A stretch of DNA of 64,000 nucleotides from Chiloscyllium plagiosum. Its lineage: Eukaryota. Below, piece after piece: positions 1-64,000 of the stretch (positions are counted from its first letter, which is position 1; every line of letters begins with the position of its first letter). The stretch is taken from positions 68,444,567 to 68,508,566 of the forward strand of contig NC_057719.1 of NCBI RefSeq assembly GCF_004010195.1. Reading direction: 5' to 3'. A program made the translations under genes and the position numbers. Below the pieces are notes generated by a model. It ran no database searches and was not told the DNA's origin. It was given only the letters and a program-made list of their open reading frames with translations.

Positions 1-2283
1 AAATTGGCAACTGACCTTTGTCAGCATAATCAATCCCTGAACACATTCACAGACTTGCTTACCACAGACAATGTAATCACTGTTCTTCACTGTCAACATA
101 GTTTCACAAATTCAGTCCATAAATTTCCCAGAATTGTTATCATGGATCACCGTAAACCACATAGGAATAACTTTTTAAAGTTTCAGCACCAGAAAGCTTC
201 CAGCAGCTTTGCGATAGAACTGTCGAGGTTTGCGAAACATAGCTGTAAAAAACAATTCTGTCTTGGAAAGTAGACTAATTCCAGTACAATTACAATATTT
301 CAATGAAGTGTACAGTTTGACCTCTTGAGGATTATTGAACTTCGTCAGTTGAAATAAATAACTGTAGCTCACGTCGTGCTCCTTGTAGTCAAGTCAGAAT
401 AAATGCATATGTGACCCAAGTGTAAAATTCCACAGTGTCAGTCAGTTCACTTTCATCATCAAAGCAGTCCTGATCCAAGCATAATCTTGATTCAAACACA
501 ACGTTTCTTAGCAAACGAGTCGAATATTCCCTGAGATTCAACTGTATTTTCGAATGCAACACGACCAGGCCTCAGGCACCTGGCACCACTCCTTATATCA
601 TAATTCTAATTTAATTCTTGTAACCATGTGGCACAGAAATGTTCCAGGAATCCTTAAATGTTAATGGATGAACTATTTCTCCATTTAAATTTGTAAATGA
701 TACCTCAAAACTGGTTCGTTGAATCCTTGGAGCAATAAAGTTTTCTTTACTAGAGTGTGCCGTTGATAACCTCATTTGGAGTATGGGCTGTAGGCCAGTA
801 CAAATTTGAGATGGTAATCTTATTTACATTATTACGCTAATTAAACTAGGTAACATGTTAAAACAGCTTGCCTATAATCATGTAATGCTGCACAATTTTG
901 CCTCCAAATGTCCCAGTACCATTCAAAAAGGACAAAGGAAAGGTTGTGTAAAAATACCCCTCAATTTTATTTGCAGCCTATTAACAACTGTTACTGGAGG
1001 TTTAATTATACCCCCGTGATCTGGAGATACAGCAGATTTCTGTCATTTTCTCCTTGGGGAATGGTTCCTAGTTACTAGCATCCATTATCCCTGCCTGTAA
1101 GCTGATGCTTTTTTATTACCAGCGCAATAATCACTGCATCTTTGGGAACATCTGTTCTATGTGCTATGCACAGAGATCCCAGTGCCTGTCAGCTACTGGC
1201 TTTATATGATGACCCTTGTGCCCTCTTGCTCAGTTTACAGCTAATTTGTTTAGGAGAATTCTGCAGATTTGCCTACACAATATCACTGCCGGAGAGCAAT
1301 TAATAGTTCAAAATTTACAAACAAATTCAGCTTTTCTCTCAACTTCAACACTCACTTTGCTATGGTTGACTTCACTGAGTCGCACTACAACAAATATTCA
1401 CAGCAGATGGATCTGTAAACCAGTTAAAAATCTTCTTTGGTTTGCCTTCCGGCATCGACTGGTATTCACAGCCACCATTGACAAAAATGACATGCATAAA
1501 ATCGGAGGGCATTATAGATTTGTTTCTCATATTTGAAAAAGATGTTGATAATAAATATTAGCAACAAAATCAACACCTGATGAACAATAAGTCACACTAT
1601 TTTAGCTACTGTCAAATTGGTTGCACTATGAATTAAACGATTACCACAACTTTTCCAACAAAAAGTCAATCACTGAAATAAGACCTTCAAGTAAATGAGA
1701 TGTGAAATCTTGCTTTATGACAAATTTCTTGTCATTCCACTGTTCACTCAGTATTTTGTCACTGGTGACATTATTGAGCAAGGATTATAGTTGATTATAG
1801 TTTGTTACATAGATGTATAATCACGTAAGATTGTATGTATATTTATGATGTAAACATGTTAATATGAAATTTAGAATAGTATGGACTTAGCACTGAAGGT
1901 CATTTATAGTTTTTCATCAATGTTATGGCATAAAATATATATTGGATCATTATACTGTGTGTGAACAAAATGAATCACACAATAAATTAATGTAATAACA
2001 TTAGTTGTTTCAGCTTACCTATATACTTGTAAATCATGTGATCTGGTCAAAACTGCATTGATTACTGAATGGAGTGTGAAAACAGTCTGCAAGCCTCACT
2101 GTTTCTGAATCTAAGCTAATCTTCACAGCAGTTTCATTGCAGAAACTAATACAATTATAAATAACCTTTCAAAAATGTAATAACTCAATTGCACTATCTG
2201 AAGGTTTATGACTTCAGCTATAAAATCCAGTAATTATCGTAACCTATATTAAACATTTACATAAAAGATTGCCTCAGAACGTA

Positions 2284-2515
2284 TCATAGAACATAGAACA
2301 TTACAGTGTGGTACAGGCCCTTCAGCCCTCAATGTTGCGCTGACCTGTGGAACCAGTCTGAAGCCATCTAACCTACACTATTCCATTTTCATCCATATGT
2401 TTATCCAGTGACCATTTAAATGCTCTTAAACTTGACGAGTCTACTACTGTTGCCGGCAGTGCATTCCACGCCTGTCTTACTCTCTGAGTAACGGAACTAC
2501 CTCTGACATCTGTAT
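2284..2515 (-). mobile_element. CR1 LINE 3' end fragment
   Basis: (CATAGAA)n microsatellite tail followed by a CR1-type 3' UTR and ORF2 end on the minus strand. Confidence 0.8.
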
Positions 2516-3285
2516 CGTTTATTAATACTATTTGTGGAAGGTTTATTACTCATATATATATTTAAATGACACATTATACATTGTGGATTATATATTGTGA
2601 TTGTTATATGAAAGATGACCAAAAATGCAAAACATGGTGCAACATTGATGTAAGACGACAGAAGTTTCATTTCCTTATAATTCTGTCAATCATCATTCTT
2701 ACTAAATGTCAGTCAGAAGAAGAATACATGTTAAGGAACACTTATAGTTTAAAGATTTTCCTTCAGGGATTATTAAACCAAAACAATTGCAGTGAATATA
2801 TTCAGAATCCCTTGCTCGCTAAAAATGATTAAGCAGACTAAGAGAAGAATGTGGACCAAGACATTAATCTTATGTAGCCAGAATGTGGGCATATAGCGGC
2901 AATTCCCAAACCAATAGAGCTGGATCAGTAATTTGGAGTCATTCTCACTAAGTCCTATTAAAATTTATTTTTAACTTTGCTTCATATTATGGTCAGCTAT
3001 GATCAATGATCAAGAAAAGAATGATTGATAAAGGAGTTATCTAGTCGTTTGCCACTTAATCCAGGAAGCATTTAGCTTAGTAATTCTGCAGGCATTTACA
3101 GCCAATATTATCATTTAAATATAAATGTGGTGTACTAGATTTTACAAGTTGATACTTGAATTGTTTTTGAAAACAACCTTCATAGCTAAATCATAATGTT
3201 CCATTAAACTGATCAACAATTACAAATGAGTTAAAGGACAAGATAAAAGCATAAAAATGGAAAAAGTCATTTCTTCACAATCATT

Positions 3286-3934
3286 GGGTTGGATTTTCTC
3301 TCAGGCTTTGCGACCCCAATGTCAAGATAAAATGAGAGTCTCAAATCTGCATTGTTGACGGCAAGACTGGCTGCACAATTTGGCCAACTCCACACTTGCC
3401 ATTCTATTGAGGGTGGCAGATGGGCTTCCAATGCTGCCAGCCCAGTAATTGGCAACTTGAGGGCCTTGGCAGATCTGCATGTAAAGGTGGGACCTGCTGA
3501 GATATGTTGGAGACCGCAAGGACATGACAACATAGAGGCACCCTCAGAGAAATGGGTTCAATTCAACCACTAATAGAATCAAAGCCATTATGCTCCCCAG
3601 TGAAAGAGGAAATCCCTCCAGAAGCATCATTTTATGTGTGGGTGAGGACCTTTCTGTCTGTGTTTTTCACTGGGCAATGGAGCCTCTAGTACCCCTGGGC
3701 CCATCACCTGCCTCTATTGAGCTGGTATTCTCCATATGTGGTGGGGAGAATGCTCGGGACATGTTTAGTTAATTGGCTTCCCATATCATGGAGGTAGGCA
3801 ATCTGGTTCCTTGGGAAACTTCCTTAACAACAGGAAATCACCAAGCATTTGTCCAACGCAACCTTCCCAATTTCCCATTTCTTTCTTCCCTCATCCTGCC
3901 TCCAAGCCAGCCTGGTGCTTGTAAAATTCAGCCC
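3286..3934. mobile_element. Non-autonomous DNA transposon/MITE, possibly Harbinger-like
   Basis: Imperfect TIRs GGGTTGGATTTTC (3286) and GTAAAATTCAGCCC (3921-3934) bound a GC-richer non-coding interior; no clean TSD. Confidence 0.5.
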
Positions 3935-5104
3935 TTTGAATCTATTGCTTCTAACAGAACAAGGGATGTCTACACAGGGGCCAGACTCACTGAGCTTCGA
4001 TTCATGAAGTGTTCATTTTTATCATTAATTGGGATTCTGAGCTTTTTACCAGGACTTTGCAGATTGTGTTTTTCACTGTCTTTTCAAACTATTCCTTGTT
4101 GAAATAATTTGAATTCCATTGTTTTAAAATTAGATGGAATTCTTTCGAGCCAATGTGTTGAGGCTCACTTTTCATGATTCCACAACTTTTCATGATCCCA
4201 CAGCCTCAAAAAAATCTATTCCTCCCCAATTTAATTCATCGCTTGGAAAAGATGACATTTGTACATTAAAAGTTCCATGAAGAGATGGTGGTGTCAGATG
4301 TCCAGGTTGGAGCTCTGGAGGAGTAACCATCAAGCTGCAGTCCTTCAGCATCTGTTCTGTCAGGCAATATTTCCATCTGATGGTTGGGAGAATGGGAAAC
4401 TGCATAATAATGAGGTGAGATTAAATAGAGAGATGTTAATATACGCAAATAGGCCTCTCGTCACTGTTCAACATCTCCCAGTTCAATATTTGGTTAGGTA
4501 TTGGGACCTTTTGCTTTTCATGTTGAGAAGCTCCTGGCTTGTGGTTTTCCCAACTTTCTTTCTGATGTCCACATCATGGGAAGATTTTGCCCTTAGTATC
4601 TTCAATCCTTGATCAAACAATTATCAATCCAGCTCCTTTTCTTAATGCAATTAAGTAACTGAAATTCTAACTGCAGGTTTCTTATCATCACATTTTTAAA
4701 ATATGGTAGCTGTTGTAGTTCTGGTGATGGCATGCATAACTTGATGAGATGGTTGGACAGCCAGCATTCCAAAAGTCAAGGAGATTTATTTATTCTATGA
4801 TCTTGGATCATGGACAACACTTTTCTTGAAGGTTGTTTTTCTTTGAAGTCCTTTTTTTGGAAGGCATTTGGTGCTAAAGTGAATGATAACATAACAATTA
4901 ACAGTTCTTTGTACAGAATAAGCAGCACGCTGAATACAGTGAGTACATAAACCTTTTTAGAAAGTGAACTATTTTCAGAGAAGAATATGTTTCTTTTTGA
5001 CATTTACAAATTTCTATTTACAATGATCATTTACTATTTCTTCGCTAGCTTCATGAAAAATGGCATTATGCCCTTAAACTTGTCTTGGTTTTCATCAAGC
5101 TTCT

Positions 5105-5950
5105 GTATAGGAGCAGGATCAAACTATTTGGTCTGGCGAGTTTCCTCAGTCATTCAACATGGTCATGGCTGATCTCCAGCTTCAACTCTACTTTACTGGT
5201 TGTTCCCCATATCCTTGAACACTGGAGAGACTAAAGATTTGTTAATCTCATTCTTAAATATATCCAGTGAAGGATCATTCATAACTCTTAAAAATAGACA
5301 ATGCCACTGATTTGCAACTCTCTGAACAGAGAATTTTCTCATCATCTCAGTCCTAAATGAACAGCTGCTTACACTGAGATAGTGCCCAATGTTCCAAATT
5401 CTTAGCCACGTGAAACAACTCCTGTGTCTATTCTGCCAATCTTATATGAGGTCACTGCTCATTCTTCTGAATCTCCAAGATTATATACTTAATTTAATCA
5501 GCCTGTTATCATAGGACAGCCCTCTTGTCCCAGAGACAAATCTAAATACAGACTGATGAACCTACTAAACAGGAGCATATGTAAACCATTCACCATCTCG
5601 CACTTGCTCCACAATTCAATAAGACCGTGGCTCGTGTTTTGAATTCCTTATTCCAATTTACCCCCGATAATCCTTGACTTTTCAGCCTAACAAGAATCTA
5701 TCCACCATTCTCTGAAAAATATTCAATGACTGCACCTTCAGAGTTCCAACAGTGCACGACCCTCTCAGAGAAAAGAAAATTCTCCTCACCTCTGTCCTGA
5801 ATGGGTGACTCCTAATTTTAAATCTATACTCTCTGGGTCTGGACTAAACCATGAAAGGAAACATTCTTTCCGTGTCCATTAAGGCCATTCAGGACCTTAC
5901 ACAGCAATCAAATACACACATCATCCCTTACTCTTCTATATTCTTTTGGA
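5105..5950 (-). mobile_element. Two old CR1 3' end fragments
   Basis: Degenerate CR1 3' UTR and ORF2 C-terminal sequence starting near 5107 and again near 5570. Confidence 0.65.
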
Positions 5951-5989
5951 AACAAGCTCAAACTGTCCATTCGCTGCCTTTCCTTATAT

Positions 5990-7360
5990 TTTGTTCAATT
6001 ATCTGACCTATCATTCATCTTTGCAATTATATGCTTTTTTCTTAAATTTGACAGATTCCGTAACTCCTTCAGTGTACCCCTTATGGTGGGTTCTTTGTTT
6101 AGAGTTTTTTTTTAATATTCAGAATGCATTTATTTTAAATATTCTGAAATATTCCCTTAAGTGTTTGCCAGTACATCTCAATTGATCTATCCCCTAGCCT
6201 AGTATACCAGTTCACTTCAATTAGCTTAGCTTTCATGCCCATGTAACTGCCCTTGTCTAGGTTTAAAATACTAGTCTTAAACACAGTCTACTCCCTTTCA
6301 AACTGGATGTATAATACAATTATATTTGATCACTGTTACCTAGGAATGCCTTTACTCTGAGCTCATTACCAAATCCTGTCACATTAACAATACCAACTCT
6401 ATATAAACAGCTCTCTGGTCATTTCTGAATGTGCTGCTCCAGGAAAATACCTCACAAGTATTCTACGAACTCCTTATCCAAGCCACTGACAATCTCATTT
6501 TTCCAGTTTATATGCACATTAAAATCGCCCATGATTATTACCGTCGCTTCATCATAAGCACTCAATATTTATTCTTGTATATTTTGTTCCACACTGTAAT
6601 TACTGTTACAACATTTGTAGACCATTCCCACTTGTGATTTCTTTGCCCTACTGTTCCATGTCTCTACTCAAGCCACTACTATATCCTGATCTCCCAAAAC
6701 AAGGTTGTTATTTCTAACTATTGCACAAATGCCATCCTTGATGGGCAGTGCTATCCTTCCACCTTTACCTAGCTTCCTTATTTTCTTAAATGTCAATAAC
6801 TCTCAATATTCAGTATGTGATCCCTGTCATGTCTTTGTAATGGCTATCGGGTCTTATTTATTTCACTTTAATGTGCGCCATCAATTTTTGTACTTTGTTA
6901 TGAAGGTTATGCGCATTCAGCTAAAGAGTTTTTAGTTTTTTTTGTTATTTCTGTAATACTTGATCTTAAATATATTCCTTGGTGTTTTTACTCTGCTCCT
7001 TCCAGCCATTCTCTTACCTTCATTTCCTATATTAATATTTTCTTCGGTATCATGTTCTTAATTTTTGTTATACCACTTATTTCCATATTTGATAGCCCAC
7101 TATTTAGTTTGAAACCATCACTATTTCCCTAGTTAATGATTGGCAAAGCATCCAACCCCAGCATATTTCAGGTATAGCCCCTCTTTCCCCAGTACTGGTG
7201 CCAGTGGCCCATGAACCTGGGATTCAGTTTTCCCACACCAACCTTTGAGTTAGGTATTCATCTGTCTAACTTTATATACTCTATGGCAATTTATACATGG
7301 TTCAGGGAGCCATCCAGAGATTGTAACTTTGAGATTCTAATTTTTGAATTAGAACCTGCC
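5990..7360 (-). mobile_element. Old CR1 fragment: ORF1 esterase end and ORF2 APE endonuclease
   Basis: Minus-strand remnants IIMGDFNVHINW (~6500-6540), LNAHNLHNK..IAITKT (~6825-6920), FMGHWHQYWGK (~7180-7220). Confidence 0.75.
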
Positions 7361-7364
7361 TCTT

Positions 7365-7705
7365 CTTTTATTCATTCATGAAATGAGGACGTCAGCAACT
7401 AGGCCAGCATTCATTGCCCATCCCTAATTGTCCCAAGGGCAGTTAAGAGTCACCCACATTGTTGTGGATCTGGAGTCACATGTAGGCCAGACCAGGTAAG
7501 GATGGCAGTTTCCTTCCCCAAAAGTTTTTTTTTCTGATAGTCAACAATGGATTCATAGTCATCATTGGACCCTTAATTCCAGATTTTCTTTTAATTGAAT
7601 TCACATTCCATCATCTGCCATGACAGGATTTGAACCTAAGTCTCCAGAATATTAGCTGACTCCCTCAAATAACAAGCCAGCAATAATTCCATTAGGCTGT
7701 CACCA
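7365..7705 (-). mobile_element. tRNA-derived SINE (family B here, CR1/L2-type 3' tail)
   Basis: Matches copies at 25430, 31040, 35490 and 59756; B box GGTTCAAATCC on minus strand; tail GGGCAATGAATGCTGGCCTAG. Confidence 0.8.
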
Positions 7706-8936
7706 CCTCCTCATATTCTCAATACAGAGCCTCTGTATGGAGAATATGGCATGAGATAAGGAACACAGTTATCTGGACTATTGCTCTTTGCTGCAAAAAA
7801 TGGTGTCAATCAACATCATCATATACTCACCTACTGCCATTACATTCTTTATTGCTCCACCCACTTGAATAGCTTCTACACCATGGAACTGTGGTCAATT
7901 AGCACATCCACCCTGCAGAACCATTTTCCTCCAAACAGGCTGAGAGATTTTAAAACCTATTGGACCATTGCAGAAGCTGACATTCCTGCATTCCTGATCT
8001 CTGGGTCCCAGTAGCTGCCTTGCGCACAGTCGCACTGTCCTAAATCAGAAGAACCTATCCCAAATAGTGTGACTGCTCCTGTACAAAGAATCTAGGTAAC
8101 ATTTAACCTCCCCGAGACATTGCAATGTTGTACTTCAGCCTTAAGGTAATAGATTCATGAGCCAAAACTGCTTGAACAAATAATTGGCGTGATCCAGGGC
8201 AAACATATCTACGGTATTCAAGGGCTCCCAAATACTGCAGCCTTGACATATCATCTGAACTCACATCCATAATGAGATTTTATAAATTACTTGTATTATT
8301 CACTTACTTATTCTGACTTTTACATATTTTATTAACTTAACAATAAAAAAGACCTTAACCACTTATCAGTGACTGACCAAAGAATCTTTCTCTTTTATAG
8401 AGAAAACCAATTCCAATCAGCTCCAATGAATCCAACTCTTTCTCCAACTGCTTGTCAAGGTGCCCTTTTCTTGCCTGCTTCTCTTGGTGATGCTGACTGC
8501 CAGTCAAGGAGTTCTCATCACCTCTACCCCTCTCCTCAATCTAATGAACCCCTGAAGTGCCACCTCCATGGAGTATATTCTTACTCAGATATAACCTGAA
8601 CTAGTCACAGTATTCCACGTATCATCTCACTAAAGTCCTGCACAATTGTCATAGGATTTTCTTATTTTGGTTTTCCTTTCTCTTGCAATAAAGGCTCACA
8701 AGGCCATTTGCCTTCCCAAGTTTCTCTGAATGTCAATATTTGGGGGTTTCCCAACTTCATTTTAACGATCTGTTTTTCTATTTTTGCTACCAAATGAATG
8801 AACTCCAAGTTCCCAGTATTATTATTCCAGCTGCCATCTTGTTAAGCATTCACCTGAATCAATCTGTTCATCTTTGCATGCTCTTTGTGTCCCCCTCACA
8901 ACTTACTTTCCCAGCTTCTGTTCCATTATCAACAAA

Positions 8937-9545
8937 AAAGAACAAAGAACAAAGTAAATTACAGTACGGGAACAGATCCTTCGGCCCGTCAAGCCTGCGC
9001 TGATCCAGATCCTCTTTCTAAACTTGTCACCTATTTTCTTAGTGTCTGTATCCTTTTGCTCCCTGTCCATTCATGTATCTGTCTAGATACCCCTTAAATG
9101 ATGCTATCATGCCCACATCTACCACCTCTGCTAGCAACGCATTCCGGGAACCCATCACCCAATGTGTAAAGAACTTTCCACGCTTATCTCCCTTAAACTT
9201 TTCCCCTCTCCCCTTGAACTCGTGACCCCTAGTAATTGAATCCCCCACTATGGGAAAGCATTTCTTGCTATCCATCCTGTGTACACCTCTCATGATTTTG
9301 TATACCTCAAAATCAGGTCCCCCCTCAACCTCCGTCTCATGAAAATAATCCTAATCTACTCAACTTCTCTTCATAGCTAGTGCTGTCCATACCAGGCAAC
9401 CTCCTGGTGAACCCACTCCGCACCCCCTCCAAAGCATCCATATCCTTTTGGTAATGTGGCGACCAGAATGTATGCAGTATTTCCAAATGTAGCCGAACCA
9501 AAGTCCTATACAACTGTAACATGACCTGCCAACTCTTGCACTCAA
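8937..9545 (-). mobile_element. CR1 LINE 3' fragment
   Basis: ORF pieces QLYRTLVRLHLE..FWSPHYQKD and RGHEFK..FFT; (AAGAACA)n tail. Confidence 0.9.
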
Positions 9546-9706
9546 TTATCATCAACATTCGATTCATTACTGTCAGTCTCTTCAAAGCTATTCATGTATA
9601 TTGTAAACGAGTGGGAGTCAAACATTGATGGTTGTAGCACCACTGCTCAACACAGTCTGCCAACTTGAAAATGGCCAACTTACTGTGACTCTGCTTTCTG
9701 TTAACT

Positions 9707-9938
9707 GAGAGAGAAAGTGAGGGCTGCAGATGCTGGAGATCAGAGCTGAAAATGTGTTGCTGGAAAAGCGCAGCAGGTCAGGCAGCATCCAAGGAACAGG
9801 AGAATCGGTGTTTCGGGCATAAGCCCTTCTTCAGGAAAGCCCTTCCTGAAGAAGGGCTTATGCCCGAAACGTCGATTCTCCTGTTCCTTGGATGCTGCCT
9901 GACCTGCTGCGCTTTTCCAGTAACACATTTTCAGCTCA
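9707..9938 (-). mobile_element. Penelope-like mini-element: inverted pseudo-LTR hairpin plus unpaired 3' tail (family A)
   Basis: 95-bp inverted arms 9743-9837 and 9843-9937; ~35-bp unpaired tail 9707-9742; 12-bp TSD TTTCTGTTAACT (9695-9706, 9939-9950); homologous to the 3' end of the GIY-YIG element at 31185-31877. Confidence 0.85.
9843..9877 (+). ncRNA. Minimal type I hammerhead ribozyme motif
   Basis: CTGAAGA-A-GGGC(TTAT)GCCC-GAAAC-GTC at 9846-9873: both core boxes, helix II and a palindromic ACGT helix III. Confidence 0.7.
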
Positions 9939-10724
9939 TTTCTGTTAACTAATCCATGATAACATATTTAAAAAGCTCTATGAGTCTTTATTTTGCATTA
10001 GTAATCTTCTGTGTGACACATTATTGATTGGCCTTTTGAAAATTGATATATCTATTGGCTCCCCATTATCTATATGATTTCTCTTTTGCAAAGCCAGCTT
10101 GACTTTGTCTGATCATGCTACAATCTTCTGGGTGCATTATTAACTCTTCTTTACAAATAAATTCCAGTAGTTTGCTGAAAATTGATATCAGTGGCTGTTC
10201 CATTGCGTGTTGTAGCACTCCTTCCTTCTTTGAGCAGCAGTGTTACATACGTTAACTTCCAGTTCACATGGAACCATTCTAGAATCTAAGGTATTTCGAA
10301 AATTAAATCAATGCATCCACTATCTCTAAATTTACATCTTTTAGAACCTTAGGGTATATTGGGCCCTGAGTACTTGTCAGCTTTAGTGCCTTAAGTTTCT
10401 CTAGTGTATTTTCTCTACTTACATTAAATGATTTAGCTATCTCACTTTAATAGCCCAATGTAATTCTTTAATTTCTGGTATGTAATTTGTATCTTATAGA
10501 GCCATACAGCACAGAAACAGACCCTTTGGAACGACCAATCCATGCAGAACACAATCCCAAACGAAGCTAGTCTCACCTGCCACCATCATTCCCCCCACCT
10601 GGGAGCTGGGGTGGGAGGATGAGTAAAGAAGGGAACTGAGTTTCTCTCTCCTGAACCAACAATTTTGAGGCTTCCTCTGTGACTGTAATAACTTGCAGCA
10701 CCTTGCCTGGTTCTTGTAGAAAAT

Positions 10725-12160
10725 TACCATCACAATGATACAGCACATTCGGCCCATCTCATTCATGTCAACCCAAAGACACCCAGATAGCCTTTCTAAT
10801 CCCATCTTCCTGCACATGCCCCATAGCCCTACAGCTTACAGCAATTTACAGTGCGGATCCAGGTATCTTTTAAAAAGAGTTTACTGCCTCTGCCTCCACC
10901 ACCACCCTCTGCTTTAAAAAAAGACTTCCTCACATTCCTTCTAATCCTTTTGCCACTTCACTTGAATCTATTTCTCCTGATTTTTGAACTGTCTGCCAAG
11001 GTTTCTCCCTACCCCTTACAATTTTGTATACCTCAATCATGTCACCCCTTAGCCTTCTCTGTCCCAAGGAAAATACCCCCAACCTCTCCAATCTTTCCTT
11101 GTAGCTATAGTTCTGCAGCCCTAACAACATTCTAGTAAATCTTCTCTGCACTCTCTCCAGAGAATTACATCCTTCCTATAATGTGGTGACCAGAATTGCA
11201 CACAATACCCCAGTTTTGGCCCCACCAGTGTCATGTACACTTTCATCATTATATCCCTACTTTGGTATTCTATACCTCTGCGAATGAAGGAGAGAATTCT
11301 ATATGTCTTCTTTAGAATCTCACCTACCTGTACTGCTACCTTTAGGAACCTGTTGCACACCAAGCTCTCGCACTTCATCTACACTCCTCAGTATATTCCC
11401 ATTTATTATGTATTCCCTTCTAATCGTTGGCTTCCCTAACTGCATTACATCATGCTTTTTCAGAGTTGAACTCTATCTGCCACTTTCCTGCTACTCCACC
11501 AACTCAATATCGTTTTGGAGCTTACAGCTGTCTATATAATTTGGGAGCTTAGACTACACTGCACTACTCTCTGCACTGCTCTCTGCATGGCCAATTTTTG
11601 TACCATCTGAAAATTTCCCAACTAGGCCTTCTGCATTCAAGCCTAAATCATTAATCTGTAACTGAGCCATGTGGAACATCACTTAAAACAGCTTTTCATT
11701 CTCAAGGGCAGCCATCAACCATGATCCTTTGTTTCCTATTACTAAGCCAACTTTAATCCAATTAAACTCATTACACTGTATCCTATAGACTTTTATGTTT
11801 TTGACCAGTCTGCCATGTGGAACCTTATCAAATGTCTTACTAAATTCCATGTAGACCGCATCCGCTACATTACCCTTATTGATCCTTGTTGTCAGCTCCT
11901 GAAAGAATTCAATCAAATTCAGGAGGCATGACCTTCCCTTAACAAAGCCATGCCAACAATCCCTGACTAGTCCATGCCTTCCGAAGTGACAGTTTATCTG
12001 AACTCTCAGGATTGATTTTAATAATTTGTCCACTACCAAAGTAAGACAAACTGGCTGATAATTGTTTGGCATTTCTTTTGTACCTTTTTTAAACAACGGA
12101 ATCACATTTGCATTGCTTCAGTCCTCTGGCACCTCACCTGTGTCTAATGAAGATTGGGTG
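10725..12160 (-). mobile_element. CR1 LINE ORF2 (RT to 3' end), decayed
   Basis: IPLFKKG..NYQPVCLT..HGFVKGRSCLLNLIEFF..FSKTFDKVPH; LGYCVQFWSPHYRKD; RLRGDMIEVYKI. Confidence 0.92.
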
Positions 12161-15100
12161 AAAATTACAGGCTAATGTCTTTTTAAATGGAATGCTGCAG
12201 GATAGATTTCAAATAACCGGATGTATCCTACTCTAAGTCATTAAGACAACTGGCCAAAAATTTGATTGAAATTGTCAGTTTTAATTAGCATCTGAAAAGG
12301 TCAGTTCTGCAGAAATGTTTAGCAAGGGGATTGTAGAAATAACTGCAGGCATGACCACCAATGGCGAAGTGATGAAAATCCAGCTAATTAAATTCAGTGT
12401 GTTTGAGCTCGAGATGGCATCAGCGTTCCATTCAACGTAACCTTAAGAATAAAGCCCTGGAAAGTTTCTTTTGTTGGACTATACCCAAATCGAGGAGCTG
12501 GGGATTGCAGTTGCATGGTCAGAGTACATGATTTAAGCATAGTTTAGTAAGTGAAATGCTAGAGCAAGCCTAAGAGTGTGAGGTTCATTTTAGTGATTGC
12601 TTGACAAAGTGAATACAGACAACAAAGACAAATCACAATAAAAATGACAGATCAAAATTTAAAAAAAAACACCATGATGAAAGTTCAATTGACCTCATGG
12701 CATATTTGATTGTCCATTTAGACAAAGTTTTTGTTAGAATATAACCCTTTCAAATTTTTTTCCTGGAACTGCAAAAATGCAATTGCATCGTATTATAAGA
12801 CTGAAAAATAAAAAAAAACTTCTACTGCTGAAATATTGTGAAACATCTCCTTTAAACGAAATAAAGAAACTGCAGTTCTGATCTAAAATGATACAGCTCC
12901 AGCAATGTCTGGATCAAACACTAATTTATTGGAGCTAACTATTGAACCTTTTCTTTGGCCAAATATTTGATTGTTTGACCCATTAGCAAGGCAGATTCAG
13001 ACAAAGGAAGTACAACCCGGCTGAACTCCAGTGGAATTCATGCTAACTGGCTAACCTCCCTGGCTGGTCGGGGCTGCTGCTGTGCTACACTCCTCCTCGC
13101 TGTTCTTGGCCACTTTTTGCTGCCTCATTAAGCACACATCTGAGTCTTTTGCTGCGAAATGATGTCACTGCGTACCCAAATGTGTATCTGTGTGAGTAAT
13201 GAGCTTTGGAAGACCAGAGCCAACTGTCATTGTTGATCTCACCCAGCTGAGCATTTAGTAGGAGCTAGGAATCCATTAACTGAGCTCAAAATTTCAGTTT
13301 TTAATAAGCTGCTGAATACGAGCAAAATTAGTTTCCTTTTCGAAGATGCAATTCTTTAAAGATTAATTCTTCCCATAGCCAAGTTAACAGACACATGTTT
13401 GGATTAACTATCAAACCAGTCAAAGCTTTTCACAGGATTACGATGTGGCATCTGAATCAGCTCATATGATCAGGCAAAACTCTCTGTTTAATTTTATAAC
13501 ATGAAGGAGAAATAAATTTTTGGAATCATCCCATTAGTGAATGGTTAAGTAATCAAAGCTTACAATCTGCCAGAGTTTTAGATTATGATAAATGCATTAC
13601 CAATGTGAGACTATTCATTTCAGCCCAGGCAATGTCTTGTTTATATTATATGGCTCCATTTGCTTGGAGCTCCCCTGCCTGGCAATAGACATCCAAGCAA
13701 ACTTAATTACAGCCTGCACAGTCCTCCCCACGATTAAAGTTGTTAAAGTTCAGAGCGCAGACAGCAGTGTACGCATTCTAATCATTTGCATCAACTTAGT
13801 TAAGATTACAAAATGCCCAGTGAACCCGATAAATCACCAAACCATTGCACTGGAGTCATCCTGTCGCCTTCCAAGAGCTGGGCATTTATTTTGAAGTGAA
13901 GCTGTACTGCAACCCGAACATTTCCGAGAGGTGCAACACAATAAACTTGGAAGTCACAATTAATGTGTCATATACATACGACTAAGACTTTGCTGATTCA
14001 GGCTCTGTAATTAACTTAAATTGCATTAAATTACAGAGTAATGCCACCAATCCTTTGTGCTAAGTGAAAGGTCACACTCACCATCGATGGTGTGGTTACA
14101 ACATTCTAGTCAGTCATCTGACTCAATTCCATTCCAAGCACAAGTCTCCATTGGACACAAGGAGCCCTGTATTTGTCTTCTGTCTAATTATGCTTCATTC
14201 TCTAAATAGTCTTCTAAATAAATCACAGTGAAGACATCCCACCTGTATCATCCAGTGCTGACTCCATGAGTTACACAGTCAGTGGCAGGGCATTTTGCTT
14301 CAAGTGGGTATAAAACCATTGGTGCATCTCTGGCACTCATCTATCCTTGACGGTCCGATGCCAGCTTTCTCATGTATGGGATGTATTGTTATGTCCACAT
14401 GTATCGTAGCTGTGGTCTCTGTGGCTTGATGCATAAGTGGGTCATACTATATGAAAAATGTGTTCAATAAAAACCTCCTTGTCTTCTAGGGTTCAAGGCG
14501 ACCCCAGCAGTGGAGCTCACATTTGCCTTTGGGTTAGACAATTAACCTAATTTAGCTTCAAATCATTATTTCCCACAGAACTGCAAGGGCCCTGTTTAGT
14601 CTGATGTGTGGGAACTCCCAGCATGGGTAACCACGTGTTATAGTTCCATGCCCTTGCTATCAATTGCTTTGCCAGAATGGATTCCACATCCCTATCTTTT
14701 TCCAAGAGATTTTCTTGATCTCCTGACAGAATTATGATGGGAAACACTTAATAATGAAGACTAATAATGACCCCAAGTGTATTTAGAGCCAAATCAACAG
14801 GCAAGCTCGTTTAACCTGACTACTTTTAGCGTAAATTGTTTCATACTTTCTGGGATCCTGTTCTGTATAATAGATCAGGAAATTCATTTGTAGCTTTGTG
14901 CAGTCAAAATGTATCCCTTCAGCAGGAATAAAATAGATTACTAGTTGCTACCTCAATGTGGTTTATGGGAGCTTCTGTTCTATCAGAAAGTTGGCCTGCA
15001 AGGGTTAACGCTAAAACTTTAAAACAGCTCCACCCACTGATATGTAAATGAAAATCTCTCAGAGTAGCTAGTCCATTCTCGTTCTACTAGTTTGTTGTTG

Positions 15101-15456
15101 TCCTGTTCTACAGTCTATAGCCATGTAGCATAGCTCTAGTTCTCTTAGAATGTAACAATGTTTGTAGTCCAGGAGTAATGAAGTTAACTAGTTTTACTAA
15201 TGTAATCAGTTATCTGACCACTATGTACTACTTGTTACTCAAGTATGTACATCTTCAGCAGAAGATTTATTATGGTTAAATTTTCATCACTTCATTCTAG
15301 TAAATTGTATAGACCAGAATTTTGGCAAATCTAACCAAAATAGACCCTAGTAGAACCAAATGCCAGCTGGAGGCACCAATACCTTACAACAACTTCCTTT
15401 ATGCAAATTGGTTGCCACACTTCTTACATACAAGTCTTGATTGTAAGTCAGAAAAA

Positions 15457-15879
15457 GGTGGCTCAGTGGTTACCACTACTACCTCACAGTGCCAGGGACC
15501 CAGGTTCACTTCCAGCCTCAGGCGACTGTGTGTTGTTTGCACATTCTCACCATATCTGGGTGAGTTTGCTCTGATTTCTTCCCACAATCCAAAGATGTGC
15601 AGGTTAGGTGAATTGGCCATGCTAAATTGCCCATAGTGTTCAGGGATGTGTAGATTAGATGCATTAGTCAGGGGTAAATGTAGAGAAATAGGGTTGGGGG
15701 AATGGGTCTGGGTGGGTTACTCTTTGGAGGGTTGATGTGGACTTATAGAGTCATAGAGATGTACAGCATGGAAACAGACCCTTTGATCCAAGCTGTCCAT
15801 GCCGACCAGATATCCCAACCCAATCTAGTCCCATCTGCCAGCACCCATGGCCTGTTTCCACACTGTAGGAATTCTATGA
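15457..15879 (+). mobile_element. HE1-type V-SINE with a CR1 3' fragment inserted at 15745-15846
   Basis: A box GGTGGCTCAGTGG; V-domain-like TTTGCACATTCTC..CCCACAATCCAAAGATGTGCAGG; CR1-like tail. Confidence 0.85.
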
Positions 15880-15908
15880 AAGCCTGAGCAAAGATTTTTG
15901 CACATTTC

Positions 15909-18900
15909 TGAAATATCTCCACAGAGGCTGGTATCCTGTCACCAAGTCACCGTTTGTTTATACATGGAGAGTCCTTGACACTAATCCAGCTCCCTCAGAC
16001 CCAGCTCTCAGAGTGAACAGGATGTCTGACACTCCTGTTCTCACATCTTCTGTGAGTGCAAAAGATGGGTGCAGTTTTTCTCTCATCATCCCCATGGTGA
16101 TGAGCGAAATCTATGCATGTCCAGCCACTTTGAATGGGTATCCACAATGACTAAGAGCATTGAGCCCATGAAAGGATATGCATAATTGACATGTAACTGA
16201 GTCCAATGGGGTTGACCTGGCCATTCCCACGAATGTGGGCGATCTGTGACGGTAATTTCTGTCCTTGTTGGCAATCTGGGCACTGCCCACCAATGCAGCT
16301 ATGTCTGCATTTAATCCTGGTTACCAGACATAACTACTTGCCAACATCTTCATTTTAGAAAACCCTGGATGACCCTGGAGGAGTTCCGCTAGTATCTAGC
16401 AGTGACCTTGTTCAGTACAATTGTTCTTGTTTATTATAATAATATGTCGACCTCTACTATGATCGAGTCTCTCCGGGTCCAAAGAAAGTTTTGATTCAGG
16501 TTGTGACAGCCCTTTGGTTTCCCCTATCATCACCAGCTGTTTCAGTTTTACAAGGACCAGACCTTCCTGCATCCAAAATCTGATATTGTCAGTTGTGACA
16601 GAAAGTCTGTCCAGAAAATTTAAAATCATCATGGAATTTTCCATGGCAGGACTACCAGTAGTGTATCAGCCAGTGGAAGTCAGCTCAATGGATGTGCATT
16701 TATTACTTTGCCTCCCAGACAGTGTTCCAACTTGTAATTATTCGCACTTAACATTAAAACCCAGCACTGAATTTGGCCTGAAGCTATGGGTGGTTCACTT
16801 TAAGTAGACCTAGCAAGGATTTGTGGTCCATTATTATTTCAAATTTACGTCCATAAAGGTGATAGTGGAACTTCCTGACTCCAAATATGACCGCCAACCC
16901 TTTCTTTTCTATCTGGATATCTTTATGCTCTGCAATAGCCAAAGTCTTGAATGCAAACGCTACTGGCGTTCCTCTCCATTGGGCCACGTATGAGCTAATG
17001 AGTTATGAACTTCCCTGAAGCCATTTGGGGAAGCATTGCATGTCAATATCAGACATCGTGTGAGTTCATAATGTGCCAACATCTTCGATGATGATCGCTC
17101 TTTCATCACTTCCTTGAAAGCTATGGCTTAGCTGAGCAACCATTTCTAAGGCTGACCCTTTTTTAGGAGTTGATACAAAGGTACCAAGATGGAGGCCAGG
17201 TTATGTATGATCTTTCCATTTTAATTCACCAGCCCAAGGGAAGACCTAAGCTCCAGTACAGATGTGGGAGCCAGAGCTCCTTTGCTTGTCCTCACTTTAT
17301 CTTCCAACTGGTGTAATCCAGTCTTGTTGACTCTATAGTTCAAGTAGGTCACTTGGGTTGCATGGAACACACATTTTTTCCCTTCTTAGGCAAAAGTCCA
17401 CCTTGCAGAAATGTCTAAGGATTATGTCCAAGTTATCTAAGTGCTCTTTATTGGTCCTCCCTGTTATTACCACATCATCCAGATAAATGTCAATCTGGGG
17501 AATACTTTGTAAAGTGTTCCCCATCATCTGCTGAAAACTTTCACAGGCTGACGAGACCCCAGATAGTAGTGTCATATATTGGTACAAACCCTTATAAGTA
17601 TAAATTGTAGCATACTTCTGGGAATCTTCATCTAACCACAGTTGCAAGTACACATAGCTCACGTCCAGCTTCATGAAGGTCAACACCTTTCCCAACTTTA
17701 CTATTATTCCTCTATGTGAAGGATTGGGTATTTATCCAGCTGCAAGAAGTGGTTTACTGTTTGTTTAAAATCCCCAAAAAGGTGAATCAACCGGATGAGA
17801 TTCACAATTAATATGACTGGTACTGCCCATTCCGCAAACTGGACTGATTTGATGATTCCTACACTTTCCAGCTTTCTGATTTCTGCCTCTACTTATGCCC
17901 ATAAGGCAAATAGCACTGGGTGGGCCTTGAGAATTATGGGAATACTTTTGGTCAACTTGCAAGGTGGCCTTGTCCATAGACCTTCCTGTAAAACTTCCAG
18001 GTATTTTACTTAGGGCTTCACTCAGGGAGCCAGTTTCTAACCGAGAAATGTTGAGCTAATGTCTGTGAATGTTTCTCAACCAATTTCGCTCCACCAAGCA
18101 TTGGCCCAAGCCTTTTAAATACAATTGTGGTAGTGTTACCAGCTGCTTCTCATAGCGATGGGAACTGAAGATGTACTCAATCTGTAAAGGCTCTCCTGTA
18201 TAGGTTCTCAGTCTCGATATGGAGCAAACTTAAGGGTTGGAGTCCAGAACAAATTTTGTTAAAGACTGGTTATGTGATCAGTGAAACAGCCGCGCTGATA
18301 TCGATCTCCATTAGAACCAGATAAACACTTAACCAGACCTTTATTTTGATTGGTACTGATTTGGATGTTCCTAAACAATTTAAGGGTTCCATACCAGATA
18401 TAGTGGGCTTTCCAGGGTGTGCACTCTCCAGGATTCTGGCCTTTGAGTTCTCTTGCTGAATTGAGGTCTCATGGTACTCTTGTCCTGTCTCTAGTCTGCA
18501 TGCCGGCAGCAACTATAGGCCGGGATCCTGAAAGCCGGGATCCTGAAGAAAATTTTAAACCTTCCACCGAGGCTTGGCTTTGTTTTGGGGTTTTACAGTG
18601 GGCTGACCTAGTGTCCCTCTGTTGAGGATATGTCCTGAGTGAGGCTATGCAATTGCCTTTACTCAACTGGTATTCCCCAAGCTCAGTCAGACTGGTGACG
18701 GTGTCTGCTTCCATTAGAGTACACTGCAACTCATATGCTCCACGTGACATTTTCCAGTGATAAAGCCAATTGTCGTGCCTGTTTGATGTCCAGTTGGGCT
18801 TCAGCTGGTAGGTGCTTTTGCATTTATACATCATTAATCACACATACCAAATCAGTGTCTTATTACGGGGTTAGCCCAAAGTCACATGCCTCTGCCAGTC

Positions 18901-19850
18901 ATCTTAACTTAGTCAAAAATCTCGATGTGGAGTTCCATGGTTCTCAAATTGCTGAGTAAAACCAGTAGCATCTCAGAATTAGAGGAGGCTTGGGGTTGTA
19001 ATATTCCAACTAAAGCCATCAACTCTTGGAAGGTTTTAGTATCTAGTGTTTCAGGGAGAGTAAGGCTCCTAATAACTGAAAAAGCTGTGGGTCCACAAGC
19101 TGCCAGGAGAATTATTCATTGCTTTTTATCTGACCCAATGTCATTTGCCTGGAAAATAATAATGCATTCTTTTCACATACTGGGCTCAGTCTTCGATGGC
19201 AGGATTGAATGCGTCAAGCTTCCCAATAATGGCATGATGCCAGAAGTTGTGAAACTTGTAAATCTTTTCTGAACCCTTTCAAGGATGATGCCAAGGTTAG
19301 GGGATTTGAGTTATATAGAGAAACAGAATAGGCTGAGGCTATTTTCCCTGGAGGCTGAGGGGTGAGCTAATAGAGGTTTATAAAATCATGAGGGGCATGA
19401 ATAGGGTAAATAGACAAGGTCTTTTTCCCAGGGTGGGGAAGTCCAAAACTAGAGGGCATAGGTTTAAGGTGAGAGGGGACCTAAGGTGCAACTTTTTCAC
19501 ACAGAGGCTGGTGTGTGTATGGAATGAGCTGCCAGAGGAAGTGATGGAGGCTGGTACAATTACAACACTTAAAAGGCATCTGGATGGGTACATGAATAGG
19601 AAAGTTTAAGAGGGATATGGGCCAAATACTGGCAAATGGGACTAGATTTATTTAGGATATCTGGTTGGCATGGACAAGTTGGACTAAAGGGTCTGTTTCC
19701 ATGCTGTATATCTTTATGGCTCTATAAATGCTTACCCTAACTCAAAGACAACTGTTGCAACCCATCACCAAGTCATCATTTACTTTCATGTGGAGTCTCT
19801 TTGACATTGATCCAGCTTCTTCAGAGTCAGCTCTCAGACTGAACAGGACG
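15909..19850 (-). mobile_element. Decayed Ty3/Gypsy LTR retrotransposon (gag-PR-RT-RNaseH-INT) with partial LTRs
   Basis: gag start 19235; PR MEIDISAAVSLI (~18270-18320); RT KLD..YLQL..YLDD (17333-17695); RNase H QIEKKGLAVIFGVRKFHYHLYGRKF; INT WEWP..LVIVDTHSKW; related LTR remnants 15909-16039 and 19761-19848. Confidence 0.93.
19246..19725 (+). mobile_element. CR1 3' fragment inserted in the Gypsy leader
   Basis: SKTRGHRFKVRG..FFTQR..WNELPEEV; CR1 3' UTR; internal 29-bp inversion at 19255-19283. Confidence 0.9.
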
Positions 19851-20945
19851 AGTGTGAGGGATATGGGCCAAGTGCTGGCAAGTGGGACTAGATTACGTTA
19901 GGATATCAGGTCAGCATGGACGAGTTGGACCGAAGGGTCTGTTTCCCTGCTGTACATTTCTATGACTATGACTGTACATGGGGAAAAATATGAAGTTATA
20001 TACTTTGGATGAAGAAAAGGGACAAATATTATTTTATCGGGACTGTAGAAAGCTGCAGCACAGAGGGATTTGGAGCTTCCTTATACATGAATCTCAAAAA
20101 TGCTGGCATAAAAGTTCAATGGGGAGCAGGGATACCAAATGGAATGTTGGCCATTATTTCAAAGGGAAAGGAGTATAAAAGTAGGAAGTCTTGTTAAAAC
20201 TATACAAGATGCTAATTAAAAGGCAATTGGAATATTGTCAACTGTTTTATTCCCTTAATCTTAACAAAGATATACTAGCATTGGAGTCAAAGCAGAGAAG
20301 GTTCATTTGGTTGAGTTTGGGTATGGAGGGGTTTTCTAATGAGAAGAAGTTGAGCCGGTCAGGTCTGTCCTCAGAAGAATGAATAGCAATATTATTGAAA
20401 AACATAAGATTCTCAGGGGGCTTTGAGGAGAAAGTGAGGTCTGCAGATGCTGGAGATCAGAGCTGGAAATGTGTTGCTGGAAAAGCGCAGCAGGTCAGGC
20501 AGCATCCAGGGAACAGGAGAATCGATGTTTCGGGCATAAGCCATTCCTGAAGAAGGGCTTATGCCCAAAACGTCGATTCTCCTGTTCCCTGGATGCTGCC
20601 TGACCTGCTGCGCTTTTCCAGCAACACATTTCCAGCTCTCAGGGGGCTTGACAGGGTCAATGCTGAGTGGTTGTATCCTATTCTGGGACAGTCTAGGACC
20701 AAAGGGCAAAACTGAAGATTAAGGGGTCACATCTTTAGGCAGAAGAGACCTTTCTTCTCATAGCAGGTAGTGAATCTGTGGAATCTTTTGCCATAGAAGA
20801 TTGTTGAGGCTTAGTCATTAAGTACATTAAAGGCTGACATGAACAGAGTTTTAATCAGAAAGGGACTTGGGAATTATTGGGAAAAGTGGAGTTGAGGATT
20901 ATCAGATCAGCTGTGGTCTCATTGCATAGTGGAGCTGACTCATAT
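19851..20945 (+). mobile_element. CR1 3' end (19851-19975) and an older CR1 ORF2 3' fragment
   Basis: (ATGACT)n tail; LKLYKMLIKRQLEYC..ALESKQRRF; interrupted by a PLE hairpin. Confidence 0.8.
20424..20636 (-). mobile_element. Penelope-like mini-element, inverted pseudo-LTR hairpin (family A)
   Basis: 13-bp TSD TCTCAGGGGGCTT (20411-20423, 20637-20649); same layout as 9707-9938; hammerhead motif 20547-20574 with GAAA changed to AAAA. Confidence 0.85.
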
Positions 20946-20962
20946 ACTTAGGCACCTGCAAA

Positions 20963-21093
20963 NNNNNNNNNNNNNNNNNNNNNNNNNNNNNNNNNNNNNN
21001 NNNNNNNNNNNNNNNNNNNNNNNNNNNNNNNNNNNNNNNNNNNNNNNNNNNNNNNNNNNNNNNNNNNNNNNNNNNNNNNNNNNNNNNNNNNNN
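20963..21093. other. Assembly gap (N run)
   Basis: 131 consecutive N. Confidence 1.
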
Positions 21094-21730
21094 GTCCTAA
21101 AATTCCTAATTTTAAAACAGTTCTGGACTCGTTTCCTCATTTACCTTGTGAAGACCATTATATAAACTTCAATCAAATCACCCCTTGCTCTTCTAAACTC
21201 CAGTAGAAAGAAGCTCAATCTTTCTTTATAAGACAATTGCTTGTTTCCGATATCAAGTTAATAAATTATCTTTGAAACACTGTGAATTTACATTCTTTCT
21301 TCAATAATGAGACCAAAACTTCACACAGTATTAGAGATTTGGTCTCACTAATATCCTATACACCTAAAGCATCGCATCATTAATTTTATGTTCATTTCCT
21401 CTCATCATAAAGGATAGCATCCCATTAACCTTTGTTATCATGTGCTATACCTGCATACTAACTTTTTGTGACGCATGCGATAGAACACCTAGATTGCTTT
21501 GTACTTTGGAATTCTCTGTTTAATTTTTTTAAAAGCTCATCCTGCCAAAGTGAACAACTTCACAGTATACTCCATCTGCCAAATTTTTACCCACTCACAC
21601 TGTCTATGATGGCATCATTGTTACGTCACTGTCACAGTATACTTTCCTATGCAACTTGGTGTCACCTGGAAAGTTTGTTGTCATGTCTAATCTAAGCCAT
21701 TGATATACGTTGTGAAAAATTGAGGGCCAA
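21094..21730 (-). mobile_element. Old CR1 ORF2 fragment
   Basis: Degenerate ORF2 C-terminal sequence (..CAAAACTTCACACAGTA..; LEYCVQFW-like on minus strand). Confidence 0.65.
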
Positions 21731-22039
21731 CTGGTTGGCTTTTGTGCCAGATAGTCAATGTCATTCTATGTAAAGAGTTAAAGACACTGAATGCATAGGA
21801 AAATTAATTGTTAAATATTTATTCACGAGATTTCATAGTGGAGTGCCAAAATGAAAACTGGGAAAAAATTAAGACAACTGGGAGTGAAGTTGTGAGCAGA
21901 ACAATGAATTTGAACTTTGTGTTAGTACTTTTACACATTTATTAACCAAAGTGATCATTCATGTCCTTTCTCATTTGATCACTTAACTCAGAGAAGAATG
22001 GAATTCAGACAAAGAGACTTTGATATGAAATGGAAATTG

Positions 22040-23500
22040 TAGTAATTGTAGCAATTGTAGCAAGGTCAGCCAGGTGGACAACATAGAATATGAGTTCCCT
22101 GATTGGGACTATTAATCTGGTCCAATCTGGGAGCCCTGGCTGATAGATATAAACAGGAGTGTCACCACGTGAGTGTTTTTCCTCATGTGGAAATATTGAA
22201 TAAAGTTCTTGTAAAAGAACAAAAAGATATAAATAAATGGAGATTCAAGAGGACTCATCAATCTAGGGACTGGCTTTGAGCTTGCTGGCCACAGCCAGTG
22301 TACCGTACATAACTAAATAATAGGTGACCTGGTGACAGTATACTGGCTTCTGTGCAGAAAAAGGAAGAGCAGGAGTGTCACACATCCCATTTACTCTAAA
22401 AGCTGACTCTGAGGGAGCTGGATTATTGTCAAGGACTCTTCACATGAAAGTAAAGGATGACTTGCTGATGGGATACCAGCCTCTGTGGAGTTATTTCAGT
22501 AGCGACGAGAGAAAAGCAAGCTCCTGAAGAAATTCACTTGCAACAGTTGTCTTTGAGTTAGAGTAAGCATTTATACAGTCATAGAGATATACAGCACGGA
22601 AACAAACCCTTCGGTCCAACTTATCAATGCCAACTAGATATCCTAAGTAAATCTAGTCCCATTTGCCAGCATTCGGCCTATATCCCTCTAAACCCTTCCC
22701 ATTCATACACACATCCAGATGCCTTTTAAATATTATAAATTTTATCGCCTCCACTACTTCCTCTAGCAGCTCATTCCAAGCACATAGCGCCCTCTGCATG
22801 TATAAAAATGGACTCTAGGTTCCTTTAAACCTTTCCCTTCTCACCTTAAACCTATGCCCTCTAACTTTGGACTTCCCCACCCTGGGAAAAAGACCTTGTC
22901 TATTTACACTATTCATGCCCCTCATGATTTTATAAACCTCTATTAGGTCACCCCTTAGCCTCTGGCACTCCAGGGAAAATAGCCTCAGCCTATTCAGCTT
23001 CTCTCTATAGCTCAAACCCTCTAACCCTGACATCATCCTTGAAAGGGTTCAGAAAAGATTTACAAGTTTCACAACTTCTGGCATCATGCCACTATTTGGA
23101 AGCTTGCCTCATTCAATCCTGCCATCGAAGACTGAGCCCAGTATGTGAAAATAATGCATTATTATTTTCCAGGCAAATGACATTGAGTCAGATGAAAAGC
23201 AATGAGTAATTCTCCTGACAGCTTGTGGACCCACAGCTTTTTCAGTTATTAGGAGCCTTATTCTCTCTGAGGCACCAGATACTAAAACCTATCAAGAGTT
23301 GATGGCTTTACTTGGAATATTACAACCCCAAGCCTCCTCTAGTTCTGAGATGTTACTGGTCTTACTCAGCAATTTGAGAACCATGGAACTCCACATCAAG
23401 ATTTTTGACTAAGTTAAGATGACTGGCAGAGACATGTGACTTTGGGCTAACCCCTTAATAAGACACTGAGACACTGCTTTGGTTTATGGGGGCCTATGGT
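22040..23500 (+). mobile_element. Gypsy 5' LTR, PBS, leader and gag N-terminus (inverted copy of the 15909-19850 element)
   Basis: LTR ends TATTTCA at 22498; PBS-like TAGCGACGAG (22500-22509; TGGCGACGAG would match tRNA-Ser GCU); gag ATG at 23086; CR1 insert at 22573-23075. Confidence 0.88.
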
Positions 23501-23599
23501 TAACTTTGGAATTTCTCTTTCCTTTTTATATATTTATATTAACTCATATTGCCCATCTTTTATATTATTTATTCATTTACCTTCTTCAGTTTATTTTCT

Positions 23600-25430
23600 G
23601 TGTTTTTTTTAATTCAACAATTTTTGTTTGTGTTTTAAGACTTTCCTAATCCTTTTGCTTTATTGCTAATCCATGCCACATATGTGTCTTTTTTCTTTCA
23701 ATATGGTGCTGTCCTTTTTTAGGTTTCTAAGGCCGGATTATCCATTTCCTAGAATCCTTCTTTCTGAATGGGATACATCTTTGTTACGAGTCATGAACGT
23801 CTTTCTTAAATGTGTGCAATTGTTCATCAACTGTCTTTTCTGCTAAACCTCTTTCCCAGTACAAACTCCACTATAAATCTTCCTCTTGTCTCCAAAATAT
23901 CCATTGACCATTATCTTTATTCGTTAATAATCAATCAGTTTGCTATCCATGCTACTACTTTTCCTTAAATTCCATGATCTATAACTCTCTTCATAAGTCT
24001 GTTACATGGCACTGTATCAAATGCCTTTTGGAAGTCAATATCCATAGCAATACTTCATCAACCCTCTCTGTTAACTCTTCAAAAAATTCCTACAAGTTAG
24101 TTAGATGTGAGTTTTCCTTCAGACATCTATGCTGGCTTCCTATAATTAACCCATATATGTGCATGTAACTATTATTCTATCCCAAATTGTTGTTTTAGGA
24201 AGTATCCATGCTACCAAAATTAAACTGACTGGTTTGAAATTGCTGAGCGATGTTATGGAACAGACCAGATCCCTTCAAAATATTTTAAGAAGGGAACTTA
24301 GACCATAACATTTGCTTATTTTAAAGGCAAATGTGAAGTGTTGTGTTCCAGATGTAATGTGACTAATTAAACTACTCGACATTAAGCAAAATACAATTTA
24401 TTTAAACACTTGGGTTAAAATACAACCAAAGAAAGAGGAATTTAGAGTAACTTAATTCTATTGGAAAATTTAACAGAATAATAGATACAGTAACTATTAA
24501 TAATTAACTGTTCCAATATAATATCATCCCATAAACATACTTGCTGGCAAAAAGGAAATTTTAGAAAAATGCATTTGTCTCACAGTTAAACCAGTTGTGG
24601 AGAGAAATCCCAGCTTCTAGCTGAGAGAAGGAAAAGATAGCTTCTACTCCTTCAAGCTCACAATAGCAACTGCTTAAAGCTAAGCCTGAAACTAAATAAA
24701 AACTAGAAAACCTGGTCTGTGAGAGCTGGCCACACCCAGCCAGGCTGCCTCCATTGTTCCAACTTTTAAAATTACCCAGGGCCTCACAAACTGTTTATTC
24801 TAGTGATTTTGGTGGACTGCTTGGTGTCTCCACCTAACAACATTTATTCAAAACAAACCAGGACAAAGTAACTCCTTAATGCCATAGCAACACCCTCTTT
24901 TGAACAAATGCATAATGTTTGTAATTCTGCAGACCTTTGGCACCACCTCTGAGAACTGAACTGAACTGAAAAAGCAAACCACCCAGTACCATTCACCTGA
25001 TGTCTCTCTGTAACCCTGCAGGTTACTCCTTTTACAGAAAATAATGCAATTCCTTATTGAATGCCTTCATTAAAACAACTCCATCACATTCTTTGGAACC
25101 ATATTCCAGATCTTGACCACTCACTGCATCATATAGTTTCTCCTCATTTCTTCAATGTTTCTTTTGCCAATTGTTTTAAATTGGTGTCTCCTCATTCTCA
25201 GTGTTTCTACCAATGGGAAAAATGTTTCCCTGTTCTTCTGTCCAAACTTCTGAAGATTTTGAGCAGCTCTGTTAAATCACCTCCCAGCCACTTCAAGAAA
25301 AGCAGTCCCAACTTCTCAAATCTGTTTTTATAATTGAAGTTCCTCATCCCTGGAACCATTCTTGTGAATCTTTTCTTCACTGTCTCTAACACTTTCACAT
25401 CTGCTGGAAAGGGTGGTACCCAGAATTACT
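23600..25430 (-). mobile_element. Old CR1 fragments, interrupted by a solo LTR
   Basis: CAAATGCCTTTTGGAAGTC (DFQKAF on minus); KVLETVKKRFTRMVPGMRNFNYKNRFEKLGL. Confidence 0.7.
24251..24892. mobile_element. Putative solo LTR
   Basis: TGTT..AACA termini; interrupts CR1 sequence that resumes at ~24893; non-coding. Confidence 0.5.
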
Positions 25431-25755
25431 TATTTTTATTCATTGACGGGACATGGGTGTCTCTGGCTAGGCCAGCATTTATTGAGCATCCCTAATTGCC
25501 TAGAGGGCAGTTGAGAGTCAACCACATTGCTGTGGTTCTGGAGTCACATGGAGGCCAGACCAGATAAGGGTGGGAGTTTCCTTCCTTAAAGGAACATTAG
25601 TGAATTGACAATGGCTTCATGGTCATCTTAATTTCAGATTTTTATGAAATTCAAATTCCACCATCTGCTGAGGCAGGTTCAACCCAGGCCCCCAGAATAT
25701 ACCTGGGTTTCTGGATTAACAGCCCAGTGATAGTACCACTGGGGTTGTCACCTCC
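25430..25755 (-). mobile_element. tRNA-derived SINE (family B)
   Basis: Colinear with the 7365-7705 copy. Confidence 0.8.
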
Positions 25756-27699
25756 CCCACCTTGATCCAGTACTCCAGAGGGAGTGACATTTTATTGCTT
25801 TGTAGATGTACTAAACGTATTACTTGTGCTTTGGTTCTTTCGGAATATCATTTAAGGGATTGAAATGAAATATCATTCTATAATAAAAGCTGTCATCTTT
25901 ACTTACCAGGCAGGTTATTTTGCAATGGGCTACACAGGTGTGTGTTGCTAAGGAAAATACATTTGGATGTGAAATGATTTAATTGCATAAATGATCTCAT
26001 GCTGAACCTAAAAAACTATCGGGATAGAAGCTGAAACAATAGAACAAACTGATTCACTACTTGATTAACCAACTTTGTTGAAATTCAACTCTGTCCTGTT
26101 CATTATTAACATATTGATCCTTGCTGGTATGTCTGCAGACATAGGGTCAGCTTTCATCCATAGGCTGCCAAGATCCAGTCTTACTCCTTCACCAATGAGA
26201 AACATGGAGACATAGAAAACAGAAGCAGCAGTAGGCCGTTTAGCCCTTCAAGCTTGCTCCAGCATTCAGCATGATCATGGTTAATTATCCAACTCAGTAG
26301 CCTGTCCCTGAATGGAACCTGTATATAATGAGGTAAGTTGGACCATTAATGATGCATTTAACAAGCTATAATCTCCATTAATTGGTAACTTGTAATTGCC
26401 CAGGAAGAAAGTTGCCTTGCTGCTAGAGAGAAACATAACAGATGCAGCAAGATGCTCCTGATGTTGAGTTAGGCCTCACCAGACATTGCATGTGGTTCTG
26501 CCGCAAATCCTACATAAGATTCCACACTATGACATGAAACAAAACTGTGGGTACAGTTTCCACTTTATGTAGAATTTTTTCTCAAGTCACCAAGCAAATG
26601 CATATATACACATCACCATTGTTTATTTGAATCCCACAAACAAGTGACCATTGCTGTGCGGTCACTCTGCCAATGCGTTCCCCACACAACTTCCCATGGT
26701 TGTATCACATATCCAGTGCAGTAGTGATGTCCTTTAGAACTCTGGCTTTATCCACCTTCTGACCCTAATCCCATGGAGTAAATGGTAATGCCTTAAATCG
26801 GGTAATCCAACTGGTGATCAATCATACCTTGACTAGGTAAGACCACCTCCGCTTGGTCAAATTCTGTCCTTAGCTCGGGTGGTCTCCAAGCACATGTCAA
26901 CAATGGGTGTGATAGTTTGGCAGTGCAGGACCCCTTTAAACATACCCAACTAGCCACTGTCTCAGTGTTCTACCCTGACATATTTGCCTTTGTCTGTATA
27001 TGTCTCTATTTTAATTTGAAACAATTCTGTTTTGCCCAGCAAAAACATATTTGGTCAGCATTCTTCTCCCTTCATAACTCCATCTCCTTACCACTCAAGT
27101 TTGAGCTCAGGACATTGACTACCTTACAACTGGCTACATTTTATTACAAGTACAAATAGAAGACAGATAAGACAAAAAAAAGGCCCTGTCAGAAAATGGC
27201 AGAAATACGCAAAAATAGCGAAGATATTTAATAACATTAAAACATCTTAGAGCCAAGCAAGTACACAAAGCATTAAAATGCCTTATGAAGATACCATCAA
27301 AAATATAAGAAGAACATTTTTGCTTAACTGCCTGAATCCAGGAGGAACCTATTTCTTGGCTCCAAATCATAACTTGTGGCTGCTGCACACTTCCTTCAAA
27401 TCTCCAATATATCCATTACCTCTAGCACTGGCTTCTTAGATGCCAAATTTCCTGGTCCCCAATGGGCTGACTTCTGTTTATTTCATGGCTGGTGCACTGT
27501 TCCTTGTGGTGTGAGTAAACACCCCAGCTGACAGCAGTCCATCTTGTGTGAGGGAGTGATTTCTGCCATTGTATTTGAGCACAAAATTATTTTTAGGCTA
27601 TAGAATCAAACTTAGGACATCCATTCTTAGTGTTTATGTCTTAGCCACTGGCTGAAGGAATTGATGTGTTTTTTCCTTAAGCCATATAGCATACTCCTT

Positions 27700-28115
27700 A
27701 TGTGTCAGGGTGAGTGCGACTCCAACGACACTCAAGAAGCCTACCTGATTGGCATCACATCCAAACTCTCCTCCACTGATTCTCAGTAGCAGCTGTATAT
27801 ACCATCTAAAAGATGCACTGCAGAAATTCACCTCAGGCAGTACCTTAGACATGACCACTTCCATCTAGAAGGACAAGGGCCACAGATGCATGGGAACACA
27901 CCACCTCCAAATTTCCTTCCAAGTCACTTACTATCTCCTAACTTGGAAATGTATCACTGTTCATTCATTATCCCTGCATCGAAATCCTGAAATTCCCTCC
28001 CTCAGGGCAAGCAGGTCAACCTATAGCATGTGGATTGCAGTGGTTCAAGAAGTCAGCTCACAAGCACCTCCTGAAGGGCAATTGGGGAATAATGCTAGCC
28101 AGCTTATGGGTGAAT
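27700..28115 (+). mobile_element. 3' end of a CR1/L2-superfamily LINE (second lineage)
   Basis: ORF2 end and a tail AAGGGCAATT..ATGCTAGCCAGC similar to the SINE family B tail. Confidence 0.6.
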
Positions 28116-30272
28116 TTTAAAAAAAAATGTTCTAAAGCAGGTTAGTATAGTCAGTGAAGTTCAAATGGCAGAGCGAGATGCAACAAAATATTTAAAGCAG
28201 TCCCATTAATTTACAAATGGCCTTATATTCAAGGACGTCTATTGAAGCAGATTCTGGCAAAAGATAAGAGGCTAATACTCACACAGTAATAAATTATTTT
28301 TAAACTTACAAATATAAAAGCAAGTAGCGCTCCTCAGATATGCAGTCACATGTTGTTTCAAATGAAATAGATTTTTTAAAGCTTTAATTTATTTATAAGT
28401 GTAGAGCTGCCTTGTTCAGTATGTGGATTGGTTTTCTAACATTCACATGTAAATAAACCAAAATGTACATCAATTAGCATGTAATTTATTTTCATTTAAC
28501 CACACAAATAAATATACAATACTTCAACTGATGCCTAACTTGTGGTTGGTTGATTGAGTATAACTGAAGTCTTTCTGTTGCCTTTGCTTTCATTACTAAA
28601 TATCCTTGTTTATGCTTGGTTGCAACTGTAGCTATTTCTGATATTTCTAGGTCAGTTATGTCCCAGTAGAGGTTACACTAAATAAACAGACGAAAAGCAG
28701 CCAGGAAGGAGTGGGTTACTGACGCTTAAAGTTTAATTTTCCTTGATTAATCACCATTACTATTCAAAATGACTTCTTGTGTATATACTCAGGGCTCCAG
28801 CAGCCTTAAACTTGATTGAACGATGCCAGCCATGACAGGGCCTCTAGCCTTTATGCCACTGCCTCTGACTTTCTGTTTGTATTGGGCTTATTAAGGTTTG
28901 ATCTGCTGCCACATTAAATGTCTCAGATACCTTAATATACGCAAGAATTTTGCTTGTGGTCAAATCAAACTAGTCAAGTGCATTATTCACAGATGCACAT
29001 CATGCAGCCGTATTCTGAAGGTTTGCATTTGATGCCCGTGCGTGTGAGGGAAAAGGAAAATGAGGAAATAAGACTGAGTGGCAGCAATGATGATAAACTC
29101 ATTCTGGTTTCATTTTATGACTGCTGTGGTTATAAAATAGCAAGCTAGCTTACACAGTCTTCTACTAAACATGGACTGAATGAATAGCTGAAGTTCTCAA
29201 ATTCCTATTGTAAAGAACATGGGGAATGGAAATGAGGAATGTTTAGAATATCTGCCTTTTTAAAGAAAGAGGCCTAAAGTGTTTGCTAAAAGGCAAGATT
29301 AAATATGATAAGCATGTTTATTTTGAAAGAGAATGTGGGGAGAGTAAGTATGCTGCTTATTGTTCAGAAAGGAGTTTTGTGCATTAACCTCAGCTGCATT
29401 GTAAAACAGGCAACTGTTGAAGAATTCTGAATAATGCAAACACCTCTCCAACATCACACATCTTGCTAATAATTCAGCATTAAGACCATTGTAAAGAAAA
29501 AAAAGTTCAAAGCGTTGCTGCAAAAAGTCAGTGGACTTTGCTATGAGTTGGTGGGAGGACACCCATGTAGGAGAGGACGAAGTATCAAAGGTTGTGTAAT
29601 GAGATTTTTGCTCCCTCACATCCAGGGATCTCACAGAAAACATGCAGCTCTTACCACAACCAGTCACTGGATTAAGTAGGCTTCACCTTTTTCTGACTTT
29701 AATTTAATGAACTTTAATTGTATTCATTCATGTGAAGCAGCACATGTCTAACTCACTACAGCTAATTAAAGCATTGACAACATATCCAAGCACAAGCATC
29801 ATTATCTTTGTTTTTCTTTCAAACATTTCTTTGATATCGGAGTAGTGGTGATGCCAGTCAAGATTTTTTATGGCAGTGAACTAAGGTGGACTGGCAATGA
29901 TTGACATTGCGACATATTACATGAAGTTAAATGAAATGCTACTGGAACCATGTCAAACTGTATGGCCAAAGTCATACAGTAAAATGTAACAAAACTCCTC
30001 CTAACACAGTGCAAGGCAGCATCTAACACCAATCATCTGATGTGGATTAACTCGCTCAGCAGTTAAGGTCCTTTTTTCATCCACTGATCCGTTCAGCAAG
30101 GCTCAGCAAATTGAAATGGTCACAAATGATGATTGGTTAAATGTAAAGGTGGTAAAATAACATTAAAACAATTTAGACAGAAGATTGTAATCTGAGATAC
30201 ATCTGTAAGGAATGACTACAATCAAACAATTGTCAGAGCATGAATGACCCATCAATGTTCTCCAAATCCAAA

Positions 30273-30497
30273 TAAAAACTGAAAGAACTGCAGATGCTGG
30301 AAATCAGAAACAAAAGTAGAAATTGCTGGGAAAGTTCAGCAAGTCTGGCAGCACCAGTGGAGAGAAATCAGAGTTAACGTTTCGAGTTGAGTGACCTTTC
30401 TTTTGAGGGTCACTTGACCCGAAACGTTAACTCTGATTTCTCTCCACAGATGCTGCCAGACATGCTGAGCTTTTCCAGCAATTTCTACTTCTGTTTC
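30273..30497 (-). mobile_element. Penelope-like mini-element, inverted hairpin (family B)
   Basis: Inverted arms ~30306-30400 and ~30405-30498; tail with CTGCAGATGCTGG; TSD TTCTCCAAATCCAAA (30258-30272, 30495-30509); partial hammerhead GGGTC(ACTT)GACCC-GAAAC-GTT. Confidence 0.85.
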
Positions 30498-31039
30498 TCC
30501 AAATCCAAAACTCATGACGTGTAAAGAAATGAAGTAGCTACATGGACTCTGGTTACTTGTTTGGCATTGTCGCTTCCTAACAAAAGTAGAATCAGAAACA
30601 AAGTATGTTGCAGACCGGATGCCTGGAAGTCAGATATCAATAAATTTTTGATGCTTCTATAAAGCCTCCTATGATTAAATTTTGAAGAAAAATAAGCAAT
30701 TACCAATGTGAATATATCCTTAACATACACAAGCTTTGCAATTCATTCTCTTTGTCTTCTACAAGTCCAACAGCATTCACTCAGCCTCTGCCATGAAGGA
30801 TTAGGCTCTTCAGGATATCATGTCCTCCACCACTTCTGGGGAATATGTCTAAGGAATGAGGGAAGTAGCTCCAGGAGTTTTTGGAGCCTATAGGACCTCG
30901 GACTGTGATCATGAATTGTGGAACATAGCTGACATGTTGCAGCTCGCCAGACATCACCTCTGCTACACAGAAATTGCTAGATTAACTTCTAATAATCAAC
31001 TATATGGTCAAGATTGTTTGTGGTCAGGATTACAACCAT

Positions 31040-31925
31040 ATAATCATTGTTGTTAAAAATCCATCTGATTCGACAAATATCCTTTAGAGTAGGAAATCCG
31101 CCAACTTTTTGTCCTTCATGTGACCCCAGGCCACATATAAATGTAGCTGACTCTTAACTTGGTTAAGGGTTGGACAATAAATGCAGAGCACTTTAGGGAA
31201 CATCTCTGGGACACCCTCACCAATCAACCCCACCACCCCGTGGCGGAACATTTCAACTCCCCTTCCCACTCTGTCAAAGACATGCAGGTCCTGGACCTCC
31301 TCCATCACCATTCCCTCATCATCTGACACCTTGGAGGAAGAACGCCTCATCTTCCGCCTCAGACCCCGTGGCGGAACATTTCAACTCCCCTTCCCACTCT
31401 GTCAAAGACATGCAGGTCCTGGACCTCCTCCATCACCATTCCCTCATCATCTGACACCTGGAGGAAGAACGCCTCATCTTCCGCCTCAGAACACTTCAAC
31501 CCCAGGGCATCAATGTGGACTTCACCAGTTTCCTCATTTCCCCTCTCCCCACATTACCCCAGTTCCAACCTGCCAGCTCAGCACCATCCTCATGACCTGT
31601 CCTACCTGCCAATCTTCCTTCCCACTTAGCCGTTCTACCCTCCCTCTGACCTATCACCTTCATCCCCACCTCTATCCACCTATTGCAGTCTTAGCTACCT
31701 TCTCCCCAGCCCCACCCCACCCCCACCCCGGAGGCTCCCTGTCTCATTCCTGATGAAGGGTTTTTGCCCAAAGCGTCGATTTTCCTGCTTCTCGGATGTT
31801 GCCTGATCAGCTGTGCTTTTCCAGCACCACTCTAATTTTAACTCTGATCTCCAGCATCTGCAGTCGTCACTTTCGCCATAAATACTGACCTAGCCAGTGA
31901 CATTCAAGTCCCATGAACACATTTT
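31040..31925 (+). mobile_element. SINE family B split by a PLE insertion
   Basis: SINE body 31040-31184; tail resumes at 31878 (ATAAATACTGACCTAGCCAGTGAC). Confidence 0.7.
31185..31877 (+). mobile_element. Penelope-like retroelement 3' fragment: GIY-YIG endonuclease C-terminus, 3' UTR, pseudo-LTR and tail
   Basis: FREHLWD..PVAEHFNSPSHSVKDMQVL..LEEERLIFRL..TLQPQGINVDFTSF; decayed hammerhead 31750-31777; approximate TSD ATAAATRC. Confidence 0.88.
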
Positions 31926-33464
31926 TAAAAACCTGCAAGTTCTGAATGATCTGGAAACACAATGTTGAGATGTTGTGAGAATCCAAGTGGCACAGTGGGC
32001 ATGCATTAACAAAGCAAGCTAAGGGACCTGAGATGGACCTTTTATCAATGCACTAAATTGGTGCCTCACCCTGCACGTAAATCACCATGGAAGCAGCATT
32101 GCAGAAAAAAGGTGATGATATGCTGCAAAGCACAGTCTTGATGTGGTGAACTGTATTACAAGTGAGTTGGAAATATTCCAGAGTGGAGTGGTGAGTCTGG
32201 TGCTTTGTTGATGCAAACCTCCATGAAGGGTGCAGTTTGAATGCTACAAATGAAAGTGTCACAAAGAATGGAAAGATTCAAGCAAAGTGACCGGATGTCT
32301 TGGTAAGGTTGCAATTTTCCAACTATTACCATCCATTCCTTTTAGTTAATTGAGAGTGATTGTACTTTCAGAATCAGAGCAATTAATAGAAGGTGAAGAG
32401 GCACTACATGCTTCATATACTTGTGCTTGGCAGTTCTGCGGAACAGCGTAAGGTAGATTAGGAACTGGACAAAATGGTATTGATACATAAAACAGGGTTA
32501 ATCATATCCATGGGATAACTGTTTAGAGTGTAATTCGGGTGATGTATAGCATGGAAAGGATGAGACTATCGTTGCAAAAGCTGTGAAAGCTACTGGCAAG
32601 TTCAAATATTGACTAAATGTCCAAGATGATAGACAAGGAAGGGCCTAAAGGATTGGCAGAATGGGTGAAATATTGCAAGCAAGAAAATTGTATTTTGAAA
32701 TATCCCATTGTGGGTCTTGGAATGAATGTAACACACAGAAATGGTTGTGTACTGGCAACAGAACCTCAAATCATGGGATGGAAAGATATTGTAGCTTGTC
32801 CAGAAAAACATCAAAGTGCAGGTACAGGCCACAGTTTGACTAGTTATTGAATAGAATTTTGGACCACACAACTGTCTAAAAATATTGGTGAAAGTAAGAT
32901 TTCTTGTGCCTGGGGAGTTTGGATGTCTGTGAACAAAGCAGAAGATAAATTAAAGACAGAGACAAAAATGCTTCTCTTCAAAAAGCAAAAAGAATGAGGT
33001 AGTTGAGGAGAATTTGGTGTCTACTCTGATTTGCCAGATAGGGAACAGTCATCCCTGTCATGTTCAGGGATATGTATGGGACAATTATCTGAGCTGGGGC
33101 ATATAAAGTCATGCTCTTTTGGCCACATAATCATGAGAGGTTTATTGATATTAAAGCTCCATTTCTCAGGGAGAAAATGTCCACAGAGAAATGTTTTTAA
33201 AACTACAAAGAGGCAAGCAATGTAGAGAAGCTGTGAAAAGTAATTAAGTGTATTTATGGACTAAATGATGCATCAAGGCTATATAGTGTGGTATTGTATT
33301 GTGCTTGCAGTTTGATCTGTCTTGCTGAAAGTAAGCTATACTCAACCAAAAGCAGACCGAGCAATATTCTCCTCAGAAAGAGAAAATCTCAGGCATCTTT
33401 ATGATGCGTGTTAATTACTTCTTACAGAGTTTCTGTGAAATTTGAAAAACCTGTTATAAATAAA

Positions 33465-33710
33465 GGTAAAGTCATCATAGTCCCACTCTCACATTAGATA
33501 GGTAAGACTGAGGGTGGTTTAACCTGAAGGTCACTCTGCAGCAGGTGAGGGGCGATGGTGAGAAACAGAATCCTTCATAGTCAGCTGGTGTGGGAATTGA
33601 ACCTGCACTGTTAGTGTCACTTTACATTCCAAACCAGCCATCCAGCCAAATAAGCTTATTAGAAATTAAGGAAGTAGCCCTATGGATTGGTAGGACTATG
33701 GTGACTTTAT
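33465..33710 (-). mobile_element. tRNA-derived SINE plus an inverted 3'-tail fragment
   Basis: B box GGTTCAATTCC on minus strand (~33593-33603); AAAGTCATCATAGTCC mirrored by GGACTATGGTGACTTT near 33693-33708. Confidence 0.55.
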
Positions 33711-34029
33711 AAATAAAGAGGAAATTAAGATTAGAAATCCAGTTTTGGGACCTTTATATATGTACCCCTCAACTTAGGTGGTCAACCAGATATGGCTGGA
33801 ACAGCTGTCAATTACCAATCTAGAAAGTGTTACTTGTGTTTTGCTAAATCATGCTAAATTGTCACAAATGATGTTATATCTAAAGAGTTAAGAAGCTCAA
33901 TTGGACAGTTATGTTGACTGAGCACTTGAAAGGACCCGAGTGTTGTTTAGATGTATTGGAATGAAGTACAATGTTGAAATATGCTAGAATAGCACTCTCT
34001 GAAAATGGCCTGAGAGCAGGTTACACCAT

Positions 34030-35335
34030 CATAATATTATGCTATGAGAGAGAATTCATTAATGATCTTATAATGAAGGCATTCCTAAGTAGCAGTGAGC
34101 ATAATATGATTGAAATTTACATTCAGTTTGAGGAAGAGAGGGGTAGATTCAAGATGTGATTTTAAATAAAGACAACTACAAAGGCATAAGGGCAAAGTTA
34201 AAGTGAATTTTCAAATTAGGTTCAAGGATAGGTCAAGAAAGATACAATGACAGACATTCAAAGGAATATCTCAGAAAATGCAGAATAAATATAATCCAAT
34301 AGGAAAGAAAAATCAATCGAAGTTGATGATAATCAAACATATAGAAAAGATATATCATTGCTCAAGGTTGGATGGTACACCAGAAGACTGGACAGGATAC
34401 AAAAAAAGAGGTAAGATCACTAAAAGATTAATATGAAGTTAAAAATTAGAGCATGAGAGAAAGCTAGCTAGGAATATAAAAATAGGTAGTAAGAATTTCT
34501 ACATACATTTAAAAAGGAAAACATCATTGGTCTAATGGACAGTGAGTGTATGAAATTAATAATGGAAAATATGAAGATGGCAGGTGAATTGAAGATGCTT
34601 TATGTCAATGTGTACTGTAGAGGACAGAACTAACATCCCAGAAGTAAGTATAAATTAGGAAATGGAAAGAAGGGGTGAATCCAAGAAAATTATCATCACC
34701 AGGGAAGTGGTACTGAGCACATTGTAGAAGCTACAGACTGTCATGTGCCCAGGTCCTGATAGATTTCATAATTTGTCTCAAAAGAAGTGGCTCATGAGGT
34801 ATTTGATGCATTAGTTTAATTTTCCAAAATTCCAAGGATTCTGGATAGATTGATTTATAATGGAAAATAGTGAATGCAACGCCTTTATTCAAAACAGGAG
34901 GAGAGGGAAGGCTAATAGAATGTTCTTGTCTCTTGTGAGGAGAATTGAATACAAAAGTAGGAAAGTTATGCCCTAGTTATGTAGGGCATTTGTGAGACCA
35001 CAGCTGAAGTATTGTGTATAGTATTGGGTTCCTTATGAAGAAAGGAGGAAAATACATTGAAAGCAGTTCTAAGAAGTTCTCCTTGATTACCTTGCAATGG
35101 GTAGGTTGCTTTATGATAAAGGTTGGACAGACTAGGCTTGTATCCGCTGAAGGTTCAAACATATGAGATACTGAGAGGTGGATGTGGAAAGAATGTTTCT
35201 TCCTATGGGATTATTTAGAATTAGGGTCACTTATTAAAAATAAGGGTCATCCGTTTAAGGTAGAAATGAGGAAACATTTCTTTCCTCACAGAGGGCTTTT
35301 GGAACTCTTCTTCAAGAAAAAGATGTGAAAGTTTC
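34030..35335 (+). mobile_element. Old CR1 ORF2 fragments
   Basis: LSSSEHNMIE (endonuclease end); PGPD-like ~34750; CCACAGCTGAAGTATTGTGT (PQLKYC) ~35000. Confidence 0.75.
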
Positions 35336-35347
35336 TCTGGGCTAGGT

Positions 35348-35481
35348 TAGAGACAAAATATCTGCAGATGCTGGAATCTAAGGTAGACAAGCAGGAGGCT
35401 GGAAGAACACAGCAAATGTTGACTTCTCCACCTCCTGATGCTGCATGGCTTGAGGTGTTCTTCCAGCCTCCTGCTTGTCTC
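35348..35481 (-). mobile_element. Penelope-like mini-element, centrally truncated hairpin (family C)
   Basis: 14-bp TSD TCTCTGGGCTAGGT (35334-35347, 35482-35495); inverted arms AGACAAGCAGGAGGCTGGAAGAACAC; tail with CTGCAGATGCTGG. Confidence 0.8.
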
Positions 35482-35489
35482 TCTCTGGG

Positions 35490-35885
35490 CTAGGTGGCAG
35501 TGTAGAATAATTGAGAGACTGGTATTATCACTAAGGTAAAAACAATGACTGCAGATGCTGGAAACAGGTGGCAGTGTAGAATAATTGAGAGACTGGTATT
35601 ATCACTAGACTATTATTGTAGAGACCCAAGTAACGATCTCTGGGTTTGAGTCCCACATGGTAGAGGTTGGGCTCAATTTTTGAAAAATCAGGAATTTAGA
35701 GTCTAACAATGACCATTGTCAATTGTCAGGAAAACCCATCTGGTTCACTAATGTCCTTAGGGAAAGAAATCTGCCATCCTTACCTCGATGTGATCACGAA
35801 CCACAGCAATGTGGGCAATAAATGATGCCAATGAATGCTGGCCTAGACAGTGATGCCCACATCCCATGAATGAATTAAGAATAAA
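35490..35885 (+). mobile_element. tRNA-derived SINE (family B)
   Basis: CCCATCTGGTTCACTAATGTCCTTAGGGAAAG core and family B tail. Confidence 0.8.
35534..35565 (-). mobile_element. Tail-only PLE insertion with a 42-bp direct duplication
   Basis: AGGTAAAAACAATGACTGCAGATGCTGGAAAC between identical 42-mers 35492-35533 and 35566-35607. Confidence 0.75.
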
Positions 35886-36473
35886 ATCAGGTCATCAATG
35901 ATATTGTTTAATGACAGAATAGGCTTGAGGGGCCTTGTAGCCTACTTCTGTTTCTTATTCATATTTTTAAATGTTTGAATGTTTAACAGACAATTAAAGC
36001 ATTTTAAATACTAAACACAGAAAAATGCTTACTCATGTTCCCAAATATATAATATAATTACATAAATCAAATGTTCATCATTTGCCAGTAATCGTAGTCA
36101 AAACTATTCTTCTGTCTTTTAGTTATTCTTCCCAAAAATCAAAGCCAGCCTTACGAACATGCCTCCATCAAGTTTATGGCCCTTTGATAGCTGTGCAAAC
36201 TTTAACCAGTGCATTTCAGATATCACTTAGCTGACGCCATTATAAACGGAACAGGATGTGTTGAAGTATTATCAACTGAGATGGGGTTTGCTGAGCTCAC
36301 TGCCCTGGGCCTCTTGTGTCCGCAGTCTGCCCTCAGTCCCAGTACAACAGCTCAGTCAATAATTTATTAATATGCACTGTACAATTGAACAGGAAGGTTC
36401 GGCTCATCACATTACAAAAATAAAATCAATTTAGGTAAAATAATTTGCTTAAAGGTGTTCATAATAGGCCCAG

Positions 36474-36576
36474 ATCATGATTTGGAGATGCCAGTGTTGG
36501 ACTAGGGTGTACAAAGTTAAAAATCACACAACGCCAGGTTATAGTCCAACAGGTTTAATTGGAAGCATGAGCTGTC
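36474..36576 (-). mobile_element. Short 3' terminus of another Penelope-like family
   Basis: 9-bp TSD TAGGCCCAG (36465-36473, 36577-36585); GGAGATGCC tail resembling the other PLE tails; family assignment from recall. Confidence 0.55.
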
Positions 36577-38054
36577 TAGGCCCAGGTTGCTTTCATGGAA
36601 TTATTTTTTGCTGATTCATATTGATTTAAAATTAGTTGACCATTGCAAATTATTCAAAAAATAGTCTTAAAAATAAAGATTAAAACTTACATCTCTTTCA
36701 ACACATAATAAACTTGTTTCCTCCTTCTTCTTGTTCACATAAGAATTAATTGAATTGCAATTATTTTTAGATTACATCTTGCCTTATTTTTGTCCTTGTT
36801 TTATGATGACAGTCAGTTCTAAGATGAAACTGGAACTAAACTGTTCTCATGAATTCTTTATAGTTTGTGTCAATACTTCAACTTCTGTTGTTCAGTTTGT
36901 TTATTGTATAATTTAAAATAATTACATCGAATGATTGATAACAGAATGATACACTGATATTGATTTATAAAACTGGATTGTTCATTTTAATTGAGCTTTT
37001 GGGCAATCAGTATAACCACAAAACAATAAATTATTGAGTTATAAAGTACTTCTTTAATCCATTGAGTTGGGTTCGAGAATAATACATACTGAATAAAGAA
37101 AAAAATATTACAAAGTATATCAATGTGGCTGAACATAAATCTTACTGCATTTTAATGAATTTGCATTTTAGTCCAATATGAACAAAACTTTGCACATTGC
37201 ATATTTGGGTTAGCCATAAATATTATTGGAAGTTGCTTATGATTTTGTGAACTGCCTGAAAAATGAGAGCTGCTTGTATCTAAATGATGGATAACATTGG
37301 ATTTGAGAACATTTCTCACAAATGGACAATTTCTTTTCTTGCCCTAAGGCATTTTGATGAAAAACGTGTATAAAAGAAAGTCAAGATTTAACATGGGTGC
37401 AGGAACATTAAACTCAGATAGTGTCTAACAGCTTTGTACACATGAGCTGAAACCACTTGCCTGTCACTTGCAGCCGAGCCAGAAAAAAAGCCTTGTTAGT
37501 AAAGTCAAGGGCCGGGTGTGGGGAGGTGGTTTGTGAGATGTTCGCATCATTTTACTTTTTGCATTATCAGCTGTGCTAAGATCGGTTTCCTCACTAATGA
37601 GGGTATAAGATGATAAAGACAGTCAATGAGTTTCACACCCTTCCTTCCATTTGTCCAGTAAAGGAAATGTAGAGTTTTCTTGTCGTGTGGTCAGTGTGGA
37701 AAGATCCAGAGTATGAGTTACTAGGTTTTGCACGCAAACAATCCCATATCCTTTTTCCGTCTGACAAGTTCCTTCCTGTTCGTTGGGAACAAATTTGCTG
37801 TTCAATTTTCCTAAGTTATTTAAACCTGCTTGTTAGAAATCCTTTGGGAGAGAACAACAACTTATCCATTCAAATGAAATCTGCCTTTTTCATTATCGGT
37901 ATAGGAGAATTGTAGGTTGATGACAGTAAAATTACTATTAATTCTGTGTAGAGTCCCTGTGTCATTTATATTGATTCTATTTTAAAAATCATTTAGCTCA
38001 CTCTGTCATAAATGTAAATCTTATTCAACATTAGAATACAATAGTGTACATTTA

Positions 38055-38490
38055 CATAGAACATAGAACATAGAAGAATACAGCGCAGAACAGGCCCTTT
38101 GGCCCTCGATGTTGCGCCGATCCAAGCCCACCTAACCTATACTAACCCACTATCCTCCATATACCTATCCAATGCCCGCTTAAATGCCCATAAAGAGGGA
38201 GAGTCCACCACTGCTACTGGCAGGGCATTCCTCATACGATTTTCCTTTCATACCAGGCAACATCCTGGTAAACCTCCTCTGCACCCGTTCCAGTGCCTCC
38301 ACATCCTTCCTATAGTATGGTGACCAAAACTGCACACAATATTCCAGATGCGGCCGCACCAGAGTCTTATACAACTGCATCATGACCTCAGGAGTCCGGA
38401 ACTCAATTCCTCTACCAATAAAAGCCAGTACGCCATATGCCTTCCTCACCGCACTATTTACCTGGGTGGCAACTTTCAGAGATCTGTGTA
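38055..38490 (-). mobile_element. Young CR1 3' fragment with internal deletion
   Basis: QLYKTLVRPHLEYCVQFWSPYYRKDVEALERVQRRFTRMLPG; (CATAGAA)n tail. Confidence 0.92.
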
Positions 38491-38829
38491 CAGATTATAG
38501 TATAGATTATAGTACAGATTATAGTGACTCATTATAGTATCAAAAGAATTGGATATTTGAGACTATTATATTGACATATTTTAAAAATATAGGAGGGGTT
38601 AATTGTGAATGTTTACAGCAGAATTAATTTGAGAAATTGCTACATAAGCTTAAATTTTCCTCCTCTTGGCTATGTATTGGGGGTAAAATAATGTGACTAA
38701 CATGTATCAATACACCAAATCATGTCAAATCTGATGTTTTTAATCTGCATCAGGCATGCAAAGTATGTGCATGCGGTGAATTGTTTACCATGCAGTGTCA
38801 CTGCGGGTAGAGTTACCACCATCAACTCT

Positions 38830-39390
38830 TTTGTCCATGTTTGGATTGAAGCTGTAATAAGGTCTTGAGCAGAGAGCTCTTGGCAGAATGTATTGATGAA
38901 CAGGTTATCGCTGCATAGGTGTTGCTTAATAATGCTACCAATAACACCTTCAATTGCTTTGTTGATATTTAGGATTGGACAGGGCTAGTCATTGGTTTGG
39001 TAAATTGCCCTTTTTTGTGGATGGAACAGACTTTGTCAATTTTATACATTGTTAGATTGGTGCAAGTGTTGCAGCTGCACTGGATGGGCTTCGGTAGGGG
39101 CACAGGTAGTACTGGAGCAGAGCATTTCTTAGAGCTGCAGCTGGGATGTTATTAGGGTCCACAGTTGCTACGTACATTGCACTGAGTTGCTGATATCATT
39201 TGGCATGAATCAAATTGACTGAAAACTGGCATTTTTATTACAGGGAACCTGAGGTGAAGTCTGAAATGGGCCATGCACTTGGTATTTCTGGTTAACAATT
39301 GTCGCAAATGCTGCAGCCTTCTTTTTTGTATGCACATGCTAGACTCCCCCATCATTAAGGATGGGGATCTTCATGATGCCTTCCACAACT
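38830..39390 (-). mobile_element. Old LINE RT N-terminal fragment (same lineage as 27700-28115)
   Basis: Degenerate GPxNIP..LR..APV and P.HKKG..NP.N..P.S motifs on the minus strand. Confidence 0.55.
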
Positions 39391-39849
39391 GTATATGAGA
39401 AATTTGCAAAATTTATCACAATAATAGTGCCAGTCAGTATGGACGTATCATTGTGAATATAGAATTTCATCTCCACTTGAATTGGTACTGTGATGGGCAG
39501 ATAGGTTACTGAGTTGAAGGTCAAGTAGGTTTCCCTTCTTTTTGGTTCTTTCACCATTTGCCAAAGACCCAACGTGAAATTATGTCCTTCAGGATTCAGC
39601 AACTTGCTAAATAGTTGTGCATTCAAGTCAATCATGCCAGGTAAAGAAAGCTGATTTCCTTACCTGAAGAAGTTTGGTCAATCAAATGGGTCTTTATGCT
39701 AATCCAATGGTTTTATGATCACCTTTACTGAGATTAGCTTGACATTCAAGTTTTATTTAATGTTTTAAGGGAAAAAAAATCAACAGGTACATGGACAGAT
39801 TTGGATTAATTACAGATAAACAGGATAGGTAGTACACACAGATTGTGCT

Positions 39850-41690
39850 TAGATATAGGAGCAGAAGATATAGGACCAGAATTAAGTATTCGGCCCATCT
39901 TGTCATTCAATCGTGGCTGATGTGTTTCTCAAAGCTATTCTCCTGCCTTCTCCCCATATTAACCAAGAACCTGTCTATCTCTGTCTTAAAGGTATTCAAT
40001 GATTTCACCACCACAGCCCTCTGTGGCAATGAGTTCCAAAGTCTCACAACCTCTGGCTGAAAAAATTCCTCCTAAGTTCAGTTCAAGAGGGTCATCCCTT
40101 CACCCTGAGGCTGTGCTTTAGGATCCTAGTTTCTCCTACTATTGGAAACATCTTCTCCATGTCCACTCTATCCAGGCCTCTCAGTATTCTTGACAAATCT
40201 GGTAAGTTTCAATCAGATCTGCCCTCATCCTTCTATACTCAATCCAGTACCGATCCAGAGTCCTCAACCAGTCCTCATATTGACAAACTCTTCATCCCTG
40301 GAATTATACTAGTAAAACTCCTCTGGACCCCTTCTAATTCCAACACATCTTTCCTTCGATTTGGGGTCAAAAACTGCTCACAATATTCCAAATGTGGTCT
40401 GATCAAAGCTTTAACAGCCTTGGTAATACATCCTTGTTTTTGAAGTCTAGCTCTCTTGGAATGAATACAAACATTGTATTTGCTTTCCTTACTGCCAACT
40501 AAATCTGCTTGTTAACCTTAGGATCTTAGTTCAGGATTCTCCTAAATTTCTTTATGCTTCAGATTTATGAAGTCTTACCCCATTTAAAAAAGTGCATAAC
40601 ATCACTCGTTCCCACTTTGTACTTCATCCGCCATTTCTTTGTCTTCTCTCTATGCCTGTCCAAGTCCTTCTGCAGTCTCTGCTTCCTCAAAACTATCTGC
40701 CCCTCCATTTATCTTTGTGTCTGCAAACTCAGCAACATTGCGCTCAGTTCCTTCATCCAGATCAATAATGTGTAACATGAATAGTTGTGGGGGTCCCAGT
40801 ACTGAACCCTGTGGAACTCTACTAGTCACTGGCTGCTATCCTGAAAAAAACCTCTTTATCCCACCCACTGCCTTCTGTCAGTCAGCCAATTCTCTATCCA
40901 TAACAGTACCTTGCCTCTAACACCATGAGCTCTTACCTTACTTAATGTCTCCTGTGTGGCACCTTGCCAAAGGCCTTCTGGAAATCCAAATAGTTCACAT
41001 TCACTGGCTCTTCTTTGTCTAACTTGCTCATTATATCCTCAAAGAATTCTACCAGATTTGTCAAGCATGACCTATCCCTGAGGAAATTGTGTTCACTCAG
41101 CCCTACTTTAGCCTGCACTTTCAAGTACCCTGCAAACTTATCCTTAACAATGGAATCTAAAATCTTATCAATAACTGAGTTCAGACTAACCAGTCATAGT
41201 TTCTTGTCTTCTGCCTTTCCCTACTTCTAAAACAGAGGTGTTACATTAGCTATTTTGCAGTCCCCTAGCTAGCTTGCCCTCATATTTCATTGTTTTCCCC
41301 TCCTTCTTGTTTTTTTCAATTGCCCTCTGCTGGTATTTAACGGTTTCCCACCACTCTCAATACATCATATGCTTTTTATTTTACTTTTATACATTTTCTG
41401 ACTTGCCTCGTTAGCCATGTTGCCTCGTCTTCCCCTTAGTATGTTTCTTCTTCCTGTGCCTCCTGAATCAACCCCGAGAAACTCCTGCCATTGCTGCTCT
41501 ACCATCTTCCCAATGGCTCCCTTCCAAACAACTTTGCCAGCTCGTCTCTCATGTCTCTGTAGTTGCCTTTACTCAATTGTGATACCAATGTATCTAATTC
41601 CAGATTCTCCCGCTAAAACTGCAGGTTGAATTCTATCATATTATGGTCATTGCCCTAGGGGTTCCTTCATGTTAAGCTTCCTAATGAAGT
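39850..41690 (-). mobile_element. CR1 LINE ORF2 fragments
   Basis: HNFLRDRSCLTNLVEFFE..YLDFQKAFGKVPH; [10 protein letters not shown]-like at ~40790-40820. Confidence 0.88.
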
Positions 41691-42960
41691 GCTTGATTAA
41701 TTTTGTTGAATTTCTGGATGAAGCAGTAGATAAAGCTGGTAAGGGGAAGGTAGTGAATGCTGTCCAGATGGATTTTAAAAATAGTGTGCAACAATGGCAC
41801 GGTGACTCAGTGGTTAGCACAGCAGCCTCATAGCACCAGGGACCTGGGTTTGATTCCAGCCTCAGACGTCTGTCTGTGTGGAGTTTTCATGTTCTCCCCG
41901 TGTCTGCGTGGGTTTCCTTCGGGTGCTCCGGTTTCCTCCCACAGTACAAAGGTTAGGTTAGGTTAGGTGAATTGGCCATGCTAAATTGCCCATAGAGTTA
42001 GGTGCATTAGTCAGAGGGGAATGGGTCTGGGTGGGTTACTCTACGGAGGGCCAGTGTGGACTTGTTGGGCCAAAGGGCCTGGTTCCACACTGTAGGGAAT
42101 CTAATCTAATCAAAATTATCACACAAAGGCTAGTTAACAAAATTCAGGCTCTCAGAATAGAAAGCCCAGTGCCAGGGCCACATTTTTGTTATATACGTAC
42201 ATCATTTGGATCTTGGAATATGAGCAGAAATTTAAACTGATCAAAATCAAAGTGATCAACTAATACCAAATTGAAGCAATGGTAAGCAGTGAGGTTGATA
42301 TGGATTACCTGTAACATGGTATAAACAGGTTAAGTAGAATGGGCAGCCAGCTGGTAGATGGAATTTAAAATTTAAAAATGAGTGATCCATTTTAAAGAAG
42401 GGATGAGGGAGGCAATGTGGATATAATTAAACCATTGTAAAAGAATTGAGGGGAACAGACAGACCTGGCGGTCCATGTGATTCAAGCTTTGGCAAAGTGT
42501 GAAATCCTGAGCTTCATAAATACAGGTGTTTAATACAGTGGGGAAATTAACCCATTATAAAGCTCTGCTTAAGCCACAACTAGAGTATTTTGTTCAGTTA
42601 TCAGTCATTCATTTTAGGAAAGATTTGAATGCCTTTGAGCGGGTGCAGAGGAGGTTTACCAAAATAGTTGCAAAGGTGACGTAAACAAAAGCTGCCCCCC
42701 TCAATTAATTGGACAATGACGAGAGGACACAGATTTACAGCTTTGGGAAGGAGGTACAAACAGGATGTGAGGAAAAATGTATCTACACAGCAAGCCGTGA
42801 TCACCTGAAGCTTTTGTTCTACACAACTAGCGGAAGCAAAGAAACTATCAATGATCTGAAAAGGGAACTAGGCGACAATTAAGGAACATTAGCTTACAAG
42901 GTTATATAAATAGAAGGAAGATTCAGAGTGATTGGATTGCTGTACAAAAAGTGTGCACAA
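41690..42960 (+). mobile_element. Old CR1 ORF2 remnant split by an HE1 SINE
   Basis: CLINFVEF start; CCACAACTAGAGTAT (PQLEY); TRGHRF-like at ~42720. Confidence 0.65.
41795..42111 (+). mobile_element. HE1-type V-SINE
   Basis: tRNA head, V-domain, (ATCTA)n tail. Confidence 0.88.
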
Positions 42961-43049
42961 AATTGATTTCTGACTTAATGGCATGATACAAGACACTTTA
43001 TTTTATAATGTATACAAAATCTCCTCAGTTAAATTCTGTATTGGATGGT

Positions 43050-45240
43050 CTTACATGATGCCTAAGTGTTTGCTGAATTTTCTCTGATGTCTCAGCCTTG
43101 ATGAATGCTCATTTCCCTGCATACAAAACATTCAAGTTCGCAGAAGCAAATGGAATTAATTGTAGTCCCTTAGGATTATCACACAGAACAGAAGGCAATT
43201 TGGGATATCATCCATAAATTAATCGATAGTGAATTCTTTGTATGGACCAACCATGTCAAAGCAGTTGTCAATTTACTCTCTCATTGATTAACCAAACTGT
43301 TACGCAGCATTTCAAAGTCTGTTGCCATAAGGACTTTCACCAGTTCATGAACATTATGCACATTTTTTCACAGTTTTCTGAATTTTTCAATAGCAAATTC
43401 TCATCCAGTTTCAGTCAGAAACTAATGTGCTAAAACTGAATCCTGTTCATTTCTCATCAATTTTGTCCATTCACAAAAGTCTGTAGAACCGTTTTGTGTA
43501 AGCATCATAGTGGAAGAGCTAAGTCATGTTGTCAGGTCTAGAAAATGTAAAATTAAAATTTTTCTGCCTTTAGGTGACCTGCAACTACCTCCTCAAAGCC
43601 ATGTTTCAGTGAAGCAGGATGGGTTAGCATCCTGAGATACCTTTGTACAGATTTCACACTTCTCACTAATCTCTCCTACCAGCCTCTTGTACTCTTCACC
43701 AATTGCATGGACATCATTGAGCAGAAATTTAAACATTTGAAAAGGATATGCAGAACATGTTGACATAAACTTATGAATTTTTAAAAAATAATAAATCAAC
43801 CTATTTAGATATGTTATGACACACTTCTGAATCATGTGGGCCTTCCAGCTCAGAGGCTGGGACATTAGCACTGCACCGCAAGACCCCTTCTTGTGTTTAC
43901 TTTGTATGTCCAGAAATGCTATTACACATAGCTGACCTATTTTTTTCTAACGAACCTGTCCAGAAATGGGACATGAATCCTGGTCTCATGATGATGTTAC
44001 ATGTATCTGAATGGCTTTACACACCACCAAGTCACACATGGTGATTTTCACCTACTAATTATCACCATGAAATCACCTGTGTGTTCAATTGATGTGCAGA
44101 GCTAATTCAGGACACTCGTATTGTTTTTATCTTTGGTTTTAACCTATTTTTCTAATCAACCTTTTCAGAGATGTTATTGCATATTTCTGGAGTGGGTAGG
44201 ACTTGAAACTGGGCCTCCAAAACCAGGGGTAGGGGCACTACTGTGCAACAAGAGGCTGCCCACCTTTTTTTAATATTACCTATTTTTCTAATCAACTTGT
44301 TCAGAGACATTATTGCAAACCTCTGGAACAGCTGGGATTTGGAGCTAGTCTTCATGGTCCAAGGGTAGGGACACTACATTTGCATCACAAGAGGGCCCTC
44401 CCTTAATGTGTTTTTTATTCTGTTTCTTCTTATCTGACCCCATTAATACATATTTACCAGTCTAATGAAAAAAAATTAGTCTTTGTTAATGGTAAACAAT
44501 AAAGTCCTGTCAGAGTAAGCCACGAGCAACTCGCTTTCCAAATACAATTGCCTTGTAAAGCTCCATATCAAGTTGCATATGTATTTTTTCATGTAATATT
44601 TATTCAACAACATAGGTATTTCACTATAGACTGCATGGCTAGCTTACTCTAGGTATTTTATATGAAGTTAGAATTCTCTTTTGTAACCTGAGTGTGTTGT
44701 AACCACCAAACATAAAGGAGGTAGTACTTTTATTTTCTCTAACCTTGTATTGATCCTTACTACTTAGTCAGTCAAGATAATATTGTAGCCAGCGTGTCAA
44801 AAATACTGTTGAAGTGTGAGCAGAATTCCATATTGCACACCTAAAGAACTCCAAGACTAACAAGCTCAAATTTCCTTGTCTGCAATATAATGTATATGGA
44901 TTCACCATTACCTTCACTCTGTTCCTCAGAATTCTTTTTAAATCGGTTATTTTAAGAATCCTGCCTTTTTGTTTTTGGACTTCAAGCCACACCTGAATCA
45001 TGTATTAACTGTTTCTTGAGAATTCCTGGGATTTATTCACTTATTATTGTTTTTCTGATTCTGTCTTCTACTGTGAAAGACCGACTTGATAAAGGTGCTT
45101 TTGTTCTCATTCTGCGTTGCATTAATTCATCCATTATATTGATGCTTACACCGAGTATCAGGACTCTTTCAAAATCTGACTGTTATTGAGTCTTCAATTC
45201 TTCACGTCATCATGAATGTCCTATTTGCTCCATAAAAGCA
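43050..45240 (-). mobile_element. Highly decayed Ty1/Copia-type (GalEa-like) LTR retrotransposon: gag knuckle, protease, integrase
   Basis: AIWNSAHTSTVFLTRWLQYYLD (protease-like, 44770-44840); LLNDVH..EEYKRLVGEISEKCEICTK (INT zinc-binding end); FLTETG*EFAIEKF (DNGGEF-like, ~43380-43422); PR followed by INT without room for RT. Confidence 0.65.
43793..44398 (-). repeat. Cluster of four short (~60-120 bp) tRNA-derived repeats
   Basis: Copies at ~43793-43887, 43935-43990, 44142-44257, 44278-44398; A/B-box-like heads; shared 3' end GGTTGATTAGAAAAATAGG. Confidence 0.7.
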
Positions 45241-46250
45241 GAAGAAAATGATTAGCTTCATATATGAGAGTAAAAAAAGTTAGAAATCACAGACAGTCCA
45301 TTTGAGACAACTTAGCACAACACAGTAATTTAAATGCTAGTACTGATTTAAAGCCCCCAAATTTCACTTGTCAGTCTATGTATACAATCTATGAAAGTCC
45401 AAGTTATATTCTTCCATTGAGTGATCATCTGTTTTTTGAAATCTGCCAAATCTTAATCATGCCATTTGACATTTATTCAGTCACCATTGTGTGACTGAAT
45501 AATGGTTTTTCAAGCTTATAATTGTTAAGACAGATACTAATTGAAAAAGAAAATGAGAAAGGAAATGGACCCTTCCAGTTTCTAAAAATATCATTGCAAA
45601 GACTGAAACTGAAACTGAAAAGGACAACTTCTGTGGAGATTAAAGTTGGGTGAAACTGTAAAATAATCCATCCAAGCTCTCATCATAATCCCTGTAGTGC
45701 AGTACAATAAGACTGAAGAAAGAGGAGGCTGGATCCAGAACTGGAGAACAGGCAAATTTTTGCACATATTTCTGTTACTTGAGCATCGGTCCTGCCCCAT
45801 CCAAATAGTTGAAAGCAAAGTTAAGGAGTTTCTGTAGATGTGTGTGATTTTTGGGGTTGATTATGTGCTGCTGTCTGTTTCATAGAAGGGGGTGAGTTGA
45901 AATGCTGTGTGAGAAAGGTATGGTTTTTGAAGGACTTTGTAACTGTGATTGATAACGTATATGCTGAGTAAACTGTTGTGCTAGTTGGTAAGATCTGCCT
46001 CAGTTGAATCTGCCATTTAATGTAAAAGTTATAATTTATAATCAGCTACAATTTTCCTGTTAAATCATTTTTAACTTGTGTTGATTCTGGTGTTTAGAAT
46101 ATAGGTGGTAAACTAAGATAGTACTCAGTGTTTGATTTGTTTAACTATTATACAGCAAAAATGCTTGTCCTTCTAACTATGAATCTTGTGGCATTATTAT
46201 TTCAGTAAATAACCGAGTTTTGAGTTTCTTCAAATAATATTTTATTGATA

Positions 46251-46770
46251 TCATAGAACCCCTACAGTGTGAAAACAAGTCCTTCAGCCCAACAAGTTAC
46301 ACCGACCCTCTGAAGAGTATCCCACACAAATCCATTCCCATATATTCACCCCTAACTAACACATCCCTGAACACTATGGAGAATTTAGCATGGCCAATTC
46401 CTCTAACCTGCACATATTTGGATTGTGGGAGGAAACCCACACAGACACAGGGAGAATGTGCAAACTCTACACAGAAAGCACTGCCCCAGAAGGCTGTGGA
46501 GGCCAAGGCTCTGGATACTTTCAAGAAAGAATTGGATAGAGCTCTTAAGAATAGTGGAATCAAGGGTTATGGGGATAAGGCAGGAACAGGATACTGATTG
46601 AGGATAACCAGCCATGATCAGAATGAATGGTGGTGCTGGCTCGAAGGGCAAAATGGCCTACTCTTGCACCTATTGTCTATTGTCTATTGACAGTCGCTCA
46701 AGGGTGGAATTGAACCCAGATCCCTAGTACTCTGAGGTAACAGCGATAACCACTGAGCCATTATGCCATC
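46251..46770 (-). mobile_element. HE1-type V-SINE split by a + strand CR1 3' end (46479-46688)
   Basis: V-domain breaks at 46475 and resumes at 46689; the insert ends in (CTATTGT)n. Confidence 0.85.
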
Positions 46771-47599
46771 CCAAGATCTATTGAGATGATAACAACTGCA
46801 TGCAAATGTTTTGATAGGTTACCTAAACTTTCACTATTCATCTCATAAAATATGTTATTTTTTAATTGTATTTCTTGAAGGAAGTAACAATGCAAGGATC
46901 ATACCTTATTTTCTCTTTGGCAACCAATTTCCACATAGCCACTTCATCATCCAATGGTTATATAACTCAGTCTTCTGAGGACAATAAATGAATAATCAAA
47001 TGCTAACATTTGCTTTCTGCTGTTTTGTGCAATTGCCACTAAACTAGGATTTTAACTTTCTTTCTAAAACTGCTAACTTACTGCTACTTTATAATCCATA
47101 AAGTCAGCTGGTGAAGGATAAAATCAATGTTTACACACGGTTAGAATTGTTTATTTACAGAGATACACATTACAAACATGCACTTCCTCATCAAACAATC
47201 AAATGTTTGTCACTTGTTAAAGGGATAGATGGGAAGCCCTAGTGAATGTACACCATTGAATGTTAAAGAATACATAACAAAACAATTGATATGCATTTCG
47301 CGACTACCAACAGAGTGAATTGAGTTATTATCAGTGGTGTGAATGGACTGCAAACCAGACAAAATCCTATTTCTAAACTTGGGTCTTTTTCTTCCTAATT
47401 TACTTCATTAATTTTGGGACTTCTACACTTTTGCTTCCTTATATCATACTACCAGTCAATGTCCTCCCAACATCTGTTGTTAGTTTAATGGGAAACCAGG
47501 TGCTGTAAGCTTATAATTTGCGGATTTTGTGACATTGGGTTTTGAAGTGTGTTGTGTCAGCCGTAGATAATTGCTAGCAACTTCATGACTGAAATGTCT

Positions 47600-48411
47600 C
47601 AGACTTAGATTTAGCAGCACAAAATCTGGACTGACAATACAATGCAGCACCAGGTGTGTGCTTCACTAACAGAAGTGCCTTCTATTAGAGTCATAGAAAT
47701 GTACAGCATGGAAACAGACCCTTCGGTCCAACCCGTTCATGCCTACCAGATATCCCAACCCAATCTAATCCCACCTCCCAGCACCCTCCAAACCATTCCT
47801 ATTCATATACCCATCCAAATGCCTCTTAAATGTTGCAGTTGTACCAACCTCCACCACTTCCTCTGGCAGCTCATTCCATACTCGTACCACCCTCTGTGTG
47901 AAAATGTTGCCCCTTATGTTTCTTTTATATCTTTCCCCTCTCACCCTAAACCTATGCCCTCTAGTTCTGGACTCCCCAAACCCAGGGAAAAGACTTTGCC
48001 TATTTACTCTATCCATCCACCTCATAATTTTGTAAACCTCTATAAGGTCACCCGTCAGCCTCCGACACTCCAGGGAAAACAGCCCCAGCCTGTTCAGCCT
48101 CTCCCTATAGCTCAAATCCTCCAACCCTGGCAACATCCTTATCTGAGGCCCATTTTGGTTTCACAGGATGGTTGCAAAATATCCCATAAATTATTTTAAA
48201 GAAGAGATGGGGAGTTCCCTACAGGTTTTTGTCAATATGTATTCCTCAAACCACTAGCTAAAACAAACTAAGTGTGGGAATTTGTTAAGAATTAGCTATT
48301 GTGCTTCCTATAGTACAACAATGACTACATTTTAAAACCGTTCCATTAGCTTAATAGAGTTTTGGAATATCTTGTGGCCAGAAAAGCTGTACATAAATCA
48401 AAGTCTTTCTT
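47600..48411 (+). mobile_element. Deu-domain SINE (SacSINE1-like) split by CR1
   Basis: Deu-like segments GTGCTTCACT..GAAGTGCC and GAAGAGATGGGGAGTTCCC..GTCAATATGTATTCCTCAA; L2-like tail. Confidence 0.6.
47686..48140 (-). mobile_element. Young CR1 3' fragment
   Basis: Uninterrupted ORF MLPGLEDLSYRERLNRLGLFSLE..RTRGHRFRVRG..WNELPEEVV. Confidence 0.93.
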
Positions 48412-48721
48412 TAGGCCATCAAAAGTTTCCAGTCCAACAAACGAGTCAAGAACCTCAAATCCTAGCCAAAGTTGAAAATGGAGGAAAAATGTGGCAACTG
48501 TAAATGTGAATAGGGACAAGAACTACTTTAGTTATGAAGTTAGATTGGAGAAATTGGGGCTGTTTTCTTTGAAGAGGAGATTGCTTGGGGGAGATTAGAG
48601 CGAAGATTTCAAAATCACGGATGGGCTGGGCAGAAGATGTAGAGTGAAACTATTTCTGTTCAGAAAAGAATCCTGAGGGCACGGTTTCGAAGTATTTTGC
48701 AAAGAAGAAAATTTAATGAGA

Positions 48722-49303
48722 TTTCATTTGACTTATTGTAGTCTCATGTAGCTAAGTACAGTAAAAAAGCTTTGTTTTGTGAGCAGTGCAGACAGATCAT
48801 AGCAAACAAGGGCATACAGATCAGAGAGTGCTTAAAGTGAGGCATACAAGTTACACTGCACAGGAGGTGTGGAAAGCAAGATCAACATTAGCAAGATCAA
48901 CATTATTTGAAGATAGAGAGGTCCATTCAGCAGTCCAATAACAGCGGGGAAGAAGCGGTTCTTGAACTTGCTGGTTTTCCAGCTTCTGCATCTTCTGCCT
49001 GATGGAAGGGGTTGTAGGAGAGCAGTAATGGGTTGGGAGGGATCTTTAATAATTGGCCACCTTTCTGCTGCAAGAAGAAGTGTAAATGGAGTCCATGGAT
49101 GGGAGGTTGGCTTCCGTGACAGTCTGTGCTATGCACATATCCTTCTGTAGTTTCTTACAGTCCTGCGCAGAGCAGTTGCTGTACCAAGCCAGTGTGTACC
49201 CAGATAGAATGCTTTCTGTGGTGCATCTGTAAAAGTTGGTGAGGCTCCTTATGGACATGCTGAATTTCCGAAGCCACCTGAGGAAGAAAGGTGTTATTGT
49301 GCC
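48722..49303 (-). mobile_element. Rex1/Babar LINE 3' fragment nested in an old + strand CR1 (48510-49490)
   Basis: FFLRWLRKFSMS..LTNFYRCTTESILSGYTLAWYSNCSAQDCKKLQK. Confidence 0.88.
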
Positions 49304-49504
49304 TTGAAATGAGAAAAATGTTTTATAGCTTTGTGTAGCTAGGGTCTGAAATTCACCCCTGGATGTGTGGTGAAGGCCGGTCCAATTGCAGCATTCATGA
49401 GGGTATTGGATGATTATATAAATAGAAAGATTTGCAGGGTTATGGGAAAAGGCAGGAGATTGGCACTGAGTTAAAATGCTCAGTGAGCAAGGGCATAATA
49501 AGTG

Positions 49505-49842
49505 CAGCATGGTGACCCAGTGGTCAGCACTGCTGCCTCACAGCACCAATGAACCCAGGTTCAATTCCTGTCTTGGGTGACTGGCTCTGTGGTGTTTGCA
49601 CATTCTCCCTGTCTGTGTGGATTTCCTCCCACAGTCCAAGGTTGTGTAAGGTAGTTGGATTGACCATGCTAAATTACCCATAATGTTCAGGCATGTGTTG
49701 GTTTGGTGCATTAGCCATGGGGAGTGCAGGGTTACAGGGATAGAATAGGGGATGGTTTCGGTAGGATGCTGTTTTGGAGGGTTGGTATGGACTTACTGGT
49801 CTGAATGGCCTGTTTCCACACCATGGAGATTCTATTCTATTC
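49505..49842 (+). mobile_element. HE1-type V-SINE
   Basis: tRNA head with GGTTCAATTCC, V-domain, (ATTCT)n tail. Confidence 0.85.
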
Positions 49843-52800
49843 TGGTTGGTACAGGACCAAATGGCCTCCTTCTGCACTATAATGATTCCGCGAAGGATTT
49901 TTAGAAAAATTACTTCACGAAGTCAGTATTCCATGAATATCAGTTTATATCACTTGTTTATTTTTCACTTTGTTAATGTTGTTCCTAAACCTACACACCG
50001 AATTCCTGTTTCCCAGGAGAGCAATCAATTCCTGAAGATGCATATTGATGGCATCAGTCAACTAGATGCTGATACAATAGCATCGCAGATCTTGTAATGA
50101 TTCAGGGGCAAATTATAACTTTTGTCATTGGATAAGAAGTGAAGAAATTGTTGGCTGCTTTACACATTGCATGGGAAATAAAATTGGATGAAATGTAAAA
50201 CAAGCAGTTAGTTTGTTCCAACCCATTATTTACGCAATGATAAAGTTAAAATTACATCCCCCTACTCACTCCAACTTTTAAAAAGTCTATCCACAGTCAT
50301 GGTATAACAATCATTCGTGTACAAGTAACAGGCCAATTTGTTCCTTTGCACATTCAATTAAATGCCTTGTGCTTAATACAGATGAATGTGGGCATGCTGG
50401 GGAAATCTCTGCAAGGAAACAAGAGGAAAAATATCATTGCGCATCCAAACTTTGTAAAGCAGCCCTCCCACATCAATAAGACAGTTGCTTCAGTTGTTTA
50501 AATAATAGAAGGAAGTTCTTCATGAAGACAATGGTAAGAAACTGCTGCTGGGTTATGAGTTCAGCTCATTTGTTTGAATATTTATGGTATTCAATGACTC
50601 CCTGCTGGATATCCTCCATAACATAACCTGCTGGGAAAGGAAGGTTATCACTTTCTTCAACTGAAAGCTTCTGTTTGCAATCTGAACCCCATTAAGCAAT
50701 AAAAAAAACAGCAAGGTGCCGAACCTCTTGCTTAGAAATAGTTAGGGTTTTTGCCTCAGTCTATTAGGTTGACTGTTTGATCAATGTCATTTTAATAACA
50801 TAATGGACTGCTAACTGGATTGTCTTTGAAAATTACTTGACCAGATTAAAATGACCACAGCAACTAGCCAGTCTCAGTAAATCATAATACGCTTACAGTT
50901 ACACCACATCACTCAATGCCTACATCCAAACATTGACAATAAACTATTTGAACATTAAAAATGAGCTAGTAAAGCTGTGGAAGCAGTTACTGCATGAAAA
51001 ACTATTGGACATATACTCCAGACCCACTTTTAAAAAAGAGAATTAAGTCTTACTTGTTTGACTAGATGTGCTCAGTCCTCAATCAGAATTTATTCATTCC
51101 TCATTCAATGTATTCAGCTTGTCCAAGGCTGATTTGATCAGAAGTTGTACTTTACACTGAAGGTGTGTAATGTAAACAGATTGCAGATATAAATAATGTT
51201 TCTAATTAATTAGGAATTGTAGTTTAAACAAACACATCCATTATTTCATTTTGAACCTTTTTGCATCAAAGTTGCTCCTATGAGGAGTCACTAACAATAG
51301 AAAAAATGTATTCAATATATGTAATTGTTGACAGCCATGTCACTCAGTTATGCAACACTAATAATCAATTTAAAGGTGTAGCCTTATAACGGTTTTAATA
51401 CACAATTTTGCCCTGAAATTCTAAAATGTACAATATGTGCACTCTTCCATGTTCACTGTTATAATAAATGGTCTGGAATGAGTTACTCGAAAATTATACA
51501 ATCAAAGCACTCTGTCAATGTCACTCTTTTGGCTTATAAATAATACAAACCCTTATTATTGCACAGTCATCCTGTAACACACTCTAGCCTCACTCTAAAC
51601 ATGTCTGTTACTTTATTATAATAGATACAATTTTATCTTTACATATGAAAAATTCAGTTGTCTGATTTGGTTGTAAGCAGGGACTATTGAACCTCTGCTC
51701 CTCTATGTTTTGAGATTAATGCATGAAACAAATAGTATAACATAATATAGCTATTAAATGAATAATGCAGTGATGTTAAATTGTTAAGAGTGTGTAATAA
51801 AACAGTGATATATTAAGAGGCTCCATTATTGCAAAAGCATGTTATAGTTATTCTCATTGACTGCTAAATATCAAAATATGTGATTTCGGGTAAATATTTA
51901 GAAATTCAACATTTATATTGTAGTACAAATGCAAAAATTAGTACTATTTGATCATTCATTTATTATGTAGCTAAATTCATGTTTTCTGATTCTTAAATTG
52001 CTTGGATCTGATTCTTCGACAAATCCACTTGATATATATTAGATCAACTTGTACTTATCAGGAGTACATAATAGTAACTGTTATTATAACATGCGAAGAC
52101 TTAAAACACAAGGACTTAACCTTTAAGAAGTCACTTTGCAGAAGGCAATGAGAAAATATATTGAACATGGCAAGAATGAGAATATCATTTTTACAACATT
52201 TACATTATACCCATCTCACTGCTTTGCTATCACAGACTATCAATTGAGTTGAGTTGTTAATTTTAAATGTTTGTATCCTCCATCACACTTTTCCACTGAA
52301 CCATGACTAAACATGAAAACGTTTTAGTACAGTGCAGCACCCTCATCTGATCAGTCAAGTGTACTGCAAAAGGTGAATTGATACTCCGTGTGTTTCGAAC
52401 TGTTCTTTTGTTAGATACTGTAATATAAGAAACTTTGAATTAAAGCACTTGAATTCATAACACATTTTTGGATTTACAATCAGCACCACAGGTTGCTGTT
52501 TTATATGAACTTCCTAAAATATCAGTTAATCTGCAGAATTATTAGAATTTTATCCAGAATCATTAATAGGTTTTCAAAACTTGTAAACTAAATTTGTTAT
52601 TTTTTCGTAACTGCTGGTGATGGAAGTTAGATAATGAGCATCTAGTATTATTAATTCTCTAAAGCTATTTCCCAAAATCTCTCTTTGAAGTTGGGTACAC
52701 TTCATAGACGTATTTAACATCAGGTCCTTGTTGACCTGCAATTACTTTCCACTAAATTGGGTTGAGTTGTTAATTTTAAATATATTTGTGTCCTCCATCA

Positions 52801-52959
52801 TACTGTTCTCCATTCAAGAAATCACAACCTTGTGAATCTATTTCTCTTCCTAGCTCTTATTCCTGGGGTAATCTCAAAAATCTTTAATAATGGCATCAAA
52901 CCAATTCAAAGCTAAACTTGAATCTCCATAATGTTCTGATGTTCATTTCTGTCACAACA

Positions 52960-53570
52960 GATGTATGTTTCTGTATCAGCCTCAATTCCATTACAACTCT
53001 CCTTTACATTTTTGACTCACATTACAAGCATAGGAGTGAGAGAGTCCATCTGTCTTTGTGACTGAGTTTCCATATGGTCAAATACTGAAGCATCAGCAAT
53101 ATAGAGTGTTCTCTGATCAAGAAATCAAGTGATGTTTTTCTGTCTTTGTTTTCAATCTTGATAGATCACTGAACTTGTCACCTGACCCAGTGTGCAAGTA
53201 AAATTCTTCCATATCGCAGGGACAGCAGAGATATGGAGCACTGAGAAACAGAATTGGTGGTAGAACGCAGCCCTCTTTAATTCCATTCTTTACTTTTAAA
53301 CCATCAGAAACTAAGCTATCAAACTGTACAGTGCAGCCTATGTTGTCATGGTAGAAATGGGTAAGACTGAGGAAATCTGGACGTATTTCCCAAAATATTA
53401 AAGACGCCTGCTCTGCTGATGTGTTTGCTTGTCTCAGTGAAAGTTAGATAAAAAGGCATACCCTGCCCCCTACACTTCTTGGCAGCTGGGGCATAGAGTG
53501 GATGATGCCCATGGTAGATCTGCCAGCACCAAAACCTCCCTGTGGTTCTGGCTACACCTGATCGACAAAC
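52960..53570 (-). mobile_element. Old RTE-clade LINE RT fragment
   Basis: KKCRGQGMPFYLTF..ISRAGVFNILG resembles the RTE motif EKCREQxxPLYxxF..VSRxGL. Confidence 0.6.
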
Positions 53571-54073
53571 TTTTCTTCTATTCATTCTCTGGATGTGGAC
53601 ATGGCTGAACCAGCTGTTATTCCCTATCCTGAGTTGCCCTGGGAAGGTGGAGATGGGTGATGCATGAGGCAGGTAATACTTGAAAGGGTAAACTGACATC
53701 ATGATATAAGTTGCATCCATATAAAGAATATAAATGACTGTTCTCCAGAGAAGGTAGCCAATGTTTTGATGCTAATCCCACATAGTTAACCATGCCAGGT
53801 ATACACTAGTGAGTTTAGCCTGATGAGAGCTGCATGTTTCCTCAATTTAACATAATTAGCTATTAAGTACTATATAATAAACATATCCTGTTTATATCCC
53901 TAGTGAAAACTTTGTGTGGGCATTCTTCCCCATTTCATATCAATAAGTTGGAAAAGTACCAAGAAGAAGGGTTTTGATGGAAGAAGTTTTAGTGACAGTG
54001 AATCTACTATCTTAGATGGTTCAGTGGATACAACACAACAGATATCATGTGAGCAATGTTATTATTTGAACAT

Positions 54074-54997
54074 TGTAATGAGGTCCTTTTTTTGCATGAA
54101 GCAAGCCAGTGTTTTCTGGGAAGTGTAATCTTCCGATCATACTCATTTCCAGAGTTGTTAGGTGGTAATATTCCATCCTACCCAGCAATAGAGATGGGGA
54201 TTAGGTTTTCAACTGGTCACTCAGGACGAATCAGGGATCATTGGAGAGGAGTTCAAAAGATCTGATACTGAGTTCTGAGACAGAGAGAGATGTACCATAC
54301 ATAATAGAAGAGCTGCTTTTTAGTTATTTGCAAAGAACTACATTGAGCCTGTGCAGTTGCAGACACATTGAGAAGACCAAAGTAGTTGAATATCTGTTTC
54401 TGGGGCTCCAGGAATTTCTGGGAGAAAGAAAAGCAAGTTTTGGGCCGAAGTAAATTGTTGAGCTGAAATGACTGAAAATCTGGAGCTGCACATGTGAACA
54501 AGTACTGGATCACAATTCTCAGAGGAAAGGTGATCACAGAGCCAGAACTGGAGGGTGATCAGCTAAAACAGGAGCAGTTGTTGTGGCATCCACAATGGAG
54601 TGGCTCTTGAGAGAGAGTTACCAGGCTGGATTAGCAAAAGTGAAGAATTGTAATCCCTTGTAAAATTGAATGAGATTTAATGACCCACTGTGTTGTTAAC
54701 AGCTGTGGGGAGTTACTAAGAAATCCATGGAATCTATTGTGACTACAGTTGTTGTTGCAGATTTTGAATCACAACATAATATCCTCCAGTCTACCACATG
54801 TTAATCTTGGATGTTAAAAATACGTTTTCCATATATTGTAGATTGTATTACTGTACAAACTTGTGTAGGAAGGTACAGTTGTTTTTTCAAAAGCATGGAA
54901 ATGTCTGGATCTCATTTTTGTCTACTTTAAAATATAAAGGTTACTGGTCTGAAGTCAGATTGTAACATAATTCAGTAATCTATCTGGGGTCATAACA
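54074..54997. mobile_element. Putative solo LTR
   Basis: Inverted termini TGTAATGA..TCATAACA; ~920 bp; non-coding. Confidence 0.5.
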
Positions 54998-56169
54998 ATA
55001 AATTTAGTGATCAAAGCATATTATGGTAGCAGCAGGTGCGTAGCACTGTCCCATATAATATGGAGATCTTCTGCGTAAATCTTCAATTCTACAAGAGCTA
55101 CAGCAATCTGAGTTGAAAAAGAGTGCATCTTTAAATATTCCACAGTTGCAAATCACGCAATCTGTCAGCTATTGTGAATGCTGCTGCCAACAGTTAAAAA
55201 AAAAGTTATAGAAGCTCAAAACAACTTGTAATAGAGAAAGATATTTTAAAAGCTTGTGGTGACTATGAGAGTCCCACCAAGCTACAAGAGTAAAAATTCA
55301 AAACATAAATCCCAGATACAGTCAATATTGAACATCCAAAGTAAGTCCCTTACAGAAATGTGAAAACTCTTACATTCAAAGGAAAAATTGTGGACTGAGA
55401 TGCGAATAATCTTAAATCAATAATGTAGGGAATGAACGTTGTTAAAATTGTTTAAACTTTTGGCAAAAGCTGCAAAATCAACTGAAAAAGGCTGTCATTA
55501 AAAAGTAGTTAAATGGCAGTATAGGTTGACTAAATAGATTGCAAAAATTGAAGGTAGAAGTGTTTACTAAAATTAGGTGTTTTGAGGAGAAAACAGATTT
55601 TCATTGGACAATCAAAAGTATTCTTAAAGACATGATACATCACAATGCCATTTTATAAATTGAAGATGAAATTAATGTCAGGGAGAAGCAGAAAGACGGA
55701 GTCAACCATATGATGAAAGATGGTGTAAAAACTGCTAAGAAGAAGGGGAAATGCCACAAGTTTATTTTCTTTCTTCCATCTCAGGCAAAAAAAGTAAAGA
55801 TACAGTATTTCTTCACTTTAAAGCATTTCAATGATCTTAAAATATTTGAAAATTGTTTTTTTTTCTGCACCAACAATGGGATAAATCTAAATCATTTACG
55901 TTTTTAACTTTAGTAGAAATTAAAAGAAGATTCTGAAAAGGAAAATAAGATAAGTTACAAATGAATTAAAACAAGAAAGCTAATAAAAAGTTTTATTAGC
56001 AATTCATTTTCATTATTCACCAATAAAAAAAATATATTTCTTTTAAATTGCTGAAGAAGAAAGTGATTAATACAATTAAAATGATCATATTTAAAATTAG
56101 CAATGTCTACAAACTTTGTTTTAAAAGCCTGCAACAGCTTGCAAGTAAATAATTCATATAAGAACCTTA

Positions 56170-57400
56170 ATAGTTAAACACAGTGACAACAGATAAAGTT
56201 ATTACACTTACAAGTAGATTTAATATCACAAATCCTTCAGCCAGGGAATTAAACAGGTCTATACAGAAGAGACATTTCCTGGAATGCAGAATTGCTTCAG
56301 AAGTACCAGAGGAGACAGATGAAGACATTAGTTTTGTAGATTTGGAAACAGATTTTGTTTTAAAAAGATGATGTAAGGGAAGAGACAAATATATTATAAT
56401 ATTGTAAGAGCCTTTGATGATTACTTTACATTAAATGCCAAACTTTTAAAGGAGACAGCAAGATTTAATAGAAGAATACAGGTTACAAGAGAACCTGTCG
56501 ATAATTTATTAATGAAGTTTACACATTGTCAGAATTTACTGATTACAGTGATTTACTACTAGAACTAAGTTTCGACAGAGTTGACATTAGATTTTCTGAT
56601 CCATGGATTTCAGATATGTTACAATCAAAGTAGCATCTTTTATTGAAAAGAGCTATCCAGATAGTGGTAGAATCTAAAATAAAAAAATACATCAAAAGAA
56701 TGGGAACTGAAAGCCATTCTGCCTCCAAAGGATCACCAGACTTCGTCAACTTTTTAAGGGCCATAAAGACCAAAGCATCATGTCATAGACCAACAGAAAA
56801 CATCTTCAATTTGTTTGATGTTAGAACTTTCAGGAGTTAAAAGCCTACATCGGTAGAAACAATGTCCAGCTTTACCATGGTAATACAACTTTTGTGTAAA
56901 AGTGGAAAATTTGCACAGTATGTGCAAAAATCAAAAGAAGTTGAACCACAGAACTAGCAATACTTCCTGGCACCAGGAGGTTAACATCTTACAGCAACCC
57001 AGAATCGCAAAACATACCTTCATTCCAACATTTATACCTCGACGGTGATTCTCTGCCTTTGGAAGGTATGAAACATTTTTTCTGAGGGAGAATAGGTGAT
57101 TAATCCCAAGCAGATATGACACAGACCTTTAGGTTAACACTTGTCCAGCTAATTTCCAACTTGACAGTCTGGTGAGCTTTACTGTATTAATCGAAACACC
57201 CCATTAGTTGACGAGAATGAATTGATAACCTTTTGAAAGAGAATGGCCTGGCACAGGCAGAAAACTTCTGAATAATCAAATTAATCATTATGGTGGTCTT
57301 AACATACAGAGGCTGTATGTGGGGCAGTCATACATCATCAGAAACCTGCATTTCTCGATGATGAGCAAAAAAAGCATGCTTTGCTTTTAAAATTCTCAAT
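56170..57400 (+). mobile_element. Ancient Gypsy gag-protease remnant
   Basis: KRHFLECRIASE; FDDYF..ETARFNRRIQ..EPVDN..LSFDRV..SDMLQSK; FQLDSLVSFTVL (protease-like, ~57155-57190). Confidence 0.65.
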
Positions 57401-57559
57401 CAGCTCAGAAGTTAAAATGGTGGTCAATTTTACTGCATTCAACAAGAGAAAGGCCTCTAAATGTACATTCACAGAATGAAAGAGAAAATAAACACCACTC
57501 AAAATTAGTTATGTGTGCATCTGACAATTATTCATAACTGAAAATATCAAATGATACTA

Positions 57560-57850
57560 ATAATAATGCTGAGAAGTTTAGGAACTGAGATGATTGACCT
57601 CCAACAACCACAACTGTCCTCCTTTCCTCGGTATGATTCCAGCTAGTGAAGAGTTTTCCTTCTGATGCTCAGTGAGTTCAGTTTTGCTCATGCTTCTTGA
57701 TGCTACAACTTTGATGTCAAACTCACCAGAGTTCAGCTCTTACATCCATATTTGGACTAAGGCTGCAATGAGACCAGGAGTTGCGAAGCCTTGGTGGAAC
57801 GCACTCTGTGCATCAATGAGCAGGTTATCCTGGATGCAGTCCTTTAAACA
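57560..57850 (-). mobile_element. Old LINE RT fragment (CR1/L2 superfamily)
   Basis: Overlaps in sequence with the 38830-39390 lineage (..AAGGCTGCAATGAG..GAGCAGGTTAT). Confidence 0.5.
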
Positions 57851-58089
57851 TGGTTTTGTGCAACTGTTGGAGTCTCCTGTGTTACCTTTTGCCATTGTAT
57901 TTGCAGGTATTTTGACATCACAGAGCTCCTGCGGAGTGGTGCTTAATTTCCAGCAGAGGAGGAGGTGAGAAAGCTCTGTTAATCAGTGGAATACTGGGAC
58001 ATGAGCTGTTAGACTGAGATTCTATCCTTTCTGGGTGTTTTTCTGTTTTAGAGGTGGTCTTGAGGTTGGTTCATGCGAGTTTTTCATCT

Positions 58090-59165
58090 GCTACTCTCAT
58101 GACTTGCTCATTCTGACTATAAACACCAAGAAAACTTTGATCATAGGACAAGGTGCTGCATCTCTGCCCCTAATCACCCTTAGTAACAGCCTGCTGGAAG
58201 TGGTTAGCAAATCCTCCCACCTCGGGTGCACAGTGACAGTCAATCTGCCTCTTGCTGCAAAACTTCATACTCATAACTATTTTCATCTACCTTGTGAAAT
58301 GCACATGCAATAACATCAGGCTGACTCACGGGACCAAGCTGTTGGTTCCTGTAGGCTGTGTTCTTAACACCTCTGCTGTATGGCAGTGAAACAGGAACAA
58401 CTTACAGTTACCAGGAAAAGAAATACAACAAAATAAAAAACTGTTGACGCTGGAAATCAGAAACGAAAACAGAAATTGCTGGAAAGACTCAGCAGGCCTG
58501 GAGGAGGGAAAGCAGAGCTAAGGTTTTGGGTCCAATGACACTTCTTCAGAACTAGTAATAGCTAGAGTAGCTCCTAGCTGCTGAAGGGTCACTGGACCCA
58601 AAGTGTTGACTCTGCTTTCTCTCCACAGAACACAACAATTTCCTGCTTCACCATCTGCTGTGGACATATTCTAGCAGGACAAGCTCATGAATGCAGTGGT
58701 CCTTTCAAAGACAGCTTCCAAGTGTTAACATTCATCAAATGAAGATGGCTTCAGTCAATCAGGCACATCTGTAGAGTGGAAACAGTTGCACACTCAAGGA
58801 CTTTCTGGAGAGTGAAATAGCAGGAGCAAAATGATCAGTGAGGAGCCCAATGATTCACTTCAAGGATGCTTACAATTGTGGCATGAAGCCTCAGACCTTG
58901 ACTACCACATTTTGCTGACAAAATGGGGAAACAGCCCCTGTGGGCTACCATGACATCCAATAGCTACAGCTGCTTGAAAATAGCTACCCAATGCTGAAAA
59001 CAGCCCACAACCCCACAGTAGCTTCATGTATGGCATTTGTTGCAGAACCTGCTCTTAAGATTTGCCTTTAATCACCAAAGATGCATCTGTTGTAGACCCT
59101 TCCTGCTCTTCCCAGCTAAATGGATTGATGCTGTGCATCTATCATCTCTCATTAATGGAAGGATG
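58090..59165 (+). mobile_element. RTE-clade LINE 3' fragment
   Basis: LTINTKKTLIIGQ..LPLITL..LEVVSKSSHLGCTV; LLYGSET-like at ~58375. Confidence 0.75.
58431..58628 (-). mobile_element. Older PLE mini-element, partial hairpin (family B)
   Basis: Homologous to 30273-30497; minus strand reads AGTT-CTGAAGA-A-stem-(G)AAAC; second decayed hammerhead on + at ~58578-58610. Confidence 0.7.
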
Positions 59166-59282
59166 CAGCTATTAGAACCTCTAGATTGAATGACTGGTGC
59201 CTGGGCACCGCCAAACACAAAGTGTAACTTAGCATATCCTGACTCCATCACCTACAAACCACCCTTCAGTTGAAAAACAGCT

Positions 59283-59755
59283 TTGGCTCAATGGTTACAG
59301 TCATATCTCTGAATCAGGAAGGTGTAGATTCAAGTTGCATTCCAGAGATTAAGAAAATAATCTATGATTAACACTTAGTTGCTGCACTGTCAGAGATGTT
59401 AAACTGGGGTCAAAAGTGTGGTGCTGGAAAAGCACAGCAGGTCAGGCAGCATTCAAGGAGCAGGAAAGGAGACATTTCAGGCATAAGCCTTTCTCATTCC
59501 TGATGAGGGGCTTATCCCTGAAACATTGTCTCTCTTGCTCCTCAGATGCTGCCTGACCTGCTGTGCTTTTCCAGCATGGCTCCTTTTGATTCTGATCTCC
59601 AGCATCTGCAGTCCTCACTTTCTCCAAGATGTTGAACTGGGGCCTTATCTACTGTCTCAAGTGATGTAAAGAAAATTTTTTTGGCAATACTGTGACAAAG
59701 AGGAAAGGCACTCTCTCTGGTGTTCTGCCCCAAATTTATTTCTCAAACAACATCA
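59283..59755 (+). mobile_element. Deu-domain SINE (SacSINE1-like) split by a PLE hairpin
   Basis: Head TGGCTCAATGG..GATTCAAG; Deu-like GCTGCACTGTCAGAG..GTTAAACTGGGGCC..CTGGTGTTCTG..AAATTTATTTCTCAA. Confidence 0.7.
59410..59626 (+). mobile_element. Penelope-like mini-element, inverted hairpin (family A, older)
   Basis: 16-bp TSD AGATGTTRAACTGGGG (59394-59409, 59627-59642); CTGATGA at 59500; 3' tail present. Confidence 0.85.
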
Positions 59756-60266
59756 GGGGAAGACAGTGGCATTGTGGTATTGTCATTGGATTCAGTAATC
59801 AAGAAGCCTCAGCTAACATTCTGGGGACATGTGTTCAAATCCCCACCATGCTGATGGTAAAATTTGATTTCAATAAAATCTGGAATTCAAATGGGGACCA
59901 TGTGTGATGGCTCAGTGGTTAATGCTGCTGCCTCATGGTGCCAGGGACCCGGGTCCGATTCCAGCCTCGGGTGACTGTCTGTGTGGAGTTTGTACATTCT
60001 CCCCGTGTCTGCGAGGGTTTCCTCCAGATGATCCGGTTTCCTCCCACAATCCAAAGAGGTGCAGGTGTGGTGAATTGGCCATGCTAAATTACCCATAGTA
60101 TTAAGTGCATTAGTCAGGGATACATATGGACAATGGGTCTGGATGGGTTACTCTTCAGAGGGTCGTATGGACTTGTTGGGCCAAAGGGCCTGTTTCCACA
60201 CTGTATGGAATCTAATCTAATCTAAATGTGACTATTGTTGATTGTCGTAAAACCCCATCAGTTCAC
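59756..60266 (+). mobile_element. SINE family B split by an HE1 V-SINE (59905-60225)
   Basis: Family B head with GTTCAAATCC; HE1 head, V-domain and (AATCT)n tail; family B resumes at 60226. Confidence 0.8.
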
Positions 60267-61149
60267 CTGAAGACGGCAGTGAATGGACCTGATATTGTGC
60301 ACCAGTTGGAGGATGCTCAGGTGTGTGAGGCGCGGGGGGGGGGATCCTGTCTGCTCATATCTAGGGTTCTGAACCTCCCTCGGGAGCTTGTGTCCCACAA
60401 CCTGCAATGTGTTCCTCCCTATCATCTACCTTACAACAATGTCCCAGAACCTATAATCACCATCAGGACAGGTTCAGCAGAGGTGGCAGCCCACTGATAT
60501 ACAGTCTGGAGAGAATTATCCTGGTCATCCTCAACATTGATTTCAGATATCATGAAATTTCAAGACATCAGGTCAAACATTAACAAAGAAACCTTGTCAC
60601 ATGCAGTCAGTTTATCCCCCCACCTTGCTTTGGGGAAAAAAGCAAGAAATACTTGCAGAAGAGCATGCAGAAAGATCAAGGCATATAACTTCTGCAGACC
60701 AAACCACATAAAAGAAATAGGAAATCATGCTCTAACTACAAGATGCTGAATTGCTTCAGATGCAAAATAAACCGAGAATGTTTGCTACTGGAGAGGTATC
60801 AGCCAAAGATTCTGGTGAATGACTTACTCTGTACAATTCTTCAGGTCTAAAGTGATAAATGGTTTGTGACTTCCCATAGATGCAGCGGATATTACTACTC
60901 GACAAGTCAGTCCAAAGAATTGAACCTTACTTAACAGATGATTTTAGTTTTCTTTAAATTTAAATTTAACGTGCTGATCTTTCACTGAAATATAAACACA
61001 CATGGCTGCAGATTTGATTTTAACAATAAAATGAAAGTTTATAACATTAAAAAAACAGAACAAGCTATCCAAATATGACACCGTTTGAAAGATTTCAAAG
61101 TAGATGGCAAAACAAAATACAAATCTAATCCTCAACACTGTCACTTCAC

Positions 61150-61250
61150 GGAGAAAGTAAGGACTGCAGATGCTAGAGAATCAAAATGTCGACTCTCCTG
61201 GTTCTCGGATGCTGCCTGACTTGCTGTGATTTTCCAATGCCACCCTCTTC
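61150..61250. mobile_element. PLE mini-element: tail plus one inverted arm
   Basis: ~18-20-bp TSD TCAACACTGTCAYTTCAYGG (61132-61151, 61249-61268). Confidence 0.78.
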
Positions 61251-61989
61251 AACACTGTCATTTCATGGTTAGTCAAAATTCAAAGAAATCTTCTTTCCCT
61301 GTCAATTTGTCGGCTTGACTTAACTGCTTCTTCTCAGTTCCTGTCCTGAGTTGGGTAGTTTGCACAGGATATTATAATTGCAATAGCTTATTCAATAGAA
61401 CATTTAAACTCAAACGCACGTGTTCAAAACTACCTCCTTTTTTCTTTCATGTATTGCTCACATGACTAAGAGCTTAAACTTTCTCAGTCTTTTAATAATA
61501 TTCAGAGTTCTAACCAAGTATTCATTCAAAAACAGCATTCTTCCACTGAGGTAACTCATTCCTTAACTGCTCTAAACACATTTTTTTTCCAGGAAGACTG
61601 CACCTGCATCTGAACCCTGTCAGGTCTCCTTCAAACTGAACCAAAAGCTTTTGAACTAAATTTTAATCAAAATCTTGCTCATCCTAGATTCTGCTAAAGC
61701 TAATGACTTATTTTTTTCTCTCCTCTGTTGTAAAACCTGAATAATACAAACAAAAATCCTTAACACTCCAGGAAGTTTGCAATCAACTGCTATTTAGCAC
61801 ATACTTATTTTAAAATTATAGTTCCGGCAAGTCTGAGCTTAATTAATTTAAAACCACTTCGCAAAAATACCAATACCCATAAGTCACTACATTGAAGTCC
61901 AAACACTAGAAAAATTAATAAAGATAAGGCACATACCTTTTCGTCACACTGGTTAGAACGGAAACCGCAAAAGGAGAGCATCCAGTGAA

Positions 61990-62552
61990 CATGAAGTGAC
62001 ACTTATATTTCATATAACATCATGAGCCTCAGAGACCCTGTGTGATGTGTCTCAAGATGGTAACTCTCAGCATAGCACTCAAAAGTAAGATTAAAGCTAT
62101 GTGATGGACCAGTTGTCAGGGCAAGAAGACAAAGCTGACAGCCCAACACAATGGGAAGAATAAACATCTGGAGTTCCAAATATTAGCCATTAAGTAAGCA
62201 TCATTTATCTTAGCTAAAGCAAGTCTAAAATTTGGACTAGAAATCCTAAATATGCTAGAAGAGACTTGGCAATGATTTGTAAACCTGAATCGATCATAAA
62301 ATATTACAAATTTGTTTACTCAAGTGTTGCATGTCTTCCTGGTGAATACTATCTTGAAATTGATGAGAGTGTGAGATCAATTCAGCATCTGCCAAGGAGA
62401 GTCCAAGTTGTCCTCAAGGCCAGACTGAAAGACAAGATAGAAGTAGCTGGAAAAGAAGAGAGTAATCAAGAAAGTAACAAGTCCTACAGATTGGATTAGG
62501 CAGTTTGGTGGCAGTGGAAAAAATGGAAAACTGAGAGTATGCACAGATCCAT
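61990..62552 (+). mobile_element. Gypsy pol fragment (RT N-terminus)
   Basis: CLPGEYYLEIDESVRSIQHLPRRV..LKDKIE; VIKKVTSPTDWI; GKLRVCTDP. Confidence 0.75.
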
Positions 62553-63048
62553 AGGTCCATCTAGACTTGATGAAGATAAGATGAGTGCTGTTCTGGCCAA
62601 GTATAAGAAATGAGATTAAGGATCACATGGCCAGCGCAGTTTATGTAGCAAAATACAGGGTAACAACTTCAACAAAAATGCTAAAAATTATAATAGATAC
62701 AAAATATGTTATTATTTCCTGCAAAATTTAATCATTTTCTAAAAGTAAAGGTATTACTGAAAACTGGACCATTCTTTGACTTTGTATATTCAGACTATGT
62801 TTGCTGATTACTTTGATGTCGGGACCTGAGGTCCTTTGTGTCTCACTGAATACAAATCATGTAGAAGGGAGCTTGTATGACACCAACAAAAGTCTTATGT
62901 TAAGAACAATGTATAAGTAGCAAAATCAGGAAATCTGAATTAACAAAACCATGAGATACGTTGGTTTTAAAAAAGGGTCAGCTCGAATAACAACATGAAT
63001 AAACAATGTCCATGTCCCTGTCACTTCAGATCCTGTTGGCCCACAATG

Positions 63049-63181
63049 ATCATTCCTGATGAAGGGCTCCTGTCCGAAACGTCGATTTACCTGCTTCTCG
63101 GATACTGCCTGACCTGCTGTGCTTTTCCAGCACCACTTTAATCTTGACTCTAATCTCCAGCATCTGCAGTACCCACTTCTG
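63049..63181 (+). mobile_element. Solo PLE pseudo-LTR with tail
   Basis: 8-bp TSD CCACAATG (63041-63048, 63182-63189); homologous to 31745-31877. Confidence 0.85.
63052..63087 (+). ncRNA. Minimal type I hammerhead ribozyme motif
   Basis: CTGATGA-A-GGGC(TCCT)GTCC-GAAAC-GTC at 63056-63083; helix II kept with one G-U pair. Confidence 0.7.
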
Positions 63182-64000
63182 CCACAATGGTAAATACCCA
63201 TTTACCCATTTATACTTAGACATATTTGTGAGAATCATACATTCAGATAAAAAGGGTACCTACAACTCCTGTAAGACAAGATATTCCAATTTGCTGAGTG
63301 GTATTTAAACAGTAAAACTATATATTTTTTAAAAATCCACACACTATGATCTCTCTGATTGCTAAGTTGTGTAAATCCTCTTCTTTCTTGTCAATAAAAG
63401 TGAAAAGTTTATAAGTATTGGCTACTTCAAAAAATTAACTATTGTAAAATCAATGGCAGATTACTTGCCTAGAGATGTTAATTTGAAAGCAATTAGGTTT
63501 CACGGTAACGAAACACAAGCTACTGCTTGAAGGAAGGGGCAGGAAAATAAAAAAAACTGTTAAACACTGGTGAGGAAGTTAAGAGAAGCCTGTAATGTCT
63601 AGAAAGCCTAACTAAAGTTTGCACAGGATATTATAATTGCAATAGCTTGCTCAATAGAACATTTAAACTCAAGCGCACGTGTTCAAAACTACCTTGGGCA
63701 CACATAGTCACTGGACTGCGAAGGATTAGCTGCAGATGCCTGCATGTATTAGAAGTCACTTTATATCCAAAAATATTCTCTTCAAGTATTTCCCTTATTA
63801 TGTTCAGGTGGAATTACAGAAGTAATGGTTTTGTGGACACGGTGAAAAAGTAATTGTTATTGGGTTCTTTTACCGACATTCAAAAGATAAATGTTAGTGC
63901 GATCATTTCAAATATAGGAATACAATTTACCTGGTTTTAATGTACCATATTCTAAGAATTATTCTTTTGAGAGTTATTGGGCAGGATTTCCCTCTGGGGT

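Follow-up and report, generated by a model that had tools for sequence, protein, structure and literature searches.

Truncated ends of Penelope-like elements (PLEs) with minimal hammerheads, inverted pseudo-LTRs (pLTRs) and tails are a class already described in print. According to the available text of PMC4209133, most hammerhead motifs of PLEs occur singly and are "probably related to truncated PLEs"; paired motifs lie on opposite strands, about 100-700 bp from each other. An inverted pLTR without the tail has been described as well (PMC3846280). For a PLE of the anole, the accessible part of PMC11167929 reports that both target strands are nicked and extended in vitro, that two reverse transcriptase (RT) start sites bracket a 30-40 nt tail, and that uncleaved RNA is the main template, with hammerhead mutants still able to insert.

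The window analyzed here, a single stretch of 64 kb, holds ten short inserts and one longer element (31185-31877), at the positions given by a sequence-only reading that had described them as a dispersed family of hammerhead-bearing mini-elements (Table 1). These 11 events, seven of them fold-backs, define the scope of the study. All 11 inserts are flanked by direct repeats, 8-42 bp long and with 0-2 mismatches, which are taken as target site duplications (TSDs) of variable length; those of 31185 (8 bp, one mismatch), 58431 (10 bp, one mismatch) and 63049 (8 bp) are so short that they carry little weight by themselves. The density is about one insert per 6 kb, amounting to 3.6% of the window, and 10 of the 11 copies are shorter than 240 nt and devoid of an ORF. 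The tail said to be shared by most of them was confirmed: the motif CTGCAGATGCTGG, with up to two mismatches, has 14 matches in the 64-kb window against 1.7 expected, nine of which (eight exact, one with one mismatch) sit in inserts, whereas 58431 carries a decayed version and 36474 none. Based on tail sequence and on 35-50% divergence between groups, five or six PLE lineages can be counted, in agreement with the at least three proposed earlier. Searching the window with nhmmer produced no extra convincing copies, the best additional match having an E value of 0.3; the weak matches at 50603-50639 and 5164-5186 were inspected and rejected. The strand bias of the tail arms is 8/11 (P 0.23). Insert 36474 was omitted from the core and breakpoint counts because nothing in it could be aligned to any other insert, and was kept in the length test; it may be a PLE with a GAAA/helix III remnant at its 5' end. 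The window also contains a gap of 131 N.

Table 1. Coordinates of the inserts, their arms and an embedded hammerhead core in the 64-kb window.
Feature	Positions	Strand	TSD and remarks
Fold-back PLE stub, lineage A, young	9707..9938	-	97%; TSD 9695-9706 / 9939-9950
Tail-bearing arm of 9707	9707-9837	-	
Tail-less arm of 9707	9843-9937	+	
Complete minimal type I hammerhead core, palindromic helix III	9846..9873	+	inside fold-back 9707
Fold-back stub, lineage A, young	20424..20636	-	TSD 20411-20423 / 20637-20649
Fold-back stub, lineage B	30273..30494	-	TSD 30258-30272 / 30495-30509
5'-truncated PLE	31185..31877	+	TSD 31177-31184 / 31878-31885
Asymmetric fold-back, lineage C	35348..35481	-	TSD 35334-35347 / 35482-35495
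Tail-only insertion, 32 nt, without hammerhead	35534..35565	-	42-bp TSD 35492-35533 / 35566-35607
Unverified 103-nt insert	36474..36576	-	9-bp TSD 36465-36473 / 36577-36585
Old fold-back, lineage B (insert 58431)	58432..58628	-	TSD about 58422-58431 / 58629-58638
Old fold-back, lineage A	59410..59626	+	TSD 59394-59409 / 59627-59642
Inverted tail-less arm of 59410	59410-59493		
Tail arm of 59410	59492-59626		
Inversion without overlap (insert 61150)	61149..61248	-	TSD about 61132-61148 / 61249-61265
Simple 133-nt 3' stub	63049..63181	+	TSD 63041-63048 / 63182-63189

Ten of the 11 inserts are 3' ends of PLEs, an origin that we regard as nearly certain. The element at 31185, held to be GIY-YIG-coding, was confirmed through its homologs to contain the C-terminal part of a PLE-type GIY-YIG endonuclease (about 31186-31568, broken), followed by a pyrimidine-rich 3' UTR, a decayed hammerhead (31750-31777, 9/11 core bases), the pLTR end and the tail. 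A HMMER search with the window peptide returned 100 homologs; the peptide shows 67% and 63% identity to RT+GIY-YIG gene models assigned by name to whale shark and zebra shark, and the fragment aligns to GIY-YIG and RVT_1 proteins at 44-67%. A word-based homolog search with the same peptide gave one candidate and no match, and Pfam gave no relevant match for three pieces of the ORF. No PLE RT is present in the window and the clade of the source element was therefore derived from the homologs, which suggest the Neptune/Nematis type. An RT is found in homologs P0080 and P0102, where the CX2-5CxxC linker and the CxxC between GIY and YIG are also visible; the linker, seen in P0102, the nearest named homolog, lies outside the endonuclease part kept in the window. 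The C-terminus of the zebra-shark model P0103 (SLMKGLRPKRQ) resembles FLMKGFCPKRR, encoded by the window frame that runs across the hammerhead, weakly so as a BLAST match (E 0.013). The 560 nt upstream part of 31185 matches only itself in the window (nhmmer), and the window data link no ORF to lineages B and C, the 35534 tail or 36474. Neither a full-length PLE copy nor a pLTR-ORF-pLTR tandem occurs in the window, which is expected since the inserts are dead stubs.

The main feature, missed by the sequence-only reading, is that 7 of the 11 inserts are head-to-head fold-backs, every one with exactly one arm carrying the PLE tail of about 35 nt and the other arm without it. The tail offset between arms is about 33-41 nt in the five fold-backs where it is measurable, and bare tails also occur, as the 32 nt at 35534 and the tail arm of about 37 nt in 61150. 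All seven junctions differ, even within one subfamily, lineage A alone having four different ones. The tail arm of 20424 begins within helix II and its tail-less arm, in which G12 is replaced by A, 4 nt upstream of CUGANGA; both arms of 30273 begin just upstream of helix II, without most of CUGANGA, and both arms of 58431 begin 10-14 nt upstream of this box, the tail-less one ending about 45 nt early. The tail-less arm of 35348 begins at A13 of the GAAA box and its tail arm has merely about 68 nt. A short re-copy of left-arm sequence occupies the center of 9707, while 61150, in which an inverted tail-less arm (offsets +21 to +85) adjoins a bare tail (about +91 to +128), shows a simple twin-priming pattern.

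Furthermore, 13 of the 16 alignable short arms begin between -14 and +21 relative to C3, so that their 5' ends cover a stretch of about 35 nt at the hammerhead instead of marking a fixed unit end. No arm among these 16 starts at the cleavage site (+28), and only one of the 11 copies, 31185, reads through the zone and reaches upstream of -14. Because the 5' ends cluster at the hammerhead, truncation is not smooth, and the lengths agree with the earlier expectation on this point, as six of the 11 tail-bearing arms measure 119-135 nt. Against the best exponential this cluster has a P of at most 5e-4 for the fixed window of lengths and at most 0.0016 when scanned over windows starting at 80 nt or more; an unrestricted scan gives P 0.04 for a mean length of 80 and P 0.11, which is not significant, for a short mean of 60. 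An RNA with its 5' end about 15 nt upstream of the hammerhead would produce a similar length cluster. We found no published description of this stop at the hammerhead; inverted pLTRs, tails and solo hammerheads are already published.

With regard to the hammerhead itself, source elements and copies have to be distinguished. A PLE minimal type I hammerhead appears real in the source elements, judging from core conservation and covariation between lineages: the majority sequences of lineages A and B are identical at 10/11 core positions against 81/132 elsewhere (P 0.04), and 83% of cells are paired against 12-51% in slid controls, two pairs changing on both sides, this support being modest as the sequences are few and related. 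The description of the copies as hammerhead-bearing was overstated, since all 11 core positions are intact in only three of 15 aligned arms (9846+, 59500+, 63056+), a CUGANGA box with at most one mismatch occurs in 6 of 11 inserts, and 35348 and 61150 hold AAA-NGUH only, without helix II. The palindromic ACGU helix III is preserved in two of the three intact-core arms but not in the tail arm of 59410 (11/11 core bases at 59500-59527). Two of the three cores are locked in hairpins of -197 and -132 kcal/mol, and within the whole insert helix II of the core at 9846 has a pairing probability of 0.00, i.e. it cannot form inside the fold-back hairpin. The only intact and free core (63056-63083) belongs to 63049, which begins 6-7 nt upstream of CUGAUGA and is alone in combining a full core with the absence of an antisense arm. 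The copies are probably neither working ribozymes nor a self-propagating family. Core versus non-core decay within copies was rejected as a sign of selection on them: the values in lineage A (4/82 vs 115/919, P 0.05) are confounded by sub-lineages, and those in lineage B (7/36 vs 42/378, P 0.17), which run in the opposite direction, include junction bases. Rfam gave 12 matches at E up to 5 for the whole window, all below the gathering score and none a hammerhead, and no match for 63030-63130 alone, results that are uninformative because minimal hammerheads lack helix III. The best-ranking Rfam matches, again below the gathering score, belonged to miRNA models. A canonical hammerhead dimer was not reproduced when two copies were folded with RNAcofold.

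The inserts had also been called fairly young, which applies to two of the six measurable fold-backs, 9707 and 20424, with arm-to-arm mismatches of 4/96 and 2/78; the others reach 11/90 (30273), 18/84 (59410), 7/33 (35348) and 16/57 (58431). The interruption of CR1, RTE and SINE copies had been overstated. Repeats within the window cover the empty sites of 5 of 11 inserts (9707, 20424, 31185, 35348 and 35534), and interruption is unsupported for another 5 of 11. The host site of 20424 is a CR1-like 3' ORF remnant. The flanks of 58431 show only a continuous reading frame, putatively RTE-like, for which six-frame Pfam searches left of 58431 gave no match. The SINE labels are putative and based on in-window repetition, ARAGORN having detected no tRNA. 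No nested insertion was seen, in line with the statement that no insert is interrupted, but 31185 contains an internal tandem duplication (31235-31362 / 31363-31490; 128 nt, 99% identical), which may be an assembly overlap. The target sites are not AT-rich (57% AT vs 61% for the window). TCT lies within 5 nt of the target start in four of seven fold-backs, a resemblance to the RNA around the inner start site (P 4e-4, calculated post hoc).

Concerning the origin of these structures, the sequence-only reading left the choice between mobilized non-autonomous units and extreme 5' truncations. Truncation fits better, because each fold-back has its own junction, arms neither start at the cleavage site nor form tandems, and cores are mostly broken or trapped in hairpins. 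The inserts are probably one-off truncated insertions by autonomous RT+GIY-YIG PLEs, primed on both target strands, the sources being five or six PLE lineages in a shark-like genome and the inserts themselves dead. Their being made anew at each insertion is a point we hold with good confidence, dual priming somewhat less firmly, and the hammerhead as the cause of the stop only tentatively. According to this model, the PLE protein would make a staggered double nick in the target, giving rise to the TSDs observed here. With uncleaved PLE RNA as the template, cDNA would then be primed by both 3' ends, by one at the outer start site (the tail end) and by the other at an inner site about 35 nt upstream; the anatomy of the inserts suggests that both sites are used. 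Synthesis would mostly stop after about 70-135 nt at the hammerhead, which would act as a stall or boundary and not as a cutter. Finally, the two cDNA 3' ends would be joined via microhomology or short templated patches, as the junctions suggest, generating a head-to-head hairpin in which only one arm has the tail, while use of the outer site alone would leave simple stubs (63049, 31185, 35534). The one-tail asymmetry matches both the tail placed between two RT start sites in the available text of PMC11167929 and the tail-less inverted pLTR of PMC3846280. A further, rather unlikely extension would make the PLE minimal hammerhead an RNA-pairing and RT-stop module: two RNAs would be joined in a dimeric RNP by their palindromic ACGU helix III and copied from opposite target nicks, and both polymerases would halt at the dimer interface before the cDNAs are joined. 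If true, this would explain inverted pLTRs in general, and shark genomes would be seeded with very many hairpins of 100-230 bp, a possible source of dsRNA/siRNA silencing the parent element.

Alternatively, a short non-autonomous unit could be mobilized in trans by the PLE protein in the manner of SINEs or MITEs, which we consider improbable. The unit would be either a palindromic parent copy or a transcript of about 130-145 nt whose start lies just ahead of the hammerhead. The 119-135 nt length cluster and the single copy extending beyond -14 are compatible with this alternative, a pLTR sequence alone can mobilize cargo in trans (PMC3846280), and in vitro the RNA requirement is restricted to the ORF-start region, according to the available text of PMC11167929. 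At one CpG site, G16.2, the tail arms of 9707 and 20424 agree with each other and differ from the two tail-less arms, the pattern that would be expected from a shared palindromic parent; at two non-CpG sites, the two arms within an insert agree and differ from those of the other. However, the 5' ends are scattered over 35 nt without a pile at one upstream limit, the junctions are all different, and the same pattern recurs across lineages 35-50% apart, suggesting a property of the mechanism and not of one parent copy. A MITE or other fixed non-autonomous family was also rejected for the inserts of this window in view of the seven different junctions, TSDs of 8-42 bp and asymmetric arms.

A second alternative, if anything slightly less probable, is self-priming, where one cDNA folds back and copies itself, and later deletions at the center produce the asymmetry. 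Palindromes undergo such deletions at hairpin centers, which could mimic independent arms and variable junctions in old copies. The tail-less arm is approximately a subset of the tail arm in 9707, which is nearly symmetric, 30273, 58431 and 59410. Yet in 20424, 35348 and 61150 (3/7) it has 13-70 nt absent from the tail arm and is therefore not a copy of it, and 20424 is a young insert. Nor does self-priming account for the second arm ending at the inner RT start site, and no junction is centered on the helix II loop. In rotifer PLEs, palindromes at inverted junctions had led to the proposal of this mechanism, with an antisense template (PMC3846280).

An origin as monomers of non-LTR retrozymes, formed by hammerhead self-cleavage, circularization and reverse transcription, is very improbable. 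Dispersed monomers of pLTR-related retrozymes are reported in vertebrates, including one chondrichthyan, in the available text of bioRxiv 10.64898/2026.07.22.740005. Nevertheless, the window holds no tandem array of these units and no arm starts at the cleavage site, therefore they are not retrozymes; in addition, the order is core, downstream sequence and tail instead of a cleavage-to-cleavage unit, the motif is the minimal PLE type and not canonical type I with a 6-bp helix I, and the hairpins abolish helix II. Assembly artefacts, to which the gap and the duplication in 31185 could hint, are hardly credible, as the arms diverge from each other by 3-28%, TSDs enclose them and their asymmetry always amounts to one tail length.

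The value of these sequences is mechanistic, as they hint at how PLEs insert and do not represent a new kind of element. The origin of inverted pLTRs and the role of weak hammerheads are presented as open questions in PMC3846280 and in the available text of PMC8557442 and PMC11167929. In very short shark copies framed by TSDs, a single insertion preserves the two points of priming and the two of stopping. Counting such copies genome-wide could therefore discriminate between dual priming and self-priming, and show whether RT stops at the ribozyme. Such inserts are also relevant for annotation, since they resemble MITEs or miRNA hairpins.

In L1 twin priming, the arms are adjacent, non-overlapping parts of one RNA, whereas in six of the seven fold-backs studied here one segment is copied in both arms, and the position of the second start hardly varies. 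Both have a 5' inversion inside the TSD and microhomology at the junction, and 61150 fits directly. Inversions of L1 are treated, for example, in PMC2837659. Non-LTR retrozymes, as presented in the available text of PMC7229834 and bioRxiv 10.64898/2026.07.22.740005, are likewise short, non-coding, hammerhead-related and pLTR-derived and can be dispersed, but they are organized in head-to-tail tandems with complete hammerheads and circular RNA, as opposed to the head-to-head or single copies with mostly broken cores described here. The accessible part of PMC7561263 contains nothing on insertion structure.

Metazoan PLE minimal type I hammerheads (PMC4209133, available text) share CUGANGA, an extra base before helix II, G10.1-C11.1 and palindromic positions 15.2-16.2 without a helix III stem, and differ from the motif studied here, in which helix II spans 4-5 bp and helix I no more than 2-4 bp; that text names no sharks and analyzes neither fold-back anatomy nor stop positions. 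PAc, the Poseidon element of Anolis carolinensis (PMC11167929, available text), belongs to a different clade but is comparable in having a tail flanked by two RT start sites, a target nicked and extended on both strands, a predicted dimer and an uncleaved RNA template. Its hammerhead lies about 110-150 nt from the start sites, compared to about 128 nt from C3 to the tail end here. Its targets are AT-rich and without RNA-target homology, whereas those found here are not AT-rich and show matches of 1-4 nt. Inverted insertions or hammerhead stops are not discussed in the available text on PAc, where the lone "inverted" refers to a blocking dT. The closest systems are EN+ PLEs of the Neptune/Nematis type, which, in the available text of PMC8557442, have a C-terminal GIY-YIG, heavy 5' truncation, an inverted pLTR, a 30-40 nt tail on one end and variable TSDs; the close shark homologs of 31185 have an RT, the CX2-5CxxC linker and the CxxC between GIY and YIG. 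Unlike in these elements, where the inverted pLTR caps a long copy, in the fold-backs described here it is the whole insertion.

All ten short inserts of the Penelope-like element (PLE) family proposed by the sequence-only reading, and the 693-nt element 31185, were found at their claimed places, and the target site duplications (TSDs) attributed to them are present as direct repeats in 11/11 cases, with 0-2 mismatches. Combined, the inserts make up 2,276 bp, or 3.6% of the window. The motif of the tail, the ~35-nt end piece found on one arm only, has 14 matches in the window at ≤2 mismatches against 1.7 expected, nine of them inside inserts. Searching the window with an arm profile recovered the copies already known, with 35534 as a weak match (E 0.03), and nothing else below E 0.3; 36474 had no match there and aligns to no other insert. 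Pairwise distances split the inserts into lineages A (9707, 20424, 59410, 61150, 63049 and 31185, with two tail subtypes), B (30273, 58431) and C (35348), in agreement with the suggestion of at least three, and 35534 has its own tail type, distinct from these. In the region 35334-35607, ~50 bp separates 35348 from 35534, PLE inserts from different lineages that share the head of a single SINE-like repeat; the TSDs of these neighbours overlap by 4 nt, the longer belonging to the bare-tail insert.

Features of the window (inserts are named by start position)
Feature	Position	Strand	Details
Insert	9707		TSD 12 bp
Insert	20424		TSD 13 bp
Insert	30273		TSD 15 bp
Element	31185-31877		TSD 8 bp
Insert	35348		TSD 14 bp
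Insert	35534		TSD 42 bp, unusually long
Insert	36474		TSD 9 bp
Insert	58431		TSD 10 bp
Insert	59410		TSD 16 bp
Insert	61150		TSD ~17 bp
Insert	63049		TSD 8 bp
Tandem duplication in 31185	31235-31490		128 nt, 99% identical, one indel
RT fragment	17333-17731	(-)	Pfam RVT_1, E 3e-11
RT fragment	11683-12117	(-)	Pfam RVT_1, E 9e-6
LINE 3' ORF remnant	48832-49537	(-)	58% identity over 76 aa to part of database protein P0094
Large inverted pair, LINE-derived segments	18852-19854 and 22379-23469		502 nt at 94%, more blocks at 81-95%; about 2.5-3.6 kb apart
Repeated 80-nt segment, unrelated to PLE stubs	61356-61440 and 63611-63695		96% identical, 2.3 kb apart
Assembly gap	20963-21093		131 N

The reading frame of 31185 is broken and has no Pfam match itself. 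A 63-residue piece of it, with the stop read as X, retrieved 100 relatives (E ≤0.001); GIY-YIG was matched in six of the ten scanned, and one of the ten, P0080, combines a PLE-type RT and GIY-YIG within one ORF. A search with another relative, P0004, gave 15 longer proteins, of which the two with names (P0102 and P0103) are gene models of Rhincodon typus and Stegostoma tigrinum; the window peptide is 67% identical to the former species' model and 63% to the latter's. P0102 holds RT plus GIY-YIG with a visible CX4CxxC linker, a kind described as a mark of the Neptune and Nematis clades (PMC8557442). P0103 continues beyond the endonuclease to a C-terminal end, SLMKGLRPKRQ, equivalent to the frame crossing the hammerhead in 31185; the position after the 3' UTR fits, though the BLAST match is weak (7/12, E 0.013). 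Together the homologs suggest a shark origin for the window. The window contains the C-terminal part of the endonuclease only, neither the GIY-YIG motif nor the PLE RT, and no second copy of the upstream 560 nt of 31185. This element is 16-24% diverged from its lineage A relatives, and its tandem duplication is either a recent event or an assembly overlap. An ATG ~45 nt past the hammerhead core in arms of lineage A (31796-31877 is an example) opens a short frame that in 31185 and 9707 extends across the tail (MLPD...ISSICS). The PLE ORF may begin here, since pLTR (pseudo-LTR) and tail span the ORF start in other PLEs. Four chimeric gene models (P0009, P0012, P0016, P0022) fuse a PLE endonuclease fragment to an unrelated domain (7tm_1, DUF4518, another RT, RNase H-like), indicating that gene predictions are contaminated by PLE stubs.

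Seven of the 11 inserts are head-to-head inversions, or fold-backs, overlooked by the sequence-only reading. In all seven, one arm reaches the tail end and the inverted arm ends before the tail; the offset, where it could be measured (five fold-backs), is ~33-41 nt, a spread that depends on the assignment of 1-4 ambiguous bases. Insert 35534 is a 32-nt tail alone, while 61150 is an inverted pLTR piece and a bare tail with zero overlap. Relative to C3, the first core base of the hammerhead CUGANGA box (offset 0), tail-bearing arms start at ~-14, -8, -7, -3, +3 to +6, +9, +59, +91 and +97, with 31185 starting far upstream, and tail-less arms at ~-10, -4, -3, +3 to +6, +5, +21 and +21, as aligned and refined by eye at the junctions. 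Of the 16 short arms that can be aligned, 13 thus start over the hammerhead (-14 to +21), and no arm starts at the cleavage site (+28), so they were copied from uncleaved templates, in keeping with the in vitro result for an anole PLE (PMC11167929). Tail-arm lengths (32, 37, 68, 103, 119, 127, 131, 133, 133, 135 and 565 nt) are probably not smoothly distributed, at n = 11 only: the best exponential gives P of at most 5e-4 for six within 115-145 nt, and a scan of length windows from 80 nt up gives at most 0.0016, while an unrestricted scan gives 0.11 at a mean of 60 nt and 0.04 at 80 nt.

Dual priming accounts best for these inserts. The target would receive staggered nicks, outer-site and inner-site priming would occur on opposite strands, cDNA synthesis would stop early, at the hammerhead, and end-joining would unite the arms. 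The basis is the observed anatomy, tail offset, variety of junctions and start positions. For an anole PLE, a tail bracketed by two RT start sites, nicking and extension of both target strands and, in vitro, an uncleaved template have been demonstrated (PMC11167929); here these would act together in vivo, with the hammerhead as a possible cause of the early stop. TCT lies within 5 nt of the target start in 4/7 fold-backs, resembling the RNA where inner-site synthesis begins (P 4e-4, post hoc), and the targets are not AT-rich.

A short non-autonomous transcript is an unlikely alternative source. Self-priming followed by later deletion, after the model in PMC3846280, is marginally less probable still: in three fold-backs the tail-less arm has 13-70 nt absent from the tail arm, so that simple snap-back is impossible unless a deletion followed. 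Junctions differ in 7/7 fold-backs, four of them within lineage A; the 9707 junction has a short patch of templated sequence at its centre, the others 1-3 nt overlaps by eye. Inserts 9707 and 20424 each have two non-CpG variants common to their own two arms, while one CpG site instead unites their tail arms, which weakly suggests a separate origin of each hairpin. Retrozymes are very improbable, as tandem arrays of the unit are absent from the window. The 131-N gap indicates a scaffolded source assembly; an assembly artefact is the least credible explanation.

The hammerhead motif is real in the source elements, with modest support, the sequences being few and related. Lineage A and B majorities agree at 10/11 core positions and 81/132 elsewhere (one-sided P 0.04), 83% of cells are paired in a 10-sequence alignment against 12-51% in slid controls, and two-sided changes occur in helix II (C-G to U-A) and helix I, where one pair is broken in 6/7 sequences. 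The description of the inserts as hammerhead-bearing holds for these sources, but the copies have mostly lost it: all 11 core bases are kept in 3/15 aligned arms (excluding 35534, 36474 and the bare tail arm of 61150), and the ACGU palindrome in two of those three. The six overlapping fold-backs are predicted to form + strand hairpins of -62 to -197 kcal/mol, and helix II probability is 0.00 for both inserts tested, 9707 and 20424, compared with 0.77 for 63049, the sole full-core copy without an antisense arm, which also lacks a tandem partner. An Rfam scan of the window and of the 63049 region gave no hammerhead match. Decay of hammerhead CpG 15.2/16.2 in 9707, 20424, 59410, 61150 and 35348 differs by arm, with CA in tail arms (three cases) and TG in tail-less arms (three), in small numbers.

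The family had been called fairly young, which suits two fold-backs by arm mismatch (9707, 4/96; 20424, 2/78), while four are old (30273, 11/90; 59410, 18/84; 35348, 7/33; 58431, 16/57). Insertion into CR1, RTE and SINE copies is backed by empty sites spanned by window repeats for 5/11 inserts, 20424 clearly interrupting the reading frame of a repeated LINE 3' end. The surrounding repeats we assume to be CR1, RTE, Rex1 and SINE, the RT fragments, by motifs, LTR-retrotransposon-like (17333) and CR1-like (11683), and the LINE remnant Rex1-like. As claimed, no nested insertion was seen in any insert, although such small targets make this of little bearing on age.

PLE architecture and minimal hammerheads are already in print, as are solo minimal hammerheads from truncated PLEs and opposite-strand pairs 100-700 bp apart (PMC4209133) and pLTR-derived retrozymes, one chondrichthyan included (bioRxiv 10.64898/2026.07.22.740005). 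Among the papers searched, mostly non-subscription ones, we found none that described fold-back stubs of this kind in sharks or arms that stop at the hammerhead; such stops offer one mechanistic lead open to test. Published PLE anatomy includes an inverted pLTR without tail and an optional tail of 30-40 nt (PMC3846280; PMC8557442), and the fold-backs of the window reproduce it on a miniature scale.

Follow-up and report, generated by a model that had tools for sequence, protein, structure and literature searches.

Minimal hammerhead ribozymes have been described in the pLTRs of Penelope-like elements (PLEs), and the accessible text of one survey reports them from fish, coelacanth, Xenopus and reptiles, with sharks not named in that text (PMC4209133). 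Hammerhead activity is low according to the same source, and its dependence on protein has been reported in PMC11167929. The latter study also describes unprocessed RNA as the dominant substrate and internal priming at two tail-defining sites, with extension on both target strands. For Drosophila Penelope, a TATA-less internal promoter is documented (PMC2377424), and a CX2-5CxxC linker is common to Neptune and Nematis elements (PMC8557442). Here, we compare these systems with a locus at positions 63049-63181 of the window, which is the whole 64-kb stretch of Chiloscyllium plagiosum DNA that was analysed.

Our main reading, to which we assign a probability of roughly 85%, is that a Penelope-like retrotransposon, of Neptune type by its linker motif, left a short end piece with a target-site duplication at 63049-63181. 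Positions 63056-63083 would be the minimal hammerhead of this element, likely inert at the locus and predicted to cut only as a dimer in the parent RNA, probably with the help of protein. The piece lies on the plus strand and has the form of a solo, 5'-truncated pLTR with tail (subfamily A2), corresponding to the reference from -6 to +127, counted from hammerhead C3, at 92%. An 8-bp target-site duplication (TSD) flanks it, with the left copy at 63041-63048 and the right copy at 63182-63189 (both plus strand); the first two bases of the right copy possibly belong to the element end. The minimal type I hammerhead core at 63056-63083 (plus strand) consists of CUGAUGA, an extra A, a helix II with one G-U wobble, GAAA, a palindromic helix III and GUC, and its predicted cut falls after 63083. 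The 3' strand of helix I follows at 63084-63087 (plus strand), forming three of four pairs. An initiator-like motif occupies 63050-63055 on the same strand; its A at 63052 opens the 5' strand of helix I and, judging from the sequence and the pile-up of 5' ends, would be position +1 of the parent RNA. Copies 91-95% identical to 63049-63181 were found genome-wide. Both the motif class and the element structure are already published, and what is found here extends that known class by a further genome.

Longer copies pointed to the parent element. Upstream of the motif they carry a pyrimidine-rich stretch and then the C-terminus of a GIY-YIG endonuclease, present in the window at 31153-31541, and in such copies the motif sits in a PLE pLTR joined to RT and GIY-YIG coding sequence. 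A first look at the 3.56-Gb genome gave 105,620 candidates for the GIY-YIG C-terminus piece. The GIY-YIG domains of L037 and L048 scored above the Pfam cut-off (24.7 bits for L048). In the L048 copy, which contains a frameshift, RVT_1 was matched upstream of GIY-YIG with an E value of 3.4e-5, below the cut-off, and a Pfam search of the L032 RT fragments gave zero matches. A C-X4-C-X2-C linker between RT and GIY-YIG was observed at six loci (L032, L037, L040, L044, L045 and L048), and a feature search gave scores of 0.96-0.97 for clusters of RT and GIY-YIG. At 26 of 30 loci, the sequence beyond the fixed end of A4 stubs was one shared ORF start (800 exact pattern matches). Direct or inverted pLTRs, a 30-40-bp tail at one end and a TSD were all found. 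These sequence features indicate that the layout is that of an endonuclease-bearing (EN+) PLE, of Neptune type by the linker motif. An intact full-length ORF was not seen, because the first long-frame candidates for a full element proved to be assembly gaps of N and were rejected. Young long copies with inverted arms sit across assembly gaps at L052, L061 and L062, so intact elements are probably under-assembled.

The window contains several other copies. The head-to-head family A pair at 9711-9937 is composed of a tailed minus arm (9711-9837) and a tail-less plus arm (9843-9937); a 12-bp duplication flanks it, and an intact core (9846-9873) lies inside a 95-bp hairpin. A second family A pair (20426-20639, duplication of ~13 bp) has both cores broken, and a third, degenerate one (59412-59625, ~16 bp) has a core at 59500 with C11.1 and G16.2 changed. 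Family B is represented by a head-to-head pair at 30284-30498, with both arms truncated within the core and lacking CUGANGA (~15 bp), and by a degenerate pair at 58459-58627, the origin of an AGUU-CUGAAGA half (58553-58543, minus strand). A short, degenerate and coreless inverted remnant of family A was found at 61150-61264 (12 bp). Duplications of 12-16 bp accordingly mark five head-to-head pairs or remnants (9711, 20426, 30284, 59412 and 61150), and the arms of 9711-9937 and 20426-20639 are unequal by 32-33 nt, the length of a one-sided tail. The longer family A copy at 31153-31877 (plus strand; tblastn E 6e-26; blastn 82% over 524 nt) comprises the broken, partly duplicated GIY-YIG C-terminus, a pLTR, a core at 31750 with G12 lost, and a tail. 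We also observed a family C arm truncated 3' of the core (36483-36567, minus strand; reference +30 to +114, 94% identical), a short inverted repeat of another degenerate family (35385-35480) and an isolated subfamily A4 tail fragment (35533-35565).

The window was scanned with a strict descriptor (core, helix II of at least 3 bp, palindromic helix III and NUH, with helix I optional). The scan returned exactly two cores, 63056-63083 and 9846-9873, whereas 100 dinucleotide-model sequences gave a chance expectation of 0.01 on average (maximum 1) per 64 kb. Both are the family A cores described in the earlier note, and each contains CUGAWGA, the extra A (between 9 and 10.1), a 4-bp helix II, GAAA, the ACGU palindrome and GUC, together with a G10.1-C11.1 pair. 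The cuts predicted after 63083 and after 9873 had been placed correctly, the 63049 copy does lack an antisense arm, helix III is a loop-free ACGU palindrome in families A and B as described, and helix I of family A is weak as had been said (two pairs, U-U, one pair). The conserved core CUGANGA...GAAA...NUH was complete in both family A cores and in neither family B copy of the window. The intact family B core reported previously was a composite of two broken copies, because 30407-30432 lacks CUGANGA while retaining helix II, GAAAC, GUU and AACU, and the minus-strand copy at 58553-58543 keeps AGUU-CUGAAGA with G12 lost, helix III broken and helix II mismatched. A natural intact family B core is located outside the window, at L204. 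The proposed helix II covariation between families A and B amounts, within the window, to one changed and one added pair, and the GYCC variation within family A is a G-U wobble with no compensatory change; real covariation appeared only across five families genome-wide. Hammerhead families were absent among the seven matches of an Rfam scan at E<=1, and the miRNA and snoRNA matches were rejected, being below the gathering score and reflecting long hairpins.

The genome-wide comparison drew on 120 stretches (1,157,976 bases), each 10 kb long, of which 20 came from beside the window and 100 lay at regular steps along large contigs; subfamily A1 was sampled from genome stretches only. The sample contained 51 strict cores, or 44 per Mb (~157,000 if extrapolated), from at least five hammerhead families: 31 in A, 3 in A3, 1 in B, 5 in C, 6 in D, 2 in E and 3 degenerate A-like. 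The extra base between 9 and 10.1 was present in 49 of them. Pair 1 of helix I was C-G in families A and C, U-A in B and A-U in D and E; pair 2 was U-A in A and B, A-U in C and C-G in D and E; pair 3 was U-U in A and U-A, G-C or C-G in the other families. Helix I formed three of four pairs with U-U in A, including the 63049 copy, all four in A3 and B, and three in C and D. Watson-Crick pairs at positions 1-4 numbered 42, 48, 16 and 32 over the 51 cores, and since copies within one family are not independent, covariation was counted by families. Helix II varied at pairs 2 to 4, with G10.1 constant. Helix III was ACGU in A, B, D and E and AGCU in C; the descriptor required the palindrome, and therefore only this variation is informative. 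Covariation was also observed in helix I, which the descriptor had left free. Comparison of the families indicates that helices I, II and III covary between them. Families D (loci L070, L110, L131 and L292) and E (L064, L126 and L269) differ by an extended helix II, and their TATA-like box precedes the core by roughly 45-55 nt; family D may be Poseidon-like.

The 5' ends of the stubs were analysed in arms gathered by their sequence 3' of the ribozyme, which were then aligned to long references (14 for A, 4 for B and 5 for C); we left out arms close to the edge of a stretch and those whose junction contained N. Among 165 unbiased family A arms, 40 reached at least 40 nt upstream of C3, only 10 ended within the 31 positions from -39 to -9, and 47 ended at -8 to -1, most often at -4 and -3. 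Of the arms reaching -3, 30 of 86 ended at -5 to -3, compared with 10 of 50 over the 31 positions upstream. An enlarged, de-duplicated set with search hits added comprised 243 A, 92 B and 81 C arms, in which the ratio of ends at -11 to -7 to those at -6 to -2 was 14:59 for A, 4:24 for B and 13:13 for C. Family C differed from A and B together (18:83; Fisher p 0.0016, with bins chosen after the data were seen). Of 39 solo A arms with an end between -12 and +3, automatic calling assigned a TSD to 14.

This edge coincides with an initiator-like A, whose position is -4 in families A and B and -8 in family C. Upstream of that A, a TATA-like box begins at 29 nt in B and at 30-32 nt in C, and the only box of family A, at a comparable distance, is T-rich and non-canonical. 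The TATA and initiator consensus is in part general knowledge of such promoters; another part came from PMC5287114. Whether the RNA starts just before the core appears close to evenly balanced. We tentatively propose, at slightly below even odds, that the hammerhead is the extreme 5' end of a Pol II mRNA, with the first four capped bases forming the helix I strand, and that the stubs are run-off (strong-stop-like) cDNAs from single or twin internal priming, which would map the PLE start and the integration path across families.

By this start-site reading, transcription would begin at the initiator A, and the ribozyme would constitute the first 32 nt of the mRNA. The element RT would prime at two internal sites, ~+90 and ~+128, on uncut RNA. 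Run-off at the RNA 5' end would leave solo stubs such as 63049-63181, and if both target strands were primed, pairs of head-to-head arms, one of them tailed, would result. A cut after C17 would release some 32 nt with the cap and would decap the message, because the first four capped bases are the helix I strand. The RT templates would mostly be uncut, since only 10 of 243 family A arms started at +27 to +30, the cut-site region, whereas 59 started at -6 to -2; enrichment of copies starting at the cut site was not seen among the collected arms. The start of L327 at +28 was rejected as a cut product owing to microhomology with the tail. In a single case, L323 (G000:C1:38726660-38729681, minus strand), the copy holds the ORF start and has its 5' end exactly at the predicted cleavage site, making it a possible product of cut RNA. 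L312 begins at -3 and extends beyond the ORF start as far as another pLTR, in which it ends.

The main rival to the start-site reading supposes read-through RNA on which the enzyme stalls or switches template near the ribozyme. The stubs would then be ordinary 5'-truncated copies primed at the 3' pLTR, with 5' ends clustered by stalling or switching at the hammerhead or at an upstream hairpin, an account that we find plausible while placing it somewhat under an even chance. Read-through templates do exist, because 52 of 243 arms extend at least 40 nt upstream. The distribution has a shoulder into the core, with 58 of 243 A arms ending at -1 to +10, and the nine solo A copies that end at -4 showed no excess of a cap-derived G (present in three). 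A small hairpin ends at -5 to -7 in subfamilies A2 and A4; however, A1, A3 and B share the edge without that hairpin, as judged by eye. Stalling also fits poorly with the shift of the edge along with the initiator in family C and with the distance of 29-32 nt between TATA-like box and A in families B and C, and a stall caused by the ribozyme would be expected at its 3' side. A 3' splice site as the cause of the edge was rejected by eye, with no AG at a shared subfamily position and no shared upstream exon. In the accessible literature on Penelope, shark, hammerhead ribozymes and strong-stop, a body that leaves out Repbase and most subscription papers, neither these families nor the start-site edge were found described.

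It is unlikely that the short elements are self-propagating units, such as retrozyme-like circles or hairpin MITEs, instead of by-products of the full element. Their copy number is very high (143 arms in 81 stretches), and internally deleted head-to-tail repeats with a core per unit (L312, L321 and L236) have the layout of non-LTR retrozymes (bioRxiv 10.64898/2026.07.22.740005). However, the inverted junctions vary from copy to copy, the solo stubs have one core and are not bounded by cut sites, and the fixed end is internal to the PLE leader. Head-to-tail, internally deleted copies with a 266-320-nt period and a hammerhead in each unit were observed at L312 (G000:C1:21851619-21854640, minus strand), L321/L322, L314, L317 and L236, and their unit order (pLTR, ORF start, jump, pLTR) is retrozyme-like. 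Among the head-to-tail copies, both cores are strictly intact only in L312 and L236, and an assembly gap interrupts L313. The tandem arrangement expected of a retrozyme, with complete hammerheads in two or more successive units, was found in these two loci, whereas the window contains no same-strand intact pair within 1.5 kb.

The earlier note had interpreted such motifs as minimal hammerheads thought to cleave as dimers, which agrees with the sequence and with the literature (PMC4209133, PMC6765202), and its expectation of cross-family covariation also held after further families had been included; a Penelope-like parent did not figure in it. Its choice of the 63049 copy as the best test candidate was not supported, in view of a poor helix II, a weak dimer and the lack of an intact tandem partner within 1.5 kb. 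The predicted pairing probability of helix II in this copy was 0.00 in a short construct and 0.23 with flanks, compared with 0.94-1.00 for 9846, A3 and B and 0.45 for C in short constructs. The predicted double-hammerhead dimer of 63049 reached -4.1 kcal/mol versus -17.4 kcal/mol for two free monomers, and the A3 dimer reached -13.3 versus -14.4 kcal/mol. In its genomic context, the 9846 core is locked within the 95-bp hairpin. No same-strand pair of intact cores within 1.5 kb was found in the window; natural tandem pairs occur elsewhere, at L312 and L236, with cores 280 and 320 nt apart. For these tandems, the active fold lay 15-17 kcal/mol above the minimum in a nearest-neighbour model, which is blind to core contacts. 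The unfavourable dimer energies agree with the low activity (PMC4209133) and protein dependence (PMC11167929) reported for related ribozymes. On these predictions, the head-to-tail pairs L312 and L236 and the full-helix-I copies L083 (A3) and L204 (B) should be better dimer substrates, and the 63049 copy is probably not active as a ribozyme.

We also assessed how the copies decay. Of 96 core-spanning family A arms, 60 retained the 11 conserved bases and H17, and 28 of these also retained helix III and the closing pair. CpG positions in the core were changed in 117 of 576 cases, similar to a downstream CpG, indicating that the copies decay at CpGs like inert DNA. Non-CpG changes numbered 31 of 955 in the core versus 153 of 2844 downstream (p 0.007, confounded by base composition and subfamily differences), a deficit that may be compatible with weak selection on copies. 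Selection would act on active master elements, and inserted stubs would decay as inert DNA.

That 63049 is a working ribozyme cutting a host transcript, in trans-dimers or with a chaperone, is highly improbable. Every conserved core base is intact and an antisense arm is absent; however, such intactness needs no selection, because 28 of 96 arms are strictly intact anyway, and the low helix II probability and weak dimer also argue against it. Family RNA was present in a single-cell run (X5, ~2% read), with 1162 reads at an identity of at least 88%, almost wholly on the repeat and in both orientations. Only 9 of these reads were at least 99% alike, and zero fell on the unique flanks 62700-63023 and 63186-63293. 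The X5 reads showed no pile-up of starts or ends in this 3' single-cell library, which is blind to 5' ends; 579 reads on an A3 copy likewise lacked a pile-up, and 0 reads of run X6 were placed. In addition, 105 A3-type reads aligned at window position 63132 pass AATAAA into an A-run (agreement with the consensus 0.65) that lies ~70 nt beyond the predicted cut, suggesting that the pLTR contains a poly(A) site.

A chance match in repetitive DNA, with ribozyme function lacking even in the master element, is hardly credible despite the zero Rfam hammerhead match and the weak family A helix I, given the very low chance expectation, the covariation of helix I pairs 1 and 2 and of helix III (ACGU/AGCU) across families, and the in vitro cleavage of related motifs (PMC4209133, PMC11167929).

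The genome offers several covarying families and natural tandem pairs for a dimer assay, and the start-site reading gives a precise prediction, namely an mRNA start 4 or 8 nt before the core. If it is true, the ribozyme would be a 5'-end decapping switch, a role beyond the trimming of long precursors, and head-to-head hairpin insertions would gain a simple origin.

Among known systems, the canonical type I hammerhead of Rfam, with its 6-bp helix I and loop contacts, was not matched, with zero Rfam hammerhead matches obtained. Non-LTR retrozymes (bioRxiv 10.64898/2026.07.22.740005) are PLE-derived, non-coding and carry a type I hammerhead, and comparable tandem units exist elsewhere in this genome, whereas 63049 is a single unit with a TSD and no tandem array. 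The Anolis Poseidon element PAc (Frangieh et al. 2024, PMC11167929) has a pair of internal sites at which RT starts, ~110-120 nt downstream of where helix II begins, close to the tailed end here at ~117-120 nt, and uses uncut RNA as template, as would be the case here. Its ORF begins at stem II, whereas the first long-frame ATG here lies ~37 nt past the tail end, in a frame open further upstream; moreover, PAc belongs to the Poseidon clade and the present element is of Neptune type by its linker motif. EN+ PLE insertions (PMC8557442, PMC3846280) share RT, the CX2-5CxxC linker, GIY-YIG, head-to-head arms, a one-arm tail and TSDs with the copies described here, although most insertions here hold only the last 90-135 nt. 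The rotifer EN+ PLE Pen2a has a TATA box and initiator inside its pLTR, and the accessible text of these two sources does not relate the initiator to the ribozyme or to copy 5' ends. A further comparison is with the minimal hammerheads that PMC4209133 (Cervera and De la Pena 2014) describes in metazoan PLE pLTRs. Helix II has 4-5 bp in families A-C versus 7-8 bp in the Schistosoma families, and the ~157,000 strict cores extrapolated here compare with about 4,000-9,000 in coelacanth and Xenopus, counted with a different descriptor. The two groups share the core, the extra base between 9 and 10.1, the G10.1-C11.1 pair and a palindromic 15.2-16.2 without loop 3; the short helix I, of 4-5 bp in the published class and of three or four pairs here, may be comparable, and they are further alike in their many families per genome and their mostly dispersed single motifs.
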